From: a virus
Taxonomy: Duplodnaviria; Heunggongvirae; Uroviricota; Caudoviricetes
Length of the DNA stretch: 64,000 nucleotides
Reading direction: 5' to 3' (one strand)
IMG/VR virus record: IMGVR_UViG_3300045988_166199
Location: 9,605 to 73,604 of that record
The notes under the pieces: generated by a model
Databases searched by the model: none
Told to the model about the DNA's origin: nothing
Seen by the model: the letters and a program-made list of their open reading frames with translations, nothing else
Made by a program: the position numbers and the translations under genes
Shown here: positions 1 to 64,000 of the stretch, one piece after another
How the letters are laid out: every line of letters starts with the position of its first letter
How positions within the stretch are numbered: the stretch's first letter is position 1

Positions 1-25
1 AGGCTACCAGTTTAACGTCGAAGCT

Positions 26-895
26 GTGATATCAGATCGGCCACATAATCCACCTGCAGGTGCTCTTTTTAGCGAATCAAAATTCAAACATCAATCAACG
101 CTAAAATTAATCGGAAAAATCAAAGACAAACATGATCTTTTTACAGGAGTTAATGGCAAAAAATTCCCGTACTCTACGATGTCTCATGTAGTTAATAAGC
201 CGTTTGTTCTGGCGCTTGCACCCTTTGACTCCGATTTATCATTGTCTCAAAATAACACAATCATCAATCGAGTGTTGTTTGGCATTGAGGAACCTACCAC
301 CAGAAATTTGGTGACTGGCAGCCAAACTAAAGTTACCTCAATCAAAAAGAATGAAGACGTTGAAATTCCATTAGGTATATTTACTAACGACTCATATAAA
401 GAAATAAGTGCGGTTATTTTCTCCACCACCGGCACTTTTGGAAAAGCCGTGGTTCAAAGCGGTATCGGTAGATATGTAAGGTCAACACGATATCGAGCCA
501 TTGATGTGAATGATTTCATCGCCAATGAAGGGATGAAAAACGAGGGAAAGCACACACAAAGGATAGGTCCTGATCATTTCATCACTACATATCGGCATTT
601 TTTAAATAACGAAGTCACTGGTGCGGATATTGTAGTTTGCCATTCCACTGCTCATGAAGAGACGCACTTTGACGGCCTTCATATTTACTACAATCCTTTT
701 GCGACAGTGCCACTGGACAGAAATATTTTCTTCCCCCCAGAGATAACTCATAATTTTTACGATATGGAAAAAGAACAGTCTGTTCAGAATCATCCTGATG
801 GAGCGCTGGTATCTAGACAGGTTTTTGAACCAACTAGAGCACATTTTAGGTATATCATGAAACATTGGTTTCCAGGCTTTCTAAAAGATGTTTAA
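26..895 (+). CDS. hypothetical protein (289 aa)
   Basis: Long ORF in six-frame track; no recognisable motif; followed by hairpin terminator. Confidence 0.5.
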   Translation: MISDRPHNPPAGALFSESKFKHQSTLKLIGKIKDKHDLFTGVNGKKFPYSTMSHVVNKPFVLALAPFDSDLSLSQNNTIINRVLFGIEEPTTRNLVTGSQTKVTSIKKNEDVEIPLGIFTNDSYKEISAVIFSTTGTFGKAVVQSGIGRYVRSTRYRAIDVNDFIANEGMKNEGKHTQRIGPDHFITTYRHFLNNEVTGADIVVCHSTAHEETHFDGLHIYYNPFATVPLDRNIFFPPEITHNFYDMEKEQSVQNHPDGALVSRQVFEPTRAHFRYIMKHWFPGFLKDV

Positions 896-918
896 GCATC
901 CTGCTGGTTGAATTTGGA

Positions 919-980
919 ACCTGCTTCTGTATATAAATACTAAGTTACTTATTATTATTTATACGGAAGCAGGTCTTTTT
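919..980 (+). terminator. long-stem hairpin plus T-run (copy 1 of a repeated ~60-bp palindromic element)
   Basis: cctgcttctgtatataaata ... tatttatacggaagcagg followed by ttttt; near-identical element at 49721-49785. Confidence 0.6.
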
Positions 981-1083
981 CTATGCCAACTTCCCAGACA
1001 CATTCCCTTCCGTTTCCACTTCCAAAAACTGCCACCAGTCGCTATCATCCGCTCATTGCAATAAGTAAGTAACTACCTATCAG

Positions 1084-1833
1084 GTGAGCCACATGAGCCA
1101 AATCTTTTTTGATACCATTGACAACGACCAGTACGACTTCATGACAGAGTGGAATACCGCTGTTATGGACAAGTGGGTCGCTGAAAACATTGGTTTGTCG
1201 CGCTGCAATGACGAGGCTGAACTCTTCGAGACGAAGTGGTTTGATTACCGCGACATGCATCCTCTCATGGCCACCTGTCTTTTTACGGAGGCATACAAAC
1301 GTCAGTACTCAAATATCATGCTGACGCACGGTCGCGAACACTTTGAAACAGCTCCGTTCACCACCGGGTTAAAACGCCTGCCTTATCAGGAGTTGTCGAC
1401 TGCCAATAAAACGTCGCTATGGAAAGCACGCCAGTTTGCTGATCGCTATTGCTGTTCATACGACTACTTTATCTCCACGGTTCTTTCCGCAGCTGCACGG
1501 CGTCTGTGGGACAAGTTGCCGCGCCCACAGCATTTATGGCAGCCAGAACTGATTGAGATATTCGAAGAGAAATTATCCAGACGCGCAACAACCCGTCTGG
1601 ATGACTCTCTGGTTAGCTTTAAGCATATGGGAGACATGCAGTTCAACCCGATTCAGGAAAGCTATTTTGAGTGGATTCTGGAGCGTTTGCGCATCATCCC
1701 CCGCAGCAAGCGCATACGCGCAATTTTCTCTGCTATCTGGCTAATGGAAATCGTTCCAGAGCGCCTTATTTCCGCCCACTTTCCAGAAGAACTGGAAGAA
1801 GCACGGCGGTTTATTGATCCCCTATCTAATTAA
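1084..1833 (+). CDS. hypothetical protein (249 aa)
   Basis: ORF preceded by the recurrent TAAGTAAGTAACTACCTATC motif; no recognisable domain. Confidence 0.5.
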   Translation: MSHMSQIFFDTIDNDQYDFMTEWNTAVMDKWVAENIGLSRCNDEAELFETKWFDYRDMHPLMATCLFTEAYKRQYSNIMLTHGREHFETAPFTTGLKRLPYQELSTANKTSLWKARQFADRYCCSYDYFISTVLSAAARRLWDKLPRPQHLWQPELIEIFEEKLSRRATTRLDDSLVSFKHMGDMQFNPIQESYFEWILERLRIIPRSKRIRAIFSAIWLMEIVPERLISAHFPEELEEARRFIDPLSN

Positions 1834-1876
1834 CTAATACTAGAAAACAATTTGTTTAAAAAACAAAGGAAAGCAC

Positions 1877-3217
1877 ATGACCGAACTTTGCCATACAGGA
1901 CGCGGGCTGTCCGAAGAGTTTGATGAAGATTTCCAGAACAGACTGACGGCATATTTTTGTCGTGATCACGAGTTTCTTACTCGTGCGGGAGATCTGGTTG
2001 TGCCTAGCCAATTTGCCAATGCGGCCAATGCCATATTGGTTAATATGGTTTCGGGCTATTACCGTATGTACAAGAGCGCGCCTTCTTCATCTGCGATTCT
2101 GGATATGCTTAAGCGCGCGAAACGCGATAAGACCATCCGTGAGGAACTCTTCCCGGATGTTGTTGCTGCGTTTAAGCGCATCCTTGCAGAAAAATTGTCT
2201 GATACCTCGTACATGGTTGACCAGGTATCCACATTCGCAAAAAGTGTAGCGTTTGATGATGCTCTGATTAAAGCTGCTGAACTGAAAGAGAAGGGCGACT
2301 TTCAGGGGGCGATGGCAATCATGGCCAAGGTTCAGCAGATAGGCTCGAACGAAGCGACCGGAATCTATGACTACTACACCTCCGCAAGTGAGCGATTGAA
2401 AGCGCGTGAATATGAGGCTTCAGAGGAGTATGTGCCAAACAGCATTACAACTGGACTCCCTCTGCTCGATAGGTTGCTGTACCAAAAAGGCTGGGCGAAG
2501 CGTGAAATGGTGCTCTTCATGGGGTTCGCTAAATCCGGCAAATCGACCGCAATGGGTGAGTTTTCCATAAACGCAACGCTTGCTGGCTACAATGTTCTGT
2601 ATCTCTCGCTGGAGGTTCACACCACCATTTTATCCGACCGTTTTGATGCAAGATTGTCGGAGACAGAAATGTCCAAGCTGGTGGAACGGCGCGATGAGGT
2701 TCATCGTAAGTTGGCAGAGTTGGGAGCCACGAAGGGGATTGGTAGTTTGTGGGTGGTTGAGCGTCCGTCAGGAAGTATGTCACCGGCAGATCTGGACCGT
2801 ATGCTTAACAGCATGAAAGCCAACGGCATGGTGCCTGACATGGTTGTTGTCGACTACGCAGATTTGATGCGTGCCAGTTATGACCTTCGTGATGATCGCG
2901 CCAACATTCGTAGTATCTACACCGATTTACGTGCTCTTTATGACAAGCATAACGTTGCTGGTATCACGGCGTCGCAAACAAACCGTGAAGGTGGCGCGTC
3001 AGAAGTTGCCACAATGATGCACGCTGCCGACAACATCGAAAAAGTACGTATTGCTGACCTGGTAATAACGATCAACAAAACCGAAGAAGAAGAAGCGAAA
3101 GGAGAGGCTCGTCTCTACTTTGCTGGTTCGCGTAACCAGCAGGGAGGGATCAGCATTCGCGTTAAACAAAACCTCGAACAAATGCGCTTCATTGAGCGAA
3201 TCTTAGACGTTACCTAA
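1877..3217 (+). CDS. DnaB-like replicative DNA helicase
   Basis: Walker A GFAKSGKST, Walker B-like DMVVVDYADLM, SQTNREG motif typical of DnaB/gp4-family helicases; extended RBS context AAAGGAAAGCACATG; immediately upstream of primase. Confidence 0.75.
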   Translation: MTELCHTGRGLSEEFDEDFQNRLTAYFCRDHEFLTRAGDLVVPSQFANAANAILVNMVSGYYRMYKSAPSSSAILDMLKRAKRDKTIREELFPDVVAAFKRILAEKLSDTSYMVDQVSTFAKSVAFDDALIKAAELKEKGDFQGAMAIMAKVQQIGSNEATGIYDYYTSASERLKAREYEASEEYVPNSITTGLPLLDRLLYQKGWAKREMVLFMGFAKSGKSTAMGEFSINATLAGYNVLYLSLEVHTTILSDRFDARLSETEMSKLVERRDEVHRKLAELGATKGIGSLWVVERPSGSMSPADLDRMLNSMKANGMVPDMVVVDYADLMRASYDLRDDRANIRSIYTDLRALYDKHNVAGITASQTNREGGASEVATMMHAADNIEKVRIADLVITINKTEEEEAKGEARLYFAGSRNQQGGISIRVKQNLEQMRFIERILDVT

Positions 3218-3298
3218 AAAATAAGCGTGGAGAACACCTCCACGCTTGATTCATTGGTGAAACAACTTTTCTTTTGCCAAACCACAAAAGAAAAACAC

Positions 3299-4480
3299 AT
3301 GAGCCTTTATGTTATATCAACATTTAGGTTGGTCACAATATTGCCTGTTAAAAGTGGAATTATCGTGAGCGAGCTGAAAGAGCTAATTACCGAATTAGAT
3401 TTTGAACAATGGTTGGATACTGAAGGTATCGTTTATCGACGTGGAGGCGTGAGTACTCGCGGTCGTGAAGTGAATATCAAGGAGTGTCCGGTATGCGGCA
3501 GCTCCAACTGGAAGGTATATTTCAATCTGACCAGTGGCGTCGGTAAATGCTTCGCTGGTGATCATCCCGAAGAGATTCAGTTCAATAAGCTGGTCTTCCT
3601 CAAGCACTACAGCGGTAAATCACGACGACAGTTCGAGGAATATGTGCAGAACGCTCTTCTTTCCCAGGGGTGGGCACCAAAGAAAGAAGAGATAGTGCTT
3701 GCAAGCACAGTCGAGTTAGAGGGACCAGTTGCACTCCCTCGTCATTACGATCTTCCTATAGATGGCCATCTTCCAGACTATCTGGTTGAACGAAATATAT
3801 CGCCTGAAATGGCAAAGTATTTTGACCTACGATACTGCGTCGAAGGCAAGCACGCTTATGTAGATCCGTATACAGATCAGGTTAAAGGACAGATTTTCGA
3901 TATGCGAATACTGATACCGGTTTACGATCTGGATGGGGTAATGAAGACATTTCAAGGACGAGACATTACCGGTACAGCAGAACGCCGCTACCTCTTTCCT
4001 ATGCAGCTTCCAGCTTCAGGTAAGTTTCTCTACAACGGCCACAATGCAGTCGGCAAACAGACTGTAGTTGTCTGTGAGGGGGCGTTCGATGTTATGGGGG
4101 TCAAACGAGCTATTTTTGACGAAGAAACATTACGCGATTACGTGGAACCAATAGGAACGTTCGGGATGCATCTATCTGGTAACACCACTCAGGATGCAGA
4201 AGATCAGTTGGGCGCGTTCCTGACGCTCAAGGCGCGTGGATTACGTAATGTGATCATGATGTGGGATAGTGAAAAGCAAGCTATACGAAACACTATGGCC
4301 GCAGCCAGGCGACTGACCAGTATCGGTCTTAATGTGAAAATTGCATGTTTGGGCGAGGAAGGACTCGACCCCGGCGATGCGACCCCGGGGCAGATTATCA
4401 AAGCCTACTATTGCGCAAAACCTTACTCACGACAGCTTGAACTTTTAAGCAAGGTAAAAGGCATAGCAGCATTAGTTTGA
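3299..4480 (+). CDS. DnaG-like DNA primase (zinc ribbon + TOPRIM)
   Basis: Zn-ribbon CPVCGSS..GKCF; TOPRIM-like VVCEGAFDVMG; start placed at in-frame ATG 3299 preceded by AAAGAAAAACACATG (ORF track starts at 3227). Confidence 0.75.
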   Translation: MSLYVISTFRLVTILPVKSGIIVSELKELITELDFEQWLDTEGIVYRRGGVSTRGREVNIKECPVCGSSNWKVYFNLTSGVGKCFAGDHPEEIQFNKLVFLKHYSGKSRRQFEEYVQNALLSQGWAPKKEEIVLASTVELEGPVALPRHYDLPIDGHLPDYLVERNISPEMAKYFDLRYCVEGKHAYVDPYTDQVKGQIFDMRILIPVYDLDGVMKTFQGRDITGTAERRYLFPMQLPASGKFLYNGHNAVGKQTVVVCEGAFDVMGVKRAIFDEETLRDYVEPIGTFGMHLSGNTTQDAEDQLGAFLTLKARGLRNVIMMWDSEKQAIRNTMAAARRLTSIGLNVKIACLGEEGLDPGDATPGQIIKAYYCAKPYSRQLELLSKVKGIAALV

Positions 4481-5617
4481 ACCAGTATTAGTCACGTACA
4501 CATTGACCGAAAATGATTTAACTTCTGTGTTGAAGTTGTCAGTCATTACCGCGAGGTAGGCATTCTTGGTATCTCTGAATTGCTTCAGGATGATTTGAAC
4601 GTTGTCGGTGCAAACAAACGAGGTAGCCAGATTGCCTCCTTTCTCTGAAAAATCCTTCAGGAAGGTGCAGTCAACTTTGCCATCATTAGCGGTGAAGGTA
4701 GCATCATCACCCTGCCAGGTAAATGTAGCGTTAACGCCCTTATCAATGGATTTAGCAATAAGTCGCTGGGTGGCGGATTTTGTTTTGGCTTTGGAAGCCG
4801 GCGCTCGATATTTGCCGCTTTCTTTCAGTTCTGCAATGTAATCGCAGCCTCTTTTTTCTCCTTTATCGCAAGCAGTCTGATAAAGGTCGGCTGCTTTTTT
4901 ATAGTCCTTTTTTACACCTTCCCCATTCTCATACATAATGCCAAGATTGGTTATGGCGTCGGCGTTTCCAAGTTCCGCTGCCTTTTTATACCACTTAACT
5001 GCTTCTGCATCATTGCGTTTAACGCCTAACCCATCATCGTATAGTATTCCTAATCCTATCATAGCTTCTGAACTGCCTTGGTCTGCCGCCTTTTTGTAAT
5101 AAGTAAAAGCCTTTTTATAATTCTTTTTAACGCCTTTACCATATTGGTAATACGCCCCAAGAACTGAAGTTGCTTTAACATACCCGGCATCAGAGGCTAG
5201 TTTGAAGTATTTAATGGCGAGTGCATGATCTACTTTACCAAGCATCCCCTTTTGATAAATAGCACCAAGATTGTTGTAGGCTCTACCTTCACGAGCATCC
5301 CCCGCAAGTTTGTAGTACTCAACAGCTTTATTTAGGTCTTTATCTACACCCTCGCCAAATGTGTACATAACTCCAAGTGCATAATATGCTACTTTATCTC
5401 CCTTTTCTGCAGCTAGATCAATCCACTTCTTGGCCTCAACTACATCCTTATCAAAACCATTGACACCATCAAAATAATTTGTACCTAACTCACTTTGTGC
5501 TGCGGTATCCCCTGCGGTAGCGGCTTCTATCAGCGTTTGTTTATTGTCTGCGTTAACGAATCCAGAGTTAAAAAGCAAAGTTAATGCCAGCAACGATGAA
5601 GATTTTATGTATTTCAT
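4472..5617 (-). CDS. secreted Sel1-like repeat (SLR) protein
   Basis: N-terminal signal peptide; about 7 tandem Sel1/TPR-like repeats (A.YYLG.MY..G.GV.KD...A..WY.KAA); opposite strand to flanking replication genes. Confidence 0.75.
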   Translation of the reverse strand: MKYIKSSSLLALTLLFNSGFVNADNKQTLIEAATAGDTAAQSELGTNYFDGVNGFDKDVVEAKKWIDLAAEKGDKVAYYALGVMYTFGEGVDKDLNKAVEYYKLAGDAREGRAYNNLGAIYQKGMLGKVDHALAIKYFKLASDAGYVKATSVLGAYYQYGKGVKKNYKKAFTYYKKAADQGSSEAMIGLGILYDDGLGVKRNDAEAVKWYKKAAELGNADAITNLGIMYENGEGVKKDYKKAADLYQTACDKGEKRGCDYIAELKESGKYRAPASKAKTKSATQRLIAKSIDKGVNATFTWQGDDATFTANDGKVDCTFLKDFSEKGGNLATSFVCTDNVQIILKQFRDTKNAYLAVMTDNFNTEVKSFSVNVYVTNTGSN

Positions 5618-5850
5618 GTTTTTTTGTTCTGTTGATATAGGATGAACAGTTTAGACGCGGCAAGCGTCAAGTGTGCGAAAAGGGTACTTAAATTTAGTTA
5701 ATCTGTCAGCTTTGATAATTTAATTTATGAACTGTAAAGTTGATGTGATATTAATCACCGATGGAAATAATGAGCTATGGAATTATTGTGACACGGCTCG
5801 TGTTTTGGTTAACTAATACCTACGATAAATATAAATAAAGGGAAGTCAAA

Positions 5851-6264
5851 ATGAGCAAAAAGAAGTTGATTTTAACAGGTGCTTTATTGTCTTTGTTTGC
5901 ATTAGTTGGGTGTAAGCCTACAGACGAGAAGGCTATTACTCTGGGCCAACAGGCAATTGCGGATGATATGAAAGATCCCACGTCGGTGATGTTTAGGAAA
6001 GATAAGTTTGTCAGGACTGATCATGATGATGGGAGTGTGACAGGCTTTGTGTGTGGTGAATTAAACGCCAAAAATGGCTTTGGTGCATACGTGGGCTATC
6101 ACTCATATGTTGTTGAACTCGAAATGAAGCCAAAGGGCATGTTTTCAAAAGGGGTGGTATACAAAATCCTATCGAAGTCGTTGGCACCTAATGATCCTCA
6201 TGATTTACAGCGTTATAAGCAGGTCTACAGAAAGATGTGCAACAGTGAGGCTGTAGCTCATTAA
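5851..6264 (+). CDS. putative lipoprotein (137 aa)
   Basis: Signal peptide with lipobox LVGC. Confidence 0.55.
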   Translation: MSKKKLILTGALLSLFALVGCKPTDEKAITLGQQAIADDMKDPTSVMFRKDKFVRTDHDDGSVTGFVCGELNAKNGFGAYVGYHSYVVELEMKPKGMFSKGVVYKILSKSLAPNDPHDLQRYKQVYRKMCNSEAVAH

Positions 6265-6389
6265 AGGTGAATGCTGGGCTGCGGATACGCCCGGCATCTT
6301 AGTATAAAGAACTATTGCACCTAAAATGATAAGTATATACATACTTAAGTTTTTGTAAGAATACTTTCATCCGTTAGCTAGGAGTTGGT

Positions 6390-7172
6390 ATGAAAGAAGA
6401 AATTAAGAGATTAGCCTGCAACATCATTGATAAAACTGGTTTAGAAATCAGCGAGAGCAATCGGCTAGACATCATTGGAAAAGCCGTCAATACGGCAATG
6501 GATCATATCGCCACTCGTTTGGTCGAGATCCCGCTACCGGGGCTACCTTATCTGAAGGTTAAGTTGTGCGTATGGGGCGAACCTGCACATGCACGACGTT
6601 CTGCATTAGTTGTTTTTGTACGCAAAGAAAACTTACGAACTCTAAAAGTGCAGGTTGGGACGTGGTTTGATGGCAGAGTCATCTATACAGATACCATTAT
6701 CTGTCCTCCAGGTGACGAACATATTGAAGCCGTTATTCGAGAATCAATTCGAGCTATGCGTAGTTTAGCTTTGCTGGAAGACAAGCAAAACTTTGAAGAT
6801 TACTTGCTGTCGGTAAAAGCTGAACCAACATTGTCTCTGAAAGCCGATTTCGTCACCCCGACAAATCTGTTGGAGGTTTTGATTAATAAAGGGGCTAATG
6901 ATGCTGTAAATCTAATCAGGGAGAGCGAATATTCGACTCTTTGGGACATGTGCAAAAGCCAGTTGGATCTTGTGCATATCATTGTTGATGCGGGTAAGGC
7001 GTGTGATGGCGTAATGGCGGAATTTGCTGGGAAGATGGTCAGGATTGCTAACGAATTACCGATGATAGAGCAAGAGGCCAAATCATACGCCACCAATCAT
7101 GTCACAGAGCTTCTTGCCCCCTATCGCTTAGAAAGCGATCAGCGCAAGATGATTAGCTGGGGAAGTTGGTAA
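6390..7172 (+). CDS. hypothetical protein (260 aa)
   Basis: ORF with RBS-like ggag upstream; no motif recognised. Confidence 0.5.
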   Translation: MKEEIKRLACNIIDKTGLEISESNRLDIIGKAVNTAMDHIATRLVEIPLPGLPYLKVKLCVWGEPAHARRSALVVFVRKENLRTLKVQVGTWFDGRVIYTDTIICPPGDEHIEAVIRESIRAMRSLALLEDKQNFEDYLLSVKAEPTLSLKADFVTPTNLLEVLINKGANDAVNLIRESEYSTLWDMCKSQLDLVHIIVDAGKACDGVMAEFAGKMVRIANELPMIEQEAKSYATNHVTELLAPYRLESDQRKMISWGSW

Positions 7173-7239
7173 GCTCTCTGTGTGTCGTTTTTTACGCAAA
7201 TAATGATAGGTAAGCACAAGATTATTTCTGGCGGTAATT

Positions 7240-7710
7240 GTGAAAGCTGATTTGTCAAAAATCCCTTCTATTTCAGGAAATAACGGTTATTCACTTCGTT
7301 GTGAGGAAGTAAAGATAAACGGTGAGTCGGCATATTGCAGCTACTCCGTTTGCCAGCACACCATTCTTGCCTTCAAAGAAAACCGTCTTCCTCGAACGTC
7401 TTTCCAGTCGTGCGCAACCGCTATTAAAGCAGGCAAATGCAAGGCGTTAAAAATGATGGTTGAAGAGATTCGTAAAGGAGAATCTCTGTATTACGAAGAT
7501 ATGACCGCACTCATTAAGGAGGTTGAAGAACGGAATAAACAAGCCAGAACTATAAAACGAAAACGTGACAGTGTAACGATTAATAGCATGGTTAAGAAGA
7601 GCGCCACATCACAAACAGCGATCACTGACGTGTATGCGGCGTTGATTGAAGAAACAACAAAAGAAACACATGAGCAAATCGATCAACATATGGAGGCAAA
7701 ACAACAATGA
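7240..7710 (+). CDS. hypothetical protein (156 aa)
   Basis: ORF preceded by GATAGGTAAGCA motif; stop overlaps ligase start. Confidence 0.45.
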   Translation: MKADLSKIPSISGNNGYSLRCEEVKINGESAYCSYSVCQHTILAFKENRLPRTSFQSCATAIKAGKCKALKMMVEEIRKGESLYYEDMTALIKEVEERNKQARTIKRKRDSVTINSMVKKSATSQTAITDVYAALIEETTKETHEQIDQHMEAKQQ

Positions 7711-9029
7711 AAAAGTTGATCGCACTTAAGCATAAGCTGGACGAAATGAAAGCTATGGGAACCAATGCAAAAAAAGAGGCATTGGCCAACATGGATGACT
7801 TTGAACAAAGCATGGTTTCATTGATGCTCAACCCTTTCATCCGTTTTGGGGTAAAGAAATACAAAGTGGCAGAGCCGCTTAGTGAGTCCGTCCCAAGTGA
7901 CGAAAAAGCCATTGATGTACTGAATAAGCTGGCCTCTCGCGAGCTGACGGGGAACGCAGCAATAGCTGCTGTTGAGTCTATCGTGGCGTCAATGTGCGCC
8001 GATGGGCAGGACGTCTTCCGTCGTTTCCTCTTAAAAGATCCGAAAGCTGGCGTTGGGATTAGCCTATGCAACAAGGTTTTTGAAAATCCCATTCCGAAAT
8101 TCGAGGTGCAGCTGGCGTCACCGTATAAAGAAAAAGGCGACAAATACCCCTTCAAGCCAAACCCTAAAGCAAAATGGCCGATGATTGGCAGCCTTAAGCT
8201 CGATGGTTTGCGAGTAATTTGCGAGGTTATTGTTGACGAAGAAGAGGTTAACTTCCTTTCTCGTACTGGTAATCCAATCACGTCTCTCGATCACCTAAAG
8301 CCAGCCATGCTCGAATTAGGCAAACTTTCAGGCCACAAACACATCTTCTTCGATGGTGAAGGCACAGCCGGTTCATTTAACCAGTCCGTATCTGCATTGC
8401 GCAAAAAGAACGTGCAGGCAATTGGCGCTATTTATCATGTTTTCGACTTCTTCCTACCGGAATGGCGAGCACAGGCTAAATCCAAAGAGTATGCAAAGAC
8501 AGGTATGAAGCTGAAAGAGCGCCTGGCTATGCTCGTGGCGTTGTTCAAAAACGATCGCAGTGAAGGCTACGCACAAGACATTCACCTGCATCCGTTCTAC
8601 ATCATCCATAGCCACGAAGACTTCATCGAACGCTTCATGAAACGCCTGGACGATAACGAAGAAGGGGAGATGGGCAAAGATCCGAACTCTGTTTACGAGT
8701 TTAAACGTACCCGCAGCTGGTGGAAGTTAAAAGACGAAGATTCAGAAGATGGTGAAATTATCGATTTTGAGCCGGGCGACCCGGACTCTGGTTTTGCCAA
8801 CACGCTTGGGAAAATTGTTATTCGTCTTGAAAACGGCGTCATCGTTCGTGCGAGCGGCATTAAGCATAAATATCTGGACGAGATCTGGAACAACAAAGAG
8901 AAGTACCGTGGTCGTATTGTCGAGGTTCATTGTCACGAGAAAACACCTGATGGCAGCTTACGCCACCCACGACTGAAATGGCCGCGTTGCTTACGCGATA
9001 CCGAAGATCGAATCGGAGATAAAGAATGA
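7707..9029 (+). CDS. ATP-dependent DNA ligase
   Basis: Motif I KLDGLR (KxDGxR adenylation lysine), motif V-like SWWKLKDE; T4 ligase-like. Confidence 0.8.
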   Translation: MKKLIALKHKLDEMKAMGTNAKKEALANMDDFEQSMVSLMLNPFIRFGVKKYKVAEPLSESVPSDEKAIDVLNKLASRELTGNAAIAAVESIVASMCADGQDVFRRFLLKDPKAGVGISLCNKVFENPIPKFEVQLASPYKEKGDKYPFKPNPKAKWPMIGSLKLDGLRVICEVIVDEEEVNFLSRTGNPITSLDHLKPAMLELGKLSGHKHIFFDGEGTAGSFNQSVSALRKKNVQAIGAIYHVFDFFLPEWRAQAKSKEYAKTGMKLKERLAMLVALFKNDRSEGYAQDIHLHPFYIIHSHEDFIERFMKRLDDNEEGEMGKDPNSVYEFKRTRSWWKLKDEDSEDGEIIDFEPGDPDSGFANTLGKIVIRLENGVIVRASGIKHKYLDEIWNNKEKYRGRIVEVHCHEKTPDGSLRHPRLKWPRCLRDTEDRIGDKE

Positions 9030-9241
9030 TCGTATTAAGTAAACGGGAGAAAGAAACGCTTCATGAAATAAGTAAGTGGCCGGAGTTCCCTGAGTACTGG
9101 AAGCCTAAAACGCGAGCTAAGTTAGAGCGTTTAGGGTTGGTTGCAAACGTTTCTGAAACGTGGCGCTCGGCCAACTACCAGTTAACTGATAAAGGGAAAT
9201 TATTGCTACAGCAATTAGTAGAATCAGGAGCCTTTAAATGA
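9026..9241 (+). CDS. hypothetical protein (71 aa)
   Basis: ORF overlapping ligase stop. Confidence 0.4.
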   Translation: MIVLSKREKETLHEISKWPEFPEYWKPKTRAKLERLGLVANVSETWRSANYQLTDKGKLLLQQLVESGAFK

Positions 9242-9388
9242 TTCCATACATCTCATTGGCTTTTATGGCTGGCTTCCTTATCGGCTTCGGCATCTGTCAT
9301 GATTTGATTAAGCAGGAACTTAAAACCAAAACACTGTGCATCGGAAAGCGCGTGTATCGAGTAGTTCATGAAACAAAGGTGAAAAAAT
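9239..9388 (+). CDS. small membrane protein (about 49 aa, below ORF-track cutoff)
   Basis: ATGATTCCATACATC... hydrophobic ORF MIPYISLAFMAGFLIGFGICHDL; its first 24 nt are repeated at 10250 and partly at 15045. Confidence 0.35.
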
Positions 9389-9677
9389 GAGCAAGTTAAC
9401 TTCTTGGGAATGGTGGTTGGTCACCTATTTCTTAGCGGCCGGAGTCGCATTCGCCTTTTACGTAGGTCAGTTAGTCGTAAAACTGTTGCTGATTAAATTT
9501 GCTAGTCATAAACGTATCGATGATGGTCTGTGGCGTCTTGGCACCCTGGTGGAAACTCGCTACGGGCAACTTAAGGAGAACGAAACCATTACTATCCAAG
9601 CGAAACAATTCACTGCCACCATCACAAGAACACCTAGTCGTAGAGTGGCCTTGATCAAAAAAGTCACAACCGAATAA
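9387..9677 (+). CDS. putative membrane protein (96 aa)
   Basis: N-terminal hydrophobic helix WWLVTYFLAAGVAFAFYVG. Confidence 0.45.
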   Translation: MSKLTSWEWWLVTYFLAAGVAFAFYVGQLVVKLLLIKFASHKRIDDGLWRLGTLVETRYGQLKENETITIQAKQFTATITRTPSRRVALIKKVTTE

Positions 9678-10454
9678 AAATACAATAATAAGTATTTACT
9701 TACCTATCTTTTATGTATAAGATGACTTTGTTTTCGTTGAGACGCGACTGTTTGAACTTAAATACAAGTGCAAACGAAGAAGTCTATCTGGCAGTAGCCT
9801 AATAAGCCAAACACCAGCGAGGTCAGTTTCCAGCCTCGTTACCGAAATGGGACACACTGAGCGAGTGTGATTGCAGAACGCAGGAGGGAACATGAGAGTT
9901 CCCTCCGATGAAGTAACAGAATGGGCGGTCAGTATATTTTCAACTCATATACGACTCCCGGATTCTTAGCCAATGACCGCCCATCCTGTTACGTCATTTT
10001 GTTCAATTATGTCGTTTATACTGGGTTAAAAAGCGGCGACGTAGCCCGGCTGGTATGGTTAGCCAGCACACAACGTTGAGGCCATTACATTTTTATCAAT
10101 TCTAAGGTTCTATTCACAGAGATACCGGCGAGCGTTGATATGTAACATGTTGGGCAAACATTCAATCGGAGTAGTGGCCTCAACGTTGTGAAGACAGGAT
10201 TGTTGTATAGGTTTAACCACTGTTGCCATTAGTGCCTGTTTTCACAACAAATGATTCCATACATCACATTGTATAAATTACAAAGTAGGTGCTGTCCTCA
10301 GAAACATCATCTACTTAAAGATTTTGCCTTCTATTGAGCGAAGTCGAAAACGTCTGGCACTAACGGAAAGTGCCAGTAGCGGTGTGTTTCCTGGCAGAAA
10401 CTAACACCGCCGCGATTGGCACTGTTGAGTAATAAATACTGGCAGTGCTGAATT

Positions 10455-10529
10455 GATGGTGTAGCTCAGCGGTAGAGCAGTTGGCTGTTAACCAACTGGT
10501 CGGTGGTTCGAATCCACCCACCATCGCCA
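10455..10529 (+). tRNA. tRNA-Asn (anticodon GTT)
   Basis: Cloverleaf: acceptor gatggtg/caccatc, anticodon loop ctGTTaa, T-loop ggttcgaatcc, 3' CCA; sequence differs from host asn tRNAs. Confidence 0.8.
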
Positions 10530-10534
10530 ATTTA

Positions 10535-10621
10535 GGGGAGTTAGTCCGTAGAGGTAGCGGGACAGACTGTAAATCTACTGTCATTGCGACTCGGGTGGTT
10601 CGACTCCATCACTCCCCACCA
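10535..10621 (+). tRNA. tRNA-Tyr (anticodon GTA)
   Basis: Acceptor ggggagt/actcccc, anticodon loop ctGTAaa, long variable arm, ggttcgactcc T-loop, CCA. Confidence 0.8.
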
Positions 10622-10625
10622 AATT

Positions 10626-10701
10626 GCCGGTTTAGCTCAGTTGGTAGAGCGCCTGCCTTGTAAGCAGGATGTCAGCGGTTCGAGTCCGTTAACCGGCACC
10701 A
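10626..10701 (+). tRNA. tRNA-Thr (anticodon TGT)
   Basis: Acceptor gccggtt/aaccggc, D-arm tagctcagttggtagagc, anticodon loop ctTGTaa, T-loop ggttcgagtcc, CCA. Confidence 0.75.
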
Positions 10702-10925
10702 ATACAACGATAAGATCATTACGGTTAATCGTCGTTCATGTGCACAATGACTGGTCGAAAGGTAGTGATCTTACCGTTGTGGTGGATTCGCAGACTGATG
10801 CGATAGCTTTCTTGGATGTTAGGGAAATGCGGCCGCAAATCTTCCCTTTCGCGAGCGGTGATCGTCCGTAGTCCTAATTGGCTGCACCGTATGCCGGAGA
10901 TTCAGTACCGGCCACCACAACGGCC

Positions 10926-11012
10926 GGAGAGTAGGGAGCATGGTGCTCAAGCGGTCTTGAAAATCGTCCCATTGTGCAAACGATGATGGTTCGATTCCAT
11001 TACTCTCCGCCA
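10926..11012 (+). tRNA. tRNA-like gene with long variable arm (possibly tRNA-Ser, anticodon TGA; atypical D-arm)
   Basis: Acceptor ggagagt/actctcc, T-loop ggttcgattcc, CCA end; anticodon stem weak and D-loop short, so isotype uncertain. Confidence 0.5.
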
Positions 11013-11167
11013 GACACAGCGTTGAGCGGTTTGGCCTTTTAATCAACTCGATTAAGACTCCGCTAACATAAACCAGACCGCTCAACGCTGTGATTGACAA
11101 TTACGGCAGACGTTCTTAACCATAGCTTGCTAACATCCTAGCAACACTTTTTTTCAGCGCAATATTC

Positions 11168-11190
11168 AAAGGGGCTTCGGCCCCTTTTCT
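11168..11190. terminator. hairpin terminator (bidirectional)
   Basis: aaaggggc ttcg gccccttttct. Confidence 0.5.
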
Positions 11191-12402
11191 TCAAAAAAGT
11201 TTTATAAATTCATAATTCTGGTCAATTAAGGATTCAATACACACCATGCAAAAATCTACATCGTTAAAATCAGGTGTGTAATATTCATCCTCATAACATT
11301 CATTTAGACCTTCAATCAATTTTTCTTTAAAAACTCCCCACGTTTCAATATGAACCATTTCCATATAAGGCGCATGTGTATGTACTTGCAATACATCCCA
11401 GGTGTCTATAACCTCGATCCGCGGCTTGCAATTAATTTTTTCTAAATATGCCCTCCCAGAATTGTAAATTTTCGACATTGATGCCCCAAAACCTGATGGT
11501 TGGTAATGAGTGTAAATGTCATAAATTTTTTGTCCTATTCTAGGGAGTTGAGAAGCATTGGATATTTGTGGCGAATGAAAGTATCGCTCTATGGAAGAAA
11601 ACGCAGAAACATTAACTAGAGTAATCGTATATGGTGCTAAAGTTCTCTCGTTCAAATTTCTACATAAAATAGCAAACCCATGGCTATTAGTCTTTTCACC
11701 GTCTGAGGACATTTTTGCCATGCTGGCTTTAATAACATTCAATTTCGAATGTAAACGAGAAGTGGAAGTCGGTTGATTATACATTTCATCATCATACAAA
11801 CATATATGAAACCCGCCAAGATGACGAAATGAGAACTTGAGTGCTTCTTCCGCAATAACTAATTTATTAATATCTAAAGGAGTAAGTGATACGTTACCTT
11901 GTAAATCATAGCAAGGTTCTAAACATAGAAAGTTTTTCTTCTGCCACACGATCATATTAAAAATAAAGTGTCTAACCAAAGGTGGCCAGTCAGGTGATAT
12001 AAGTACATTGGTAATATCTCCATCAGACAAGTATGACAAGTAACTTTTTAGTTCCGCAGCATATGCCACTAGCTCAGTTCCAGCTTCCCTTGTTGGTGTT
12101 GAAAAATTTTTTAACTCAATAAGAACTAAGGATTCATTCTCTGTTGAATAAGCAACGACATCAGGTCTTAATATCTCAGATTTTGTTGCTGAGATATTCT
12201 CATCATCTGTCATTAAATGTAACAATGTTATGTTCTTTAAACAAAACTGATAACTCTCCTTAATTTTTTTCTCTTCGGGTCTTTTCGGATTAAATTCATT
12301 TAATTTATCAATATTGATGATTGAATTATATAATCCATCTTGATCAGATAATTTGTCAATTATCCAATTTTGCATTTCCTTTTCGCTTAAAAATATTGAC
12401 AC
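11191..12402 (-). CDS. hypothetical protein, downstream partner of Abi-like gene (403 aa; AbiGii-like size; possible PD..(D/E)xK-like motif)
   Basis: Co-directional, 26-bp spacing from upstream gene; AT-rich codon usage; segment ILRPDVVAYS...LVLIELK compatible with a nuclease-type D...ExK motif (inference only). Confidence 0.55.
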   Translation of the reverse strand: MSIFLSEKEMQNWIIDKLSDQDGLYNSIINIDKLNEFNPKRPEEKKIKESYQFCLKNITLLHLMTDDENISATKSEILRPDVVAYSTENESLVLIELKNFSTPTREAGTELVAYAAELKSYLSYLSDGDITNVLISPDWPPLVRHFIFNMIVWQKKNFLCLEPCYDLQGNVSLTPLDINKLVIAEEALKFSFRHLGGFHICLYDDEMYNQPTSTSRLHSKLNVIKASMAKMSSDGEKTNSHGFAILCRNLNERTLAPYTITLVNVSAFSSIERYFHSPQISNASQLPRIGQKIYDIYTHYQPSGFGASMSKIYNSGRAYLEKINCKPRIEVIDTWDVLQVHTHAPYMEMVHIETWGVFKEKLIEGLNECYEDEYYTPDFNDVDFCMVCIESLIDQNYEFIKLF

Positions 12403-12428
12403 TAATTAGGCTCCCGTTAAACCAAAAA

Positions 12429-13295
12429 TTAAAAATCTTGCTTTACTTTATCCATGGTCAGAATTTTGCTAATAATTGAAGATTCAAATCCATCTAAACC
12501 TGAGAGAAAGTTAATTAGCTTTTGGATATGTTGTTCTTTAGGTATAAGTATATATTTTATATCATTGAACTCAAAATCAATGCCAAACTTTGAAAATTTT
12601 GAGCTAATTTTTGCTTTGTCATCAGAAGTGATAACACGCTCCAAACTCAGACTAGGCCATAAATCACCAATAAAAGGAGCTGGCACATAACGCCACTCTT
12701 TCTCGTCTGCATATATATAATTCTCTATTGTTTTATTATCTTTTCGCTCTAGCTTGCCTCTGTAATTTTTCATATAACGCAGTAAATTATATAGATCAGA
12801 ATATTCTGCTTTCAATTTCTCAAACTCTATTCTGTTTTTGGTATCTAAATTTCCTCTAGCCTTCCAAAGCGGCACCAACTTATTTTTAATAAGTCGAATT
12901 CTGGCATTGTATTTAGAAAATATTTCACTACTCTTATTCATATATAGAACTGGGTGTAGACCTTTCTTTTCCGCCCAAGACTTAGTTAGCCCAAGACCGA
13001 ATTCTCCATATTTTCCGCTATGATCTCTGATTTGTGATAGTTTTATGTCACAAAACGATACCATTGGTACTGCAAACCTCCTGCGTCCCCCGACTCCTCT
13101 TATTTCCTCGCGAGCAAGAAATGGTTTAAAATATTTCTCAGCCAATATGCTATAGAAAGCATCTTCGTTTTTTGTAAAATGAAACAACGTGGTTGGATGA
13201 AGACTATAAACAGATTCAACATTCGCATCAGGATTTTCAAGGATAGTCATTTTACACCTTGTGGAAAGCCAGTTTAGTTCTGTAAATAGTATCAC
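12429..13295 (-). CDS. abortive-infection-like protein (AbiGi-like, 288 aa)
   Basis: Motifs LFHFT, VPMVSFCDIKLSQ, YGEFGLGL.K.WAEKKGL.PVLY resemble AbiGi-type proteins as recalled from memory; AT-rich; first gene of a two-gene operon. Confidence 0.55.
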   Translation of the reverse strand: MILFTELNWLSTRCKMTILENPDANVESVYSLHPTTLFHFTKNEDAFYSILAEKYFKPFLAREEIRGVGGRRRFAVPMVSFCDIKLSQIRDHSGKYGEFGLGLTKSWAEKKGLHPVLYMNKSSEIFSKYNARIRLIKNKLVPLWKARGNLDTKNRIEFEKLKAEYSDLYNLLRYMKNYRGKLERKDNKTIENYIYADEKEWRYVPAPFIGDLWPSLSLERVITSDDKAKISSKFSKFGIDFEFNDIKYILIPKEQHIQKLINFLSGLDGFESSIISKILTMDKVKQDF

Positions 13296-13399
13296 ACGAC
13301 AGGCGGCTATTCTTCTATCAATAAATGATAGGTAAGCACTTACTTTTTACGCACGTTAACTGTATAGTTCTTTCGGATACTCACTTGAAAGGACTCAAT

Positions 13400-13543
13400 A
13401 TGGGAAATAAATGTAAACATGCGCGTCGCGCATCTCGTCAGGTGCAGAAGTCAAATCCATACATTCACGAGCACTACCACCTCAGCTCTTTCACTAACCG
13501 CTACACGTTCCCCAGCGAAGCGCATAACGAGGCAAAGCAATGA
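13400..13543 (+). CDS. small basic protein (about 47 aa; ORF track 13325..13543)
   Basis: Internal ATG start MGNKCKHARRASRQ; stop overlaps glutaredoxin start (ATGA). Confidence 0.3.
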   Translation: MGNKCKHARRASRQVQKSNPYIHEHYHLSSFTNRYTFPSEAHNEAKQ

Positions 13544-13785
13544 CGATCACTATCTATGGACGAGATAACTGCTCATACTGCAAACGTGCGGTCGAGCTGG
13601 CGAAGCAGCTTCACGGTCACGGTTTTGGCGATTACGAATACATCGATATTGTGTCTGCTGGGATAGACAAAGAGAAATTGAGCGCCCTGGTTGGCAAGCC
13701 GGTGGAGACCATACCGCAGGTGTTCGTAAATGGCGAATCTATCGGTGGCTATACGGAATTCGCCGCTCTGGTGAGTACATTATAA
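13540..13785 (+). CDS. glutaredoxin-like protein (NrdC/NrdH-type)
   Basis: CxxC active site CSYC near N-terminus, 81 aa thioredoxin-fold pattern, C-terminal GG.YTEF; followed by terminator. Confidence 0.8.
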   Translation: MTITIYGRDNCSYCKRAVELAKQLHGHGFGDYEYIDIVSAGIDKEKLSALVGKPVETIPQVFVNGESIGGYTEFAALVSTL

Positions 13786-13788
13786 TTA

Positions 13789-13811
13789 AGAGCCGCTTAG
13801 GCGGCTTTTTA
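13789..13811 (+). terminator. rho-independent terminator
   Basis: agccgc ttag gcggc ttttt. Confidence 0.7.
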
Positions 13812-13977
13812 CATGAAAGTGTGCGCTCAAATCAACTATATCTATGAAAAGGACAGTTATAAATATTAAAAATATCTAAAATCCCTTCCGATATATGAAT
13901 TATCAGATTAAAATTTCACACAATGTGCTTTTAATGAGTTATTATTTCACCTTTTGTTGCCTTTACAGTTTAGGTTT

Positions 13978-14967
13978 TCACGTCACGATTATTCTTTTAC
14001 CTTGTCTATCTTTAATCTCAGTCACATACCCTTTCAGTGCCTCTTCATTTAGTAACAGAGCCTCTAATTTCATATCACCAATGATAATGGAGTATATAAG
14101 GTTATAATATGCACATAGTTTTTCATGTATTTCAGGAGAAATGTTTCTACCACGGTGATAATCCATTCCATAAACCGAATCAATTCCTGAGTTCACTATC
14201 TTCATCTGAATTTCAAAAAAATCATTATTTAAATCAAAGTAAACAATAGGGACCTCATATCTTCTGCTAGAAAAATCCATTGGTGATAGATAGTTAAGAC
14301 CATTTGCACTGACCTTCACTTGAATTCCAGCCTGTATACCTGAATTCGACGTTGGAGCAGAAATAAGTAATTGAGAAAGTGGGTCTCGTTTGTCTATCCA
14401 CACAATGTCCCGTTGAGTATCATTAGGTTGATATTTAGTAGGATAGTTAATTTTCGTATAGTTGAGTCCAGTCCCAACAGCTTTATAATTAGACAAACTA
14501 TCTGTGAAAGGGGTATATCTCTTTGCTAATAATGCCCAGTTTTCATTTTGTTTCGCGTTTTTTTCACATTCTTCAACAATGAGTGCTTCCGCAATTTTAC
14601 CTAATATTCTCATAGTTGTTTTATGGGGATCTAGTTCGATAATGATGTTTGACTTGATCACTCCTTCTTCATTAATACCAACAAGACCTAACTCTTTATC
14701 CATGAGTTCAAATAAATTTTCCCCATGCTCAATTGCTAACAAAGCTGAAGGTCGTGATAATAATGAAGAGTTATTCCAATCTCCGAGGGAGATATCCAGA
14801 CCTAAATCAATACCTTTAGTCGTCACTACTAGCTGAGGTTTGGGAGGCGTAGCCCCTAATAACTCAGATAGCGTGTTGACTTCCGGTGTCTCTTTTATCA
14901 TTTTTCTTATCCTGTTGCAGCGATCGCATGACAATACTATAAAACCAGCCATTTTCAAGTAAATCAA
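13978..14967 (-). CDS. hypothetical protein (329 aa ORF; likely start at internal Met MIKETPEV with AGGA RBS)
   Basis: Long AT-rich ORF between glutaredoxin and integrase; no confident domain. Confidence 0.55.
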   Translation of the reverse strand: MIYLKMAGFIVLSCDRCNRIRKMIKETPEVNTLSELLGATPPKPQLVVTTKGIDLGLDISLGDWNNSSLLSRPSALLAIEHGENLFELMDKELGLVGINEEGVIKSNIIIELDPHKTTMRILGKIAEALIVEECEKNAKQNENWALLAKRYTPFTDSLSNYKAVGTGLNYTKINYPTKYQPNDTQRDIVWIDKRDPLSQLLISAPTSNSGIQAGIQVKVSANGLNYLSPMDFSSRRYEVPIVYFDLNNDFFEIQMKIVNSGIDSVYGMDYHRGRNISPEIHEKLCAYYNLIYSIIIGDMKLEALLLNEEALKGYVTEIKDRQGKRIIVT

Positions 14968-15044
14968 TTACCTTTTAGGTGATGAAGATAAAAGTGAAGC
15001 CAACCCCTCCGTTCGAAAAGATAGATTCAAAAAAATCGCCCCCC

Positions 15045-15077
15045 AATGATTCCATACCTACTATGTATGGAATCATT
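15045..15077. promoter_or_regulatory. perfect 12-bp inverted repeat with 9-bp spacer upstream of integrase (candidate recombinase core site or operator)
   Basis: aatgattccata cctactatg tatggaatcatt; left arm also occurs as direct repeats at 9237 and 10250. Confidence 0.5.
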
Positions 15078-15175
15078 ACTGAAAATGAGTTACTTTTACT
15101 CTTGATCCTATAAGAATCTATGCCTAATATACTGTTTACTTATACAGTGCATCGGCGTAACTCGGTGATTGTCAT

Positions 15176-16279
15176 ATGAAAAATAGCTTTGACAGAGCAC
15201 GCGCTGCGGAGAACACCTCAAAAGAGGCGATTGAGTATCTCGAAAGAGCATCTCAAATGCAGGCCGTTATGATCTCCCAGGTCAGCAATGACATGAGATT
15301 CTCGGACGCATTCATGTTATTCACTCGCTTATCTCTGCTGATAACAAGACGTCGGCCAGAGATCGCTGTTCATTGTATTTTGATACATGTTTTGCCGCAC
15401 ATTGCCGATGTAAAAGTAAGTGATATTAATAGGTTCATGGTGAACCAACTGGTCAACCCACTAATACTGGATGGCAAAATTGTTATGGGTCGCCGCGTTT
15501 TCTCTCTGATGAAGCAGTTCCTCAGCTGGTGCGCCTTCCAGGGGATGATCGACGTGTCACCGTTAAACGATATGTCACTTAACAAAGTTGCCGGTGGCGC
15601 AAAGCCCACACCTCGCGAGCGGAAGCTGACCGACGCAGAGGTATGGGTGTTCTGGAATATATGGGACTACTTCAATGTGTGTGCTGGTACAAAATGGGCG
15701 GCCAGGCTATGTCTTGTATCCGCAAGACGACCTGACGAAGTACTGCGGGCTAAAAAAAGTGAGTTCAATCTTAAGCGTGGGGTTTGGAATCAAGGCAAGA
15801 GGAACAAATCTGCCCGTGAGCATTCTCTGCCTTTAAGCTCATTAATGCGCACATGTATTGAAGAGTTGTTCGAATATGGTAAAGACAGCCAGTGGCTCGT
15901 GCCTTCGAATAAAAAAATCGGGAAAGACCTTCCTATGTCTAAAGTGGCAATAGCCCAGGCATTACGTCGTATTCTGGAACGACCAGAACTGATGGAGCTT
16001 GAGCCATTTACACCCCGAGATTTGCGCCGTACTGCGCGTAGTTACTTCCCAGCATTAGGCATAAGCCAGGAGGTATCACGTAAAATCATGAACCACAGTC
16101 TTGAGGGGATAGATCGGGTCTACGACCGGCACGATTATATGGACGAGATGCGAGACGCCTTAGAAAGTTTCTCGACGTACATCGCATCAATCGTAGAGCA
16201 ACCGGATTTAGACGAAATTGACCACAAATTTAAGGGAGATCGTCTATCAACAGAGCTTATTCGTGTAAATTTTTCATAG
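15176..16279 (+). CDS. tyrosine-type site-specific integrase
   Basis: C-terminal catalytic motifs: R in LVSARRPDE, RDLRRTARS box II, NHS...RVYDRHDY with tyrosine nucleophile; lacks a recognisable P4-type N-terminal arm-binding domain. Confidence 0.8.
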   Translation: MKNSFDRARAAENTSKEAIEYLERASQMQAVMISQVSNDMRFSDAFMLFTRLSLLITRRRPEIAVHCILIHVLPHIADVKVSDINRFMVNQLVNPLILDGKIVMGRRVFSLMKQFLSWCAFQGMIDVSPLNDMSLNKVAGGAKPTPRERKLTDAEVWVFWNIWDYFNVCAGTKWAARLCLVSARRPDEVLRAKKSEFNLKRGVWNQGKRNKSAREHSLPLSSLMRTCIEELFEYGKDSQWLVPSNKKIGKDLPMSKVAIAQALRRILERPELMELEPFTPRDLRRTARSYFPALGISQEVSRKIMNHSLEGIDRVYDRHDYMDEMRDALESFSTYIASIVEQPDLDEIDHKFKGDRLSTELIRVNFS

Positions 16280-16666
16280 AGACTTTATGGCCTCAACAAC
16301 CTTTTGTGATGCGCCTTTCTCTTTACCGAATCGCTCGTTATATGCAGCAAGAACCTGTTTTTCGTCCTCGTTAAGAGGAGCAGTGCCTTCTTTGTATAAA
16401 AATGCTGCGAGTTCGGGTTGGCGTTCTTCCAGCACCATCATCATAAGACGACTTGGCTCAATACCCAGTGCCAGCGCCAGCGGACGAACCTTATCGATAG
16501 GCAAAGGAATTTTGCCGCTTTTAATTAAAGAAAGGTTGTTGGCGTTTTTATACCCAATTGTTTTGGCTATCTGGGCCTGGCTCATAGGTGAGGATTCAAT
16601 CAACCCTGCGATAAAAGCAGCGTAGCGACTTTCTATAAATTCAATCTTGTTATCAGACATGGTCAC
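16274..16666 (-). CDS. XRE-family helix-turn-helix transcriptional regulator
   Basis: HTH motif SQAQIAKTIGYKNANNLSLIKSGK; convergent with and overlapping integrase 3' end. Confidence 0.7.
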   Translation of the reverse strand: MTMSDNKIEFIESRYAAFIAGLIESSPMSQAQIAKTIGYKNANNLSLIKSGKIPLPIDKVRPLALALGIEPSRLMMMVLEERQPELAAFLYKEGTAPLNEDEKQVLAAYNERFGKEKGASQKVVEAIKSL

Positions 16667-16911
16667 AACCTTTGCGCGTTCAATTCTCTCTGGTAAGTGC
16701 TTACCGATATTACATCAAAGGTTAGGGTTGTAAAGCTATTATCATTTTTTTCGATAGGCACTTAAAAGACCGGTTAAAGGCCATTGCACGGAGAAAAATT
16801 AGCCCAAAATAGGTAAGAAAAGTAACTTGCATATGATATGAATGTATTCAGTATTGATACAAATTTTAGTAGTATTCCTTACCATAGTATAAGTTAGAAT
16901 GGATTGATTGA

Positions 16912-17124
16912 ATGAACACCACTATTTCCAGCCTAATCGCTCTTGAGATCGGACACGTACAAAAATTAGCTGTTGAGTGTGTAACAGACATCCTTACCGA
17001 TCTACCGAATGAGCAGATTCAGGTTGGTGTGAATGACACCACTGGCTTTATATTCGAACTTAACAACAAACGCTTCACGCTTCTCAATACCGGCTCCGGG
17101 TCTTTAGCCGTCAGAATCTGTTAA
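16912..17124 (+). CDS. hypothetical small protein (70 aa)
   Basis: ORF in intergenic region, followed by hairpin ctgcgcgaa...ttcgcgcag. Confidence 0.3.
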   Translation: MNTTISSLIALEIGHVQKLAVECVTDILTDLPNEQIQVGVNDTTGFIFELNNKRFTLLNTGSGSLAVRIC

Positions 17125-17222
17125 CCCCTCTTCTCCCTGCGCGAATGGCTTAGTTCCCTGTTCGCGCAGTGCTACATTAAACACACTAGTAAATAATTTG
17201 TTTTCATAACAAAGGATTAGCC

Positions 17223-19331
17223 ATGTCTAAAAAACGTTCCATCAAAGAGGTTCAGGACTTCCGTGACAGTGTAAAACGAGTAGTCGCTCTCCTTTCAGGT
17301 AAAAACATCCCTGTTGCAGAACGAGGGGACGACGCTTATGTACGCTATAACGATGATGGAGAGCCAATTCTCGTAAACATCCCATCAATCCCGGATAACG
17401 CAACACCGGCATTGATGAATGCTGTGCGCGGATTTCTCGATCATGAGGTTGCTCACATTTTGTTTACCGATATTCGTGTGTCCAACAAAATGAGAGAAAA
17501 AGGACGCGTTCCTTCCTGGTCGCTATGGAATGCCTTAGAAGACGTGTTCATCGAGCGAAAAATGGGTCAGGTCTTTAACGGAACAAGACGTAATCTGATG
17601 GCAACTCAGCGCCTTATAATCGAAAAAGTCTTTAAACCAAAGGCTTCAGAGGCTATTGCTTATTGTGGCAAAGATCAGCGCGCGCTTTTTCTAAACTTCT
17701 TTCTCTGTCCGGTTGTAAGAGCCTGGGATGGCCAAGCACCGTTCGTAGATTTCATGGATGAATACTGGCCTGTCATTGAGAAACCAATTTCATTATTAAA
17801 AAAACATGGTATCGATGTGGCCGCGCGTAACATGTCCTGCACCGAGGATTGTGTAAAGGTGGCTGCGACCATAGCTAAGATCCTCAAAGACACTGAAAGT
17901 GAAAGCAAAGGTAAGGAGTCAGCTCCGGGAAAAACTCCCGATCCTTCAGACGCTGACCAAGCGGATTCCTCTGGAGAAAGTAATGAAGACAATGAAGATC
18001 ACAAGACACATGAGATGCTAGATAACCACATATCTATAGATGATGAGTCACAAGGTAAGTACATACATGATAATAACGATAGTGATGATTCAGATAATTC
18101 TGAATCATCAGAAACAATATTCGATGATACAAAAAATGATAAAGAGGTATTAGATTCTGATACTTCCAATAGCGCGACGACAGAAGCAACTACCTCGGAT
18201 CACGAAAAAAGAAAAACGGCAGAAGACGGCTCTTCAGACATTCCCACTCCGTCCAAAATGAGTCTGGAAGAGGCTTTAGAGGAGCTTGATAGCATGGAAG
18301 ATGAAGTCGGAGGCATGACAGAAGATGCACTATCCGAAACGATTAAAAGCGAGTTAACAGAAAGCTCGAAAAGCGAATACAGGCCATACAATCGCTCATA
18401 CGACTTCATCGGTTCGATTGATCAGGCAGAAGCCCATATCAAACGGCTTATTAAAACATTCTCCGATATTGATTTAGGTGGATATCCAATCAGCCGTTAT
18501 CGCATCGTTCCTGAAGGCAACCAACTCTTCGACAAATATATTGAAAAGCATCTTTCGTCAGGTGTTTCGTCGACGCTGGCAAAAGACCTGGAGCGTGCAA
18601 TTGCAAGCAGAAACAGAGTTCAGTTTATACCGGGCCAGCGTCGGGGGCGCATTCATGGTTCTAGTATCTACAGATTAGCAATGAATGATGATCGCGTGTT
18701 TCGTAAAAAAGAAGAATCTAAGGCCGTTAACGCCTGTGTTCAACAAGTGATTGATTTATCAGGTTCAATGAGCGGCGAAACGATTAAACTGGCTCTTGCA
18801 AGTGCATATACCATCGCCGATGCGCTTGATCGAATAAATGTTCCCAACATTATCACCGGCTTCACAACATTTGGTAGTCATATGGCAGCAGGAGAGCTTA
18901 AGGCAATCAAGTATGAGTTCTCTCGCTTTGAATCTTTAATGCTACCTATCATCAAAAATTGGAATGAAAAGGCCAATTCTCGCGAAGTTCGCTCACGTAT
19001 GGGGTGCGTAGGCTACACATTCCCACTTCTTAATAACGTGGATGGTGAAAGCATAGCCAGCCTTGCATCGTTATTTTCTGGTCGCATGGAGGACAAGAAG
19101 ATCATGCTTGTTCTAAGCGATGGCGCGCCGTGGGCTGTTGGGAGAGGTTTTGACGCTCATTTGCGTTCGGTTGCGAAGCAAATTGAAACGCAGACTGACA
19201 TTGATTTGATGGCAATTGGCATCATGACTGACGCACCGGAGAGATTTTACGCAAACCATGCCCTGGTAACGAGCGTTGATAGTCTTGGTTCATCTGTAGT
19301 TACTGAACTATCTCGTATCATTTTGAAGTGA
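17223..19331 (+). CDS. CobT-like protein with C-terminal von Willebrand factor A domain
   Basis: C-terminal MIDAS motif VIDLSGSMSG; long acidic D/E/S-rich linker; N-terminal HExxH (DHEVAHILF); followed by AAA+ partner. Confidence 0.7.
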   Translation: MSKKRSIKEVQDFRDSVKRVVALLSGKNIPVAERGDDAYVRYNDDGEPILVNIPSIPDNATPALMNAVRGFLDHEVAHILFTDIRVSNKMREKGRVPSWSLWNALEDVFIERKMGQVFNGTRRNLMATQRLIIEKVFKPKASEAIAYCGKDQRALFLNFFLCPVVRAWDGQAPFVDFMDEYWPVIEKPISLLKKHGIDVAARNMSCTEDCVKVAATIAKILKDTESESKGKESAPGKTPDPSDADQADSSGESNEDNEDHKTHEMLDNHISIDDESQGKYIHDNNDSDDSDNSESSETIFDDTKNDKEVLDSDTSNSATTEATTSDHEKRKTAEDGSSDIPTPSKMSLEEALEELDSMEDEVGGMTEDALSETIKSELTESSKSEYRPYNRSYDFIGSIDQAEAHIKRLIKTFSDIDLGGYPISRYRIVPEGNQLFDKYIEKHLSSGVSSTLAKDLERAIASRNRVQFIPGQRRGRIHGSSIYRLAMNDDRVFRKKEESKAVNACVQQVIDLSGSMSGETIKLALASAYTIADALDRINVPNIITGFTTFGSHMAAGELKAIKYEFSRFESLMLPIIKNWNEKANSREVRSRMGCVGYTFPLLNNVDGESIASLASLFSGRMEDKKIMLVLSDGAPWAVGRGFDAHLRSVAKQIETQTDIDLMAIGIMTDAPERFYANHALVTSVDSLGSSVVTELSRIILK

Positions 19332-19426
19332 TTAGAATAGCCTTAATGATAAGTAATCACTTACGATATTTGATGGTATATTTATATAAGAAGTTGAAAG
19401 CTCATTAGAAAACAAAGGAAAAACGC

Positions 19427-20662
19427 ATGACTACTACTGCACTGCAAAATGAAAAAAATCCTTCTGATTACCTTGTTTGCAAGTGGTGCGGAAAATCATT
19501 TCACTATTTTAAGTCCCATGTAGCCAATGGTAATTGCGAGGGCATTCCTGAGTCAGTAAAAGATGCCGATCCTGACACCGTACTGAAAATGTACACAACG
19601 CAGTTTCCAGATGAGCCAACGCTATCGAAAAAGGCACTTGATGCAATTCAAGCTAAACGTGCCGAGCAAATAAGCGAAATGGCCAAATCATCTGGCGTGA
19701 CCAATAGCCCAGGCTATACAGGCACAGTTGAGTACAAGACAGATCTGGTCGCAGCTCACGAACTGCTAAATGTAACGGTGAAAGAACTCGGAACAAAACG
19801 TGGGACGCCGCTCATGGTTAGCGTCAACGTCAATACGCCGTTTCCAGAGTTCGTTCCAGAAGTGAAGAAGGGATACGTATATGGCGACTTCGAACTGATC
19901 AAAGACATTTTCATGATGCTTGAACTTGGCATACCAGGCTATTTGTGGGGTCATGCAGGAACAGGCAAATCTTCATTGCCTACACAACTATGTGCTTTGC
20001 TCAATCGTCCGTTAATCCGTGCCCAACATACAGCATCAATGGAAGAGGCTCATGTTACGGGACAAATTCTGGCGCGTGATGGCTCTACGTATTTCGAGCC
20101 TGGCTTGCTTGCGCTCGCAATGAAGCATGGCTGGGTTTACCTCGCGGATGAATACGACTTTGCGTTTCCACAGATTCTTGGCGTGTATCAGCCAGTGCTG
20201 GAAGGTGAAGCGTTGGTCATCAAAGAGGCGACTCAAGAATGGCGTCGCATTACTCCGCATGAACGGTTTGCTTTCATTGGCACTGGCAACACGAACGGAT
20301 CTGGTGATGAAACCGGCTTGTACCAGGGTACAAACATCCAGAACGCCGCTAACTTTTCGCGTTTTGGCATCGTTTCGAATGTGAAATACATGAGCAAAGA
20401 GGCAGAGATCAACATGTTGATAAATGCTGGCATCGTGGATGAATACGCTGAAAAGATGGTTAAGTTTGCCGGTATCGTTCGCGATGGATACGAAGAACAC
20501 CTGATCAGTCAGCCGATTGGCCCTCGTGAACTTTTGTTGTCGGCCAAGATTGGAATGATGCGAGGCGACTTTGTGACAGGTATTGAGCGTTCTTTCATTA
20601 ACAAACTCCCTTCAGCTTCTGCGCAAGCGGCACGTGAAGTTGTTCAAAAAATATTTGGTTAA
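19427..20662 (+). CDS. AAA+ ATPase, CobS/MoxR-like
   Basis: Walker A GHAGTGKSS, Walker B VYLADEYD; N-terminal Cys-rich CKWCGK...H...C segment. Confidence 0.75.
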   Translation: MTTTALQNEKNPSDYLVCKWCGKSFHYFKSHVANGNCEGIPESVKDADPDTVLKMYTTQFPDEPTLSKKALDAIQAKRAEQISEMAKSSGVTNSPGYTGTVEYKTDLVAAHELLNVTVKELGTKRGTPLMVSVNVNTPFPEFVPEVKKGYVYGDFELIKDIFMMLELGIPGYLWGHAGTGKSSLPTQLCALLNRPLIRAQHTASMEEAHVTGQILARDGSTYFEPGLLALAMKHGWVYLADEYDFAFPQILGVYQPVLEGEALVIKEATQEWRRITPHERFAFIGTGNTNGSGDETGLYQGTNIQNAANFSRFGIVSNVKYMSKEAEINMLINAGIVDEYAEKMVKFAGIVRDGYEEHLISQPIGPRELLLSAKIGMMRGDFVTGIERSFINKLPSASAQAAREVVQKIFG

Positions 20663-20664
20663 TC

Positions 20665-20868
20665 GTGCGTAAAGGATGTTTCGGCTCTCTTATCGCTGCT
20701 TCTGAAACTGGCAAGGCTTGTCTGGTGTGTCCAGACAAGCCCGATTGTCACCAATCAGCAAAAGAAGTTGCGATTTCGATGTATGGGAAATTCGTAGGCT
20801 TCCCCAATGACAAAATCAAAAAAACCAGAAAGGTAAAAACACATGAAGGCTCTGATGGTTCGAACTGA
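20665..20868 (+). CDS. small Cys-rich hypothetical protein (67 aa)
   Basis: ORF between AAA+ gene and polymerase; CxxC-like cysteines; overlaps polymerase start. Confidence 0.3.
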   Translation: MRKGCFGSLIAASETGKACLVCPDKPDCHQSAKEVAISMYGKFVGFPNDKIKKTRKVKTHEGSDGSN

Positions 20869-23800
20869 CTTCTCTCTTGGGGAGTCGGCTCTAAAAGCAG
20901 AAAACGCGGTGAAGATTGCCAGAGAAGCTGGCTACACCGCTGTAATTTCGGCAGATAGCATGAATATTGCGAGTGTTATTCCACTACAACGTGCCGCTGG
21001 TGACGACATGGCGGTTATTTGTGGTGTGAAACTAAACATTGTTGATGATCCCACATACGAGCACCGGGCTAAACTTGCTAAAGAGTCTATGGGATGTATG
21101 GAATCATTAGAGCGTGGGCGGAACTACTCCTTTACCGCTCTAATTAAAAATGAGCAGGGATATCGAGACATCTGCGAACTAATGACGGCGGCCAACACAC
21201 GAGAACAGTTCTACTTTGTACCGCGTCTCTCGCTCGAACAGTTGGTTTCTACATATGCCAAAGGCAACATCATCCTGCTCACTGCCGACATCGGTAGCGT
21301 GTACCAACGCAACGATTTTGCAAAAATCATAAGCTCACTGATTACAGCGGGTGGAAAAAACAACTTCTATAGTGTGGTTTATCCGCACCCTACCCCATTC
21401 TACGACCAGATTAACGTCCGGGCGATGAAAGTCGCCAGCGCACTGAAAATAGAGCCAGTAGCGTTCTATCCCGCTTATTACGAATCGATCGACGATGCAG
21501 ACATTAAAGACATTGCGCACATGGTTACGAACAACATCAAAATCGACCAGCCGCATCGTCTGCGTATCCCCCACCAGCGAGATAACGCCGTCAATGGTCG
21601 CCGCCATCTCCTTGAGGCGCTGAAAGCCTTCTCCGTTCGCATGGATGTGCCGGTAACAGCCGCAATGGCCTCAACAACGCAGGATACCATTATCGATGCC
21701 TGCACATGGCGCTGGCATGAATTGCCACCAGCACTGCCAAAGATGGCAGACGACGAGCCTGCAACGCTGATGAAACTGGCCGTTGCTGGGCTGCGTAAAC
21801 GTCTTACCACAAAAGAGTTTGGCTACACACCACCGGCTTCTGAGAACAGGGTTTATGTTGAGCGACTTAAGTACGAAATGGACACGCTTACTCGCCTGGG
21901 ATTTTGTGGTTACTTCCTGATGGTACGCGATCTGATGAATCACAGCCGTGAAACTGGCATTCCTGTCGGGCCTGGTCGTGGTTCCTCCGCTGGCTCTTTG
22001 GTGGCATGGTGCATAGGCATAACCAACGTCGACCCTATCCGTCACGGTCTTCTGTTTGAACGTTTCATCAACCCTGAGCGTCTCGACTTGCCAGATGCGG
22101 ACTTGGACTTCAGCCAGGCACGTCGCCATGAGGTGATCGAGTATCTGAATGAACGCTACGGCGAAGATTACGTTGCAGGCATTCCGAACTTCACCTACCT
22201 GGGCGCGGCCTCTGCACTACGTGACACCGCTCGTATTTATGGTGTGGAGTCCGCAGATATGGCGGTATCAAAAGAACTGAAGAACGTCGAGGATGATAGC
22301 CTTCCATTGGAAGAGCTGCGCGAACAACTGGCAAGCCTCGACAAATACGCGACAAAATATCCTGATGCATTCAATGCAGCCTGCAAGTTACAAAGCCTTA
22401 TGCGTGGCTATGGTAGACATGCGGCAGGGATGATCGTAGCAGGTGTTCCTCTGACAGAACGAACACCGGTTGAACGACGTGGTGACGCGCGTTGTATCGC
22501 ATTTGACAAGCGTTACTGCGAGGCTATGGGCCTAATTAAGCTGGACGTACTTGGCCTGGCGACTCTCGATTTGCTCGATAGTGCAAAACGCTACATTAAA
22601 GAGAACACAGGTGAGGATATCAATCTTGATGCCATTTCTCTTGAAGATCGCAAGGTGCTGGATGGTTTTGCTGCTGGGTACACTCAAGGTGTTTTCCAGC
22701 TTGAATCAGGCCCAATGCGCAAGCTGCTTAAAGATTTAGGTGGTGGAATTGAGCCAATGAGCTTTAAAACGGTCGTTGCTACGACTGCGCTCTTCCGGCC
22801 GGGGCCAATTCAGTCAGGCATGTTGGATGATTATGTTTCTGTCGCCAAAGGCTTTATGACGCCGGAATCATTACACCCCGTTCTTGATGAACTTACCGCA
22901 GAAACAAATGGCGTGATTCTCTATCAGGAACAGACGATGAACGCGACTCGATTGCTTGCCGGCTTCACAATGGCTGAAGCTGACGGCGTTCGTAAAGCGA
23001 TCGGCAAAAAAGACATGGAGAAAATGAAGAGCATGGGTGAGAAGTTCATCGTTCAGGCTCAAGCTGGCTGGATCGACGTTGAGCTGGAAGATGGCACTAC
23101 ACAGCGCATTCACCGTGCGGAACATTTTAAATGCGAAGACGGAACTCTGAAAACTGTCGAAGAGGCACTTGAGTTCGGTGCAAAACTACCTATAAACGCA
23201 GTACGCGTTACAGCGTCACATCCAGGGCTATCAGAGATGAAAGCGAAGGAGATCTGGACCGCATTCGAAAAGAATGGTGCCTACCAGTTCAACAAATCAC
23301 ACTCTGTTGCTTACTCCTTAATCAGTTATCAATCTATGTGGTTGAAAACTCATTATCCCGCAGAGTTTTTCGCTGCTGCTCTCACTATTCTTGGCGAAGA
23401 TAAACACCAGGGGCTGGTTAAAGATGCGCTGACCTATGGTATTCGCGTATTGCCACCAGACGTTAACATGTCATCTAACCGAATCGAGATCCGCACGCTT
23501 GAAGATGGCAGCCAGGTGCTGTATGCGCCCTTCTCTGCTGTGAAGGGGTGTTCTGAGAATGGCTGCCAGGCCATCATGAGAGCGCGAGAAAAGGTTGGCG
23601 GCAAATTCGAGTCACTTGCGCAATTCGAAGAAGCTGTCGAGAAACGTGCCTGTAATAGTCGAGTGCGCGAATCGCTGCAAAAAGTAGGGGCGTTTGCATC
23701 CATCGAGCCAGGTAGTCTGCCAGCAACTGATCCAGAGCGCCTCCGCGACCAGGCTGAATTGATGGGAAACCTTGTCATAGATGCAGTTAAAGCCTCACGT

Positions 23801-24361
23801 CCGTTTGAGATGAACCCCAAACGTTCGGCTGAGATTAACGTGCTCATGACACGGATGGCGGCTGAAATGGGCTTAGGTGATGAACTAATCCGCCCCAGCA
23901 TTGGTATTAAGCCGAAAATCATGATCATTCTGGACAATGCGAACGGCAATGATGCTCGAACCGGTTACTTTATGGAGAACGGATACGACGATTTTAAGGC
24001 CAAGCTATTGACGGCTGGAGATTTACGCATGGGCGATCTCTATGTCACAGGCGTTTGCAAGAAGGTTAAAGACAAAGAAAAAGACTACACCAAAGACGAG
24101 ATCGGCCAGTTCACCGACTTTATGCGTGAAGAGATCAATCTGGTGCGTCCGACCTATGTGCTGACGTGTGGCAGCCGGGCAACGTCGCTCTTCAACAACA
24201 AGATCAAACCATCCGACCTGGTTGGACGCAAAGAGTATCTGCCGGAGCTGGATGTGACTGTTTTCTACGGATTTAACCCGAATATTTTGTACTTTCGCCC
24301 AGAGGAAGGCGAAAAGCTGGAAGCAATTCTGGCAGAGGTAGCGGAGACTATTAGCAAATGA
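20843..24361 (+). CDS. dnaE: DNA polymerase III alpha subunit-like replicative polymerase (PHP domain, DnaE family)
   Basis: Signature GPGRGSSAGSLVAWCIGITNVDP...LLFERFINPER..PDADLDF; 1172 aa. Confidence 0.95.
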   Translation: MKALMVRTDFSLGESALKAENAVKIAREAGYTAVISADSMNIASVIPLQRAAGDDMAVICGVKLNIVDDPTYEHRAKLAKESMGCMESLERGRNYSFTALIKNEQGYRDICELMTAANTREQFYFVPRLSLEQLVSTYAKGNIILLTADIGSVYQRNDFAKIISSLITAGGKNNFYSVVYPHPTPFYDQINVRAMKVASALKIEPVAFYPAYYESIDDADIKDIAHMVTNNIKIDQPHRLRIPHQRDNAVNGRRHLLEALKAFSVRMDVPVTAAMASTTQDTIIDACTWRWHELPPALPKMADDEPATLMKLAVAGLRKRLTTKEFGYTPPASENRVYVERLKYEMDTLTRLGFCGYFLMVRDLMNHSRETGIPVGPGRGSSAGSLVAWCIGITNVDPIRHGLLFERFINPERLDLPDADLDFSQARRHEVIEYLNERYGEDYVAGIPNFTYLGAASALRDTARIYGVESADMAVSKELKNVEDDSLPLEELREQLASLDKYATKYPDAFNAACKLQSLMRGYGRHAAGMIVAGVPLTERTPVERRGDARCIAFDKRYCEAMGLIKLDVLGLATLDLLDSAKRYIKENTGEDINLDAISLEDRKVLDGFAAGYTQGVFQLESGPMRKLLKDLGGGIEPMSFKTVVATTALFRPGPIQSGMLDDYVSVAKGFMTPESLHPVLDELTAETNGVILYQEQTMNATRLLAGFTMAEADGVRKAIGKKDMEKMKSMGEKFIVQAQAGWIDVELEDGTTQRIHRAEHFKCEDGTLKTVEEALEFGAKLPINAVRVTASHPGLSEMKAKEIWTAFEKNGAYQFNKSHSVAYSLISYQSMWLKTHYPAEFFAAALTILGEDKHQGLVKDALTYGIRVLPPDVNMSSNRIEIRTLEDGSQVLYAPFSAVKGCSENGCQAIMRAREKVGGKFESLAQFEEAVEKRACNSRVRESLQKVGAFASIEPGSLPATDPERLRDQAELMGNLVIDAVKASRPFEMNPKRSAEINVLMTRMAAEMGLGDELIRPSIGIKPKIMIILDNANGNDARTGYFMENGYDDFKAKLLTAGDLRMGDLYVTGVCKKVKDKEKDYTKDEIGQFTDFMREEINLVRPTYVLTCGSRATSLFNNKIKPSDLVGRKEYLPELDVTVFYGFNPNILYFRPEEGEKLEAILAEVAETISK

Positions 24362-24494
24362 ATAAAGAAAACACCATAAAGGAGGCCAAAGAGTTTATGA
24401 AAGTAAACAAGATTGGCGATGTGAGATAGTACAGGCTGAAACGCTAGACCAGAGTCACTCTATCCAACATCTTGGGTAAGAAAGTCGCATAAAT

Positions 24495-24525
24495 AAAAAA
24501 CCCGCCAATCGCGGGTTTCATTTAT
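24495..24525. terminator. bidirectional hairpin terminator
   Basis: aaaaacccgc caat cgcgggtttcattt between convergent polymerase and opposite-strand gene. Confidence 0.7.
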
Positions 24526-24579
24526 TAATTGCAGATTCCGTGTAGTGATAGTTATTAATTATCTTCCGCCAATAAGACA

Positions 24580-25170
24580 TCAACTTAACTCTTTTATCTG
24601 CTTCCAAGTTTCAATACCTATTTCAGTTAAAGCATTAAAGTAATCGTTTTTTATTTCCGCATACTTGGAATCATCAAAGTTCAGATTACCATTATTTTTT
24701 TCTTCGACGCATTCCATGAAAAATTTAAGTGCATCATTACATTTATTAAAAATAGTTTGCTGATGAGTTTTTTTAGGATTAAGCAATACAATTATCTGAT
24801 TGCATTGAATCATTACAATTTTCGCCAGTTCGTCCCCAGCTTGTTGATATGTCGGGATTGCCTGCGGATTTATCGGTCGTTTTAATAAGTTGTAATTCAT
24901 ATCGAGATTCGCATAAAACTCACTACTTCTTGACCTTAGCTCTTGAAGCCAACGAAGTCTTTCTGCGGTAATTATAGTTGCTTTTAATTTTTTATCTTCA
25001 ATAGCAGCAGCAGAATTAATTTGTTCGTTTGTGCCTCGATATAACAAATATGCACCAATAGCAGCGCCTGCAATAGCTGATATTGAAGATATTACAGCAA
25101 TCCAAATAGCAGAATGGTCAGGTTTCGTGTTCTCTGCTATTTGCTTTAATAAATTATAAATATCAAACAT
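24580..25170 (-). CDS. membrane-anchored hypothetical protein (196 aa)
   Basis: Single N-terminal TM helix (IWIAVISSISAIAGAAIGAYLLY); AT-rich; opposite strand to the flanking module. Confidence 0.6.
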   Translation of the reverse strand: MFDIYNLLKQIAENTKPDHSAIWIAVISSISAIAGAAIGAYLLYRGTNEQINSAAAIEDKKLKATIITAERLRWLQELRSRSSEFYANLDMNYNLLKRPINPQAIPTYQQAGDELAKIVMIQCNQIIVLLNPKKTHQQTIFNKCNDALKFFMECVEEKNNGNLNFDDSKYAEIKNDYFNALTEIGIETWKQIKELS

Positions 25171-25414
25171 GAGGATAATATTTCCTTTTAATTTGAATAA
25201 TTAATGATAAATGCTGTGCGGAAACATGAAGATTCTATCCTTTTCAAAACCCATATTTCTTTCGATTAAATCCACGAACACAATAGGAGAAACTCCTGCA
25301 ATTAACAAGCCCTAAGAAATGGTTGTTCGAGCAGATAGCATAACGGTCTATCTTGGATTAGCGTTAATTTAAGCTCTATAATCAATACATCATGATAAGT
25401 GAGAATCTATCAAA

Positions 25415-25846
25415 ATGAGCACCAATATATACGAAAAAATCATGTCCGATCTCGAGTTTGACCGAGACAATCTGGAAGAAGTCTGGCGTAGACAACCCCG
25501 CCTGTTGATGGAATATGGCTCAAAACTCGCCCATGCAGAAAGAAGTGTCGCAGAAGCAAAACTTAACCTTGAAGCTGTTGAAGCAAAGCTATACGACACA
25601 GAGCGTAAGAACTTGAGTATGAACGGCATTAAGTTCAACGAATCTGTACTGGACGCTAAGGTTAAAACAAACCCACAGTATCTGTCTAAACGGCAGAAGT
25701 TGGATGAAGCACGGCACATCGCAGACATATACAAACATGCTGTCGCCGCCTTTTCGCATCGCCGAGACATGATCGTTCAGGCGTCAAAGATGGCCATCGT
25801 TGAATTAGAGCGATTAGGCTCTGAACGCTTTATTACTCCCCGTTGA
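25415..25846 (+). CDS. hypothetical protein (143 aa; possible UvsY-like recombination mediator)
   Basis: Size, helical pattern and position upstream of SSB and recombinase genes; similarity to UvsY is weak and from memory. Confidence 0.45.
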   Translation: MSTNIYEKIMSDLEFDRDNLEEVWRRQPRLLMEYGSKLAHAERSVAEAKLNLEAVEAKLYDTERKNLSMNGIKFNESVLDAKVKTNPQYLSKRQKLDEARHIADIYKHAVAAFSHRRDMIVQASKMAIVELERLGSERFITPR

Positions 25847-25963
25847 TTTTTGATAGATAATAAGTAAGTACTGATCTATCATTTAACAGCTCGAAAGAGC
25901 CACGAATGAACGAAAGCCCAACGCGCATAGCGCCATCGGCCAAATCACAACAAGGAGAAACAC

Positions 25964-26992
25964 ATGTCTAAGACATTACTTGATTTGCTTAACAAAACTC
26001 GTGAAGACATTGCCGCCAAACGTGGTAACAACGTTGATCTGACTCGCTTAAAAGACGGCGTCAACTATATCCGCATCTTCCCGAATAAAGACGACCCAAA
26101 CGGTAAGTTCTTCCAGACTTTCGGTATGCACTACGTTAAGTATCAGAACGAGGAAGGTAAAGAAGCAACCAACGCTTATATTTGTGAGCAACATACTCAC
26201 GGTCGCGCTTGTCAGCTATGCGAAATGGTGATGGAAGGTCGCGCTCGTCACAAGGGTAACAAAGCAATGGAAGAACGCATCGGTCAAATGCGTGCCACTC
26301 CTCGCTACCTGGTCAACGGCATTCTTTCTGCTCGTGAGGATTTCGCAGATGCTGAGAAATGCCAGTTAATCGAGCTGCCGTCTACTGTATTCGATGATAT
26401 CTGCAAAGCAATCACCGAAGACATCGCTGATGATATCGGCAATCCACTGAGCAAAGAGGAAGGCTACGCATTCCTGATTAAACGTACTGGCTCTGGTCGC
26501 GATACCAAATATGACGTCTCGCCTAAGCGTAAAGTCTACAAAGGCGATATCGAAGATAAATTCTGGAACACCCAGCATGATCTGATCGCATACGCAAATC
26601 AGGCTGATGAAACTCGTCTTCTGTCGACAGTTCGCACTATGGGTCGTCTGATTGGCATCGCTGCACCAACTGCCGCAGCATCTGCACCAGCAATTTCCTC
26701 AACCGCGAAAACATCGGCTGCGGCACTACCTGGATTTGGCTCTGTCACTGGTCATACAGAAGGAGCGACGGCTGTAGCAACCGCGCACACACCGGCTTCT
26801 GAACCAACCAGTCTGGTTGATGAAGAAATCCTCCGTGCCGTTGAAACTGAATTTAAACCAGAGGCAAGTTCCGCTGCCGTTGCCGTATCAGTCAAAGAGT
26901 CTGAAGCAGTCGCAGCGACATCTGTAGCAACCGCATCTGCGACGGAAGATGAAGGTCTGGATGAGCTACTGAGAGAGCTGGACTCTCTGTAA
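25964..26992 (+). CDS. single-stranded DNA-binding protein, T4 gp32-like
   Basis: Zn-binding-like H..C..C motif (CEQHTHGRACQLC), Ala/Ser-rich linker and acidic C-terminal tail ending DEGLDELLRELDSL, as in gp32. Confidence 0.65.
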   Translation: MSKTLLDLLNKTREDIAAKRGNNVDLTRLKDGVNYIRIFPNKDDPNGKFFQTFGMHYVKYQNEEGKEATNAYICEQHTHGRACQLCEMVMEGRARHKGNKAMEERIGQMRATPRYLVNGILSAREDFADAEKCQLIELPSTVFDDICKAITEDIADDIGNPLSKEEGYAFLIKRTGSGRDTKYDVSPKRKVYKGDIEDKFWNTQHDLIAYANQADETRLLSTVRTMGRLIGIAAPTAAASAPAISSTAKTSAAALPGFGSVTGHTEGATAVATAHTPASEPTSLVDEEILRAVETEFKPEASSAAVAVSVKESEAVAATSVATASATEDEGLDELLRELDSL

Positions 26993-27007
26993 TCCCATTA
27001 CGTGACC

Positions 27008-27038
27008 AGTAAGGCGTCTACGGACGCCTTACTTTTTG
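27008..27038 (+). terminator. rho-independent terminator (GGCGTC stem family)
   Basis: agtaaggcgtc tacg gacgccttact ttttt. Confidence 0.7.
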
Positions 27039-27052
27039 GAAGGAATGTACCG

Positions 27053-27997
27053 GTGAATTATCTCTTCGTAGATGGCAATAGCCTGGGTTATTACCACCAA
27101 CAATCTGACAAATTGCACAACGGCGAAATGGAAGTACAGGCTGCTTTCGGCTTTGTTAAGAACGTCCGTCGTTATGCCTCCATCCTCCATGCCCGACCTA
27201 TGATTCTTTGGGATGGATTTAGTGACAAGCGTCGCGACTTTTACCCGGACTACAAAGCAAATCGCGACGACGATCCTGATATGAAAAAGATGAAGGAAGG
27301 CTTTGCTATCCAGAAGCCATACATCCTCAAAATGATGACCGCGCTTGGAGTTACCCAACTCATTGCAAAAGATGCAGAAGCGGATGATCTGGCCGGGCTG
27401 CTGGTATCCCGCATGGCACCGCAGCCAACCGTTGAACACATCTATCTGTTAACAGGCGATAGCGACTGGCTTCAGTTAGTTCGTGAAAACGTAAGCTGGG
27501 TAAGCCTGCGTGAAGACGCCAAAAACAAGCAGGTTAATTTTGAGCAATTTGCGGAGCTGACAGGATTCGCTACTCCTCGCGCATTTTTGGAAGCAAAAGC
27601 ATTACAAGGCGATAAATCGGACAACATTAGCGGTGTTGGTGGCATTGGTGCTGGCGGTGCGAAAGAGCTGCTGCATGAATGGGGAAGTGTCGCAACGATG
27701 GTACGCGGCATCAACGACGGCTCAATCGTGGTTGACAAAGGACGCCATAAGACCGCCTTCAACAAACTAGCGAAGAATGCCTTCAACGAGAAAACAGGCT
27801 GTCGAATGCTCGAAGCGTTCAAGAGAAACATCACGCTAATGAACCTGATTGAGACGAAGTTTCCGCCTACCGAAATCGAAACAATCAAAGGCAATCGTGA
27901 CGTGAAAGCATTCGAGCAACTGTGCTACGAGCTGAATTTCCGTTCGTTCCTTGAAGACCTTGAAGTGTTTGTTCTTCCATTCGAAAGGTATTGCTAA
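27053..27997 (+). CDS. 5'-3' exonuclease / flap endonuclease (T4 RNase H / Pol I N-terminal domain family)
   Basis: FVDGNSLGYY motif, acidic metal-binding residues, helix-hairpin-helix GDKSDNISGVGGIGAGGA; start set at GTG 27053 after RBS ggaagga (ORF track 27002 overlaps terminator). Confidence 0.85.
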   Translation: MNYLFVDGNSLGYYHQQSDKLHNGEMEVQAAFGFVKNVRRYASILHARPMILWDGFSDKRRDFYPDYKANRDDDPDMKKMKEGFAIQKPYILKMMTALGVTQLIAKDAEADDLAGLLVSRMAPQPTVEHIYLLTGDSDWLQLVRENVSWVSLREDAKNKQVNFEQFAELTGFATPRAFLEAKALQGDKSDNISGVGGIGAGGAKELLHEWGSVATMVRGINDGSIVVDKGRHKTAFNKLAKNAFNEKTGCRMLEAFKRNITLMNLIETKFPPTEIETIKGNRDVKAFEQLCYELNFRSFLEDLEVFVLPFERYC

Positions 27998-28263
27998 TGC
28001 TTAAATCGATTATTAATGGCGCTACAACCACCCCCACCCAACTGGCAAAAGAGATTGTCTTTTATCACGGTGAGTACGCTGTCATCGCACTGCCGTCAAT
28101 TCTGGGCGCTGCCGGAATGAAAGCGACAGATCGCGAGTTTGGATTAGTCAGCGAGCAGGTCGTAAAAATCCTCGCTCGTGTATCCAGACTCCTTAATCAC
28201 GATGCGATTGTATTCGACGAATCCGCCGCTTTAAAACGAATCAACGAAACAAAAGGAGCCTGA
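27991..28263 (+). CDS. hypothetical protein (90 aa)
   Basis: ORF tightly packed between FEN and recombinase genes. Confidence 0.4.
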   Translation: MLMLKSIINGATTTPTQLAKEIVFYHGEYAVIALPSILGAAGMKATDREFGLVSEQVVKILARVSRLLNHDAIVFDESAALKRINETKGA

Positions 28264-28265
28264 TC

Positions 28266-29339
28266 ATGGCAAAAGGAAAATCCGCACTGGCACTTGCTCT
28301 GAAAAAGAAAATCGGTAGCAACGACGAAATTCAGAAAGTAACTCATTGGATTGATACAGGCTTTCCACCGTTAAACAAAGCTATTTCTGGTCGTTACGAT
28401 GGCGGCTTCCCATGTGGTCGTATCGTCGAAGTATTCGGCCCTCCAAGTGCAGGGAAAACGTTCCTTGCAACAGCAGCAATGATCTCCGCACAGAAACAAG
28501 ATGGTCTGGCGGTATTCCTCGATCATGAAAACAGTTTTGACGTTGGCCTGGCTGTAGCCAATGGCCTGAACGCAGATGAGGATGACGGTCAGTGGGTATA
28601 CAAGCAGCCAGATACCTTCGAAGACTCTGTAGAGTTGATCGGCACAATACTTAAATTGGTTCGTGATGAAGAGCTTATCCCCGAATCAGCACCTATCTGT
28701 ATCGTGGCTGACTCTCTTGCGTCTATGGTTCCGAACTCCAAAGCCGAGAAGTTCGAAAAGATGGCTGAAGGCACTGCCAAAGACAAAGATCAGCTAAACA
28801 TGAACGACAATACGGCACTGGCTCGTGCGACGAGTGCGAACTTCCCTACTCTGGCTTTGTGGGCACGCAAATACAACGCCTGCATCATCTTCTTGAATCA
28901 GGTTCGCACAAAAATCGGTGTAATGTTTGGCGACCCTACTACGTCGCCAGGTGGAGATTCACCGAAGTTCTACGCTTCTGTACGTATCCGTCTTGGTGCA
29001 TCGGTGATGAAGGATGGTAAAGAGAAGATCGGCCAGGACGTAGGCGCAGAATGCATCAAAAACAAAGTTGCACCACCGTATGGCAAATGCACCTGGAAAT
29101 TCTACTTCGATCCTACTCGTGGCCTCGACGTTATCGAATCGCTCGTCGAGTACATGCTGGAAGAAGGATACCTGCCAAAGAACGCCAGCGGGCGAGTTGA
29201 AATTGGTGACAAGAAATACACCAAATCGCAGATCGTTGAGATGTATCGGGAGAAGCCACTGGCTGAAATCATTGCGGCTTTGCAGGCAATCGACGACCGA
29301 AGAGCAAAAGACAACCCCACCGAGTCAGTAGAAGAGTAA
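28266..29339 (+). CDS. RecA/UvsX-like recombinase
   Basis: Walker A GPPSAGKTF; RecA-fold pattern (ICIVADSLASMVP, IFLNQVR). Confidence 0.85.
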   Translation: MAKGKSALALALKKKIGSNDEIQKVTHWIDTGFPPLNKAISGRYDGGFPCGRIVEVFGPPSAGKTFLATAAMISAQKQDGLAVFLDHENSFDVGLAVANGLNADEDDGQWVYKQPDTFEDSVELIGTILKLVRDEELIPESAPICIVADSLASMVPNSKAEKFEKMAEGTAKDKDQLNMNDNTALARATSANFPTLALWARKYNACIIFLNQVRTKIGVMFGDPTTSPGGDSPKFYASVRIRLGASVMKDGKEKIGQDVGAECIKNKVAPPYGKCTWKFYFDPTRGLDVIESLVEYMLEEGYLPKNASGRVEIGDKKYTKSQIVEMYREKPLAEIIAALQAIDDRRAKDNPTESVEE

Positions 29340-29343
29340 ACAC

Positions 29344-29369
29344 AAGGCGTCCACAGGACGCCTTTTTTA
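29344..29369 (+). terminator. rho-independent terminator (GGCGTCC stem family)
   Basis: aaggcgtcc acag gacgcctt ttttat. Confidence 0.75.
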
Positions 29370-29431
29370 TCTCTTGAAAATATATAAGCACTTACTTATT
29401 ATTTTCGCATAACAACCACATAGGAAAACAC

Positions 29432-29632
29432 ATGATCAAAATCTATCTATTGGCAGTAGCCACAGGCCTTTCAGTGGCTCTCATCTACGGTTTACTGGTT
29501 CCGTCGCTGATTTCTACCAAGAGTGATTTAGCCGTCATGTTTGGAGTTATCGTTGGTTTTGGTGCTCCTGTAATCGGTCTTATTGCTGGTCGTAAGTTTA
29601 TCAACTCATTAATCAAAGCAAAGGGGAAATAA
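29432..29632 (+). CDS. small two-TM membrane protein (66 aa)
   Basis: Two hydrophobic helices; 4-bp gap to SPFH gene. Confidence 0.5.
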   Translation: MIKIYLLAVATGLSVALIYGLLVPSLISTKSDLAVMFGVIVGFGAPVIGLIAGRKFINSLIKAKGK

Positions 29633-29635
29633 GTA

Positions 29636-30466
29636 ATGAAGAAAGGTTTACTTGCAGTTGCTCTGGCGGCTATTTGCACAATGGGTCTTACTGGCTGTGA
29701 TCGCGTGGAGCCTGGATACGTTGGCATCAAAGTAAACAAATTAGGTGAAGACAAAGGGATTGGTGAAGTGGTTGGCGTTGGTCGCCAATGGACAGGTCTT
29801 AACACCGAACTTTACGTATTCCCGACCTTCAAACAAATGAAGACCTACGACGAGCCGTTCACATTCCAGATGAGTGACGGTACTGCTATTGGTCACAAAA
29901 TTGGCGTTGCGTATCTGGTTAATCGTGACAAGGTAACGACGGTGTTCCAGACCTATCGCAAAGGCGTAGACGATATCACCGAATCAGATCTGCGTCAGAA
30001 AATTGCCGACTCTCTAAACCGTTTGGCCAGCCGTATGACCACCGACTCATTTATCGACGGTGGTAAGGCACAATTGCTGGACAACGCACTGAAAGATATT
30101 CAGAAAGAGATGTCTCCGGTTGGTATTGAGGTACTGAGCCTGTCATGGGTTGGAAAGCCTGATTACCCAAAAACCGTCATTGAATCTATCAACGCCAAAG
30201 TAACGGCTAACCAGCGTACTCTGCAACGTCAGCAGGAAGTTGAACAGCGTAAAGCTGAGGCGAATATGCTACGTGAACAGGCTAATGGTGAAGCTGATGC
30301 TATCCGTGCTCGTGCGCAAGCAGAAGCCGACGCCATTCGTCTGCGCGGTGAAGCTCTGCGTCAAAACCCGAACGTTATGGAGCTGGAAGCCATCAATAAA
30401 TGGAATGGCCAGTTACCGCAGTACATGACTCAAGGGGCTAACACTCCTTTCATTACAGTGAAATAA
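29636..30466 (+). CDS. SPFH/band-7 (stomatin/prohibitin-like) domain lipoprotein
   Basis: Lipobox LTGC; band-7 core; C-terminal coiled-coil with QRQQEVEQRKAEA...EADAIRARAQAEADAIR repeats. Confidence 0.7.
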   Translation: MKKGLLAVALAAICTMGLTGCDRVEPGYVGIKVNKLGEDKGIGEVVGVGRQWTGLNTELYVFPTFKQMKTYDEPFTFQMSDGTAIGHKIGVAYLVNRDKVTTVFQTYRKGVDDITESDLRQKIADSLNRLASRMTTDSFIDGGKAQLLDNALKDIQKEMSPVGIEVLSLSWVGKPDYPKTVIESINAKVTANQRTLQRQQEVEQRKAEANMLREQANGEADAIRARAQAEADAIRLRGEALRQNPNVMELEAINKWNGQLPQYMTQGANTPFITVK

Positions 30467-30482
30467 CTCCCCTTAAAAGTTC

Positions 30483-30508
30483 AGGCGTCCAGTTGGACGC
30501 CTTTTTTA
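30483..30508 (+). terminator. rho-independent terminator (GGCGTCC stem family)
   Basis: aggcgtcc agtt ggacgcct tttttat. Confidence 0.75.
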
Positions 30509-30557
30509 TCGCAATTATCTTATTAAGAAAACAATTTGTTTAAAGGGTTAAGAAAAT

Positions 30558-30983
30558 ATGACAGCTATTAAGAAACTCTACGATGCCGCAAACGCGGCTC
30601 TGGATGTTATTGATGATGAAGTATCAAAAGGCTTTCCTGAACCTGATTGGGCGCATCAGCTACGAAACGCTATCGCCGAAATGAATCCACCAGATCCGAC
30701 CACCGAGGAGACAGACTGGCAGCGATTCATCCGTATGTACGCTCAGGAAATAGGTCCAACGCCAACGGCAGAGCAGGCAATGCTGCTGAAATACTTCAAA
30801 GAGGCGGGAGAGGATTTACCAATTGATGACTCAGCATATTGGTTCCACTGCGCATGGCGTAAGTATGACGTGATATTCACACAAGGCATGGGAAGCAAAG
30901 ATATGGTTGTGTGGCATCTACTCCATATAGACACAGCCGTTGACAGAGTTATTGAACAGTTTTTCCCTAAACAAGAAGATTGA
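30558..30983 (+). CDS. hypothetical protein (141 aa)
   Basis: ORF preceded by AAAACAATTTGTTTAAA palindrome and RBS. Confidence 0.5.
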   Translation: MTAIKKLYDAANAALDVIDDEVSKGFPEPDWAHQLRNAIAEMNPPDPTTEETDWQRFIRMYAQEIGPTPTAEQAMLLKYFKEAGEDLPIDDSAYWFHCAWRKYDVIFTQGMGSKDMVVWHLLHIDTAVDRVIEQFFPKQED

Positions 30984-31038
30984 TCGCCTATTCATAACTA
31001 ACAAAATAAGTAAACACTAACCACAAAAGGAAAAACAC

Positions 31039-31314
31039 ATGAGAGTTTTAGTTCGAATCGTTACCAGCACTGTCTATGACGTGTTTCCGCTTTTTATGGT
31101 CAAAGCCGATGGCCTTAACGACGAAGAAACTGACGCGCTGATCCAGCGTATTCTCGTTGAATATACAGGTCATGACGCTGATTCAGTGATGGTTGATGAT
31201 GATGGTGTTTGTTGGCATAACGGCAACTGTTGGTACGTAGAAGAGACTCAACAAATCAGTGATGAAGATGCCGAACATCTTGAGCGTATTTTAAGCATCA
31301 GCACTTTTGAGTGA
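31039..31314 (+). CDS. hypothetical protein (91 aa)
   Basis: ORF with AAAGGAAAAACACATG start context. Confidence 0.45.
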   Translation: MRVLVRIVTSTVYDVFPLFMVKADGLNDEETDALIQRILVEYTGHDADSVMVDDDGVCWHNGNCWYVEETQQISDEDAEHLERILSISTFE

Positions 31315-31353
31315 GTTTACAGTAAAATTTATATAAGTTAGTATCTACCTATC

Positions 31354-31533
31354 ATGAAGATTTTTATTGAATACTTGTTACTCATCGTTTCAATAGCTTT
31401 TGTCATCGACTGCATTTTCACTGGTGTCATTCGTAAAGTCTTTTCCCCGGTGCACGACGTAGTCATAAACGCTTTGGCTATCGTGCTCGTATTTAATTCA
31501 GCATTTGATGTAATCAAAGAGGTGGCAGCATGA
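31354..31533 (+). CDS. small membrane protein (59 aa, below ORF-track cutoff)
   Basis: MKIFIEYLLLIVSIAFVIDCIFTG...; stop overlaps next start. Confidence 0.3.
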   Translation: MKIFIEYLLLIVSIAFVIDCIFTGVIRKVFSPVHDVVINALAIVLVFNSAFDVIKEVAA

Positions 31534-31865
31534 AGGCCATCCCATTCGCGCTGTTGTTCCTTTCTTCGATCGTTGTGGCCGACACCACTGTTTATCAGTG
31601 TGAAATGTCTGTAGCCGACGTTAAGAATGGCGCTCTTACCGACGTCATAAAAGCACCATATGGAGCGATGGTCGTAGACAGCGGCGACCAGTTCTATGTT
31701 GTGCGTGACGATCGAGTGTTGTCATCCCCATATCTCACAAATCGTAATGGCAAATTAACCGGCGTCGGAGAAGACCACTTCGTATACAACAAATACAAGG
31801 GCTTCTATGGCGTTCACGCTTCTCAGCAAAGCTACCTTTTCGATGACTGCAAGGAGGTTGGATAA
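31530..31865 (+). CDS. secreted hypothetical protein (111 aa)
   Basis: N-terminal signal peptide MKAIPFALLFLSSIVVA. Confidence 0.5.
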   Translation: MKAIPFALLFLSSIVVADTTVYQCEMSVADVKNGALTDVIKAPYGAMVVDSGDQFYVVRDDRVLSSPYLTNRNGKLTGVGEDHFVYNKYKGFYGVHASQQSYLFDDCKEVG

Positions 31866-32120
31866 TGGCATTAACACTGGCAGGTCTGGAAATCGAGAAA
31901 ACAAGCGGCTACTGGCGTGCTAAGGGTTCAAGCAGCCTGGCATTCTTGAGCGTCTGGAACGTGAAGATGGGTATATCGTCCACCAGCGGCGTGAATGGCG
32001 TATGTACGATCCAGAAACAGGAAAACTGACTACAAAAGCCGGAACACTTTGGGGTCTGTTGAAGAAAATACACTAAATGCAAACTGACTGCGGCACGTTC
32101 CGCAGTCATATTTCATAGTC

Positions 32121-32657
32121 GTCACCGCTGACAGCATACACAATCAACTGCCGCTGATAGCATATCGAGAGTCTATCTCACCGCTCACAGCATACTTTAC
32201 TCGATTTTTTACCGCTGACAGCATACTTAAGACATTGCATGAATAATGTGTACCGGTATGGGTATAACCAGAACAAAATTACCGCTGGCAGCATACGAAG
32301 GTCTGACATATGCCATTAATTACCGCTGATAGCATATCCAAACAAAAATTCCTCAATAAAACACCGCTGACAGCATACGTTCTATCAGGGGGCAGCAGGC
32401 AATAAATACCTTTCACTACAAGTAATCAACGCAATGGGAATAGAATGTTAGTGAGCGCAAACCTATATGGAATGCACTCTTCGAGGTTAGTAACCACTGG
32501 GGAGGTTTAAAAGAGCATTGAGTGGTGATAGATGATTTACCGCTCACAGCATACGTTTATCTCACTATACCGCTGGTAGCATATCTTTAACCGTTCACAG
32601 CATACTTTTCAGAAAAATAGCCGCTGATAGCATACATTTCACCGCTGACAGCATATC
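32121..32657. repeat. iteron array downstream of rep (about 12 copies of ACCGCTGACAGCATAC-like 16-19 bp repeat in two clusters; incA-like)
   Basis: Copies start near 32124, 32151, 32180, 32211, 32281, 32322, 32363, 32539, 32569, 32590, 32620, 32641. Confidence 0.85.
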
Positions 32658-33750
32658 AAAGTAGTTTGAGACTATTGGAAAGGATCTCAATCATCTTGAT
32701 ATTTTCAGGCGTCAAATTCTGCGAAAGTTCGGTTATCTTATTGATAATGTTCTGTTTGGCATCAATTTCCCCGGCTTTCTCATCTAGTTTTTTGGGTTCG
32801 ATGTCTTCAGGTTTTGGCGGTGCGACTTTGAGTTTTGGATTGCGGCTGTGAATCTGGATATAGATCGACCGCCCTCGCTTAATCTCGCTGTATTCGAGAT
32901 AACCCAAATCTTGGAGAGCTTTTAAGCCGTTGCGTATAGTCTGATTCTGCGAGCTGACATTCCTGCTACTCAAATTGAGTCGCGCACGCAATCGAGCAAG
33001 CGATACCGGCGCAGGCTTGGTTGGAAGACTTTCGATGAAGGTGTACAGAGCCTGTGCTGTTTCTTTGCGTGGTAGCTTATTGATAACCTTTAACTGCAAA
33101 AGAACCTTATGGTCAAAGCGATATAGTTCGGCCAGCTTCGGTTCTGCATAGAACACCACCGTATCTTTCTGCTCGTTGTAGTCCACGCTATTGATGAGGT
33201 GCACCATCAGAAGCGAGATCTTGTTAGAGCCGTCGACGTTCTTTTCTTCATACGTTCTCTGGAAAGACAGAGTTGTACGCATGATCTTCAAAAGACTGTT
33301 TGTAAGCCGGTCGCGGAGTGTTTTGCGGATCTGTGACGATGGATAGCCACAAAACTTCGCAAATTTCGTGATGCTTAACTCGACACGACCGTTAGGTTCG
33401 CCGTATTCTGCCAGCGAACGCACAACGCCCACCCACGTTTTGAAATCATGATCCATGTCCAGGCGAGGACCGGTTATCTTGATATCGGAATAGCCTTCAG
33501 AACGGGCTACTTCGAGCTGGACAAGCTCCTTTGAAGCATCGATCTCATTTGGCTTGTTACGTTTACTGTATTTTGTTCCCTTAAGCGTGGGGACGAACAA
33601 CCCCAGTCGCATCAACGCAATTGGTTGGACTGTATTGTTGCTATTAGGGACAAGTTCCCCTGTGTACAATTCAAGGGAACCTTCTTCAAAGTTGTCGAGA
33701 TTATCTTCTACTTCTTTGTTATTTTTACCTTTTTTATTTTTTGTGGACAT
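32656..33750 (-). CDS. plasmid-type replication initiator (RepA-like, iteron-binding)
   Basis: Gene flanked on both sides by iterons; start placed at internal Met MSTKNKKGK (RBS aaggtg); basic N-terminus; ORF track extends to 33870 across the upstream iterons. Confidence 0.75.
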   Translation of the reverse strand: MSTKNKKGKNNKEVEDNLDNFEEGSLELYTGELVPNSNNTVQPIALMRLGLFVPTLKGTKYSKRNKPNEIDASKELVQLEVARSEGYSDIKITGPRLDMDHDFKTWVGVVRSLAEYGEPNGRVELSITKFAKFCGYPSSQIRKTLRDRLTNSLLKIMRTTLSFQRTYEEKNVDGSNKISLLMVHLINSVDYNEQKDTVVFYAEPKLAELYRFDHKVLLQLKVINKLPRKETAQALYTFIESLPTKPAPVSLARLRARLNLSSRNVSSQNQTIRNGLKALQDLGYLEYSEIKRGRSIYIQIHSRNPKLKVAPPKPEDIEPKKLDEKAGEIDAKQNIINKITELSQNLTPENIKMIEILSNSLKLL

Positions 33751-33770
33751 GTGGACACCTTTGTCATTCA

Positions 33771-33872
33771 ACCGCTGACAGCATACTTGATTTGCCGCTG
33801 GCAGCATACCAAAAACAGTTGGTAGCATACGGCGAACCGTTGACAGACTATCAATTACCGCTGGCAGCATAC
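33771..33872. repeat. origin-proximal iterons (3 good and 2 degenerate copies)
   Basis: accgctgacagcatac (33771), gccgctggcagcatac (33794), accgctggcagcatac (33857), plus degenerate copies. Confidence 0.8.
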
Positions 33873-33911
33873 ATGAACATGGCTTCAGACCAGTCGTGGC
33901 GCGGCTTACAG

Positions 33912-33984
33912 CGATCGGGGATCTTATTTGATCTATACAAGGATCTATCTATGGATCTCTTTATTAGGATCTATCCTGTGGATA
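33912..33984. promoter_or_regulatory. origin-like region: six GATC sites (GGATCT heptamer repeats) plus DnaA-box-like tgtggatat
   Basis: GATC at 33912, 33919, 33929, 33941, 33953, 33967; atatccaca (reverse strand) one mismatch from TTATCCACA; arrangement resembles P1 oriR. Confidence 0.6.
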
Positions 33985-34071
33985 TGTGAATAATTAAAAC
34001 AGGCATTTACTACCTTCGGCGCACCTGGTGGGTTATCGTTGCCTCGGCTAACAATCACAGAAAAATGACAT

Positions 34072-34716
34072 ATGGATCTAAAACGCACGCGCTGGGTTCG
34101 TCGTCTTGAAGACGGCTCCTACACTATTGAATCAAATTCCAACCTGAATAAGCAGAAGTTGCTTTGTGACATCTGCGGTATAGCGGCGAAGTGCCCGATC
34201 TACGAAACCAGAATTAAACTTGATAAGGCTGGTGTGAATTTTCATTTAAACAGTTGCATCAGGTACGTTCCATTGCTCGCATTTCGTAAACCGATCATCG
34301 GATTGGATGCTCCCTACTTCAACACACTCCGTTCAGGTGTGACGTGGCGAGATCGTTTATCACCAGACAAGCTGATTTGCCTCGTATCCGCAGACACAGG
34401 GAAAATCATCCGTTTTGGGAAAGTAGACAAGGTTTACTCAGGCCCAGTAGACGAAATGTTGCGGAAACACAGCCGGTTTAATCATCTCTGTATGGGTGGT
34501 GAGAAAATCGAGAAGGTAGAAGAAGTGATCCGCAAATCCTACGGACACTTTCTGACCAAAGATAGCCTGCTCACCGCAATCTACATCAGACATGTAAAAC
34601 GTGAGTTCGACCTCGAATACCACAGTGAAGAAGAGCTTAACCTTGTTGACCCACGTCCAAAAGCTGGCGTCATAAGCATAAATGCAGCGCGTAAAAAGCC
34701 CACTGACGCGCTGTAA
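34072..34716 (+). CDS. hypothetical protein (214 aa)
   Basis: ORF next to origin; Cys-containing N-terminus; no motif recognised. Confidence 0.5.
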   Translation: MDLKRTRWVRRLEDGSYTIESNSNLNKQKLLCDICGIAAKCPIYETRIKLDKAGVNFHLNSCIRYVPLLAFRKPIIGLDAPYFNTLRSGVTWRDRLSPDKLICLVSADTGKIIRFGKVDKVYSGPVDEMLRKHSRFNHLCMGGEKIEKVEEVIRKSYGHFLTKDSLLTAIYIRHVKREFDLEYHSEEELNLVDPRPKAGVISINAARKKPTDAL

Positions 34717-34970
34717 CCCTCCAGATCGTATATTGGCGTAGATAGAATCTACGCCCCCTCAAAATAGCTCTCATAGCGTTCTACAGTGATCCTGTCTTAT
34801 TTTTAGTCATACAGACAAGCAAAGTTGCGCCACGATAAATAGGTATATACTTACTTATAAATTTTGTATATTAAGGCGCTCGTTTCATTCCTAACATACC
34901 GTTATGCATAGTTGTTTACCTCCTCATTGCTCTTAGAATTTGTATCAAAATAACCACAAAGGAAAAACAC

Positions 34971-36056
34971 ATGACTTTGCCATACGGCGTCATTTCTGAC
35001 TGCCACTACCACAAATGGGATGCGTTCTCCACGACGAACGCTGAGGGGCTTAACTCCAGACTTGAAATACAGTTGGAAGCAACGAAAGAAGCAGCCATCG
35101 CCATGAAGAAGGCCGGTTGTAAGTACATGTTGGTTGCCGGTGATACATTTCACGTCCGAGGAACTGTGTCCCCTTCTGTTTTGCATTACGTAACTGAAAC
35201 GTACAAGTGGATTATCAACGAGCTTGATCTGACAGTAGTAATGCTGGCCGGTAATCACGATCTTGAAACCAACGATTCAGTATATAGCGCCAACGCAGCA
35301 GCATCGCTGAGTTCTATCGGCGTGGTAATCGTATGTGGCAAGCGCCCACACTCAATAAAAATTGGTGATGTGACTGTCCACCTGATTAGCTGGCGTAACA
35401 ATCATGCGGAGCTTATCAGCGATCTGAAAGCATTACGTAAGAGCGTAGAAGGTGATAATCATGACGTTGTTATCCATACATCCATTAACAAAGCCATTCC
35501 AACAATGCCTGACGTCGGTATCGATGCGCAGGAGTTAAAGGATATCGGCTTTCGTCTCGTGCTTAGTGGGCATTACCACAACCACAAAGAGGTCATTCCT
35601 GGAGTTATCAGTGTCGGTGCACTGACTCATCAAAATTGGGGAGATGTTGGATCTCTGGCTGGCTACATGATCGTAAACCCGGACGGCAGTTTCAGTCACT
35701 ACGAAACCAGTGCGCCTAAATTCATTAACCTGGAAGATGATGTTGCTGATGACCAAATTCGCGGCAACTACGTGCGTTTCCGCGCCGTAATTGAGAACGA
35801 TGAAGAAGGCATTAAGTACCAGAACATCCTCAAAACAATCGGTGCAAAAGGTGTCGTGTGCAACTTCATCCGTAAGTCATCAATGATGGAAGGTACAGCC
35901 AGCACAACTGAAACCAGCAAAATCGATAGCCTGGGAGAGTCGGTATCTGCTTATTGCAAGATTGTCCACGATACTGACGGCGGATTTGATCTGAGCAAAT
36001 TGGATATTTTGTGTCAGGAAATCCTCACCGAAGCGGAGAGTTCGGAGGCTGTGTGA
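34971..36056 (+). CDS. SbcD/Mre11-like nuclease (T4 gp47-like, calcineurin-type phosphoesterase)
   Basis: Phosphoesterase motifs DCHYH, VAGDTFH, LAGNHD. Confidence 0.8.
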   Translation: MTLPYGVISDCHYHKWDAFSTTNAEGLNSRLEIQLEATKEAAIAMKKAGCKYMLVAGDTFHVRGTVSPSVLHYVTETYKWIINELDLTVVMLAGNHDLETNDSVYSANAAASLSSIGVVIVCGKRPHSIKIGDVTVHLISWRNNHAELISDLKALRKSVEGDNHDVVIHTSINKAIPTMPDVGIDAQELKDIGFRLVLSGHYHNHKEVIPGVISVGALTHQNWGDVGSLAGYMIVNPDGSFSHYETSAPKFINLEDDVADDQIRGNYVRFRAVIENDEEGIKYQNILKTIGAKGVVCNFIRKSSMMEGTASTTETSKIDSLGESVSAYCKIVHDTDGGFDLSKLDILCQEILTEAESSEAV

Positions 36057-36285
36057 AGCAAAGTCGTTATGGGAGCTTTCGAGACTTTGCCATCACGATG
36101 AAAAGACTTGAACGAGGCCAGACGGTGATGTTTCACAAGCCCTACCCGCCACAAGGAAATCCCGTAGCGTTTTATCTTGGAAGGTTAACAAGAAAAGGCG
36201 TATTGAGGCGCAGATCCTTCCCGGCGCATACGGAGTTCAGATTGAAAGAAGGTCAAAAGCTAACACACGGTATCAAAGGTGTTAT

Positions 36286-38202
36286 ATGAAGTTTTTAAAG
36301 CTCCAGGTTGAGAATTTTATGGCTATCGCCAGCGCGGAGGTCGAGTTAGATCAGCGTGGTTTAGTGCTTATTCAGGGTGTTAATAGTGATGATAGTTCCG
36401 CATCAAGTAATGGCTCTGGAAAGTCAACTCTAATGAATAGCCTGATGTGGTGTCTTTATGGCGAAACAGCTCATGGTGTGAAGGGTGACGATGTGTTGTC
36501 TACCGACCATGAAAAGAACTGTCGTGTTGCAGTAACCATCGAGGATGAAGGCAAGAGATACGCAATCATTCGTCACCGTAAACACAAAGAGTTCAAAAAT
36601 CGTCTTATCGTTCGTGGTGAAGATGGCGATATGACGAAAGGCAAAGATGCGCTGACGCAGGAGTTCGTCGAGCGTCTGATCGGTGCATCTAAAGAGGTTT
36701 TCATGGCTTCCATCTATGCGAGCCAAGAAGCTATGCCAGATTTACCTGGAATGTCCGACAAAAACCTCAAAACCATCGTAGAAGAAGCCGCTGGCGTTGA
36801 CAGACTGACACGCGCCTACGCTATTGCTCGTGAGCGAGCTAATGCAGCTGCCGCACGTATGGATGTGGTTAAAACCAAATTGGAGTCGACAATCTCGACC
36901 ATTGAGGCAACACAGTCAGAAATTGAGTCAGCGAAAGCCTCCTCTGAATCATGGGAGCAAGAGCGTTCTAAACGTTATGACGATGCCCTGGCTGGGCTGG
37001 CCAGTGCCGAAGTTGAGTTAACGGAAGTTGAACTTGAGATCCGCACTCTTCCCGAACAGATACGTGATACCGAGAAGGCAATCGAAAGTGAGCGCAAAAA
37101 GTTAGCCTCAAAAGAAGAACATGACGCCAAGTTGCTCAAAGTTCGTGGTGCGATAACTGATATTCGGGCAAGCATCAAAGCTACAGAAAATAGTCAGGCT
37201 GATGCAATGAACCGCGCGCGTAATTTTAAGACCAAAGCAGAAGAGGTTGGTACTAAAGTGGGATCACCATGCCCTACTTGTGGCAAAGCCTACTGCGAAG
37301 AAGATCTATCAACGGTGAAGGAGAATTTCATTGAACAAGCACGTCAGGAAATTGGTCAGGCAAAGACACTTGCAGAGGCAATGGCTAAACACAAAACGAA
37401 TCTTGAGAAAGCGTTAAGCATTGAGTCTGCCCTTGTTAAAACGACACCTGATGTAACGGCTATCATTGCCCGGATTGAAGAGCTTACGAAACAACTCTCA
37501 TCTTTGCGTCATCGTGAGAAGGAGGTTGTTGCTATTGAGTCTCTTGTGACTCGTGCTCGTACTGAGGTCGATCGTATATCAAAAGAGATTAATCCGTTTA
37601 TTGCTCTTATCGCCAGACACGAAGATAACTTGGTATCCAGTAAGTCTACCTTCAAGTCCTTAAAAGATGAGTTGAAGGCTATTCAGGAACAAACGTTGCT
37701 ATTGGAAAAAGCTCGTCAGGTCTACTCTCCTGCCGGGGTGCGTTCTCATATTTTGACGTCTGTTACGCCTTTCCTGAATACACGCACTGCCGAGTATCTC
37801 AATACGTTGTCTGACGGGAATATTACTGCTGAGTGGTCGACGATGGATGTCACTAAAAAAGGTGAGTATCGCGACAAATTCAACATTAGTGTGCAGAAGA
37901 AAGGTTCAAGTAAGTCGTTCCAGACCCTCTCTGGTGGTGAGAAGCGGAAGGTTCGCATTGCGTGTTCTTTGGCATTGCAGGATCTGGTTAGTAACCGGGC
38001 GAGTAAAAACATCGATTTGTTTATCGGCGACGAAATTGACGATGCACTCGATACAGCCGGTCTTGAACGCCTCATGGGTATTCTGGAGTCCAAAGCTCGC
38101 GAGCGAGGTACTGTGCTGATTATCTCCCATAAAGAGATGAAGTCATGGTTCCGGGAAACTATTACGCTGGAAGTTAAAGAGGGGCGCAGCTATGTCGTTT
38201 AA
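36286..38202 (+). CDS. SbcC/Rad50-like ATPase (T4 gp46-like)
   Basis: Walker A GSGKST, central coiled coil with CPTCGK zinc hook, signature LSGGEKRKV, Walker B LFIGDEIDDALD. Confidence 0.85.
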   Translation: MKFLKLQVENFMAIASAEVELDQRGLVLIQGVNSDDSSASSNGSGKSTLMNSLMWCLYGETAHGVKGDDVLSTDHEKNCRVAVTIEDEGKRYAIIRHRKHKEFKNRLIVRGEDGDMTKGKDALTQEFVERLIGASKEVFMASIYASQEAMPDLPGMSDKNLKTIVEEAAGVDRLTRAYAIARERANAAAARMDVVKTKLESTISTIEATQSEIESAKASSESWEQERSKRYDDALAGLASAEVELTEVELEIRTLPEQIRDTEKAIESERKKLASKEEHDAKLLKVRGAITDIRASIKATENSQADAMNRARNFKTKAEEVGTKVGSPCPTCGKAYCEEDLSTVKENFIEQARQEIGQAKTLAEAMAKHKTNLEKALSIESALVKTTPDVTAIIARIEELTKQLSSLRHREKEVVAIESLVTRARTEVDRISKEINPFIALIARHEDNLVSSKSTFKSLKDELKAIQEQTLLLEKARQVYSPAGVRSHILTSVTPFLNTRTAEYLNTLSDGNITAEWSTMDVTKKGEYRDKFNISVQKKGSSKSFQTLSGGEKRKVRIACSLALQDLVSNRASKNIDLFIGDEIDDALDTAGLERLMGILESKARERGTVLIISHKEMKSWFRETITLEVKEGRSYVV

Positions 38203-38935
38203 ATTAAGCCGCTCGCAGTTTTTGCAGGTATTTGCAGTGATGCAGTCGATAAAACTGATCAATGGGCATACTTCCAATGGTGCGGCTCCACGTATTCTGT
38301 GGGGCAGCAACAATATTGACGGAGTACAATTCGCCGCGTTGCTTGGTCTAATATCCGAGACGCCATTGATGCAAAGTTTGAAATCACTACCACCTGGATG
38401 TATTGCGCCGATCCTGATTAATCCTTTTGTTGAGGGGGGATATCTTCCCAACGTCGGGCCTGGGTTTATTGCATCCCATGAAACTGAAGATCTTAACATT
38501 AATAGCGAAGGGTTCTTTGGGGGAATGGGTGCGCATCACTGTATGGCTTTCACGAACCTTATTCGACTTGCCAATAAGCGGGTGGATAGTTTGGCATCGC
38601 CAGGTGATGCTTTTACTGGTTTCCTTATCCAAAGGAGGGATAAAAAGTACAGTGCGGACAAACTACAGTTTGTTGGTAAGTATGGAGAAATGGTAGAAAT
38701 CGAACTTCAGCTCCCTCATGTTTTAGCAAACGATAGTGCAGACAGTCGGAGGCTGTTGGGCATCATGCGTCATTTCATAGCAAGTGGTGTTAAACATGCC
38801 GCAGATAAACGTGTCACGCAGGAAAATGAGTATTCAGACTTTGCAAACTATCCCCAACCAACGTTGCAAACGGCAATAGTAGCCAATTCGTTGGAGGCGA
38901 GATTATTGGAAAACCCTATATGGGGAACATGGTAA
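38192..38935 (+). CDS. hypothetical protein (247 aa)
   Basis: ORF overlapping SbcC-like stop; no motif recognised. Confidence 0.5.
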   Translation: MSFKLSRSQFLQVFAVMQSIKLINGHTSNGAAPRILWGSNNIDGVQFAALLGLISETPLMQSLKSLPPGCIAPILINPFVEGGYLPNVGPGFIASHETEDLNINSEGFFGGMGAHHCMAFTNLIRLANKRVDSLASPGDAFTGFLIQRRDKKYSADKLQFVGKYGEMVEIELQLPHVLANDSADSRRLLGIMRHFIASGVKHAADKRVTQENEYSDFANYPQPTLQTAIVANSLEARLLENPIWGTW

Positions 38936-38944
38936 GGAGACTAT

Positions 38945-39514
38945 ATGAGTAAAAAAATCAGCGTAGTTGGTGTTGATCCCTCAATGAGCAACTTTGGGCT
39001 TGCTGTGGGCACTTTAGACCTTGAGACGGACGAACTTGAGATTCACGGCCTTACTCTTGTTGAGACTAAAGCGGGGAGTAACAAAAAGACCGTTCGTGTG
39101 AACAGTGACGATCTGCGCCGCGCCAGTGAAATATGGCGTGTTGCGAAGCCAATCATTGATAAGGCAAATATGGTTTTTTGTGAGCTACCGGTTGGGAGCC
39201 AAAACTCTCGTTCGCAGACGTCTTACGGTATTTGTATCGGTGTACTTGCGTGTGTGGATAAGCCATTGATCCAGGTTACTCCAAACGAAATCAAGCATTT
39301 TGTCGGCAATAAACTTACTACATCGAAAGAAGAGATTATCCAGTGGGCTACGAAAAAACACCCTAAAGCACCGTGGCTGCGTCGTAAGCAATCTGGACAG
39401 GATGTTCTCGTGAACAAAAACGAACATTTGGCTGATGCGGTGGCTGCCATCCATACCGGTATGCAAACAGATCAGTTCCGCCAGGTGCGCGATGTTCTTA
39501 AGTCTCTCATTTGA
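38945..39514 (+). CDS. RuvC-like Holliday junction resolvase
   Basis: N-terminal VVGVDPS...G.AVG, acidic residue in CELPVGS, C-terminal HLADAVAAIH, consistent with RuvC fold. Confidence 0.6.
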   Translation: MSKKISVVGVDPSMSNFGLAVGTLDLETDELEIHGLTLVETKAGSNKKTVRVNSDDLRRASEIWRVAKPIIDKANMVFCELPVGSQNSRSQTSYGICIGVLACVDKPLIQVTPNEIKHFVGNKLTTSKEEIIQWATKKHPKAPWLRRKQSGQDVLVNKNEHLADAVAAIHTGMQTDQFRQVRDVLKSLI

Positions 39515-39548
39515 TTTCATTGATAGGTAAGTGCTTATCTATTAACAT

Positions 39549-39580
39549 GGGCCACTATATTTAGTGGCCCTCTTTATTTG
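39549..39580 (+). terminator. hairpin terminator
   Basis: gggccacta tattt agtggccc tctttattt. Confidence 0.6.
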
Positions 39581-39587
39581 GTGATAC

Positions 39588-41903
39588 ATGATAAGCATCG
39601 TAAAACGTAACGGCCAAACAGAGCCGTTATCCGAAGAAAAATACAACCGCGTCGTAATGTATGGCGTAGAAGGCATTCGTGGTGTAAGCGCATCCGCTGT
39701 AGCAATGGGAGCTGCGGCCAGCATTTTTGATGGGATTACCACCAGCCAGTTGCATGAGGCTTTGGTTAAATCTGCCGCTGATTTGATCTCACCAGAAGCA
39801 CCAAATTACTCACAGGTGGCTGCCCTCCTGAACATTTTTAAAATCCGCAAAGATGCCTTCGGTCGTTACGACTATCCGAACTTCTACCAACACATTGTCA
39901 AGAACGTTAACAAGGGCGTTTATGACAAGGATTTGCTGACACATTATTCGTTTGAAGAGATCGAAGAACTCGGCAATTACATTAAGCCGAAACGTGACGA
40001 TCTTTTTGGCTATGCAGCTACGGTGCAGTTGCAAAGCAAATACCTCGTTCAAAACCGTGTTACTGGTGAGATTCATGAGGGGCCGCAACATATCTATATG
40101 CTGGTAGGCATGTGTCTGTTCCAGAATTGGGAAGACGACTGCGCTGGCAAAACACGTATGGAGATGGTCAAAGGTTTCTATGACGTTACAAGTACGTTCA
40201 AACTGTCTCTGCCCACACCAATCATGGCCGGCGTCCGTACTCCAACCCGTCAGTTCTCCAGTTGTGTGCTGATTGAGTCTGGCGATAGTCTGAAAGGGAT
40301 TAGTGCAGCTTCAGCCGCAATTATCGACTACGTTTCACGTCGTGCTGGAATTGGTATTGGTTTTGGCCGTATCCGTGCGCTGGGCAGCAAGATCCGCAAT
40401 GGTGAAGCCACCCATACCGGAGTTATTCCATTCCTGAAGCATTTCCAGACGGCTGTTAAATCTTGTTCGCAAGGTGGTGTTCGTGGTGGCGCAGCAACAG
40501 CGTTTTACCCGATCTGGCATCTTGAAGTTGAAAGTCTGCTGGTGGTGAAAAATAACCGTGGTATTGATGAAAACCGCGTTCGCCATCTTGATTACGGCGT
40601 CATGAGTAACCGTCTAATGTACCGTCGACTCGTCAGAAGCGAGAACATCACTCTGTTCAGCCCGCATGATGTGCCTGATATGTACGAAGCCTTCTTCACA
40701 GACCAGGATCTGTTTGAAAAGCTGTACCATAAATACGAAGCCGATGATTCAATTCGCAAGAAGTCAGTACCTGCCATTGAGCTGTTCTCATCTCTGATGC
40801 AGGAACGAGCGTCCACGGGCCGAATTTATATTGCGAACGTCGATCATATTAATGAGCATGGCGCTTTCATTCCTGCTCTTGCACCTGTCCGCCAGTCAAA
40901 CCTGTGCATGGAGATCACTCTACCCACTCGTCCACTGGCATTTACCGACGACCCGAACGGTGAGATCGCGCTATGCACTTTATCCGCTTTTAACCTCGGA
41001 GCCATCCGTTCACTGGAGTCTCTTAAAGAGGTGGCGTTCTATGCCGTTGCTGCACTGGATTCGTTACTGGATTATCAAGACTATCCGATGGAGGCAGCCG
41101 AAGTGCCTGCCAAAGCTCGTCGTAGCTTGGGAATTGGTGTAACCAACTTTGCTTATTACCTGGCAAAGAATGGCGTTCGTTATTCTGATACCGCTGGCAA
41201 TAAACTGGTGCATGAAACGTTCGAAGCTATCCAGTATTACCTTCTTGATGCCAGCTGCCGACTTGCTGAAGCAAAAGGTGAGTGTGACTGGTTTGAGCAG
41301 ACCAAGTACGCAATTGGTCAGTTGCCGATCGACCATTACCGTTCTTCATTAGACGAAAGTGGCGAAACCAACTTTGAGTTAAAGATGCCGTGGGAAGAAC
41401 TGCGTGAACGTATTGCAAAATACGGCCTTCGCAACTCCACACTGACGGCACAAATGCCATGCGAGACTTCCAGCCAGATCACTAATTCCACCAACGGCAT
41501 CGAACCGCCTCGTGGCCCGGTGTCGGTGAAATCTTCTAAGGACGGCATCGTTAAGATGGTCGTGCCTGAGTTTGAAAAACTGAAGGAACAGTATGAATAC
41601 CTGTGGGATATGCCGGACAACCGCGGCTATCTGACAAAGGTGGCGATCATCCAGAAGTTCTTTGACCAGGCTATTTCAGCCAATACCAACTATGACCCTT
41701 CTCGCTTTGAAGGCGATAAAGTCCCAATGATGACGCTACTGTCAGATTTGCTTCTCGCCTACAAGATGGGAGTTAAAACGCTTTACTACCACAACACCAG
41801 AGATGGGGCAGGAAAGCGTGATGACGACGAACCGAAGAATCCACTTACGCAAGCTGTTGCCGTCGAGCCAGAAGATGAGTGCGACGGAGCCTGCAAAATC
41901 TGA
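39588..41903 (+). CDS. nrdA: ribonucleoside-diphosphate reductase alpha subunit (class Ia)
   Basis: ATP-cone N-terminus (VKRNGQTEP), active-site region PTRQFSSCVLIE and NLCMEI, close to E. coli NrdA throughout. Confidence 0.95.
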   Translation: MISIVKRNGQTEPLSEEKYNRVVMYGVEGIRGVSASAVAMGAAASIFDGITTSQLHEALVKSAADLISPEAPNYSQVAALLNIFKIRKDAFGRYDYPNFYQHIVKNVNKGVYDKDLLTHYSFEEIEELGNYIKPKRDDLFGYAATVQLQSKYLVQNRVTGEIHEGPQHIYMLVGMCLFQNWEDDCAGKTRMEMVKGFYDVTSTFKLSLPTPIMAGVRTPTRQFSSCVLIESGDSLKGISAASAAIIDYVSRRAGIGIGFGRIRALGSKIRNGEATHTGVIPFLKHFQTAVKSCSQGGVRGGAATAFYPIWHLEVESLLVVKNNRGIDENRVRHLDYGVMSNRLMYRRLVRSENITLFSPHDVPDMYEAFFTDQDLFEKLYHKYEADDSIRKKSVPAIELFSSLMQERASTGRIYIANVDHINEHGAFIPALAPVRQSNLCMEITLPTRPLAFTDDPNGEIALCTLSAFNLGAIRSLESLKEVAFYAVAALDSLLDYQDYPMEAAEVPAKARRSLGIGVTNFAYYLAKNGVRYSDTAGNKLVHETFEAIQYYLLDASCRLAEAKGECDWFEQTKYAIGQLPIDHYRSSLDESGETNFELKMPWEELRERIAKYGLRNSTLTAQMPCETSSQITNSTNGIEPPRGPVSVKSSKDGIVKMVVPEFEKLKEQYEYLWDMPDNRGYLTKVAIIQKFFDQAISANTNYDPSRFEGDKVPMMTLLSDLLLAYKMGVKTLYYHNTRDGAGKRDDDEPKNPLTQAVAVEPEDECDGACKI

Positions 41904-42008
41904 CATATGGTGGGGTATATCCCCACCTTCTCTTTGATTTGTAAGCCTTGTTTAAACAAATAAGATAACAACTTGTTTAAACATATCAAAAAGCAAAAGG
42001 AAAAACAC

Positions 42009-43151
42009 ATGTCATATTCAACGTTCCGTTTGGGTGCTAATGATGCAACCAAAGAGCCTATGTTCCTCGGACAATCTGTCAACGTGGCACGTTACGATCA
42101 GCAAAAATACCGTGATTTTGAAAAGTTGATTGAACGTCAATTGTCTTTCTTCTGGCGGCCGGAAGAAGTTGATATTTCGAGCGATCGTATCGACTTCAAC
42201 ACGAAGCTGCGGGACCACGAACGTCACATTTTTCTGAGCAATCTCCGTTATCAAACGTTACTCGATTCAGTTCAGGGACGTAGCCCAAATGCAACGTTGC
42301 TGCCGCTTATCTCTATTCCTGAACTGGAAACGTGGGTTGAAACATGGTCTTTCTCTGAGACTATCCATAGCCGCAGCTACACCCACATTATTCGTGGCAT
42401 GGTGGACGATCCGAGCATTGTTTTTGACGGTATTGTTACGGATGAAGAAATCATCAACCGAGCGATCAGTATCTCTGCTGAATATGACAGGCTTTATGGG
42501 ATGACCTGCGAGCGCCAGTCGTTAGGTGAGAAAGAGTTTGAACGTCTGTACGTAAATGAATATGGCTGGGAGCCATACCCTTTGCACCGTCAGCTTTTCC
42601 GCACGTTGGTGTCCATTAATGCGCTTGAGGCGATCCGTTTCTATGTAAGTTTTGCATGTACGTTTGCCTTTGGCGAACGGAAGTTGCTTGAGGGTAACAC
42701 CAAAATTATGCGCTTTATTGCCCGTGATGAAGCTCTGCATTGCGAAGGAACTGAACGCATGATCCGCTTCATGCGTACCGGTCGCGAAGGTTTATTGTGG
42801 AAAGAGATTGCTGCTGATGAAGAAAACGTCATTTACGACACCATGAAATCAGTCGCCGAACAAGAAATGAACTGGGCAGACTATCTCTTCAAAGACGGTT
42901 CGATGATTGGTTTAAACGCGGATATTCTGAAGACCTATGTAAAATACCGAACCAATCTGGCTATGAATCGTCTTGGCCTGAAGGCTTTATTTCCAGAAGT
43001 TACCACTGATCCGCTGGTCTGGATGAACAAGTGGTTGTTAACCGACACACTGCAAATTGCACCACAAGAGGCAGAGCAAAGCACATATCTGGTAGGTCAG
43101 ATCGATTCTACCGTGGATAAGGCTTCTCTAAGCCAGTTTGCAGACCTGTAA
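42009..43151 (+). CDS. nrdB: ribonucleoside-diphosphate reductase beta subunit
   Basis: Diiron/tyrosyl-radical motifs (e.g. [18 protein letters not shown]); start at ATG 42009 after AAAGGAAAAACACATG. Confidence 0.9.
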
Positions 43152-43228
43152 ACCGATACAAAGCATTATGTGGCCTGGCAACGCTGGGCCACAATGGATC
43201 ACAAGAATTAAGAAGGAACAAAACTAGC

Positions 43229-44098
43229 ATGAACTTTACCAAACTGACTGACCACCTGAAACTTGCCACCGATCGACTCATTGGATTTAAGCCAGAACCA
43301 TATGAGTTGCATGAAGGCCATGGTGTAGCCACTGAAAGTATTTACAAGATGGTCGATCAGTTTCATGAACTCTTCCAGCATCCGAGACGCGTTATGCCGA
43401 CACCAGAGCTGCTTCGTCTCCGTGCAAGCCTGATTCATGAAGAAGCTGTAGTGGAAGGTATTCCAGCCGCAATGAATGGGGATATTGAGCAACTGCTGGA
43501 TGCAATGGCCGACTTTTTATACGTTGGTGTTGGTACGATGGTCGCCATCAAAGGTGGTATTTCTACCGGCATGACCTATTACACGCAGGAACAGAGCATT
43601 GATCGCTTTATGCAGACAATTTTTGTGCCTGGTAACACTGTTTTCGATGATATGGCAATGCCATTTCAGGAAGCTCGTGAGGCGTCATGTATGCTCGAAG
43701 AGCTGGCAGATAAACTTGAGAACAAGACTGTTAAGGATTCTGAGCTGATTCAGGAACTGCGCCGTGTCATGAACAAAATCTATGTGGCGTGCATGATGAC
43801 CTATCGACTGGCTGATTTCCTCGGCATCAATGTAGTCGAGCTGGTTGGCGAAATTCATCGGTCTAACATGACAAAATTATGGCCTGCTGATGTCGAGGAA
43901 CGTCGCCAGGCTGTGGCCAACTGCAAATACGACTCTTCAGACCTGGGATTTCGCCATGCTGATGGTACCGATAAGATGATCGGTTTTCGAATTTCCGATG
44001 GAAAGATTCTGAAGTCTCCAACCTATAGTGATGTCGATTTATCCTCCTTTGTTGAGCAAGCTAAAGCCTCAGCAATGTACGGAATGATCAAAAAATAA
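43229..44098 (+). CDS. putative all-alpha NTP pyrophosphohydrolase (MazG/HisE-like), tandem-domain
   Basis: Two helical segments with acidic E..E...D patterns (EEAVVEGIPAAMNGDIEQLLDAMADFLYV); weak assignment. Confidence 0.45.
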   Translation: MNFTKLTDHLKLATDRLIGFKPEPYELHEGHGVATESIYKMVDQFHELFQHPRRVMPTPELLRLRASLIHEEAVVEGIPAAMNGDIEQLLDAMADFLYVGVGTMVAIKGGISTGMTYYTQEQSIDRFMQTIFVPGNTVFDDMAMPFQEAREASCMLEELADKLENKTVKDSELIQELRRVMNKIYVACMMTYRLADFLGINVVELVGEIHRSNMTKLWPADVEERRQAVANCKYDSSDLGFRHADGTDKMIGFRISDGKILKSPTYSDVDLSSFVEQAKASAMYGMIKK

Positions 44099-44167
44099 TT
44101 GTAGGTAGTTATCTATCTATGTATATTGTGTTGGCGCGTTAAATTCCTGAAGCAACTATTCGTTTTT

Positions 44168-44193
44168 GGTGGCCATAGGCCACCATTTTTTTT
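44168..44193 (+). terminator. rho-independent terminator
   Basis: ggtggcc atag gccacc attttttttat. Confidence 0.7.
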
Positions 44194-44270
44194 ATCTATC
44201 TGGCCTTGTTTCCTCAATAAATGTAAACTCACTTAATGAATAAGTGATTACTTATCTTTGTGAGGTTTTT

Positions 44271-45374
44271 GTGTCACTCCTTTTGAATCGTGAGCATACG
44301 AACGGTCAGGTAACAAACGCATCGTATGCAAAAGTTATTGAGACGGTGCTTAAAAGCGGCGTGCAGGCTGATGATCGCACAGGCACTGGTACTTTAAGCA
44401 CCTGCTACGTTCCCTCTTACTACATGCTTACTGGTGGGACTGTGCCGCTTATTTCTGGAAAGGCGGTAAATCTTAAGCCACTGCTTGTCGAACTTGAGTG
44501 GTATCTGAAAGGCACGGGCAACATCCAATTTCTCAAGGATAACGGCGTTAAGATTTGGGATGCATGGGCCGATGAGAATGGCGATTTGGGGCCGGTTTAC
44601 GGTAAGCAGTGGCGTCGATGGGAAGATACCCGCATCGTGAGCCATAGTGAATATCTGAGCAAGATCGCTACTTTCCGTGAACGCGGGTACAAAGTCGAGG
44701 GATACCTGGGTATCAGTGAAGATCGCGTAGTGCTGTCCCGTGAAATCGATCAGCTACAGCGTATTGTCGATACACTGCGCACGAACCCTACCGATCGTCG
44801 CATCATGCTTAACGCATGGAACGTAGGCGAGCTTGAGGATATGAAACTGCCACCTTGCCACTTTGTCTTCTCTTTGTGGAGTCGTGAGCTGGATTTTGAA
44901 ACCCGTTTAACGATGGCAACTGACATTGGTCTTCAACACAGTCGCCTCGGTTACGAGTCTATCTACACCAAGATGCTATACGATCTGGAGATGGACGGCA
45001 GTGTTACTGAAGCTGAACTGGATGAACTTGGAATCCCCAAACGCATCCTCAACTCCTGCCTCGTACAGCGTAGCGTAGACACTTTTGTTGGTATGCCATT
45101 CAATATTGCTGGCTATGGCATTCTCACTCATTTTCTCGCGAAGATTACGGGTCACATGGCCGGTGCATTTGTGCATTTTGGCTTTGACGTGCATTTGTAC
45201 AACAACCACATGGAAGGTGTGTGTGAGCTAATGAAACGACAGGCTCCAGAGCATTCAGATCCGGTCGTTATTTTCCCTCATGAATGGTCAGAGTTGGATG
45301 ATTTCAAATGGGACGAAGTTTTAATTCTTGGCTATGACCCTCTACCGTGGATCAAGGTTCCAGTGGCGGTGTGA
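44271..45374 (+). CDS. thyA: thymidylate synthase with internal insertion
   Basis: DRTGTGT, RRIMLNAWN, active-site LPPCH, C-terminal DTFVGMPFNIAGY; about 100 aa longer than E. coli ThyA; start set at GTG 44271 (RBS gagg); ORF track starts 44244. Confidence 0.85.
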   Translation: MSLLLNREHTNGQVTNASYAKVIETVLKSGVQADDRTGTGTLSTCYVPSYYMLTGGTVPLISGKAVNLKPLLVELEWYLKGTGNIQFLKDNGVKIWDAWADENGDLGPVYGKQWRRWEDTRIVSHSEYLSKIATFRERGYKVEGYLGISEDRVVLSREIDQLQRIVDTLRTNPTDRRIMLNAWNVGELEDMKLPPCHFVFSLWSRELDFETRLTMATDIGLQHSRLGYESIYTKMLYDLEMDGSVTEAELDELGIPKRILNSCLVQRSVDTFVGMPFNIAGYGILTHFLAKITGHMAGAFVHFGFDVHLYNNHMEGVCELMKRQAPEHSDPVVIFPHEWSELDDFKWDEVLILGYDPLPWIKVPVAV

Positions 45375-45375
45375 T

Positions 45376-45789
45376 ATGGCAAGAGGTATGTATGTCTTAT
45401 GCGAAATTGAAGGTGTGCTGGCAAATGCCAGCCATCGTAAATCAGTATCTGACGCGGATGCAGGCCAGCTCATTGCCGGTGATGAACTCATTTTCCCCAC
45501 CAGCCGTATGTTGCGTGGTTTTGCTCGCTCAGGGGCTGAAGTGGTGCTTATCAGTAGCCGCTCTGAAACTCTTGAAGCGCCAACTAAACGATGGCTGAAA
45601 GATTTTGGCGTTGATTATGACTGGCTTCATCTCGTACCAAATGGCACCAGTTATGAGAAGCATATTAAGCGCACATTAGCGGAGCATAAAGGCGATCTGC
45701 TTATCGCTGCGCTGGTGCACGATCCTCGACTCCGTGCCGCTTTAGCCGACTCTCACCATCGACCGGTCATCTATGAGGTGAGCAAATGA
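45376..45789 (+). CDS. hypothetical protein (137 aa), translationally coupled to thyA and DHFR genes
   Basis: ATG 2 bp after thyA stop; stop overlaps DHFR start. Confidence 0.45.
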   Translation: MARGMYVLCEIEGVLANASHRKSVSDADAGQLIAGDELIFPTSRMLRGFARSGAEVVLISSRSETLEAPTKRWLKDFGVDYDWLHLVPNGTSYEKHIKRTLAEHKGDLLIAALVHDPRLRAALADSHHRPVIYEVSK

Positions 45790-46262
45790 AGATGATCGCT
45801 GCTGTTGGCCGTAACTATGAGATCGGCATAGCGAATGAACTCCCCTGGCGTTGTTCTACCGATCTGAAGCTATTTAAGAGACTCACCAAAAACGCCACTG
45901 TCGTTATGGGGCGTAAAACGATGGAAAGTCTCAAACGCCCTCTTCCAGAGCGTCATAACCTCGTTTTGACGCGCTCTCATGGCTTTGTACCAAATGGATT
46001 CTACCCTGCTGGTGTGGATGATGTGTTGCGATTACCAGAGCCTGTGTGGGTGATTGGCGGGGAACAAATTTACTCGCTATTCATGCCGCATGTTGAAGAG
46101 ATTTGGCTCTCCCACATCGGCGTTGATGTACCAAACGCCGATGCATTCTTCCCGGCAAGCATGATGCGTAACTTAGGCTTTGTGCCTGTTGAAACAGCTT
46201 ATACCCAACGAGCCAGCGAGGAAGAGCCTGGCTTTTCGCAGATCGTATACAGAAGGTCGTAA
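45786..46262 (+). CDS. dihydrofolate reductase
   Basis: MIAAVGRNYEIGIANELPW...VVMGRKTMESL matches the DHFR N-terminal fingerprint; 158 aa. Confidence 0.9.
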   Translation: MKMIAAVGRNYEIGIANELPWRCSTDLKLFKRLTKNATVVMGRKTMESLKRPLPERHNLVLTRSHGFVPNGFYPAGVDDVLRLPEPVWVIGGEQIYSLFMPHVEEIWLSHIGVDVPNADAFFPASMMRNLGFVPVETAYTQRASEEEPGFSQIVYRRS

Positions 46263-46906
46263 TGGATTACCGGATTGGGATCACTGGTGCTCAGGGCAGT
46301 GGGAAAACAACCCTGGCTAAATATATAGACAAACATTACGGAATCCCTTACGTGGATGCTGGTGTCGGAAGTTTGATGAGCCGCCTCGGTGTTCGAGTAG
46401 GTGATTCTATGCCTCTATATGAGCGGCTTCAGATTCAAATGGAAATAGCAAAGCATATAGAGCTACTTACGCGTGGTGTTGAAGGCTTTGTTATCGATCG
46501 CACACCTGCTGATGTTATGGCCTACACGTTGGATTTGGTCGGCCATACAAATGAAGATCGGTGTATTGAGTTAGCCCTCGATATCGAAAAGTTTTGCCAC
46601 AAAACTGCTATTTCAAACTTTAACGCCATTGCTGGCTTACGCCCGGGGGTCGCTCTCTCAGAGCGAGATTACTTGCGATCACAACGAGCATCATTAGACC
46701 GTCTGTATGTCGCTCGTATTGATGCGTTGATGTGCGGGGAACTGACAAAAATTCACCTGCATCCGCAAAGGGGAGATCTGCAAACCTTCGTCGTTTCCAA
46801 CCGGTATCGCACGGTTGAAGCAAGAGCCAGATCAGTGATGAGAATGCTAGATAACGCTGTAGAAAAGATAGAAAACCGGTTCTGTGGCCGAGTGACCGTT
46901 CATTAG
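46262..46906 (+). CDS. P-loop NTPase, putative (deoxy)nucleotide kinase
   Basis: Walker A GAQGSGKTT near N-terminus; position in nucleotide-metabolism operon. Confidence 0.6.
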   Translation: MDYRIGITGAQGSGKTTLAKYIDKHYGIPYVDAGVGSLMSRLGVRVGDSMPLYERLQIQMEIAKHIELLTRGVEGFVIDRTPADVMAYTLDLVGHTNEDRCIELALDIEKFCHKTAISNFNAIAGLRPGVALSERDYLRSQRASLDRLYVARIDALMCGELTKIHLHPQRGDLQTFVVSNRYRTVEARARSVMRMLDNAVEKIENRFCGRVTVH

Positions 46907-46967
46907 AAATTGTTCGCCTCTTCGACATTGCGACAATAAAACTCTCAAAATGGGTTAAGGATAAAAA

Positions 46968-47387
46968 ATGTTTAGTGAAATGTTGCTTGAAGATGAACTG
47001 GATCGGAAAACAACAGAGGCTTTGATTCGTGTAGCGGACGAACATTCCCGGTCGCTTATGAGCGATCGAGAGGCTCGTCTGGCTATTCGTGCCATATTCG
47101 AAACTGCGCAGGGGCTTGTTGGCGCACAAGTAGGTGAAGCCATTAACATCGCCATGTCTCAGTTCAGTGAAGGCAGTAAAAAGCCTCTGTTTCCTATGCA
47201 TTTGATGCTGGCTGGTGGCACGGTGCTTTATATCTCTGTTTGTCTGGATAGCAACCAAATCAATATTCTCAACACTGTGTCAGGTAAGTGGAAAGATCCG
47301 ATTGTCTGTGAAACCAGTGAAGAAACTTTGAAAAAAGCGGCTCAATTTGTACGTAGCGCACTACTTAAGGGCGCTAAGAAGTTGTAA
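46968..47387 (+). CDS. hypothetical protein (139 aa)
   Basis: ORF with RBS; no motif recognised. Confidence 0.45.
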   Translation: MFSEMLLEDELDRKTTEALIRVADEHSRSLMSDREARLAIRAIFETAQGLVGAQVGEAINIAMSQFSEGSKKPLFPMHLMLAGGTVLYISVCLDSNQINILNTVSGKWKDPIVCETSEETLKKAAQFVRSALLKGAKKL

Positions 47388-47396
47388 GGAGTTCTG

Positions 47397-47954
47397 ATGA
47401 CAACGATTGTTGCAGGCATCGATATCGAGTCTACGGGACTGGATTTCCTTGCTGGTCATAAAATTATTGAAATCGCAATTACCCGCTATGAACTGGAGAC
47501 ACAGAGACATGTTGATAGTCTGGAGATGCGTTTTAACCCTCGCAGAAACATAGATCCGAAAGCTCAAGCCGTTCATGGCATTTCATTGGAACAGCTCGCA
47601 GCTGAACCTTTGTTGTCAAATCATGCCAGCGAAATTGGCGCTTATATGGGGGCATGTAGTGTGTGGGTTGCTCATAACGGCGAAGCATTTGATATACCAT
47701 TTATTCGACACGAGTTTTCAGGGTATGGAGTAAGACTGCCAGAAGTTCCTGTTATAGATACTATGTTATCGGGATTGTGGGCCACAGAAGACGGTAAACG
47801 TCCCCGCCTTGAAGAGTTGGCCTTCTCTCTTGGCTTTATATACGATCATGCCAAAGCACATAGTGCCTTATATGACACAAACTTAATGATGCAATGCTTC
47901 TTTAAGGCACGTAATAAGTACGGATTTTTTAAATTACCCTCTGAAATTGTGTAA
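47397..47954 (+). CDS. DEDDh 3'-5' exonuclease (DnaQ/epsilon-like proofreading subunit)
   Basis: Exo I GIDIESTG, Exo II HNGEAFDIPF, Exo III HSALYD. Confidence 0.85.
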   Translation: MTTIVAGIDIESTGLDFLAGHKIIEIAITRYELETQRHVDSLEMRFNPRRNIDPKAQAVHGISLEQLAAEPLLSNHASEIGAYMGACSVWVAHNGEAFDIPFIRHEFSGYGVRLPEVPVIDTMLSGLWATEDGKRPRLEELAFSLGFIYDHAKAHSALYDTNLMMQCFFKARNKYGFFKLPSEIV

Positions 47955-47957
47955 AAC

Positions 47958-47997
47958 AAAAGCCTACTTTAAAAAGTTTAAAGTAGGCTTTCTTTTA
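47958..47997 (+). terminator. rho-independent terminator
   Basis: aaagcctactttaaa aag tttaaagtaggcttt cttttaaa. Confidence 0.75.
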
Positions 47998-48112
47998 AAG
48001 AACAGTCGCCTTTCAATCATTTCCTGCCTGTATTTAATACTTTTCCGCCTGATAGGTTTAGTCAAAATGTAGCCATCGAAACGCAAATGTAACCAAACAG
48101 AAGGAGACTTAC

Positions 48113-48922
48113 ATGAGTTCGGTTGAAAATGTAATGACAAATGATGATCTGGACGAGCTGACAGCCATGTTGCAATCACTTGATGAACCAGTAAAAAAAG
48201 CTGCACAGGTTGAAAATACTGATGATATTGACGATCTGCTGCTCGGCCTAGATGCTGGCGTAGCCATGAGTTCTGATGATGTTGCCGAAGAACTGTTCAA
48301 TGAAGAAAAAGCAGGTGATTTCAGCTCTGCTTTAAATGAGTTGGAGTTAGCGCATGAGCCTATAAACGTAATTAACGCTGAAAGTGTTGAAGCTGCCGAA
48401 AACGAGCCAGAACAATTGGGATTTATTGAGGTTGAAGAGTGTGTTGAGGTTAATGATGAATTAAAAGTTCAACAGTCAAATGATAGCAATACAAATAAAA
48501 AAGCTCGTACTGCAAGAGGTCCTCGTTTTACTTTAAGTGATAAAGATGATTCGTTTTTCAATAAAGCGGGCTTAGAAAAAGATATTTTCTTAGACGCTTA
48601 CGATAACGCGCCTGTCAAAGCAAAGGATAAGATATTAAACCTTCTTAATTGGTTTAGCGGAGGTCCAGATATTAGTGTTTACACGGTAATTTCCATGAGA
48701 CACCTTCTCACAGAAAAGAAGGCTACAAGTAATAGTATTAAGATTGCTTTAATGAGCAATCCAGAAAAACCGTATCCGCTTAACACTGCGTCAACTCAGG
48801 CTGGGCAAATGATGGCTGTATTTCCAGCGACAGGAATTGCCGTTAGAGACGGTGGAAATCTAACATTGAACGAAGAATCACCGATCGTTAAGAAGTTTGT
48901 CGCGGAGTACACTATTGGATGA
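48113..48922 (+). CDS. hypothetical protein with highly acidic N-terminal half (269 aa)
   Basis: D/E-rich N-terminal ~130 aa; immediately upstream of Dam methylase gene. Confidence 0.5.
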   Translation: MSSVENVMTNDDLDELTAMLQSLDEPVKKAAQVENTDDIDDLLLGLDAGVAMSSDDVAEELFNEEKAGDFSSALNELELAHEPINVINAESVEAAENEPEQLGFIEVEECVEVNDELKVQQSNDSNTNKKARTARGPRFTLSDKDDSFFNKAGLEKDIFLDAYDNAPVKAKDKILNLLNWFSGGPDISVYTVISMRHLLTEKKATSNSIKIALMSNPEKPYPLNTASTQAGQMMAVFPATGIAVRDGGNLTLNEESPIVKKFVAEYTIG

Positions 48923-49105
48923 CGTTCCCCTACTGAAAATAAAGCCCATAGAGAGCTTTATAGTGCTGGGTAAGCCAATCACATACCCAGCACCACAAAA
49001 ACGCGCCAGAGAGCTTCTCGTTTGCATTTCTGGCGCGTTTTATTTGATTGCCAGACATAAAATCAAATGCAAAAATAGGTATTTACTTACCTATCGAGAA
49101 AGAAG

Positions 49106-49699
49106 ATGATTGCAGCCGAAAAAATCAAACAGCGAAAGCGCGACAACTCTCTTCGTGACCTCTGGAGAACACCTGACTGGCTGTTTTCTGCCATTCAACG
49201 TTATCTTGGAGTGACATTTGATGTTGACGTTGCCTGCAACAAGGACAATGCAAAGCTGCCTAATTTCATAGGCGTTGAGCGTGATGCTTTGAAATCTGAA
49301 TGGGGACAGCCAGGTACAATTGCCTTCCTCAATCCACCCTACTCCAAAATCTCCCCCTGGATTGATGCGGCTATACGTGAGCAGGCTCGCGGAGTTACAA
49401 CAGTGATGCTAATTCCTCAATCCCTAGATACAAAGTGGTATGAGCGTGCAACAGAGTGTGCGAATGAGACGATTATTCTGTCTGGTGGCCGCGTAGCGTT
49501 TGTCGAGCCTGACGTCAATCTGGGTCAGGTAGAAGTAAACATCAACCCAGGTGGCAGTATGCTCGTTGTTTTTCGAGGATTCTGTCAGGACGCTGGGCAC
49601 TCTATAAGCAAGATCCCTTTGGACGTCATGAAAAGTCTGGGAGGGTATGATCCTGCGAATGTGATCAGGAAAAAAAGACCATCAAAGAAGGCTGCTTAG
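49106..49699 (+). CDS. phage-type DNA N6-adenine methyltransferase (Dam-like)
   Basis: WRTPDWLF motif and catalytic FLNPPYSK (NPPY). Confidence 0.85.
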   Translation: MIAAEKIKQRKRDNSLRDLWRTPDWLFSAIQRYLGVTFDVDVACNKDNAKLPNFIGVERDALKSEWGQPGTIAFLNPPYSKISPWIDAAIREQARGVTTVMLIPQSLDTKWYERATECANETIILSGGRVAFVEPDVNLGQVEVNINPGGSMLVVFRGFCQDAGHSISKIPLDVMKSLGGYDPANVIRKKRPSKKAA

Positions 49700-49720
49700 T
49701 TTGTTCTGGCGTCTGTAATT

Positions 49721-49785
49721 AGCCTGCTTCTGTATATATAAATAACTACATATTAATTATTATTATACGGAAGCAGGCTGTTTTG
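49721..49785 (+). terminator. long-stem hairpin plus T-run (copy 2 of repeated ~60-bp palindromic element)
   Basis: agcctgcttctgtatatataaata ... tattatacggaagcaggct gtttt; near-identical to 919-980. Confidence 0.6.
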
Positions 49786-49860
49786 TATCAGAGACTCCAG
49801 ACCTGAACATCACTACAGAATCCACTAGAACCCCTTCCCAGACGCTTTAAAATCGATTTT

Positions 49861-50115
49861 ATGAACCACTTTAAGGAAACCAACATGTCATACCCGACTA
49901 ATGTCGTTGCGCTCGTAGAGAGCGATTTTCTGGCCCAGGCTCGTGAAATGATGAAAGATCGTGAGCAGGCTTTCAACTTGTACGAATGGGCAATTAAGTG
50001 CTTGCATCTTGGCGAGCATCGCGAACTTGTTGAACAGCTTTTAGGTGAGTTGATCAATGAGGTGTTTGCCTTGAATGTTCAACTACATGGTCGAGAAAAT
50101 AATCAATCGAAATGA
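49861..50115 (+). CDS. hypothetical protein (84 aa)
   Basis: ORF with RBS aaggaaacc. Confidence 0.4.
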   Translation: MNHFKETNMSYPTNVVALVESDFLAQAREMMKDREQAFNLYEWAIKCLHLGEHRELVEQLLGELINEVFALNVQLHGRENNQSK

Positions 50116-50699
50116 TAGATAAGTACAAACTATTCATAAGATGAATTGTAAGTGCTAAGATCTGATAGTTTCCAGTCGTAGACTGGAGACTCGACCTGAT
50201 GGGTGGAGGTAAGCGTCACTGGCGTCAGGTTTAAAAAAGCTCACTACCAGCGTAGAACCGGTGCCGTTTAGGTGTCGGGGAAGGGGGAACCAAAGTGAGC
50301 GGAGACAAGGGTCACTTTATGATTGTCGAGTCTGGGGTGTTTCGAGAGGTTGAATCCAGTACTCCCCTTCATAAAGTGTGGGAAGATCTCGGTTCTGGGG
50401 TGCTGTCATCCATAACTTCCCAAGTCTAAGCTGGCAGTAGACTTAGACCATAACTTTTCAGGTTATGAAAGGACCAGGTTGGTGAGGGATTTTTATACTC
50501 ACCTCCCTGGGAGAGTATTACCTGAAAAGACAACCTCTCACTTCGTTCGAGGTGAACTTCACTCACTTCGTTCGTTCAGTTCAGGTTTATAAAAACCTGT
50601 TCTGGGAAGTAATTTGTTTATTTTAATAATTATTAACACGCACGCGTGTGCGCACGCGCGAGGAAAAAAATCGGCGCGGCGCTTGATTCAGGAGTTTAT

Positions 50700-51293
50700 A
50701 TGACGACGAAGACACCATCCCGATCGCAAGCAAAAACTCGCAAAAAAGCCAAAAACAAAAATTCTCCCCGCACCAATCCCACAACGCCTGTCGTAGAGTT
50801 CAATCCCCAGCTTAAAACCGTAAAAATCTACAGTGATGGCTCTTGCCTTAAAAATCCGGGTGGCCCGGGCGGTTACGGTATAGTTCTCCAGTATCGTGGT
50901 GAGGAACGCGAGTTCTCAGATGGTTTTCATAGCACCACCAATAACCGCATGGAGATGATGGGGGCACTTATCGGGCTGGAGCGTTTGAAATATCCATGCA
51001 ACGTTATTTTGCACTCTGATAGCCAGTATCTGAAAAACGGCATGACACAGTGGATGAAATGGTGGAAACGTAATGGATGGATGACTTCTGATAAAAAACC
51101 GGTAAAGAATGTTGATCTGTGGAAACGTCTGGATGAGGACGCAAGTCGACATAATGTTCGCTGGAAGTGGGTTAAAGGTCACGCCGGGCATCGTGAAAAT
51201 GAAATATGTGATCGACTCGCGAAGATCGCAGCTTTTTCCGCAGCCGATACGCCTCACAAGAAAGACATTGGTTTTATTTACAACAAGTGGTAA
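50700..51293 (+). CDS. ribonuclease H (RnhA-like) with basic N-terminal extension
   Basis: [17 protein letters not shown], ...[33 protein letters not shown] match the RNase HI fold; start at ATG 50700 after RBS caggag. Confidence 0.85.
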
Positions 51294-51694
51294 GTAAGTG
51301 TTTACCTATCATATTAAATCATGTATCTTATCAGCGTCAGGATGACAATGTGTCGGTAAGACACAGTTCCAGGATGGAACGAGAAAGGCGGCTGGCGATC
51401 GCCAGCCGCAACTCTTTCTGACACTGGATGGAGTCCACATGGCACGTCAAACCTATTTCACTTCTGCAACTAAACGTCCTCGTTCACTACGTCAAATTTT
51501 GGCCGAATTATTTAGCGGTCGTGTTCTGTCACGTCTTGATGAACTGGAGACTACCGTTCGGTTGCTGAATGAACGTTTAGATAAGCAAGCGTCAGTTGTT
51601 GCGAACGTGGGGGCGATTGTTACCTCTGGTTCTTCACACCAAGCGAAAAATGCACGGCCTTTAGTGAAGGAGAAAAACAACAAGGACAGTTCGA

Positions 51695-51946
51695 ATGGAA
51701 AATTTTCAAAGAAAGAGGCTGAAACCAATGGCCTACGTTCTCATTATAGTTTCACTGGCGACGGTAGCCGTTCCAGCCGGCCAGAGCCTTTTGATGCCGG
51801 ATTCATCCATCACCACACCTCCGTCGACGACAATTACCACCACTCCAGTAGAGCGTCCTGTCACTCTGGATGGGATGACGGTGGATGCGATACCTCAAGT
51901 TCATCCAGTTACTCAGGATCATGTTGTGACTAAGGTGGTTGTATGA
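51695..51946 (+). CDS. small membrane protein (83 aa); overlaps alternative-frame ORF 51439..51933
   Basis: TM helix YVLIIVSLATVAVPAG; stop overlaps start of next small membrane gene (ATGA). Confidence 0.35.
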   Translation: MENFQRKRLKPMAYVLIIVSLATVAVPAGQSLLMPDSSITTPPSTTITTTPVERPVTLDGMTVDAIPQVHPVTQDHVVTKVVV

Positions 51947-52131
51947 ACTGGCTTTCAAATCACTTTGGGAAAATTTGGCTGGCAATTCTGGCTCTCATGG
52001 CCGCCGGTTGGGTATCCAACATTATAAAACTCGTTTGCTCAGGTGATCTCAAGTTTCAGGCTGGCATGACTCTGGCTCGTGTAGTTGGGATTTTTGTTTT
52101 TCCAGTCGGTTCGGTACTTGGTTATTTCTGA
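51943..52131 (+). CDS. small membrane protein (62 aa)
   Basis: Two hydrophobic segments; translationally coupled. Confidence 0.4.
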   Translation: MNWLSNHFGKIWLAILALMAAGWVSNIIKLVCSGDLKFQAGMTLARVVGIFVFPVGSVLGYF

Positions 52132-52224
52132 CGGCTGTTAGTGCATATGCATTGACCATCTTTGCGTAAGCAATTTATGAAACTAAAAAACAACTTGTTT
52201 TGACAAATAACAAAAGGAAAACAC

Positions 52225-52650
52225 ATGTTAGGTTTCTTCAAAAAGAAAACTCGTAAAGCTGTTATCGAAGTCAAAAAAATGGAGAACCGTGATGCGGTTG
52301 AGGCCACCGTGTGGGGCGCGTACATGATCTCCTATGCCGACGGCACATGTGACGCAAAAGAAATTGCCATTCTTGAGAAGACAATTGCAGCTCTGCCTGC
52401 GTTTTCTCCGTTTGCTGGTGAAATTGCCCAAATGAGCGCCAATATCCGTGCTCGTTACGAAGCGTCCCCTCGTTCTGCGAATGCGCAGGCTATGCGTGAG
52501 CTGGCTGATATTGCGGGCACTCCAGAGGCGGTCGATGTTCTGTGTCTGTGCCTTGATATTGCCGATCAGGATGGCATTGGTGAACAAGAAGAGCAGGCAC
52601 TGAAAAAGATCGCCCAGGCGCTTCAGTTGTCACTGGATGCTTATCTCTAA
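52225..52650 (+). CDS. TerB-like domain protein (tellurite-resistance TerB family, putative)
   Basis: Two ADG/DQDG + acidic helix repeats (YADGTCDAKEIAILEK; IADQDGIGEQEEQALKKIAQAL); assignment from pattern only. Confidence 0.45.
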   Translation: MLGFFKKKTRKAVIEVKKMENRDAVEATVWGAYMISYADGTCDAKEIAILEKTIAALPAFSPFAGEIAQMSANIRARYEASPRSANAQAMRELADIAGTPEAVDVLCLCLDIADQDGIGEQEEQALKKIAQALQLSLDAYL

Positions 52651-52810
52651 TGCTTGAGAGATTCCGGCTTGTGATCGTCATTGCTCTTCTGGTGATGGCG
52701 GTGTTGGTGGATTTTACGGGAAAGATGATGTCTGTCATTTCTGATGGCGTCCTCATTGGTTTGGCGATCTACTTCGCTTATCCGTTAGTTCGTAAAGCAA
52801 AGTGTTAATG

Positions 52811-52840
52811 ACAAGGGCCATTTGGCCCTTGTGTTTCGTT
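52811..52840 (+). terminator. rho-independent terminator
   Basis: acaagggcc attt ggcccttgt gtttcgtt. Confidence 0.65.
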
Positions 52841-52947
52841 GACCGAAATAGAGAGTTTGCACCTTTACGTTTAGCTTGCTCCCCTTATATGCCACATCAC
52901 AATAAAGCCAATAAGAAAACAACTTGTTTAAGCATTAAGGAAAACAC

Positions 52948-53514
52948 ATGTGCGAGAAATGCAAAGCAATAGCTGATGAACAAAACGCCCTATTCGAAGA
53001 AATGGATGCTAATGAACTTGTCAAAATGTTAGCCATTCTTCGAGGAATAGAAGACGTTTCCATATTTGAGAGACTGTTTACAATACTTAATTTTAATTCC
53101 ACCTTTGAAGAGCCAACTCAGATTGTAGCTTTGGCACACCATTTCGGTGTTCATTACCTTGCTGAAAAAGAGAGAGCTGATAAGTTGCAAGCGACTTTGG
53201 ATATGGTGAGCGAGACTCAAGGAACTGATGACGGCAACAAAAGTGAGACGATTATTGCCAGCAAAGATCGTGAAATTGCCGGGCTTAAATCCTCTCTAAC
53301 GATGTTGATGTCTGCAATCAACCTTATGTCTTCTAAAGCAGGTTATAAAATGCCATCACTAAACAGCGACGATCCGATGGCCGTTCGCCAGCTTTTAGGT
53401 GCAATGGCCGACCAGCTCGACGACACAAAGAGTCGCCTTGAAGACATGATGCGGGAGCTCACGCATCGCCATGACTTGAATAAGCAGCCGCACAAAACGC
53501 AATACGCACTCTAA
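52948..53514 (+). CDS. hypothetical protein (188 aa)
   Basis: ORF with AAGGAAAACACATG start context. Confidence 0.5.
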   Translation: MCEKCKAIADEQNALFEEMDANELVKMLAILRGIEDVSIFERLFTILNFNSTFEEPTQIVALAHHFGVHYLAEKERADKLQATLDMVSETQGTDDGNKSETIIASKDREIAGLKSSLTMLMSAINLMSSKAGYKMPSLNSDDPMAVRQLLGAMADQLDDTKSRLEDMMRELTHRHDLNKQPHKTQYAL

Positions 53515-53655
53515 TACAGCACCAGTCGACAGGGGGCGACAGCCTCCATTTTTACGCCTTAAATCTGCTGTAACGCCTATGAATGCAGCTTTTATGCCTT
53601 TTCAAGTTTGCGATAATTACACCAATCAGAAAACAAATTATTTAATGGTGTAATT

Positions 53656-54132
53656 ATGAATACAGCCCTTTCCATCATCGACGATGCCAGCTCAAACACG
53701 GCTATCGACTATCGTCAGGAAATGAATGTCATCCACGAAATCGTGGCCGAGTGCGAGAAAGAGATCGCCTTCATGTATCAGGTACACGACTTCGTTTATG
53801 GCGACGAACGCCACAACATGATTAATCGCCTGCTGAGACTAAACCATCGACCAGATGAAGATCGCTCACGTTTAAATCGAGGTTGGTTGGATAAAGTCGA
53901 TCTGGAATGGGTGAAACAGAATATTTGGGCCGAGTACTGGAGGAAGGTCACGGACATGACTAACGTTCTGCTGATTATGCCAGATTCCCGTCGCGACGAG
54001 TGGCGTGAGCAGTTTATCGAGGGCAAGCAGGAAACGATCAAGACTGACAGAACTGGCTATCAGATGAAGGTTAAAGAGTTCGTTGGTGTACCTGAGTTCA
54101 AAGTGGATACAGACATCCCTACGATGGCTTGA
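53656..54132 (+). CDS. hypothetical protein (158 aa)
   Basis: ORF; convergent with hsdR. Confidence 0.5.
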   Translation: MNTALSIIDDASSNTAIDYRQEMNVIHEIVAECEKEIAFMYQVHDFVYGDERHNMINRLLRLNHRPDEDRSRLNRGWLDKVDLEWVKQNIWAEYWRKVTDMTNVLLIMPDSRRDEWREQFIEGKQETIKTDRTGYQMKVKEFVGVPEFKVDTDIPTMA

Positions 54133-54190
54133 TCTGACAGCTATCTGCAATTTGCACAGATATCTGCCAGATCTGGTTCAGATTAATACA

Positions 54191-57100
54191 CTATATCTGC
54201 CCACCTACTCCTTTGAACTTTTCAATAAACGTGACGATTTTCTGGAAAACGGTCTGTTTTTTCGTTTTATATTGCGGGTTTAACGGACTAAGTTTTGGTA
54301 ATGTCTCGTTTAATTCTGTGCCATTTTCGGTGGCGTATTCGCGTTTTAAAGACGTGCGAATATAGCGTTTTGCTGCATCTTCATTGAGATTTTCTTCTTT
54401 TATCAATGCTTCTGCTTCACGTTGCTGTTCGCGTTTAGCAAACGTAAAGAATGCCTCAATGATACTGGCTTTGTCTGGTAAATCATCCAGGTTCGTTTGC
54501 TGAATAAAATCGACCACCAGGCCCTCTTTCGCCCGGTTCCCCAGGCTTGAACGAATTAAGCGTTTGACCTCTTCGATCATTTCGCCCTTGCCTTTATTTT
54601 GTCTGTTGTGTTCGAAAATCAGTCCAAGGATATAATCCAGGTTTATTTCCTGAGACTTCAGCAAATCGACCTCAAAAACCACGTCATCCCAGTCGGTGGT
54701 TGATTTTTCTTTTTTGTCAGCTTCTTTCTCACGGCGCTGCCAGTCGCGAATATCGTTATAGGCAGAACGATAATCCTGGAGCTTGCGTTCAGCAGGGAGA
54801 CGAATCGTTTGCAATTCAGCGAACTTTTCATCATCCACATAATGTTCTGCTTTGAATTTTTCTACTGCAACAGGATCGCTAAGATCGATTTGTTGCAGGG
54901 CTTTCAGCGTGGCAAATTCATCATAGTTTTGCAGGATGTTCTCGGTACGCAGGTATTCACCAAACAGTTTAACGAAGTCTTTCTTCTCTTTTTCACTTTC
55001 AATACTGGCAGGGTCAGGGAACCGTTGTTCCAGTTCTGCAACTACTGCCATAAAGCCGCGCTTAGCTTCACCAGTAGCAGCATCAGTAAAGCCTTCCATA
55101 TACTCTGCATAACTCTTTTCTAACACTACATTTTTGGTGTTTTTGTCACCAAACAGCGTTATGGCATCGATGGTTGAGCGTTCCAGATCGCGGAAAGTGA
55201 CGATATTACCGAAGGTTTTAGTAGCGTCATAAATGCGGTTGGTGCGGGAAAATGCCTGCATCAGGCCGTGAAAACGCAAGTTTTTATCGACGAATAGCGT
55301 GTTCAATGTTGGAGCGTCGAAGCCGGTTAAAAACATCCCCACGACAATTAATAGATCGATATCCTGATTTTTAACCCGTTGGGCTAAATCACGATAGTAG
55401 TTCTGAAAACCCTTGCTATCAGTGCTGAAATTCATTTGAAAATGGTCGTTATACTCACGAATTGCAGCGTCCAGAAACTCTTTAGCACTGCTGTCCATTG
55501 CACTGGTATCAAAAGATTCATCGGATATTTCACCAATGGCATTTTGTTCTTCATTAGCGGCAAAGGAGAAGATTGTCGCAACACGCAGTGGTTTATAGGT
55601 AGCAGATTTATTAGCTGCTTCCTCTTGTAACCGTTTAAACGTCGCGTAATAGGCTTTCGCGGCATCCACGCTGCTCACTGCCAACATAGCATTAAAACCT
55701 TTTGAGCCAGGGAAGGTACGGTGGGTTTTCTGGCGGAAATTATTCAGAATATATTGCGTGATTTCCTGAATACGCATGGGATGAAGAAACGCCTGCTGAT
55801 TTTCAGCCGCACTCAGTTTTTTCTCGTCAGTTTCTGTCTCTAAAGACTTAAACTGTGGCCGCACATCGTTGTAGTCCACCTTGAATTTGAGCACTTTTTC
55901 GTCACGAATCGCATCGGTAATTACATACGAATGCAATTCACGACCAAATACGCTGGCGGTTGTTTCTGAGCCTAAGGCGTTTTCCGGGAAAATAGGGGTG
56001 CCGGTAAAACCAAACTGATAATAGCGTTTGAATTTCTTCTTCAGGTTTTTCTGCGCTTCTCCAAACTGGCTGCGGTGGCATTCATCAAATATAAACACCA
56101 CTTGCTGATTATATACAGGCAGGTCGCTTTCTGCTTTCATCAGGTTATTGAGTTTCTGAATAGTAGTGACGATAATTTTGTTATCGTCCTTATCCAGATT
56201 TCGTTTAAGGCCTGCGGTATTTTCCGAGCCGTTGACGCTGTCTGGCGAAAAACGCTGATATTCCTTCATGGTCTGGTAATCGAGGTCTTTCCTGTCGACC
56301 ACGAAGAAGACTTTATCAATAAAGTCCAGCTCTGTTGCCAGACGCGCGGCTTTAAAGCTGGTCAGGGTTTTACCGGAACCCGTGGTGTGCCAGATATACC
56401 CACCGCTTTCCGGTTTTGACCAGTTCTTCGCTGTAAAGGAGCTCTTAATTTTCCACAGAATGCGCTCGGTGGCAGCAATCTGGTACGGTCGCATTACCAG
56501 TAGCGTCTGACTGCTGTCAAAAACGCTGTAGTTCACCAGAACATTAAGCAGAGTATGTTTCTGGAAAAAGGTAGCGGTAAAGTCTTTGAGGTCTTTAATC
56601 AGTGTATTGTCTGATTTAGCCCAGTTCATGGTGAAGTCAAAACTGTTTTTATCGCGCTTTGTGGTGTTGGCAAAATAACGGGTATCAGTGCCGTTGGAAA
56701 TGACGAACAGCTGCAGATACTTAAACAGGGAATTTTCGCTGTTAAAACTCTCTTTACTGTAACGATGTATCTGGTTGAAAGCCTCACGAATCGCCACCCC
56801 GCGTTTTTTTAGTTCGATTTGCACCAGCGGTAAACCATTAACCAGGATCGTGACGTCATAACGGTTAGCATGAGAACCCGTCTGTTCAAACTGCTGGATA
56901 ATCTGCACCTTATTGCGCATGAGATTCTTTTTATCTATCAAATAGATGTTCTCAAGACGCTCGTCATCAAAAATAAAGTCGCAAATATAGTCGATATGGA
57001 TTTTACGGGTCTTATCCAGAATGCCATCACTCGGGTTGTCCAGATACTGCTCCGTGAAACGCCGCCACTCGCTGTCATTAAACACCACACCATTGAGGTT

Positions 57101-57307
57101 CTGAAGCTGTTCCCGAACGTTGGCCAGCATCGCTGACTGTGATTTTACGGATATAAATTCATAGCCCTGATTTCGCAGGTCCTGAATCAGTTCCCGTTCC
57201 AGGTCCGATTCGCTCTGATAGCTGTCGCCTGTTTGCTCAGCTTTGATGTACTTATCAAGAACGATAAAGTTATTGGATTCAGCAATGGTGTGTGTCTGAT
57301 GAGTCAT
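54191..57307 (-). CDS. hsdR: type I restriction enzyme R subunit (HsdR)
   Basis: Helicase motifs with GSGKT-type Walker A and DECHRSQ box; 1038 aa; last gene of hsdM-hsdS-hsdR operon. Confidence 0.9.
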
Positions 57308-57428
57308 AGCGCATCCTTTGTGCCGTCTGGCAAGGGCCGGAAGGGAGTTAAGGGTGAGTTCCGGCGCGTAAAAAATAGTCTATATACTGACCGGATGTTA
57401 AGGAGGCCCGGTTGGTAGCAATGGTCAA

Positions 57429-58562
57429 TTATTTACTGACAGTTTCAGGTTTTGGGAAACTGAACAGTAAATCACGATAGTACTCGTATTGTTTCTGGCG
57501 TAACTCGATTTCACGCGGAAGACCTTCGGTGATGGAGTTGGTAAGGGTGTCGAATTTATCGAGTATAGAAACAATACGGTCTTGTTCGGTGATAGGAGGT
57601 ATAGGTATATCATAGGTTTCAAACTCTTTCACTCGGACATGAGGCACACCCGCACCTTTTTTCATTGCATGGATGTGCTCTTGTTTATTTTGTAGCACGT
57701 GGTATATAAACTTTGGTTTTACAATTTTTAAGTCGGAATGAACACTAAAGGCATCGGTTAAAAATATTGGCTGATCCCAGAAGCTGACATATCCTGCATA
57801 GGCACCAGATCTGGCTATAACGATTGTTTCACCTTGTCTGTTGCTCTCGCTATGAAAATAAGTAGGAATTGGTCCATTGGCAACTACTGGTATTTCTCCT
57901 GGTGTTGTCTGTTTTTGGGTAATTGCCGTTCCTCGCTTAAACTGAGCCACTTCCCCCAAAGTCTTCCACTCAACCTCACCCTCTTTAAAACTCAACAACT
58001 GGTCACGATAGTAGTTGTACTGTTTTTTACGCATGTTAAGCTCAGCGGTAAGCTCAGCGGTAAGTGCAGTAAATTTATCCAGAATTCGAACGATTTCAGA
58101 CTGGATGGCAAGGGATTTTTCCGGGTTTTCTGGGCAGGGGATGGGGATAAGTAGTTTATTAACTACGATAGCATCAAGTGTTGGAATGCCCGCAACTCTC
58201 ACCTTTGATTTCAGCAAACTTTGATAACCAATCAGTGCGAAATATAAAAACCTATTATTTAATAGCTCATTGTGCTCTAAGCAAAAGCATCCATCAGAGG
58301 ACCAGAAGTCAACGGTGCTATAGCCAACAGTACCTGCTGAAGCGCCAACATTGATAATCATAACGGTATTAGCCGGACGATTCGACTTATTGTAATATCC
58401 TAACGGTTCTAAGCCGCCATGAAATACCGGGAATTTTTCTTCTGCTGAAAGCAGATTTTTAGTTAGCCTTTTTCCCCGCAAGACACTCGTGACATCTCCA
58501 AGGGCTTTCCATTCCACCTCTGTCCCATCTAGCAGTTTTTCCAGATAATTTAACTCGCTCAT
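57429..58562 (-). CDS. hsdS: type I restriction-modification specificity subunit (HsdS)
   Basis: Two target-recognition halves separated by conserved helical spacers; start overlaps hsdM stop. Confidence 0.8.
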
Positions 58563-60121
58563 CCCTGCACCTCGTCACCTTCAATCTCTGCCACAATTGA
58601 GTCGATATCTTTACGCAACTGGTCGATTTTGCTGACCGTAGTTTTCAGTTCTGCATTCAGCTCAGCAATATTGATTATTTCGCGGTTATCTTTCGCTTCC
58701 ACATAGCTGCTCACTGACAGGTTATAGTCATTCGCTACAATGGTTTCAAACGCGACAGATTTTGCCAGATGAGCAACATCTTCCTTGCTGGCAAATACCT
58801 GCATAATCTGGTTGATATGGGCATCGGTCAGGATATTGTTGTTAGTCTCTTTTTTGAACAGTTCGCTGGCGTCAATAAACTGAACGTTGGTATCCGTTTT
58901 ATGTTTAGACAGCACCAGAATATTGACGGCAATGGTGGTGCCAAAGAACAGGTTCGGTGCCAGTGAAATCACGGTTTCGACATAGTTATTGTCAACCAGA
59001 TACTGACGGATTTTCTGCTCCGCGCCGCCACGGTAAAAAATGCCCGGGAAGCAGACAATCGCAGCACGACCTTTGGCAGAAAGATAGTTCAGCGCATGTA
59101 ATACAAACGCAAAGTCAGCTTTGGATTTGGGGGCCAGAACGCCAGCCGGGGCAAAACGTTCATCGTTAATCAGCGTCGGGTCATCGCTGCCAATCCATTT
59201 CACCGAATACGGCGGGTTAGAAACGATGGCATCAAACGGTTTTTCATCTCTGAAGTGCGGCTCAGTCAGCGTATTGCCCAGCTTGATATCAAACTTGTCG
59301 TAGTTGATGTTGTGCAAAAACATGTTCATACGCGCCAGGTTATAGGTCGTATGGTTGATCTCCTGACCAAAAAAACCTTCTTCGATGATATGGTCATCAA
59401 ACTGTTTTTTAGCCTGCAACAACAGCGAACCGGAGCCTGCTGCCGGGTCGTAGATTTTGTTAACGTGGGTCTGCCCGTGCATAGCCAGTTGTGCAATCAG
59501 CTTAGAGACGTGCTGCGGTGTAAAGAACTCGCCGCCTGACTTACCGGCATTTGCCGCATAGTTAGAGATCAGGAACTCATAGGCATCACCGAACAGGTCA
59601 ATCTGATGTTCGTTGAAGTCACCAAGTTTTAACCCTTCAACCCCTTTCAGAACCGCAGCCAGGCGGGCATTTTTATCTTTAACGGTGTTACCCAGGCGGT
59701 TACTGGTGGTATCGAAATCAGCAAACAAACCTTTGATGTCAGCTTCTGAAGGATAACCGTAAGCAGAACTTTCGATAGCAACGAAGATGCTGTTTAAATC
59801 TGCATTCAGTCTGTCATTAGTATTTGCTTTCGCAGCTACGTTGCAGAAAAGCTGACTGGGGTAGATGAAGTAGCCTTTGGTTTTGATGGCATCGTCTTTA
59901 ATGTCATCAGTAATTACGCTGTCATCCAGTTTCGCATAACAGATACTGTCATCCCCAGCTTCAATATAGCTGGAAAAATTTTCGCTGATAAAACGGTAGA
60001 AAAGTGCGCCCAGAACGTATTGCTTAAAATCCCATCCATCGACCGAACCCCTGACATCGTTAGCAATTTGCCAGATTTGACGATGAAGCTCTGCACGTTG
60101 TTGAATACTTGTCATTTTCAT
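58559..60121 (-). CDS. hsdM: type I restriction-modification DNA methyltransferase subunit (HsdM)
   Basis: N6-adenine MTase motif IVSNPPYS and SAM-binding DPAAGSG; 520 aa. Confidence 0.9.
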
Positions 60122-61247
60122 CCACTTATTTCAGGCTTATGTAATTGGCGGTGATTCTACAGCAACTTGGATGCTTTAGCAGTTCGGACATTAGGCAACG
60201 AATGACCTAATTAGAGCTTTTTGGAAAAGCGGTATTGTCGGTGCGATGATAGCTATGTTTGGGTGCGCGATGGTGCAATACAATGACGGTGAAAAGGTAA
60301 GCATCCAGTCTGATGGCTGGTATGGGCTGGATAGCCTGCAAAAAACCGCAGATAAAGCCTGTCAGCAATATGGAAAGTCTAAAGCCGTATATCAGCATAG
60401 CGCGAACGCTAATCCACATCTCGCGCCCGGCACGGGCGTTCAGAACACTATTTGGAAATGCGAACCATAACGCAGGTTGGCTTTTTACATCTTGGGCCGA
60501 ATACTGATTCCGCGCTAAGTTGTTTGTGCGGAAGTGACACTGTGGAGCTTAGAAATAGTAAATACTGGTGGGCAACAAATTGAGCCTTCACACGCTCACC
60601 AGCACACACAAAAAATGGTTAAACAGCAAGGGAGTTAATATCTCATCGCGACATTAAATAAGCCAGCGCACGCCTCTGTTTATCACTGACTTGAAAAACC
60701 ATATCAGAACCACGATGAAGACAATCGCCAGCACTTGGCTAAGAACAGGCGCATTTAAAAATGCACTTAGAAACTGAAAAAATACAATCATCAAGGTAAT
60801 CCTCGTCTAATGTAAAGCTGTGTGCTCTCACGTTGACGTAGAAACCCAACCTCTATATAGTTGGATTCGGTGAAAGAAAGTCGTTAACGTGAACTTACGG
60901 CACATGTTTTCGGTATAAAAATCAGGGAACTGTGAATTCCTTGATGTAGTTGGGGCCTGTAATGCAGGCCCTATCTATTAATGTCATGATTACATCTCAA
61001 ATTTTCTCCTTATCATTATTATTTAATAAAATTCAATTAATATAATATCCATTTCCTGTGTGTGCAAACACAGTATGAGGAAAATGGCCCCGTTGCAAGT
61101 GCATAACTTTGTGGATAACTCTGAAGGCGAATTTACATTTCGGCGCACCGCAAGCCAGATAAGCTGTGCGCAAAAAGCAATGGGGTGAGAAAAAAACTTT
61201 GAAGATATTGCGGCGACTAAATAATAGCCGTTATTCAATTATTCTGG

Positions 61248-61511
61248 ATGGGATTTAATATGAACGAATGGAACATAGCAGCCAAAAGCCAGGAAGAAAG
61301 GAATAAAGTTAACGTTGACCTGGCTGCCAGGGGGGTTGCCTACAAAGAGCGATTGAACATACCCGTCATAGCGGAACAGGTAGCCCGTGAGCAACCTGAG
61401 AACCTGCGCACCTATTTCATGGAACGGCTACGGCACTACCGGCAGTTAAGCCTCCTGCTGCCAAAAGGAAACGATCCGGTATATCAGAAAGAAGATATAG
61501 CCAAAAAATAA
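61248..61511 (+). CDS. hypothetical protein (87 aa)
   Basis: ORF upstream of UmuD'-like gene. Confidence 0.4.
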
Positions 61512-61609
61512 CGCGCCACCAGGCGAGCGCAAAGCATCGCGCTATTGCACACTTCAAGCATCTTTAATGTATACTGTATGGATAAACAGTACTCTGAGGT
61601 GAAAACGCT

Positions 61610-61999
61610 ATGGGCTTCCCTTCTCCTGCGGCGGATTATGCTGAGAGCCGTATTTCTCTTGATCAGCAGATAATTAGACATCCTTCAGCGACCTACTTCT
61701 TGAGGGCAGCTGATAGTCATCATCATGAGGGAATATTACAGGGTGCATTGCTGGTGGTCGATTCCTCACTTACCCCGGTTGATGGTTCTCTGCTTGTATG
61801 CGCTCTGGATGGGGAATATCGCGTAAAAAGATACCGGAAGTATCCACGTCAGCATCTGGAGGATTTAAGAACCGGTAAGAAGGAAGCATTGCCAAAGGAT
61901 GACGATGGATGCACGGGCAGCAATGCCGTGTTTGGTGTGATTACTCACATTATCAACGACGCAAGAAGTGGCGAGTTTGATGATTGTCCCGTGATGTAG
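61610..61999 (+). CDS. UmuD'-like protein (HumD-like, lacks the N-terminal autocleavage segment)
   Basis: Begins MGFPSPAADY, aligning with the post-cleavage N-terminus of UmuD (GFPSPAADY); Ser (ADSH) and Lys (RVKRY) dyad positions retained; no umuC follows. Confidence 0.75.
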   Translation: MGFPSPAADYAESRISLDQQIIRHPSATYFLRAADSHHHEGILQGALLVVDSSLTPVDGSLLVCALDGEYRVKRYRKYPRQHLEDLRTGKKEALPKDDDGCTGSNAVFGVITHIINDARSGEFDDCPVM

Positions 62000-62011
62000 G
62001 AGAACTGATTA

Positions 62012-62036
62012 GGCGGTGCAATGCACCGCCTTTTAT
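62012..62036. terminator. bidirectional hairpin terminator
   Basis: aggcggtgc aa tgcaccgcct tttat between convergent UmuD'-like gene and mrp. Confidence 0.7.
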
Positions 62037-63136
62037 CACACTGCGCGGAATGCGATCTCGCCAGGTATTACTTCGCCTTGCCAATACATTTGGGCAGCAA
62101 CGCGATCTGCGAGGTCACGATAAATAGCCGTAAATTCGCTATCTGGACGACTAATAACGGTTGGTGTTCCGTTATCCAGATCTTCACGAAGAGAGATATG
62201 AAGTGGCATTTGGCCTAACAACTGCGTGTTGTATTTCTCGGCCAGTTTCTGTGCGCCACCGGTGCCAAAAATTGGCTCGTGATGACCGCAGTTACTGCAA
62301 ATATGCACACTCATGTTTTCGACGATACCCAGTACCGGCACTTCGACTTTTTCGAACATCACAATGCCTTTCTTCGCATCGATCAGCGCGATGTCTTGCG
62401 GCGTAGTTACCACAACCGCACCAGTTACAGGAATGTTCTGCGCCAGCGTCAACTGAATATCACCAGTGCCCGGCGGCATATCGAGAACGAGATAGTCCAG
62501 ATCAGGCCATAGAGTTTCCTGCAACATCTGCATCAGCGCCTTGCTGGCCATCGGCCCACGCCACACCATTGCATTGTCGTCGGTGACCAGATAACCAATA
62601 GAGTTGGTTGCCAGGCCATGAGACATGATAGGTGCCATGTGAGTACCGTCCGGTGAGGTTGGACGTTGGTTTTCCGCGCCCAGCATGGTTGGAATTGATG
62701 GACCATAGATATCGGCATCCAAAATACCAACTTTCGCACCTTCAGCAGCCAACGCCAGTGCCAGGTTTACCGCCGTGGAGGATTTACCCACGCCGCCCTT
62801 GCCTGAGCTGACGGCGATAATGTTCTTAACGCCATTAATGCCTGGTTGGTTTTTGACGCGCTTAAGCGTGGCAATGTTGTACGACAGCTTCCAGTCAATA
62901 GCCTTTGCGCCAGTGATACGGAGCAGATCACCACTACATTGCTCTTTCAGGTCTTCAAAAGGCTTATTCCACACGAAAGGCATGATTAGTTCGACATGCA
63001 GTGTGTCATCCATCAACGCAACATGGTGTAACGCTTTAAGCGTAGTCAGGTTGTGTTTCAGGGTTGGGTGCTGAAAATTAGCCAGCGTACCGGCTACCAT
63101 TGCTCTCAGGGCATCCGGCGATTTGGACTCGCTCAT
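62036..63136 (-). CDS. apbC: Fe-S cluster carrier ATPase Mrp/ApbC
   Basis: Walker A SGKGGVGKSS, CxxC motif, near-identity to enterobacterial Mrp as recalled. Confidence 0.95.
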   Translation of the reverse strand: MSESKSPDALRAMVAGTLANFQHPTLKHNLTTLKALHHVALMDDTLHVELIMPFVWNKPFEDLKEQCSGDLLRITGAKAIDWKLSYNIATLKRVKNQPGINGVKNIIAVSSGKGGVGKSSTAVNLALALAAEGAKVGILDADIYGPSIPTMLGAENQRPTSPDGTHMAPIMSHGLATNSIGYLVTDDNAMVWRGPMASKALMQMLQETLWPDLDYLVLDMPPGTGDIQLTLAQNIPVTGAVVVTTPQDIALIDAKKGIVMFEKVEVPVLGIVENMSVHICSNCGHHEPIFGTGGAQKLAEKYNTQLLGQMPLHISLREDLDNGTPTVISRPDSEFTAIYRDLADRVAAQMYWQGEVIPGEIAFRAV

Positions 63137-63293
63137 CCCGTCTCCTTTATTTTAATTTGCGCAATTGTCGCCTTGTAGTGTACTCCAGCTACGACATTTA
63201 ATCATTTATGAGAAATGCTGTTATCACATGGCAGACATAAGGCCATTTTGTTACTATCAAGCCCCTTTTCACTACAAAGAAGTAATGCCTACT

Positions 63294-64000
63294 ATGACCC
63301 AAGTCGCGAAGAAAATTCTGGTGACGTGCGCGCTGCCGTACGCTAACGGCTCAATCCACCTCGGCCATATGCTGGAGCACATCCAGGCTGATGTCTGGGT
63401 TCGTTACCAGCGAATGCGCGGCCACGAGGTTAATTTCATCTGTGCCGACGATGCCCACGGTACGCCGATCATGCTGAAAGCACAGCAGCTTGGTATCACA
63501 CCGGAGCAGATGATTGGCGAAATGAGTCAGGAACACCAGACTGATTTCGCAGGCTTTAACATCAGCTATGACAACTATCACTCGACGCACAGCGAAGAGA
63601 ACCGTCAGTTGTCTGAGCTTATCTATACTCGCCTGAAAGAGAACGGTTTTATTAAAAACCGCACTATCTCTCAGTTGTACGACCCGGAAAAAGGCATGTT
63701 CCTGCCGGATCGTTTTGTAAAAGGCACCTGCCCGAAATGTAAAGCGCCAGATCAATACGGCGATAACTGTGAAGTCTGCGGCGCAACATATAGCCCGACT
63801 GAATTGATCGAGCCGAAATCGGTGGTTTCTGGCGCTACCCCGGTAATGCGTGATTCCGAACACTTCTTCTTTGATCTACCTTCTTTCAGCGAAATGTTGC
63901 TGGCATGGACCCGCAGCGGTGCGTTGCAGGAGCAGGTGGCAAATAAAATGCAGGAGTGGTTTGAATCCGGCCTGCAACAGTGGGATATCTCCCGCGACGC
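63294..64000 (+). CDS. metG: methionine--tRNA ligase (N-terminal part; continues beyond window)
   Basis: [43 protein letters not shown]... HIGH-type motif and zinc knuckle CPKC..C..CG; E. coli-like. Confidence 0.95.

Follow-up and report, generated by a model that had tools for sequence, protein, structure and literature searches.

A dispersed intergenic palindrome in an SSU5/pHCM2-type phage-plasmid as the candidate operator set of an element-encoded repressor

The stretch of DNA analysed here (the window, 64,000 nucleotides) belongs to a virus of about 110 kb that is an E. coli phage-plasmid of the SSU5/pHCM2 type. An imperfect palindrome of 20–24 bp, with a symmetrised 24-bp consensus of approximately TGATAGGTAAGTACTTACCTATCA, recurs in its intergenic DNA. 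The initial annotation had described a motif at 15 or more intergenic sites and listed 14 positions, all of which are copies of this palindrome (16.6–31.2 bits as 24-mers on a weight matrix). Two or three further copies were found, of which that at 6327 is clear and that at 49736 weak, while a third has a degenerate but evolutionarily conserved core at 16692–16705. The earlier reading of the unit as a directional 12-mer gives way to a dyad-symmetric 20–24-mer. The copies in the window, to which no strand is assigned, are as follows.

1059–1082, CAATAAGTAAGTAACTACCTATCA, 26.9 bits, noncoding; start codon 1093 lies 10 nt downstream; orthologues at SSU5 33598, Kp 74981 and Cyrano 31294
6327–6350, TGATAAGTATATACATACTTAAGT, 21.5 bits, noncoding; gene 6390 lies 39 nt downstream; SSU5 orthologue at 38176; absent from the initial list
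7204–7227, TGATAGGTAAGCACAAGATTATTT, 19.1 bits; left half strong, right half weak; gene 7240 lies 12 nt downstream
9686–9709, TAATAAGTATTTACTTACCTATCT, 30.1 bits; 8 nt past stop 9677 and about 750 nt upstream of a tRNA cluster (10455–11012); SSU5 orthologue at 41771
13326–13349, TGATAGGTAAGCACTTACTTTTTA, 30.5 bits; divergent gap between genes 12429–13250 (minus) and 13400–13543 (plus)
16687–16710, degenerate copy with core GGTAAGTGCTTACC at 16692–16705, 6.1 bits on the matrix; promoter of the XRE gene
19347–19370, TGATAAGTAATCACTTACGATATT, 16.6 bits; 15 nt past a cobT-like stop; gene 19427 lies 56 nt downstream; SSU5 orthologue at 45122
25858–25881, TAATAAGTAAGTACTGATCTATCA, 28.3 bits; upstream of a gp32-like SSB gene (25964); overlapped by a sigma-70-like TAGATA-17-TATCAT (25854–25882)
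29378–29401, AAATATATAAGCACTTACTTATTA, 25.8 bits; occupies the spacer and -10 of a strong sigma-70-like promoter (TTGAAA-17-TATTAT, 29374–29402, 10/12 matches) that lies 3´ of a terminator hairpin (29344–29364)
31331–31354, ATATAAGTTAGTATCTACCTATCA, 22.9 bits; abuts the ATG of a small ORF (31354); promoter-like matches at 31316–31344 and 31328–31355
34837–34860, AAATAGGTATATACTTACTTATAA, 26.7 bits; SbcD-like gene (34971) 110 nt downstream
39521–39544, TGATAGGTAAGTGCTTATCTATTA, 31.2 bits; 6 nt past a stop codon; promoter-like TTGATA-17-TAACAT (39520–39548); a conserved hairpin with T-run (39549–39570) and then nrdA (39588) lie 3´
44234–44257, TAATGAATAAGTGATTACTTATCT, 23.5 bits; 3´ of a terminator (44167–44185); thymidylate synthase gene (44270) 12 nt downstream
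49073–49096, AAATAGGTATTTACTTACCTATCG, 27.3 bits; overlaps the -10 and expected start of the conserved promoter of an adenine methyltransferase gene (49106), TTGCCA-17-AAAAAT (49048–49076)
49736–49759, ATATAAATAACTACATATTAATTA, 14.1 bits; weak, motif-like, of uncertain status; same position in Cyrano (78097)
50113–50136, TGATAGATAAGTACAAACTATTCA, 21.9 bits; overlaps stop codon 50114; rnhA about 500 nt downstream
51288–51311, TGGTAAGTAAGTGTTTACCTATCA, 27.4 bits; overlaps the rnhA stop (51292); gene 51438 lies 126 nt downstream; SSU5 orthologue at 79902 (33.0 bits)

The small ORF at 31354 is annotated in Cyrano (CYRAN_60) and SSU5 (SSU5_066) and unannotated in the closest plasmid record.

The motif is more frequent than the composition of the window predicts. 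The exact 8-mer TACCTATC occurs nine times on both strands against 0.75 expected (100 dinucleotide shuffles, maximum 4), and 17 occurrences of TACTTACCTATC were counted at up to two mismatches, where 3.28 were expected. Because the weight matrix was built from these sites, its shuffle statistics are circular; the word counts and the test of placement are free of this. In that test, the centres of all 16 sites of at least 14 bits are noncoding in a window of which 14.2% is noncoding (binomial P = 2.8e-14), and the sites fill 16 of the 45 gaps of 40 bp or more. The TACCTATC at 18943 is intragenic and without a second half, and is probably due to chance. The placement had been described as shortly upstream of genes. 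Intergenic it is, but not always close upstream: the distance to the next start codon ranges from about 0 to more than 500 nt. Several copies lie 8–12 nt ahead of a start codon, beside the ribosome-binding site, and several directly follow a stop codon, some with hundreds of nucleotides before the next gene.

Placement is restricted to the intergenic DNA of lytic modules, and the same motif precedes early replication genes and late virion genes. Nothing was found in a scan of the accessory block at 51.4–64 kb of the window, which carries a type I restriction system, a UmuD-like gene, apbC and metG. The rest of the plasmid holds about nine further sites, all in gaps, including tiny ones within the late operon. 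Orthologous gaps of Salmonella phage SSU5, phage Cyrano and Klebsiella plasmids carry the motif too, and Providencia and Acinetobacter relatives have diverged versions of it; in SSU5, which has about 23 good sites, one lies in the 32-bp gap between terminase and portal genes. Across the E. coli element, SSU5, Klebsiella and Cyrano, the motif is conserved together with the flanking -35 and -10 where these are present, while neighbouring bases diverge. At 49073 the -35, -10 and motif are conserved in four elements, and the alignment at 39521 shows a divergent upstream flank beside a footprint that SSU5, Kp and Cyrano have kept.

Symmetry was tested on 65 sites from three elements, which are related genomes and not independent samples. 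At core positions 2–12 no difference between the left and right halves was seen, and the core is symmetric irrespective of gene direction. No covariation of mirrored positions was detected (513 complementary pairs against 520.6 ± 8.2 in shuffled pairings, p = 0.83). Equivalent, independently varying half-sites point to a dimeric binder of double-stranded DNA rather than to a hairpin. The E. coli, SSU5 and Klebsiella elements have the half-site ATARGTAAGT, and a second lineage in K. pneumoniae has a slightly shifted one; it reads TAGGTATTT in Providencia and ATCAGTCAGT in the Acinetobacter relative (29 sites). The motif thus tracks the lineage of the element and not the host, with two versions in K. 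pneumoniae and a clearly different one in Acinetobacter, which argues for a binder encoded by the element. Among 120 viral-contig loci with the 14-mer core, at least three sites were found only in SSU5-like loci, bar one AT-rich locus.

Sigma-70-like core promoters overlap the motif in at least three registers, in which it covers the spacer, the -10 or +1. The -10 of promoter-like matches falls most often at motif positions -1, 20 and 23; 40 matches face the gene and 18 face away. At positions 20–25, a fixed register, the outer motif bases themselves yield the -10-like hexamers TATCAT and TATTAT. No conserved TTGACA-like hexamer was found upstream of the 65 sites, many of which have no recognisable -35, and matches to the sigma-70 consensus are depleted across the window (32, 17 and 21 found against 41.5, 29.7 and 30.8 expected).

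The motif had been proposed to be a shared promoter element or an operator for an element-encoded regulator. This finds comparative and sequence-based support, and the operator fits best given the dyad symmetry, the confinement to intergenic DNA of lytic modules, the conserved footprints, the promoter overlap in several registers and the lineage-linked variation. We favour, with moderate confidence, a set of operators for a single element-encoded dimeric repressor, of which the likeliest would be the following protein.

16274–16660, minus strand, 128-aa XRE/Cro-CI-type helix-turn-helix protein, candidate cognate repressor; 100% identical to CYRAN_45 of phage Cyrano

Its match to Pfam HTH_19 (E = 7.8e-4) misses the curated cutoff; PHROG 8, ‘transcriptional regulator’, matches at 1.3e-11. 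An AlphaFold2 model (pLDDT 77.5) has a five-helix N-terminal domain of Cro/CI-type fold, and Foldseek aligns it to C.AhdI, P22 c2, 434 repressor, HigA and Stl with weak E-values (3.9e-3 or higher) and 14–23% identity to solved structures. No S24 self-cleavage domain was found by Pfam. In LF82 lysogens its expression is 10x above background (PMC9928086), and 865 plasmid records, pHCM2 and pMT1 among them, encode the protein. No other standard transcription factor is common to the E. coli and Acinetobacter elements, whose versions are 48% identical and share their synteny. In further favour of this candidate, the protein is absent from SSU5, a plaque isolate that has lost the integrase-repressor module retained by plasmid relatives of 94% identity. 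In the recognition helix, N41, S44 and K47 are invariant and N42 nearly so among 24 homologues with the same motif; the Acinetobacter protein, whose motif differs, has V at position 42. The gene abuts a tyrosine recombinase that has a lox-like 13-bp inverted repeat upstream. Its promoter (TTTACA-16-TAATAT, 16734–16707, minus strand) carries the degenerate copy directly 3´ of the -10, covering the expected transcription start, and alignment shows promoter and core conserved in E. coli, Klebsiella, S. Typhi pHCM2 and Y. pestis pMT1. The position of the core on the gene's own promoter suggests autoregulation. The remainder of the 251-bp control region has half-site-like fragments only.

From these features we infer protein binding, repression by that binding and the identity of the protein. 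The operator would be a 20–24-bp palindrome of two ATA(A/G)GTAAGT half-sites, placed on or beside the core promoter of a lytic unit, at the -35/-10 spacer, the -10 or +1, where bound repressor would shut out or obstruct host RNA polymerase. Genes for replication, nucleotide metabolism and the virion would thereby stay silent during plasmid maintenance, and loss of the repressor would turn all units on together. Several points count against parts of this scheme. The own-promoter copy scores only 6.1 bits, and the 56–66% identity of the XRE protein between lineages with the same motif may argue against it as the binder. Twenty contiguous conserved base pairs is long for a single helix-turn-helix dimer. 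SSU5 retains its sites in the absence of the XRE gene, which requires either that the gene was deleted recently or that another, conserved protein is the binder.

One unlikely alternative is that the palindrome is a promoter element for an element-encoded activator, which would recruit or remodel host RNA polymerase where a promoter has no -35, like P1 Lpa or MerR-type spacer sites. The many sites without a -35, which speak against operators, would be explained, as would the -10-like hexamers at positions 20–25, the depletion of sigma-70 matches and the persistence of sites in SSU5 without the XRE gene. The Acinetobacter relative also fits: at about half of its 29 sites TATACT follows immediately, at a fixed distance, on the side that faces the gene, and its sites have asymmetric flanks. 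The geometry of an activator site has to be fixed, however, and the motif takes at least three registers, including 3´ of the -10 in the promoters of the XRE and methyltransferase genes, and in several copies lies 8–12 nt from start codons or right after stops with hundreds of nucleotides to the next gene. Nor would an activator be expected from a core that is symmetric whatever the gene direction and that stands ahead of early replication and late virion genes alike. A check of names in the annotated records found no late activator.

About as improbable is that the sites are operators as proposed but bound by another protein, either a FljA-like protein or one of the following.

Adjoining the terminase genes, pair of proteins with ParB N-domain, KorB-like silencing candidate
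Downstream of a UvsW-like helicase, 92-aa RHH-like protein
9026–9241, 71-aa winged-helix-like protein

All four candidates are conserved in SSU5, where the sites survive without the XRE gene. The ParB-like pair has a motif copy in its divergent promoter gap and is conserved in the Acinetobacter relative (36–47% identity), but Pfam detects only an N-terminal ParB domain. For the other three, no counterpart was detected in the Acinetobacter element, whose motif is related. The 92-aa protein is found in 822 plasmid records, and in lysogens the expression of its homologue CYRAN_117 is 12x above background (PMC9928086), but its putative DNA-contacting strand varies (TTYCQVAL, AIHCQVQL, SISCQVKL) across elements with identical motifs. 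Homologues of the ParB-like and FljA-like proteins are absent from the genes reported as expressed in lysogens (PMC9928086), and the action of FljA-family proteins on fliC mRNA (PMC2652032) was counted against a FljA-like binder.

A site for a host protein, or a module-boundary sequence promoting recombination between related elements, in either case without a dedicated regulator, would suit the location of sites at gene and module boundaries common to elements that exchange modules. It is very improbable, since the motif follows the element lineage even between two K. pneumoniae lineages and recurs within a locus almost exclusively in SSU5-like elements, and since recombination alone would neither preserve two equivalent half-sites nor put the motif on -10 and +1. 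A transcribed hairpin serving as translational operator, processing site or terminator is scarcely credible, even with copies 8–12 nt ahead of start codons by the ribosome-binding site and a full-length FljA family member encoded (PF03614, E = 1.5e-84) that might bind it: mirrored positions show no compensatory variation, the halves preserve sequence and not pairing, sense-strand copies would have A-C mismatches (the 1059 copy pairs 7/12), the distance to start codons runs from 0 to more than 500 nt, one copy precedes tRNA genes, and there is neither a T-run nor an Rfam match.

Several known systems resemble the proposed repressor and its operators in part. P1 late promoters activated by Lpa have a -10 and an inverted repeat near -22 and no -35. 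The subset of sites with the -10 at motif positions 20–25 is similar, with the palindrome centre near -19.5, but here the register varies, early genes have the motif ahead of them as well, and the annotations name no Lpa. In RK2 (IncP), KorB and KorA silence many operons of a plasmid of about 60 kb together through a palindromic operator that occurs about a dozen times; the KorB site, 13-bp TTTAGCSGCTAAA, often works from a distance. The present element shares the repeated palindrome and also encodes ParB-family proteins, but its sites lie directly on core promoters, and the genes reported as active in lysogens do not include those of its ParB-like proteins. The stoperators of mycobacteriophage L5 gp71 (13 bp, asymmetric and orientation-dependent) are alike in number (about 25–30) and in their place in short gaps of early and late operons, some too short for a promoter; the sites described here differ in being symmetric and, in many cases, in lying on promoter-like hexamers rather than acting as roadblocks only. 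The DNA-binding domains of the lambdoid repressors P22 c2 (3jxb) and 434 (1pra) align with the XRE model at 1.4–1.9 Å over about 60 residues, and their operators are palindromic; the P22 half-site contains TTAAG (cf. GTAAG here). Those operators are 14–18 bp and clustered in one immunity region, in contrast to about 25 dispersed copies of 20–24 bp, and the XRE candidate has no S24 self-cleavage domain. Phage P1 is a phage-plasmid of about 100 kb in which the C1 repressor acts at many scattered operators that overlap lytic promoters, including those of replication genes, and in which the repressor gene adjoins a Cre/lox-type recombinase module; the SSU5/pHCM2-type element has dispersed sites on lytic promoters and a candidate repressor gene that is likewise beside a recombinase. 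P1 operators are asymmetric 17-mers (ATTGCTCTAATAAATTT), C1 has 283 aa and another fold, and P1 late operons are controlled indirectly via Lpa, whereas a 20–24-bp palindrome and a 128-aa XRE protein are proposed here and the motif also occurs inside the late structural region. Control by dispersed operators, known from P1, would be a mode of regulation hitherto undescribed for the clinically widespread SSU5/pHCM2 family.

The intergenic motif is strongly over-represented, in line with the recurrence that had led the initial annotation to propose a shared promoter element or operator: the window holds nine occurrences of TACCTATC where 0.75 would be expected, and 17 of the 12-mer when as many as two mismatches are allowed (3.28 expected). 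The aligned contexts form one 24-bp imperfect palindrome with the symmetrised consensus TGATAGGTAAGTACTTACCTATCA. All 14 positions listed in that annotation are copies of it, scoring 16.6-31.2 bits on a weight matrix trained on the window's own copies. Further copies were added (sites are named by the start of the 24-mer):

6327: motif copy
49736: motif copy, weak
16687-16710: motif copy, degenerate but conserved

The placement between genes was likewise borne out, with 16 of 16 sites of at least 14 bits lying in noncoding DNA, which makes up 14.2% of the window (P = 2.8e-14). Of the 45 gaps that measure 40 bp or more, 16 contain a motif site; in the window scan, no site fell in the accessory block past 51.4 kb. 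Roughly nine further copies lie in the rest of the plasmid, all in gaps, including very short ones between late structural genes. From this sequence evidence as a whole we infer a dispersed operator served by a dedicated regulator.

The first 25 kb of the window are 100% identical to the E. coli plasmids NZ_CP073997.1 and NZ_CP104116.1 (~112 kb), 95-96% identical to E. coli phages such as Cyrano over 57-70% of the length, and ~80% identical to Salmonella phage SSU5 over 48% of the length. By annotation, the window is the half of an SSU5/pHCM2-type phage-plasmid devoted to replication, recombination and nucleotide metabolism, with genes for a DnaB-like helicase, primase, ligase, Pol III alpha subunit, gp32-like SSB, SbcCD-like proteins, NrdAB, thymidylate synthase, Dam and RNase H. 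This half is followed by a RepB-type plasmid initiator and the accessory block (a type I restriction system, a UmuD-like gene, apbC and metG); the virion genes lie in the remainder of the plasmid, beyond the window. Several smaller features were also observed. The long gap that follows motif copy 9686 contains four clustered tRNA genes (Asn, Tyr, Thr, Ser; 10455-11012). The commonest 9-mer of the window, AAACACATG (10 copies, at about 10 genes, e.g. 29420-29434, 41995-42011 and 52212-52227), is part of a common initiation region, AAGGAAAACACATG, in the contexts inspected. A small ORF at 31354-31533 (MKIFIEYLLLIVSIAFVIDC...), which begins on the final base of motif copy 31331, is unannotated in the closest plasmid record and annotated in Cyrano (CYRAN_60) and SSU5 (SSU5_066). 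Finally, motif copy 39521 and the ribosome-binding site of nrdA are separated by a conserved hairpin that resembles a terminator (GGGCCACTATATTTAGTGGCCC and a T-run, 39549-39570); transcription of nrdA must therefore pass it, and it may serve as an attenuator.

The anatomy of the motif was analyzed on 65 sites drawn from SSU5, the Klebsiella phage pJN2-26 and the E. coli element. At core positions 2-12, base frequencies are equal in the left half and in the reverse complement of the right half, and a weak strand asymmetry is restricted to the two outermost flank positions (p = 0.005-0.01). Complementarity of mirrored positions within sites does not exceed that of shuffled pairings (513 vs 520.6 +/- 8.2, p = 0.83), a negative result for which it matters little that the sites are orthologous among related genomes and non-independent. 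Equal halves without covariation imply that sequence is kept in each half, rather than pairing; such a pattern is characteristic of a symmetric dimer that reads two half-sites on duplex DNA, and it speaks against a hairpin in RNA or DNA. With its dyad symmetry and its equivalent, independently varying half-sites, the motif has the form of an operator for a dimeric helix-turn-helix repressor. The half-site, ATA(A/G)GTAAGT, contains a tandem TAAG-TAAG, which accounts for secondary matrix matches 4 bp out of register.

The motif is conserved across the family. There are 23 sites in SSU5 and 20 in pJN2-26, and Cyrano shares the set of the window (18 sites of at least 12 bits over the 80 kb scanned); the sites of the three occupy corresponding gaps. 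Ahead of nrdA and ahead of the methyltransferase gene, the motif stands out as a conserved block next to bases that diverge. Among 120 viral-contig loci with GGTAAGTACTTACC, those with at least three matrix matches are SSU5-like, except for one AT-rich locus. In a second K. pneumoniae lineage (the hvKP859 plasmid) the half-site is slightly shifted, with A favoured at position 6 and G and A equal at position 11, and a Providencia relative has TAGGTATTT-type half-sites in a retained GGTA-N6-TACC frame. The Acinetobacter baumannii phage-plasmid NZ_CP115642.1, of the related AB group, carries 29 copies of ATCAGTCAGTACTGACTGAT in intergenic gaps (25 of the 28 tested lie outside long ORFs). This sequence has the nGTnAGTACTnACn core of the window motif with A-to-C changes at two half-site positions, and in about half of the 29 copies TATACT follows directly after the palindrome on the gene-facing side. 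Judged by sequence, the Acinetobacter set is a diverged version of the same system. Variants linked to lineages in this manner imply that the motif evolves with the element and not with the host.

Five candidate binders were considered:

16274-16660, minus strand: candidate (a), XRE-type protein, 128 aa, WP_001282576.1
downstream of the UvsW-like helicase gene: candidate (b), RHH-like protein, 92 aa
candidate (c), FljA-family protein (PF03614, E = 1.5e-84)
9026-9241: candidate (d), winged-helix-like protein, 71 aa
candidate (e), two proteins with ParB-N domains

The evidence favours the XRE-type protein as the putative binder. Its gene has a promoter-like sequence, TTTACA-16-TAATAT, with the motif core GGTAAGCACTTACC starting one base further on, and this arrangement is kept in E. 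coli, Klebsiella, S. Typhi pHCM2 and Y. pestis pMT1; the element would thus encode an XRE-fold repressor with the motif core at its own promoter. The Cyrano homologue, 100% identical, is expressed 10-fold over local background in lysogens (PMC9928086). Homologues are present in 865 plasmid records (E. coli, Klebsiella, Enterobacter, Salmonella, Yersinia pestis), always with an adjoining tyrosine recombinase gene, and among 24 homologues of 55-98% identity N41, S44 and K47 of the recognition helix are invariant and N42 nearly so. A protein search with the XRE protein matched SSU5-type elements only and returned no more distant homologues. It is also the only standard transcription factor with a detectable Acinetobacter orthologue (48% identity, same synteny); the recognition helix is RPNVLSMIKSGE there and NANNLSLIKSGK here, and the operator differs too. 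No counterpart of the RHH-like, FljA-family or 71-aa proteins was detected in the Acinetobacter element. The match to Pfam HTH_19 (19.7 bits) is under the curated cutoff of 30.2, and PHROG 8 matches at 1.3e-11. In an AlphaFold2 model (pLDDT 77.5) the N-terminal domain is predicted to have five helices and, in Foldseek, superposes on the DNA-binding domains of C.AhdI, P22 c2, 434 repressor, HigA and Stl. Sequence searches of three candidate proteins against solved structures gave nothing useful. The ParB-like pair is a possible alternative binder.

The main objection to the XRE protein as binder is that SSU5 retains good motif sites without the XRE gene. In SSU5 (~41776-42761, corresponding to 9678-17222 of the window) the whole module of recombinase, XRE repressor and a 70-aa gene is absent. 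Up to the point where the missing module would begin, SSU5 shares 94% identity with pHCM2 and pMT1, and the recombinase/XRE module is present in all plasmid-form relatives sampled, so that the simplest reading is a deletion yielding a non-lysogenising phage. SSU5 is thus presumably unable to lysogenise, and loss of the module may be why it was isolated as a plaque-forming phage. Discounting the XRE protein for its absence from SSU5 is a judgement that we reversed, given its presence in the 865 plasmids, in the 94%-identical relatives of SSU5 and in the Acinetobacter group. Should the motif indeed be bound by the XRE protein, lytic growth of SSU5 without it would make it a repressor rather than a required activator.

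Several gene-facing sigma-70 matches coincide with motif copies. These calls, like the match at the XRE gene, are consensus matches only:

29374-29402: TTGAAA-17-TATTAT, just past a terminator
25854-25882: TAGATA-17-TATCAT
31328-31355: TTTATA-16-TATCAT
39520-39548: TTGATA-17-TAACAT
49048-49076: TTGCCA-17-AAAAAT
16707-16734: TTTACA-16-TAATAT, at the XRE gene

Across the 65 sites, gene-facing promoter-like matches are about twice as numerous as those facing the opposite way, and gene-facing -10 starts peak at motif positions -1 (16), 20 (17) and 23 (7). The motif lies in the spacer and -10 at some predicted promoters and over -10 and +1 at others; other sites have no recognisable -35. At some copies no promoter was recognisable, as in the 32-bp terminase-portal gap of SSU5 and at copies directly after stop codons, where a bound protein could presumably act only as a roadblock. 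A directional promoter as the sole reading, prompted by the -10-like TACCTATCAT, is rejected on two grounds, the equivalent halves and the orientation of TACCTATC, which faces away from genes at 7205 and 39522. Repressors tolerate varied geometry, whereas activators normally need one. As a separate observation, sigma-70 consensus matches in 1-60000 of the window are rarer than in dinucleotide shuffles (32 vs 41.5, 17 vs 29.7 and 21 vs 30.8 in 20-kb segments), which suggests selection against stray promoters.

An RNA hairpin or FljA-type translational operator, an idea prompted by the FljA-family protein and by copies near start codons, is dismissed by the lack of covariation and the variable distance to start codons; nor does the motif have the form of a hairpin repeat, terminator or RNA family, being A+T-rich with no T-run, and an Rfam scan of the window returned tRNAs only. 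The motif may resemble the Salmonella fliC leader (TGATAAGG). The FljA-family gene itself (9305-9829, minus strand, in element record L003, outside the window) is full-length, is named 'repressor of phase-1 flagellin' and is 79-84% conserved in SSU5, Klebsiella and Cyrano; its product might have host flagellin as its target for silencing, or it might act on mRNAs of the element itself.

With the XRE protein as repressor, the plasmid state would be one in which XRE dimers sit on about 25 operators, blocking initiation at lytic promoters, possibly stopping read-through within operons, and limiting synthesis of the repressor itself; its removal would release all units simultaneously. Cyrano is induced by ciprofloxacin (PMC9928086), and a domain search found no S24 cleavage domain in the XRE protein. 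A perfect LexA box, TACTGTATGGATAAACAGTA (61572-61591), stands ahead of an S24/UmuD-like gene (61610), and a LexA-type box with one mismatch (15130-15149) ahead of the tyrosine recombinase gene (15176); the latter box is conserved across four genera, including Klebsiella, S. Typhi pHCM2 and Y. pestis pMT1. The recombinase and XRE genes are convergent and overlap at the end of the latter (16274-16279). One possibility is that SOS-driven convergent transcription from the recombinase gene, or an antirepressor, removes the repressor. Upstream of the recombinase gene we also observed a lox-like site, AATGATTCCATAC-N7-GTATGGAATCATT (~15044-15077); neither arm varies among the E. coli, Salmonella, Yersinia, Klebsiella and Cronobacter elements, and the recombinase probably uses the site for multimer resolution.

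A second dispersed palindrome, AAACAAnTTGTTT, occurs seven times in the window against 0.55 expected (13-mers at 1845, 17191, 30529, 41966, 52188, 52917 and 53631), with 10 more copies in the rest of the plasmid and 11 exact copies each in SSU5 and pJN2-26. An ATAAT-like hexamer precedes it by ~12 nt and a start codon follows 15-35 nt further on; the gaps concerned always lack the first motif. Probably a second regulator acts there, or the palindrome is a leader element. A speculative reading, which we consider improbable, joins these observations into a two-code intergenic system, in which the first palindrome would exceed the role of a plain operator: nearly every lytic gene gap would carry one or the other palindrome, the XRE protein would act at promoters and, in the tiny gaps of the late operon, as a symmetric, bidirectional roadblock to elongation, and LexA-controlled integrase transcription converging on the repressor gene would be the route of induction. 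If true, this would be stoperator-like silencing in a Gram-negative phage-plasmid family that includes pHCM2 of S. Typhi and pMT1 of Y. pestis.

Searches of the literature for the sequence itself, for SSU5 operators or repressors and for pHCM2 or pMT1 repeats returned nothing relevant and no description of the motif, and the literature searched held no account of how elements of this type stay silent as plasmids or are induced. They are among the commonest phage-plasmids of Enterobacteriaceae, and some carry antibiotic-resistance genes (PMC9600943). With an operator defined and a candidate repressor named, tests would become possible of immunity between elements, of induction by antibiotics that trigger SOS, of the reason for the lytic behaviour of SSU5, and of whether such plasmids can be cured by breaking silencing. 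The motif is in addition a marker for lytic transcription units in elements of this type.

Lpa-type promoters of P1 have a fixed distance from inverted repeat to -10, follow gene orientation and depend on a dedicated activator. One subset here has such geometry, with -10 at motif positions 20-25, as does TATACT after the palindrome in Acinetobacter; registers -1 and 23 and placement downstream of -10 also occur, and a check of the annotated records by name turned up no such activator. LexA boxes are defined by CTGT-N8-ACAG, which the motif lacks, the true LexA boxes (61572-61591 and 15130-15149) lying elsewhere. Mycobacteriophage stoperators are 13-bp asymmetric sites in one orientation relative to transcription, whereas the core here is symmetric. 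Operators of P1 C1, bound by a C1-family repressor, have the asymmetric 17-bp consensus ATTGCTCTAATAAATTT, whereas the present motif is a symmetric 20-24-mer of unrelated sequence, and a check by name found no C1-named protein among the annotated records. In sequence and symmetry the motif departs from how the P1, L5 and LexA sites are defined, and it therefore falls outside those families. Its candidate binder is placed by the structural model among the Cro/CI-XRE repressors. By analogy of function, the closest counterpart is the P1 C1 regulon, with L5 stoperators and RK2 KorB sites as looser parallels.

Follow-up and report, generated by a model that had tools for sequence, protein, structure and literature searches.

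The question raised by this stretch of DNA is why a short palindrome, AACAA(T/C)TTGTT, stands just upstream of genes as different as a DnaB-like helicase gene and nrdB, i.e. whether a common regulator acts on a subset of the genes. The window, i.e. the whole stretch of 64,000 nucleotides that was analysed, belongs to an SSU5-like phage-plasmid of E. coli (98% identity to phage PhiR41_1 and 97% to Cyrano) and 17.6% of it is non-coding. Phage-plasmids of the SSU5/pHCM2 type are frequent in Escherichia, Salmonella, Klebsiella and Enterobacter, and they bear resistance and defence cargo; the ParA-partner gene discussed below alone matches 797 plasmid records. We found no description of gene control in these elements in the literature that could be searched, and searches by sequence string and keyword returned nothing on the palindrome.

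The first-pass annotation had placed the palindrome upstream of at least five genes, and the enrichment analysis bears this out. The exact form AACAAYTTGTT occurs five times in the window (at 1846, 30530, 41967, 52189 and 52918) as opposed to 0.24 occurrences expected from dinucleotide shuffles. If one mismatch to AAACAANTTGTTT is allowed there are seven sites vs 0.29 in the shuffles (shuffle maximum 2), the two additional ones being located 5' of cobT (17191) and 5' of ORF 53656 (53631). The palindrome is not found at a like frequency in coding DNA: all seven sites are intergenic, with a distance of 19-37 nt between the palindrome centre and the ATG. It is strongly over-represented in the relatives as well. 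When all 5+5 palindromes were enumerated, AACAA-N1-TTGTT ranked first in PhiR41_1 (12 vs 0.17 expected) and joint first in SSU5 (13 vs 0.08 expected), where the other first-ranking palindrome, AAACA-N3-TGTTT (n=14), is a sub-form of the same sequence; 19 of the 20 PhiR41_1 sites with at most one mismatch are intergenic. The sites in the window and the elements that accompany them are as follows.

1845..1857, + strand: proximal (type A) palindrome AAACAATTTGTTT 5' of the DnaB-like helicase gene (ATG 1877); left flank TAGA, -10-like TAATTA at 1827-1832
3260..3272, + strand: tentative degenerate copy with 2 mismatches, AAACAACTTTTCT, 5' of the primase gene
17191..17203, + strand: proximal palindrome with 1 mismatch, AAATAATTTGTTT, 5' of cobT (ATG 17223); extended -10-like TGCTACATT upstream at 17170-17178
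30529..30541, + strand: proximal palindrome AAACAATTTGTTT 5' of ORF 30558-30983, preceded by a terminator-like hairpin and T-tract at about 30484-30507
41948..41959, no strand assigned: everted half-site pair TTGTTTAAACAA, 19 bp 5' of the nrdB palindrome
41966..41978, + strand: palindrome TAACAACTTGTTT 5' of nrdB (ATG 42009); terminator-like hairpin upstream at 41909-41927
41996..42011, + strand: translation initiation region of nrdB, an example of AAAGGAAAAACACATG
50607..50619, + strand: tentative degenerate copy with 2 mismatches, AAGTAATTTGTTT, 87 nt 5' of the RNase H gene
52188..52200, + strand: proximal palindrome AAACAACTTGTTT 5' of the tciA-like gene (ATG 52225)
52917..52929, + strand: proximal palindrome AAACAACTTGTTT 5' of ORF 52948-53514; -10-like CACAAT at 52898-52903, terminator-like hairpin upstream at 52811-52832
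53631..53643, + strand: proximal palindrome with 1 mismatch, AAACAAATTATTT, 5' of ORF 53656-54132; a canonical cassette with extended -10 TGCGATAAT at 53609-53617 and a terminator-like hairpin at 53532-53547

Note that the palindrome is not duplicated upstream of nrdB, as had been thought; the supposed second copy is the everted half-site pair, which sits between the two elements of a possible TTGTAA-N16-TAAGAT promoter and is kept in SSU5. The arrangement at the nrdB and terS sites differs from that at the other sites.

About 20 copies of the palindrome are present per genome, and the sequence is identical across elements from Escherichia, Salmonella and Klebsiella; even a divergent K. pneumoniae plasmid, CP027615, contains 21 sites. 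The two one-mismatch sites of the window have exact counterparts in SSU5, i.e. upstream of cobT and of the orthologue of the ORF 53656 gene. The footprint of the helicase site is kept in SSU5 and CP027615, and in the alignment of the helicase upstream regions (window, SSU5, Klebsiella) the operator and the ribosome binding site stand out as conserved blocks between diverging flanks; the operator footprint upstream of nrdB is likewise kept while its flanks have diverged. The palindrome is absent from the syntenic element pW18-2-b of Moellerella (Morganellaceae) and from pPAU1 of Photorhabdus. All IMG/VR loci with multiple copies are SSU5-like. Cassette-rich loci bear unrelated cargo; one of them, L026, has 10 sites in 11.4 kb and 34% similarity to SSU5/PhiR41_1.

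The palindrome described earlier is a genuine core, but the full motif is longer and asymmetric, AGAAAACAAnTTGTTTaa (consensus of 229 unique sites aAGAAAACAA.TTGTTTaag), and its strand orientation follows the gene. A simple symmetric dimer does not account for the asymmetric AGA flank. The geometry was computed on 130 unique proximal sites. In 55 of them a -10-like hexamer begins exactly 25-26 nt 5' of the palindrome centre, and 34 of these 55 also contain the TG of an extended -10 (TGnGATAAT); the centre is therefore at about +13 with respect to the predicted start. The palindrome lies directly 5' of the Shine-Dalgarno sequence, and the distance from its centre to the ATG peaks at 19-20 and 26 nt. 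A second, inverted copy of the operator occurs in the relatives exactly 51 bp upstream (centre to centre, divergent orientation; 23 unique pairs), i.e. at about -38, and the sequence between the two copies differs from case to case. Terminator-like hairpins just upstream of several sites imply that a new promoter is needed there. An ordinary sigma-70 promoter was rejected at the palindrome, as a scan with the standard -35/-10 consensus found no promoter at these sites.

Two other readings of the element itself could be set aside. An RNA hairpin or riboswitch-like element does not fit, since the 5'UTRs fold no better than shuffles (z -0.9 to +0.8), variants in a single arm are not compensated in the other arm, and only tRNAs in the window reach the gathering score of Rfam covariance models. 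An NrdR box, suggested by the apparent duplication at nrdB, was rejected because the identical palindrome precedes parA, the helicase gene, cobT, terS and many unrelated genes.

Since the palindrome is intergenic, oriented toward the gene, held at fixed spacing to -10-like elements and the Shine-Dalgarno sequence, conserved as a footprint and present in about 20 copies, a common regulator of a gene subset is the best reading; to this extent the original proposal stands for the palindrome, and it does not stand for the start context discussed below. Judging from sequence, the palindrome is probably the core of a 16-19 bp operator for a dimeric or dimer-of-dimers putative repressor of the phage-plasmid, carried on a promoter cassette. 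What we infer here is where transcription starts, that the genes are repressed and which protein is responsible. The predicted cassette would consist of a terminator, an optional inverted operator near -38, an extended -10 (TGnGATAAT) that lacks a -35, a start at CCAA, an operator near +13, and a Shine-Dalgarno sequence with the ATG. The operator would be bound as double-stranded DNA, and once the proximal site is occupied, formation of the open complex or promoter escape may be blocked; if a promoter also has the distal copy, at exactly 51 bp, the two units bound on either side of it could cooperate. The predicted cassette precedes parA, the DnaB-like helicase gene, cobT, nrdB, terS and many small accessory genes, so that one protein would hold this dispersed regulon low in the plasmid state.

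Published RNA-seq of a Cyrano lysogen (PMC9928086, S1 Table; background median 9.8) is compatible with this picture. The operator-bearing genes are near background (terS 7.1, cobT 7.8, CYRAN_58 5.7, tciA 7.0, CYRAN_87 7.1, CYRAN_101 7.5, nrdB 12.9, helicase 21), with the exception of the parA operon (50-89). Low RNA levels in the lysogen are equally expected of activator-dependent promoters.

The start context had been attributed to the same regulator as the palindrome. As a sequence feature common to many genes it is real: AAAGGAAAAACACATG has 8 matches in the window with at most 2 mismatches vs 0.10 expected, 13 of 65 starts end in CACATG, and AACACATG occurs 10 times on the + strand (9 times at starts) and not at all on the - strand. 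In addition to the nrdB example, copies end at the start codons 1877, 3299, 19427, 20843, 25964, 29432, 31039, 34971, 52225 and 52948. The attribution to one regulator does not hold, as AAGGAAAACACATG occurs independently of the palindrome: it is found upstream of palindrome genes (helicase, nrdB, tciA, ORF 52948), of genes with the other operator class (gp32, sbcD, cobS, 29432, 31039) and of genes with neither operator (primase, dnaE). Most simply, AAGGAAAACACATG is a lineage-specific strong translation initiation region separate from the operator; it may serve as an A-rich, unstructured initiation region for genes preceded by a non-coding gap. None of the present findings calls for a regulator of it, and a RegA-like translational repressor was rejected after ten unannotated proteins of the window gave no Pfam match.

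Which protein might bind the operator? Candidates were ranked by expression level, sequence conservation and phyletic pattern. Our leading candidate, a tentative and contested one, is the 119-aa ParA-partner protein (CYRAN_29), which is encoded behind an operator-bearing promoter and reaches a level of 89 in the Cyrano lysogen (PMC9928086). In PhiR41_1 one copy of the palindrome lies 42 nt 5' of the parA ATG, copies are also found 5' of parA in SSU5 and Klebsiella, and there is no centromere repeat array upstream of parA, only the single palindrome. The 222-aa ParA matches MipZ, AAA_31 and CbiA. The sequence IKSRTMS(L/I)EDE, a putative beta-strand of the partner, does not vary between any of the motif-bearing lineages, even where the proteins as a whole are 48% identical. 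As regards a ribbon-helix-helix fold, sequence searches of Pfam, PHROGs and PDB returned nothing significant (no match at all in Pfam and PDB), nor did hhalign against ParG, omega and CopG (probabilities of at most 1%); the aligned registers are compatible with a strand-helix-helix pattern. Moellerella pW18-2-b and Photorhabdus pPAU1 keep the partner beta-strand (IKSRTVSMEDEY) and have no palindrome, the only sequence common to the regions upstream of parA in this comparison being ATAAGAAA(A). In these sequence comparisons the palindrome and the partner protein thus fail to co-vary across lineages. We found no SSU5-like phage that lacks the partner gene, and two seemingly independent parA/partner loci had to be discarded: a Klebsiella IncF copy is interrupted by IS5, and Photorhabdus pPAU1 is in fact a deleted SSU5-like element.

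Several other phage proteins were considered and rejected. CYRAN_117 (92-aa, encoded after uvsW) is expressed in lysogens but was rejected on two grounds: its N-terminal strand is not constant between the motif-bearing lineages (TYCQVAL / IHCQVQL / VSCHLKL), and the promoter of its operon bears the other palindrome. The wHTH protein CYRAN_123, the ParB-like proteins, CYRAN_37 and CYRAN_113 are at background level in the lysogen (PMC9928086) and were rejected as lysogenic repressors. The CI-like HTH protein (16274-16660) was rejected as regulator of the AACAA palindrome; it fits the other operator class, because its own promoter bears GGTAAGCACTTACC.

A more far-reaching version of the ParA-partner idea seems unlikely to us. 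It would make this small protein a KorB-/omega-like global regulator with operators that a mobile promoter cassette has carried to about 20 promoters, so that the partition module might directly hold down phage replication, nucleotide metabolism, the late operon and accessory 'moron' genes; the sites might double as a dispersed centromere, and the start context GGAAAACAC, which resembles the left arm of the operator AGAAAACAA, would amount to the same code read in a second way.

It is also conceivable, and in our view very unlikely, that the element acts in the 5'UTR of the mRNA, where a translational repressor would bind it. The obvious candidate is of the FljA family (CYRAN_114 / SSU5_121): the PhiR41_1/Cyrano protein, whose gene is outside the window, matches PF03614 with E 1.3e-68, and FljA-type proteins block translation of the fliC mRNA (PMC2652032). 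The strand orientation of the motif and its position, abutting the Shine-Dalgarno sequence in the predicted 5'UTR, would suit an mRNA site, motif-bearing lineages have the FljA-like gene and the motif-less Moellerella does not, and the fliC 5'UTR of Salmonella and Citrobacter has a gapped, post hoc likeness to the cassette (CCAATAA..CAAGTTGT..TAAGGA). However, a PWM of the 130 proximal sites found no match in nine fliC loci (best score at most 3.1, true sites at least 16.3), which removed the link via fliC. An inverted repeat suits a symmetric DNA binder rather than a single-strand RNA binder, and neither a stable hairpin nor compensatory changes were seen, while the distal copies even lie upstream of the promoter. 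Moreover, the motif does not differ between E. coli and Klebsiella, whereas their FljA-like proteins share only 36% identity, and in the LB lysogen expression of the protein hardly exceeds the background (18 vs 9.8; PMC9928086).

A host transcription factor conserved in Enterobacteriaceae, which would tie phage-plasmid genes to host physiology, has a similarly slim chance. The motif is the same in Escherichia, Salmonella and Klebsiella elements and missing from Moellerella, a member of the Morganellaceae, and no phage protein was found that co-varies cleanly with it. On the other hand, a palindrome that ranks first and recurs about 20 times on an element of 108 kb is what one typically sees with global regulators encoded by the element itself, and the restriction of multi-copy IMG/VR loci to SSU5-like elements speaks against a host factor too. 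To our knowledge no E. coli regulator has this palindrome as its consensus.

Positive control of transcription is a still more doubtful reading, whether the site loads an activator or a Q-like antiterminator or is part of a promoter that a phage-specific factor reads during lytic growth. It would agree with the silence of the downstream genes in lysogens (PMC9928086), with promoters that lack a -35 element, and with the terS copies, which are followed by a terminator-like hairpin that needs read-through. But the proximal copy is 19-26 nt from the ATG with the Shine-Dalgarno sequence in between, and is therefore not at an activator position (-41, -61) for a transcript that contains this sequence; most copies have no terminator between site and gene, and the annotation of these genomes includes no gene for an RNA polymerase or a sigma factor. 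Least probable of all are copies that serve mainly as dispersed partition (centromere-like) sites, or ride along as passengers of a duplicated promoter cassette (a recombination linker), and do not regulate by themselves. In favour of this, the parA promoter contains one copy, N15 has its centromere at four separate sites, IR1-4 (PMC7205306), and cassette-rich loci such as L026 bear unrelated cargo. Against it, the cassette has diverged except for the palindrome and its exact spacing, a sign of selection on the site itself and on where it lies with respect to the promoter.

If the repressor-operator reading is right, the palindrome provides a concrete map of one regulon of about 20 promoters, and the predicted promoter/operator cassette explains how accessory genes may be brought under shared control once they are acquired. 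If the second operator class is taken into account, the layout of the plasmid state would appear to involve two repressors, and promoters in hundreds of related plasmids can be annotated with the short sequences given here.

It is useful to compare this arrangement with known systems. In N15 the dispersed centromere sites IR1-4 are bound by SopB (PMC7205306), so palindromic sites scattered over a phage-plasmid genome are recognised by a partition protein. The present element differs in having about 20 sites at fixed promoter positions, as opposed to four sites and a ParB-type protein, and its small ParA has an uncharacterised 119-aa partner. The likeness to FljA/fliC is limited to the family member encoded by these elements and a predicted site beside the Shine-Dalgarno sequence; failure of the PWM on fliC loci, palindromic symmetry and copies upstream of promoters are a poor fit to an RNA operator. 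T4-type phages reportedly have PeSL promoter/stem-loop cassettes (Arbiol et al. 2010), which similarly are repeated terminator-plus-promoter modules flanking small variable ORFs in a plastic region, but in the cassettes found here the palindromic operator has a strict position and the promoter is of the extended -10 type. In late promoters of the P1 type an inverted repeat near -22 replaces the -35 next to a -10; the palindrome centres at about +13 and -38, not -22, do not conform to this layout. C1 of P1 is a prophage repressor with many dispersed operators on a plasmid-prophage, each at an individual promoter, as seen here. Unlike P1, our element has a second distinct palindrome class, ATAGGTAAGTnnTTACCTAT, in the CI-like gene's own promoter; as this class is the better match to such a prophage-repressor role, the AACAA palindrome seems to mark another regulon that runs in parallel. 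Finally, KorA and KorB of RK2/IncP and omega of pSM19035 govern global plasmid regulons with dispersed palindromic operators. The similarities are that one short palindrome is found at many promoters of a large low-copy replicon (partition, replication and accessory genes), that an operator is present at the partition-operon promoter, and that the small second gene encodes a candidate DNA-binding protein. The differences are that the palindrome sequence is unrelated and its regulator putative, that most operators follow the predicted start closely and some have an inverted copy 51 bp upstream, and that the element is a phage-plasmid whose predicted regulon includes the late (terS) operon.

By megablast, positions 28000-36000 of the window match Escherichia phage PhiR41_1 (98%), phage Cyrano (97%) and Salmonella phage SSU5 (78%), and whole-locus alignments show that SSU5-type phage-plasmids are collinear with the window, which starts just past parA and continues into replication, recombination and nucleotide-metabolism genes. 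The first-pass annotation had placed a palindrome, AACAAYTTGTT, before at least five genes and had assigned these, along with many genes sharing an extended start context, to one common regulator. The five genes that it named are:

start 1877, DnaB-like helicase
start 30558, ORF of unknown function
start 42009, nrdB
start 52225, P1 TciA-like gene (tciA)
start 52948, ORF of unknown function

The palindrome observation is confirmed and can be extended. The exact motif occurs 5 times in the window versus 0.24 expected, and allowing one mismatch to AAACAANTTGTTT gives 7 sites versus 0.29 in shuffles (maximum 2), the sites gained being at 17191 (before cobT) and 53631 (before ORF 53656). All seven fall in non-coding DNA, which makes up 17.6% of the window, so the motif is not found at a similar frequency inside coding regions. 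Five matches have two mismatches; the three of them that are coding look like noise. When every 5+5 palindrome with a gap of 0-6 nt was counted, AACAA-N1-TTGTT ranked first in PhiR41_1 (12 versus 0.17 expected), and in SSU5 (13 versus 0.08) it was level with its sub-form AAACA-N3-TGTTT (14).

Sites from the window were pooled with those from three complete relatives and from 119 IMG/VR loci matching the pattern AAGAAAACAANTTGTTT. The 229 unique sites give the consensus aAGAAAACAA.TTGTTTaag, and the predicted operator is written in duplex form as AGAAAACAAGTTGTTTAA. All multi-copy loci in the pool are SSU5-like. Where a locus is unrelated to SSU5, it has no more than two matches, mostly one, and a low G+C content, as chance would produce. 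The motif is asymmetric and oriented toward the downstream gene in the genomes examined. In proximal copies the SD and start codon follow directly, with peaks of the centre-to-ATG distance at 19-20 and 26 nt. A -10-like hexamer (matching TATAAT at 4 or more of its 6 positions) begins exactly 25-26 nt 5' of the palindrome centre in 55 of the 130 unique proximal sites, and 34 of these 55 also have the TG of an extended -10. From this fixed offset, transcription is predicted to start within the conserved CCAA, which would put the palindrome centre near +13. Examples in the window are:

53609-53617, extended -10-like TGCGATAAT, site 53631, among the clearest cases
extended -10-like TGCTACATT, site 17191, among the clearest cases
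-10-like CACAAT, site 52917, poorer fit
-10-like TAATTA, site 1845, poorer fit

A plain -35/-10 scan found no promoter at the palindrome sites, which agrees with promoters relying on an extended -10. Terminator-like hairpins are located just 5' of the nrdB, 52948, 53656 and 30558 sites, therefore a promoter is needed within these short gaps.

The relatives carry a second, distal copy of the asymmetric motif, inverted and positioned between a terminator and the -10. Of all the pairs formed by neighbouring sites, 23 unique ones are in divergent orientation exactly 51 bp apart (centre to centre); any other spacing occurs at most three times, and the 51 bp are kept although the sequence between the copies varies. 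The distal centre would lie near -38 relative to the predicted start. The window contains proximal copies only, plus a special arrangement at nrdB that is conserved in SSU5:

41948-41959, everted half-site pair TTGTTTAAACAA, 19 bp upstream of the nrdB palindrome

Before terS, two direct copies lie at a distance of 25 bp from each other, and a terminator-like hairpin comes after them. A long hairpin whose loop is AT-rich (CCTGCTTCTGTATATAAATA...TATACGGAAGCAGG) is repeated in at least three places (921-975, 49724-49780 and PhiR41_1 45580-45640), and in PhiR41_1 one copy is directly upstream of the terS palindromes.

Per-gene RNA-seq values for a Cyrano lysogen grown overnight in LB are available from the Cyrano re-annotation paper (PMC9928086, S1 Table), with a background median of 9.8. 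Behind the palindrome the levels are 7.1 for terS, 7.8 for cobT, 5.7 for CYRAN_58, 7.0 for tciA, 7.1 for CYRAN_87 and 12.9 for nrdB, and CYRAN_101, with a dual operator, has 7.5; the helicase reaches 21 versus 6.2 for its upstream gene, and the parA operon 50, 89 and 55 (PMC9928086). The low levels fit repression of otherwise competent promoters. They are also compatible with an absent activator; a proximal copy, only a few bases ahead of the SD, is too close to it to serve as a classical activator site for an SD-containing transcript.

The palindrome might alternatively be read as an RNA element. Variants with one mismatch lose the symmetry in one arm, uncompensated in the other; the folds predicted for the five window 5'UTRs are no more stable than those of shuffled sequences (z -0.86 to +0.82); an Rfam search of the window returned tRNAs only; distal copies sit upstream of the predicted promoter; and a symmetric DNA-binding dimer requires an inverted repeat such as this one, whose half-sites have a period of 7 bp. 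On these sequence features we favour a DNA operator.

Upstream of the helicase, the blocks AGAAAACAAnTTnTTTAA and AAGGAAAGCACATG are common to the window, SSU5 and the divergent K. pneumoniae plasmid CP027615 within otherwise diverged sequence, and the nrdB upstream region likewise has conserved blocks inside diverged sequence. CP027615 has 21 palindrome sites; the syntenic 108-kb Moellerella element has none, only degenerate relics such as ATAAGAAAACAATATATTT before parA. Overall, the palindrome is supported as a promoter-proximal predicted operator that defines a regulon in the SSU5-type phage-plasmids, a family that is understudied yet widespread.

The start context, AAGGAAAACACATG, is a separate matter. 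It is indeed shared (8 matches at up to 2 mismatches versus 0.10 expected), AAGGAAA(A/G)CACATG being found on genes preceded by a non-coding gap; CACATG ends 13 of 65 window starts, and AACACATG occurs 10 times on the + strand, nine of them at start codons, and never on the - strand. The context accompanies the palindrome before the helicase, nrdB, tciA and 52948, a second operator class before gp32, sbcD, cobS, 29432 and 31039, and neither class before primase and dnaE. The common regulator proposed at first is supported for the palindrome, and is not supported for the start context as part of that regulon. Counted by strand (+/-), AACACATG occurs 11/0 times in PhiR41_1, 11/0 in SSU5, 15/0 in CP027615 and 1/0 in Moellerella, therefore the context co-occurs phylogenetically with the palindrome; it is lineage-specific. 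Its core GGAAAACAC is similar to AGAAAACAA, the left arm of the operator. Most simply, the context can be read as a translation initiation region that is strong and unstructured and was inherited together with the 5'UTR cassettes. It is still conceivable that a shared factor acts on it; no RegA-like repressor was found among the ten unannotated window proteins (0 Pfam matches).

The second, operator-like palindrome class, approximately ATAGGTAAGTnnTTACCTAT (TAAGT-N4-ACTTA), is present in many other intergenic gaps, often overlapping a -35/-10-like promoter, and shares no gap with the AACAA palindrome. Its window positions are:

1062-1085, 6330-6347, 9689-9702, 16694-16707, 19350-19363
25861-25878, 29385-29398, 31007-31020, 31334-31351, 34840-34857
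39524-39541, 44241-44254, 49076-49089, 50120-50133, 51291-51308

It is over-represented in SSU5 too, and is probably the operator of the prophage repressor, since the CI-like HTH gene (16274-16660, - strand) has one copy in its promoter.

Several proteins can be considered as binders of the AACAA palindrome. CYRAN_29, a 119-aa ParA partner annotated as RelE/ParE, has a lysogen level of 89 (PMC9928086) and its gene is located behind an operator-bearing promoter. Its strand IKSRTMS(L/I)EDE is invariant despite 48% overall identity, and it is kept in Moellerella and Photorhabdus, where the palindrome is absent. Pfam, PHROGs, PDB and hhalign gave no support for a ribbon-helix-helix fold, and we regard CYRAN_29 as the leading, if rather doubtful, candidate. 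CYRAN_117, a 92-aa protein after uvsW, has a level of 114 (PMC9928086); all lineages have a member of its family, and its N-terminal strand varies among motif-bearing genomes. The CI-like HTH protein CYRAN_45 (level 96; PMC9928086) fits the other operator class better, its own promoter carrying GGTAAGCACTTACC. The wHTH protein CYRAN_123, both ParB-like proteins, CYRAN_37 and CYRAN_113 are at background in the lysogen (PMC9928086).

The FljA-family protein CYRAN_114 (level 18; PMC9928086) has a phyletic pattern that fits the palindrome distribution, its gene being present in motif-bearing lineages and absent from Moellerella. FljA targets the fliC 5'UTR (PMC2652032), and a PWM from the 130 proximal sites found no match in nine fliC loci. 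The gene lies outside the window (PhiR41_1 37192-37710, - strand; SSU5_121; PF03614 'repressor of phase-1 flagellin', E 1e-68), and we speculate that its product might silence host flagellin. The fliC 5'UTR CCCAATAACATCAAGTTGTAATTGATAAGGAAAAGATC-ATG in Salmonella/Citrobacter (L140, L144, L137, L145) can be matched to the cassette CCAATAAGAAAACAAGTTGTTTAAGGAG with gaps, a likeness that may be chance as the PWM test was negative.

Other features of the window deserve mention. At least 14 iterons (CCGCTGACAGCATA) at 32125-32655 and 33772-33871 flank repA (32656-33750, - strand) and, with a GGATCT repeat cluster at about 33930-33990, probably form the plasmid origin. LexA-box-like CTGT-N8-ACAG sequences are found just 5' of the integrase gene (15132-15147; gene at 15176) and of a umuD/LexA-like S24 peptidase gene (61574-61589; gene at 61610); Cyrano is reportedly induced by ciprofloxacin (PMC9928086). 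Cargo absent from Cyrano and PhiR41_1 comprises:

54191-60121, - strand, complete type I restriction-modification system (hsdR, hsdS, hsdM)
11191-13295, - strand, AbiGi-like abortive-infection gene and 403-aa partner
4472-5617, - strand, Sel1-repeat protein

The restriction-modification island appears to truncate a DUF4942 methylase homologue to ORF 53656-54132. The RecA/UvsX-like gene (28266-29339) has 1074 nt versus 2340 nt in Cyrano and PhiR41_1, whose copies carry, by alignment, a clean insertion of some 1.26 kb, possibly an intein. A tRNA cluster (10455-11012) encodes Asn-GTT, Tyr-GTA, Thr-TGT and Ser-TGA; Asn, Thr and Ser are annotated at the equivalent position in Cyrano. Finally, 31865-32077, homologous to the P1 cra-like gene of Cyrano/PhiR41_1, has stop codons in every frame translated and may be a frameshifted pseudogene or reflect a coordinate offset.

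Keyword and sequence-string literature searches found, in the papers covered, no description of the palindrome motif. It is instructive to compare it with known systems. Functionally closest are RK2 KorA/KorB and pSM19035 omega, global plasmid regulons whose palindromic operators are dispersed, and P1 C1, a multi-operator plasmid-prophage repressor; the present regulon is predicted from its sites, and its placement in any of these families would depend on the defining protein. N15 is a precedent for partition-protein sites dispersed across a phage-plasmid (PMC7205306). Structurally, the likeness is to the PeSL cassettes of T4-type phages, which are also a repeated terminator-promoter module.

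Follow-up and report, generated by a model that had tools for sequence, protein, structure and literature searches.

A 13-nt sequence, AATGATTCCATAC, recurs around the integrase gene of the 64,000-nt stretch of DNA analysed here (the window), which comes from an E. coli phage-plasmid of the SSU5/pHCM2/pMT1 type. The question is whether these copies mark the ends of inserted cassettes, as the original prediction held, or are sites of another kind. The window contains five exact copies, at 9237 (+), 10250 (+), 15045 (+), 15065 (−) and 21096-21108 (−), where 0.002 would be expected by chance; with up to two mismatches allowed, there are five matches vs. 0.66 expected, and none of 100 shuffles of the window reached five. 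The first two copies belong to identical 17-mers, AAATGATTCCATACATC, at 9236 and 10249 (22 of 24 bases agree once the flank is counted), in agreement with the original prediction, and the exact sequence AAATGATTCCATAC is found at both positions. The recurrence of the 13-mer core at 15045 is likewise an exact match, whereas the copy at 21096, inside dnaE, is an addition to the predicted set. The copies at 15045 and 15065 together form a palindrome, denoted P; the three isolated copies are denoted H1, H2 and H3 (Table 1). The genes assigned to the two modules, A and B, that the repeats were thought to delimit (four tRNAs, AbiGi, glutaredoxin), and the integrase gene next to them, were all found.

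Table 1 Sites, genes and regions of the locus in window coordinates.
Feature	Position	Strand	Remarks
H1, isolated half-site AAATGATTCCATACATC	9236-9252	+	overlaps stop of 71-aa gene and start codon of 50-aa gene (MIPYI...)
H2, isolated half-site AAATGATTCCATACATC	10249-10265	+	just 3' of conserved structured non-coding region
Hypervariable cargo region	11190-15044	.	left border, terminator after tRNA-Ser; right border, P
Cargo in window: 403-aa protein and AbiGi; glutaredoxin; 307/329-aa unknown protein		−; +; −	family matches
A-rich flank TAGATTCAAAAAAA	15018-15044	.	weakly conserved, 10-27 bp left of P
P site	15045-15077	.	proposed lox-like recombination site of adjoining recombinase
P left arm AATGATTCCATAC	15045-15057		
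P spacer CTACTAT	15058-15064		7 bp
P right arm GTATGGAATCATT	15065-15077		
Integrase promoter-like region	15102-15149	+	TTGATC, 17 nt, TAATAT; read directly from sequence
LexA-box-like palindrome TACTGTTTACTTATACAGTG	15130-15149		overlaps promoter-like region, directly after TAATAT
Tyrosine recombinase ("integrase", 367 aa)	15176-16279	+	Pfam PF00589, PF22022
H3, isolated half-site TAATGATTCCATACATC	21093-21109	−	inside dnaE-like gene (20843-24361)

The palindrome is perfect, as predicted, but it is better described as two 13-bp arms around a 7-bp spacer than as 12-bp arms around a 9-bp spacer. Its end lies 98 bp before the ATG at 15176, in keeping with the predicted distance of about 100 bp from the integrase gene. 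Across ~190 related loci, the arms of P show no variation, and the spacer occurs in 14 forms, three reverse-complement pairs among them. The 13-7-13 layout is present next to the recombinase gene in all family members examined, always 50-145 bp upstream of it. The type of arm follows the recombinase clade, i.e. the arms contain TGATTCCATAC at 56% identity or more and TGACTCCAGAC at 44-50% identity, the site in the latter homologues being TGACTCCAGAC-N7-GTCTGGAGTCA, with both arms altered symmetrically. Sites of the TGACTCCAGAC type were found on non-phage megaplasmids of Pantoea, Rahnella and Erwinia as well as on phage-plasmids of Xenorhabdus and Providencia; the recombinase gene and the site are the only features that these megaplasmids have in common with the phage-plasmids. 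Thus, with arms that are invariant and covary with the recombinase clade, the palindrome is very probably the site of the adjoining integrase, as originally proposed, and its sequence suggests that it is probably a lox-like recombination site. No product of natural recombination with its crossover inside P was found. The A-rich flank to the left of P reads CAGAWTT followed by an A-run in relatives and recurs beside P next to cargo that is unrelated in other respects (by eye, the Pantoea site also has a CAGATT-like string on its left); this flank may have an accessory function or bend the DNA.

The product of the adjoining gene has the fold and the catalytic residue set of a tyrosine recombinase (PF00589, residues and structural model), with core-binding and catalytic domains of the lambda/P4 type and an all-helical N-terminus where the arm-binding domain would be. 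The residues R184/R185, K211, R284, H307 and Y316/Y321 are invariant in 38 homologues, and an Arg (R281) replaces the first His of the HxxR box. Pfam yielded no match to the arm-type DNA-binding domains PF13356 or PF09003, and the match to the NCBIfam P4-type integrase model is confined to positions 137-393; the closest outgroup by sequence is the P4-type integrases (26-34% identity), and the nearest outgroup has PF13356. In the AlphaFold2 model (pLDDT 83), the N-terminus is wholly helical, and a Foldseek search with this model placed lambda Int, Tn1549 Int and Xer on top, with IntI and Cre also matched. Membership in the Cre family was rejected, given that a PDB sequence search produced no match and that Cre ranked only 38th among the structural matches (E = 0.027), after lambda Int, Tn1549 Int, Xer and IntI. 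An integrative attP/attB system of the lambda/P4 type was rejected as well because, in 5,426 complete E. coli genomes, all 255 occurrences of the element were on plasmids and none was chromosomal.

The promoter-like region of the integrase gene is overlapped by a LexA-like box. The motif CTGT-N8-ACAG occupies the same place in E. coli, Salmonella, Yersinia and Enterobacter-type relatives (84-100% integrase identity) and is missing in the clades at 56-60% identity; its frequency in the 64-kb window (2 boxes vs. ~1 expected) is not significant by itself. The position of the box over the promoter suggests that the SOS response probably raises recombinase expression. SOS control is an unusual trait for a multimer resolvase.

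The confinement of the element to plasmids and the lack of an arm-binding domain in the protein make multimer resolution the most likely job of the recombinase. We consider it fairly probable that P is the lox-like target of the adjoining recombinase on the phage-plasmid, that the two serve multimer resolution, and that H1-H3 are orphan sites of the same system; the observations behind this reading are the layout of the site, the way in which it is conserved and covaries with the protein, the restriction of the element to plasmids and the lack of rearrangements bounded by the repeats. Each 13-bp arm, we infer, would bind one recombinase monomer, and strand exchange would be catalysed in the 7-bp A/T-rich spacer, such that plasmid multimers would be turned into monomers, by analogy with Cre/loxP in P1; cointegrates or terminally redundant infecting DNA might be resolved in the same manner.

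In the Cre/loxP system of P1, the recombinase adjoins a simple site whose inverted 13-bp arms flank a short, asymmetric spacer, and the plasmid is kept monomeric (PMC7969092); additional pairs of the Cre type are Dre/rox, Vika/vox, Nigri/nox and Panto/pox (PMC10250229, PMC4957104). The window shares with Cre/loxP a tyrosine recombinase beside a site with two 13-bp arms, the phage in both cases living as a plasmid. However, the spacer of P is 7 bp long rather than 8, the protein is not Cre-like either in sequence or in its best structural match, and the window system has three orphan half-sites and a LexA-like box over the promoter. Panto is Dre-like and represents a family separate from that of the window recombinase. 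Published screens for Cre-type systems would miss P because they looked for 8-bp spacers. The window recombinase agrees with the lambda/P4-type integrases in its fold and in an overlap of 7 bp, but it lacks their arm-binding domain, its core site is perfectly symmetric, and no integrated copies are found in the 5,426 E. coli genomes. Furthermore, the arm-type sites of those integrases lie within ~150 bp, whereas the H sites are of the core type and kilobases away.

Alternatively, P and the isolated copies could be operators rather than recombinase sites, bound by a transcription factor such as the HTH protein whose gene lies at 16274-16666. P does lie within a divergent promoter region, in phage-plasmids the HTH gene and the integrase are conserved together, and the C1 operators of P1, which are scattered and asymmetric, provide a model for such an arrangement. 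Nevertheless, the Pantoea, Rahnella and Erwinia megaplasmids have P and the integrase without the HTH gene or any other common neighbour, and a 13-7-13 arrangement whose A/T-rich spacer varies freely is that of a tyrosine recombinase site; moreover, H1 and H3 are located in coding sequence instead of promoters, and the copies are confined to 12 kb instead of being spread over the genome. We therefore regard operators as an improbable explanation.

The isolated half-sites are the new part of the finding. Each is a copy of a conserved 16-bp motif in which ATC directly follows the arm and there is no second arm. The complete 112,587-bp plasmid contains just five copies of the 11-mer core, all inside 12 kb, and exactly three isolated half-sites (in 112.6 kb), within about 6 kb of P. 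In 28 distinct sequences with variable flanks, conservation is 90% or more at each position of the 15-nt core of H1 (A + TGATTCCATAC + ATC), the invariance of the 11-mer within it being a result of how the sequences were selected; in the clade with ~60% integrase identity, the gene starts 3 codons ahead of the motif. H2, ~190 bp upstream of the tRNA cluster, is conserved in 26 distinct sequences, and the short ORF that starts at H2 is not, as its length of 26 aa in the window contrasts with 6 aa in other relatives. H3 codes for GCMESL in a variable loop of the DnaE-like protein, and its 16 nt show no variation at third codon positions, whereas the flanks differ at every third base; in clades without H3, the corresponding DnaE segment is unrelated. 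All 349 isolated copies in the relatives (349/349) point toward P, an orientation that amounts to only a few independent events because it is common by descent within clades. In the Klebsiella-type clade, the right-hand copy is relocated into the integrase gene with its orientation unchanged, and in the clades with the other arm type, there are no isolated copies within 9 kb on either side. SSU5 has lost P and the integrase, and its H2 carries a point mutation.

The isolated copies are, accordingly, arms without a partner, clustered near P and conserved beyond codon degeneracy. By their sequence, H1-H3 are not att scars but a distinct, strongly selected 16-bp motif that brackets P, and they are probably orphan recombinase-binding sites, although a protein other than the recombinase could bind them. 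As orphan sites for recombinase monomers, they would have an architectural or regulatory role rather than one in recombination, the closest comparison being the XDS around B. subtilis dif, which are cited as orphan XerD-binding sites that function independently of recombination (PMC11840125, PMC12322038). On that description, the orphan sites in both systems look like a portion of the full resolution site and are clustered around it; XDS, however, are chromosomal and unload SMC complexes, whereas the H sites are three in number, lie on a 112-kb phage-plasmid and all face P. Extra copies of the recombinase-binding motif are also present in the third element of FRT, in DR1/DR2 of the Tn4430 TnpI site and in DR1/DR2 of integron attI, but these accessory repeats are no more than tens of base pairs from the core, whereas the H sites are located 0.7-7 kb from P, on both sides.

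A recombination role for the isolated copies was considered in the form of working one-armed sites, comparable to the sfx sites of R64, where the tyrosine recombinase Rci has shufflon sites with one conserved arm beside a 7-bp spacer; through such sites, the segment between H1/H2 and H3 could invert, or co-resident phage-plasmids could exchange modules site by site. Many E. coli relatives indeed have the arm followed by ATCTCAT (20 nt) inverted between H1 and H3. However, none of the ~190 loci shows an inverted arrangement, which led us to reject sites of the shufflon type; such an inversion would also cut dnaE. Unlike a set of sfx sites, the window family lacks a spacer conserved past ATC (the 7 bp after the arm vary between sites and between clades) and has a symmetric master site, and the mosaic boundaries in loci L044 and L030 lie 100-450 bp off the sites. 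It is very doubtful, then, that the isolated copies recombine in this way.

In the original prediction, the att-like repeats stem from the integrase having inserted modules A and B one after the other at one core site, i.e. from a hotspot of cargo acquisition; such a hotspot would resemble that of integron cassettes. The copies on the integrase-distal side are in direct orientation, and hypervariable cargo does sit between H2 and P: among 143 loci, at least 30 unrelated left flanks abut P (with YafO toxin, HEPN/Toprim, colicin M and the AbiGi module among them), and homology to nearly all E. coli relatives sets in exactly where the left arm begins, at 15045. Thus, the hotspot itself holds up, but the capture of cassettes at the repeats does not. 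With the borders drawn from homology breakpoints against three loci (L001-L003) and 250 E. coli plasmids, the cargo varies from the terminator near 11190, rather than from 10249, to 15045, which is at odds with modules A and B as successive insertions delimited by the repeats. In most relatives with a locus that reaches that far, module A is retained along with the copies on either side of it, and the spacing of the copies is constant at ~1 kb down to relatives with ~60% integrase identity, contrary to the reading of module A as an inserted cassette. In the few relatives without the usual module A (L007/L069, pMT1-type and L080), the breakpoints miss the repeats, and the actual rearrangement breakpoints are 55-450 bp off them. 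The empty-site variants that had been proposed as a check were not found, there being no form with a single repeat copy among the relatives. Likewise, there was no precise repeat-to-repeat deletion in ~190 loci, with one P per element, and two full sites or a hybrid junction were seen in 0 of 190 loci and in 0 of 113 pattern-matching IMG/VR contigs. The isolated copies lack the second arm, and they are not attL/attR hybrids with a common overlap because ATC follows the arm in either orientation. With one P per element, cargo borders at ~11190 and 15045 and no hybrid junctions, an integron-like cassette array was rejected, and we consider insertion at the repeats highly improbable. The cargo appears to turn over by ordinary homologous or illegitimate recombination rather than by capture at the repeats, and the sharp border of homology at the edge of the arm could reflect mere selection against damage to an essential site.

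Least probable of all, the isolated motif might act in RNA, with H1/H2 transcripts (AAUGAUUCCAUACAUC) pairing with the exact complement in dnaE mRNA at H3 (in the Klebsiella-type clade, in integrase mRNA): in every clade, the coding strand carries H1/H2 and H3 runs antisense inside a coding gene, and a structured non-coding RNA region immediately precedes H2, but this leaves the identity of the motif with the arms of the recombinase site unexplained, the rare ATC to ACC variants are not wobble-compatible, and no terminator or sRNA-like unit was found ending at H2.

Under the interpretation that we favour, with P as the lox-like resolution site of the adjoining recombinase, P is also the fixed right-hand border of a hotspot whose genes serve defence or encode toxins and bacteriocins. 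Resolution is not intrinsically preferred to fusion at a plain lox-like site, so the A-rich flank and the H sites may indicate a more elaborate mechanism. One conceivable, although unlikely, extension is that H1-H3 form a functional polar bracket in which bound monomers facing P create a barrier or a DNA-bridging structure. Such a bracket might stall replication forks or loop extruders, or insulate the domain of cargo, integrase and regulator; alternatively, it might keep P looped in a complex in which resolution is favoured over fusion. If so, the phage-plasmid would possess a plasmid-scale counterpart of Ter/dif or XDS/dif built from one tyrosine recombinase, and the family would illustrate how a P4-type integrase could become a Cre-like resolvase by loss of the arm-binding domain, with long-range accessory sites of its own.

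The Escherichia phages Cyrano and CMS-2020a show 95-97% identity to the window, with more distant matches to Klebsiella phage-plasmids and Salmonella phage SSU5, and positions 10900-15300 are identical to the E. coli plasmid pEc2-51408 (NZ_CP104116.1, 112,587 bp), in which positions 74787 to 199, across the record origin, correspond to the window. On sequence grounds, these matches identify the window as an SSU5/pHCM2/pMT1-type phage-plasmid; it carries genes for phage structural proteins, a replicon of the RepB type and a block of replication genes (helicase, primase, ligase, CobT/CobS-like, DnaE). The repeat reported in the original prediction is real: AAATGATTCCATAC occurs exactly at 9236 and 10249, and its 13-mer core lies at 15045 (plus strand) and 15065 (minus strand), the latter two together forming a palindrome, P. 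An additional copy of the 13-mer at 21096 (minus strand) had been overlooked. When up to two mismatches were allowed, 5 matches were found versus 0.66 expected, a number reached in 0 of 100 shuffles, and the exact 13-mer is expected 0.002 times per window of this size. A two-mismatch copy at 11228, near the left border of the cargo, was dismissed, given that 3 such copies compared to an estimated ~1.4 expected are compatible with chance.

Positions of P, of the isolated half-sites (one arm followed by ATC, H1 to H3) and of neighbouring features in the window
Feature	Position	Strand	Description
H1	9236-9252		A-TGATTCCATAC-ATC
H2	10249-10265		A-TGATTCCATAC-ATC
H3	21093-21109	minus	A-TGATTCCATAC-ATC
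P	15045-15077		perfect 13-bp arms AATGATTCCATAC and GTATGGAATCATT, 7-bp spacer CTACTAT between them
Promoter-like sequence of the integrase gene			TTGATC-17-TAATAT, directly followed by the LexA-box-like palindrome TACTGTTTACTTATACAGTG
Tyrosine recombinase (integrase) gene	15176-16279		367 aa; Pfam PF00589 and PF22022
Cargo of the window			403-aa protein and AbiGi, glutaredoxin, unknown 307/329-aa protein

About 200 related loci were gathered from GTDB genomes, IMG/VR, PLSDB, GenBank phages and assemblies. The same 13-bp arms are present at the same place upstream of the gene (98 bp from the end of P to the integrase ATG in the window) in every relative with at least 84% recombinase identity, and clades with 56-62% identity retain an arm core of 11-12 bp. 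Homologues with 44-50% identity have, 64-143 bp before the gene, a palindrome of equal geometry with TGACTCCAGAC arms, both of which are altered at the same two positions; this type was found in Xenorhabdus and Providencia phage-plasmids as well as in megaplasmids of Pantoea, Rahnella and Erwinia, which have only the gene and the site in common with the phage-plasmids, and Photorhabdus carries an intermediate version, an imperfect palindrome. The 7-bp spacer occurs in 14 forms, including CTACTAT, CTATTAA, TTGGTAG, TTATATA and TTGTAAG. Because the symmetric arms track the protein, the A/T-rich spacer is free and the adjacency to the gene is fixed, P is, judging by this pattern, what a simple site of the adjacent tyrosine recombinase looks like. 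The alternative, that P is an operator for the 130-aa HTH protein encoded beside the integrase gene, is disfavoured, given that the HTH gene is missing from the megaplasmids that carry a P-type site and the integrase. An origin of the site from a tRNA anticodon loop was considered and rejected, as the spacers, inspected by eye, match the pattern of such a loop only inconsistently.

Three spacer pairs are exactly reverse complementary (CTATTAA/TTAATAG, TCTATAG/CTATAGA and TTATATA/TATATAA), and such spacers occur in closely related elements (e.g. loci L004 vs L007, L104 vs L122 and L076 vs L092); therefore, the central 7 bp have changed orientation with respect to the integrase gene on several occasions, possibly through template switching in the palindrome or through recombination. 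Next to P, a weak CAGAWTT and an A-run were observed at 15018-15044 and equivalent positions in relatives, 10-27 bp to the left and beside otherwise unrelated cargo, and a conserved AAAA lies 5-8 bp to the right; both may be sites for DNA bending or for accessory factors, giving the symmetric P polarity.

The recombinase family is confined to Enterobacterales, and its nearest outgroup, the P4-type integrases (26-34% identity), has the arm-binding domain PF13356, whereas this family lacks it. The catalytic residues are invariant among 38 homologues. In the AlphaFold2 model (pLDDT 83), the N-terminus is all-helical; the best matches of the model are to lambda Int, in its core-binding and catalytic domains, with Tn1549 Int, Xer and IntI ranking next and Cre matched at an E value of ~0.03 only. 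P and the recombinase are laid out like Cre/loxP, but the recombinase itself falls outside the Cre family, and the 7-bp spacer agrees with the lambda/P4 lineage.

When the window was compared to the three closest phages, homology was lost at the terminator after tRNA-Ser (~11190) and regained at 15045 or 15022. With positions 15040-16300 as the query against E. coli plasmids, nearly all alignments begin at query position 6, i.e. window position 15045, where the left arm begins. Among 143 loci, the 400 bp bordering P on the left represent at least 30 unrelated sequences, and the genes in the left flanks of relatives encode YafO toxin, HEPN/Toprim, colicin M, an AraC regulator, DUF6645 and unknown proteins. 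Given the breaks in homology at ~11190 and 15045 and the variation of the left flanks of P, the proposed cargo hotspot adjoining the recombination site is borne out. In the cargo of the window, AbiGi (288 aa) and a 403-aa phrog_30092 protein form a pair at 11191-13295 (minus strand); the 403-aa protein has a weak HSDR_N-like match only and no PADLOC model, and may be a non-canonical partner replacing AbiGii. The tRNA cluster at 10455-11012 (Asn, Tyr, Thr, Ser) differs between close relatives: Cyrano lacks tRNA-Tyr, SSU5 has tRNA-Asn only and the cluster is missing from the pMT1 type; P1/P7/D6 and N4-like phages contain comparable tRNA blocks (79-93% identity).

The original prediction was partly right, as regards the probable recombination site and the hotspot, but not in taking the repeat copies for boundaries of successively inserted cassettes: module A is conserved in most relatives, there are no hybrid junctions and the breakpoints lie off the repeats. 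Most relatives whose locus extends to this region contain module A (9250-10250) together with its two flanking copies, at a constant spacing of ~1 kb, and this holds down to ~60% integrase identity. No hybrid junction was detected in 190 loci, and no element with two P sites was found among the loci or in 113 IMG/VR contigs matching the P pattern. Empty-site or excised forms were sought in relatives, and the gaps in SSU5, Buttiauxella and the pMT1 type were not at repeats: the type phage SSU5 lacks the equivalent of 10530-17125 (cargo, P, integrase, HTH and a 70-aa gene), with neither end of the gap at a repeat, the Buttiauxella deletion has its endpoint inside the 50-aa gene, and the pMT1-type homology ends 55 bp before H2. 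Furthermore, ATC follows every isolated copy, in either orientation, which argues against att hybrids, as these would share one overlap and read as reverse complements. Module exchange at the sites was rejected by segment-by-segment identity analysis: mosaics exist (loci L044 and L030/L031), with the crossovers of L044 and L030 elsewhere, namely 450 bp to the left of H3 and 100-300 bp to the left of P, where they fall in shared genes. The possibility that the copies are the 5' ends of paralogous small genes was rejected: a genuine gene, with a Shine-Dalgarno sequence, begins at H1 alone, no conserved ORF is present at H2, and H3 is on the antisense strand inside dnaE. The ligase and 71-aa genes, which overlap in the window (9015-9030), are separated by ~147 bp more in the close relatives (positions 2853-3001 of loci L001-L003).

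In the complete plasmid (112,587 bp), the 11-mer is present only in P and H1 to H3, all inside 12 kb. A second, degenerate arm 6-8 bp beyond the isolated copies was found for none of H1, H2 and H3. Each of the three is represented in 26-28 distinct sequences; these share an identical 11-mer by selection and conserve the flanking A and ATC to at least 90%, amid diverged surrounding sequence. H3 is located in a loop of DnaE for which clades without the motif have unrelated residues, and, unlike the neighbouring codons, it shows no third-position variation. All isolated copies face P (349 of 349 in 190 loci), those to the left being on the plus strand and those to the right on the minus strand. 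The Klebsiella-type clade has its right-hand copy, with the same facing, inside the integrase gene (+0.7 kb) rather than in dnaE (+6.1 kb), an independent placement. SSU5 (L090, NC_018843.1, locus 10500-10660), a single case, keeps H1 and H3 and has H2 with one substitution, TGATTCCGTAC. In the clades with TGACTCCAGAC arms, no isolated copies were found within 9 kb on either side. We interpret H1 to H3 as putative orphan recombinase-binding sites with a role other than recombination, for which the XerD-binding XDS sites around dif offer the nearest precedent (as cited in PMC11840125 and PMC12322038); roles in inversion, in RNA pairing or as operators are less well supported.

Most SSU5-group relatives that cover the stretch between the 96-aa gene and H2 share ~550 nt of conserved non-coding sequence there (9690-10240, plus strand), in which a promoter-like TTTACTTAC...TATAAGAT is conserved and long hairpins show visible compensatory changes (e.g. 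GGGAACATGA...GAGTTCCC vs GGGCATG...CATGCCC). This sequence lies directly upstream of the tRNA cluster, like some large phage ncRNAs; no Rfam family matched the structured H1-H2 region. In a Xenorhabdus phage-plasmid (L086, 13481-15802), the CobS-like AAA_5 gene (773 aa) has a LAGLIDADG_3 match, probably an intein or homing-endonuclease insertion, which is absent from the E. coli element.

The module was identified in 252 of 5,426 complete E. coli genomes, with 255 of 255 copies on plasmids and none (0/255) on a chromosome; a search for integrated copies via the longest contigs carrying the protein likewise yielded plasmid-type contexts only. Given that the pair is always extrachromosomal and also present on non-phage megaplasmids, that the site is perfectly symmetric and that the arm-binding domain is lacking, the recombinase and P probably function in plasmid multimer resolution, the role of Cre/loxP in P1 (PMC7969092). 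The LexA-box-like TACTGTTTACTTATACAGTG is retained in the closer clades and, as it directly follows the promoter-like sequence, integrase expression may rise in the SOS response. The window contains only two CTGT-N8-ACAG palindromes, a count that by itself is not significant: one (15130-15149) overlaps the integrase -10 element and the other (61570-61593) lies just upstream of the plasmid's S24-peptidase (UmuD/LexA-like) gene. The boxes at these two genes are suggestive of SOS-linked control.

Neither strand of the 13-mer had a match in the searchable literature, where phage-plasmid papers mention a persistent tyrosine recombinase and not its site, and nothing relevant was found on multimer resolution in pMT1/pHCM2. 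Published Cre-type screens searched for 8-bp spacers only; the pair of P and its recombinase does not belong to the Cre family and lies beyond what these screens covered. With a spacer of 7 bp in 14 natural forms and with two natural arm specificities, it is a candidate new recombinase/site pair for genome engineering. Antibiotic-resistance genes have been published for the same part of the genome, beside the PhoH and DNA ligase genes, and the exact border of the cargo hotspot is an aid to the annotation and comparison of these elements. SSU5/pHCM2/pMT1-type phage-plasmids are common and include Yersinia pestis pMT1 and Salmonella pHCM2-like plasmids; the present result defines the probable recombinase target of this group, and its unexpected part is the conservation, inside genes, of recombinase-type half-sites that always point toward the full site.
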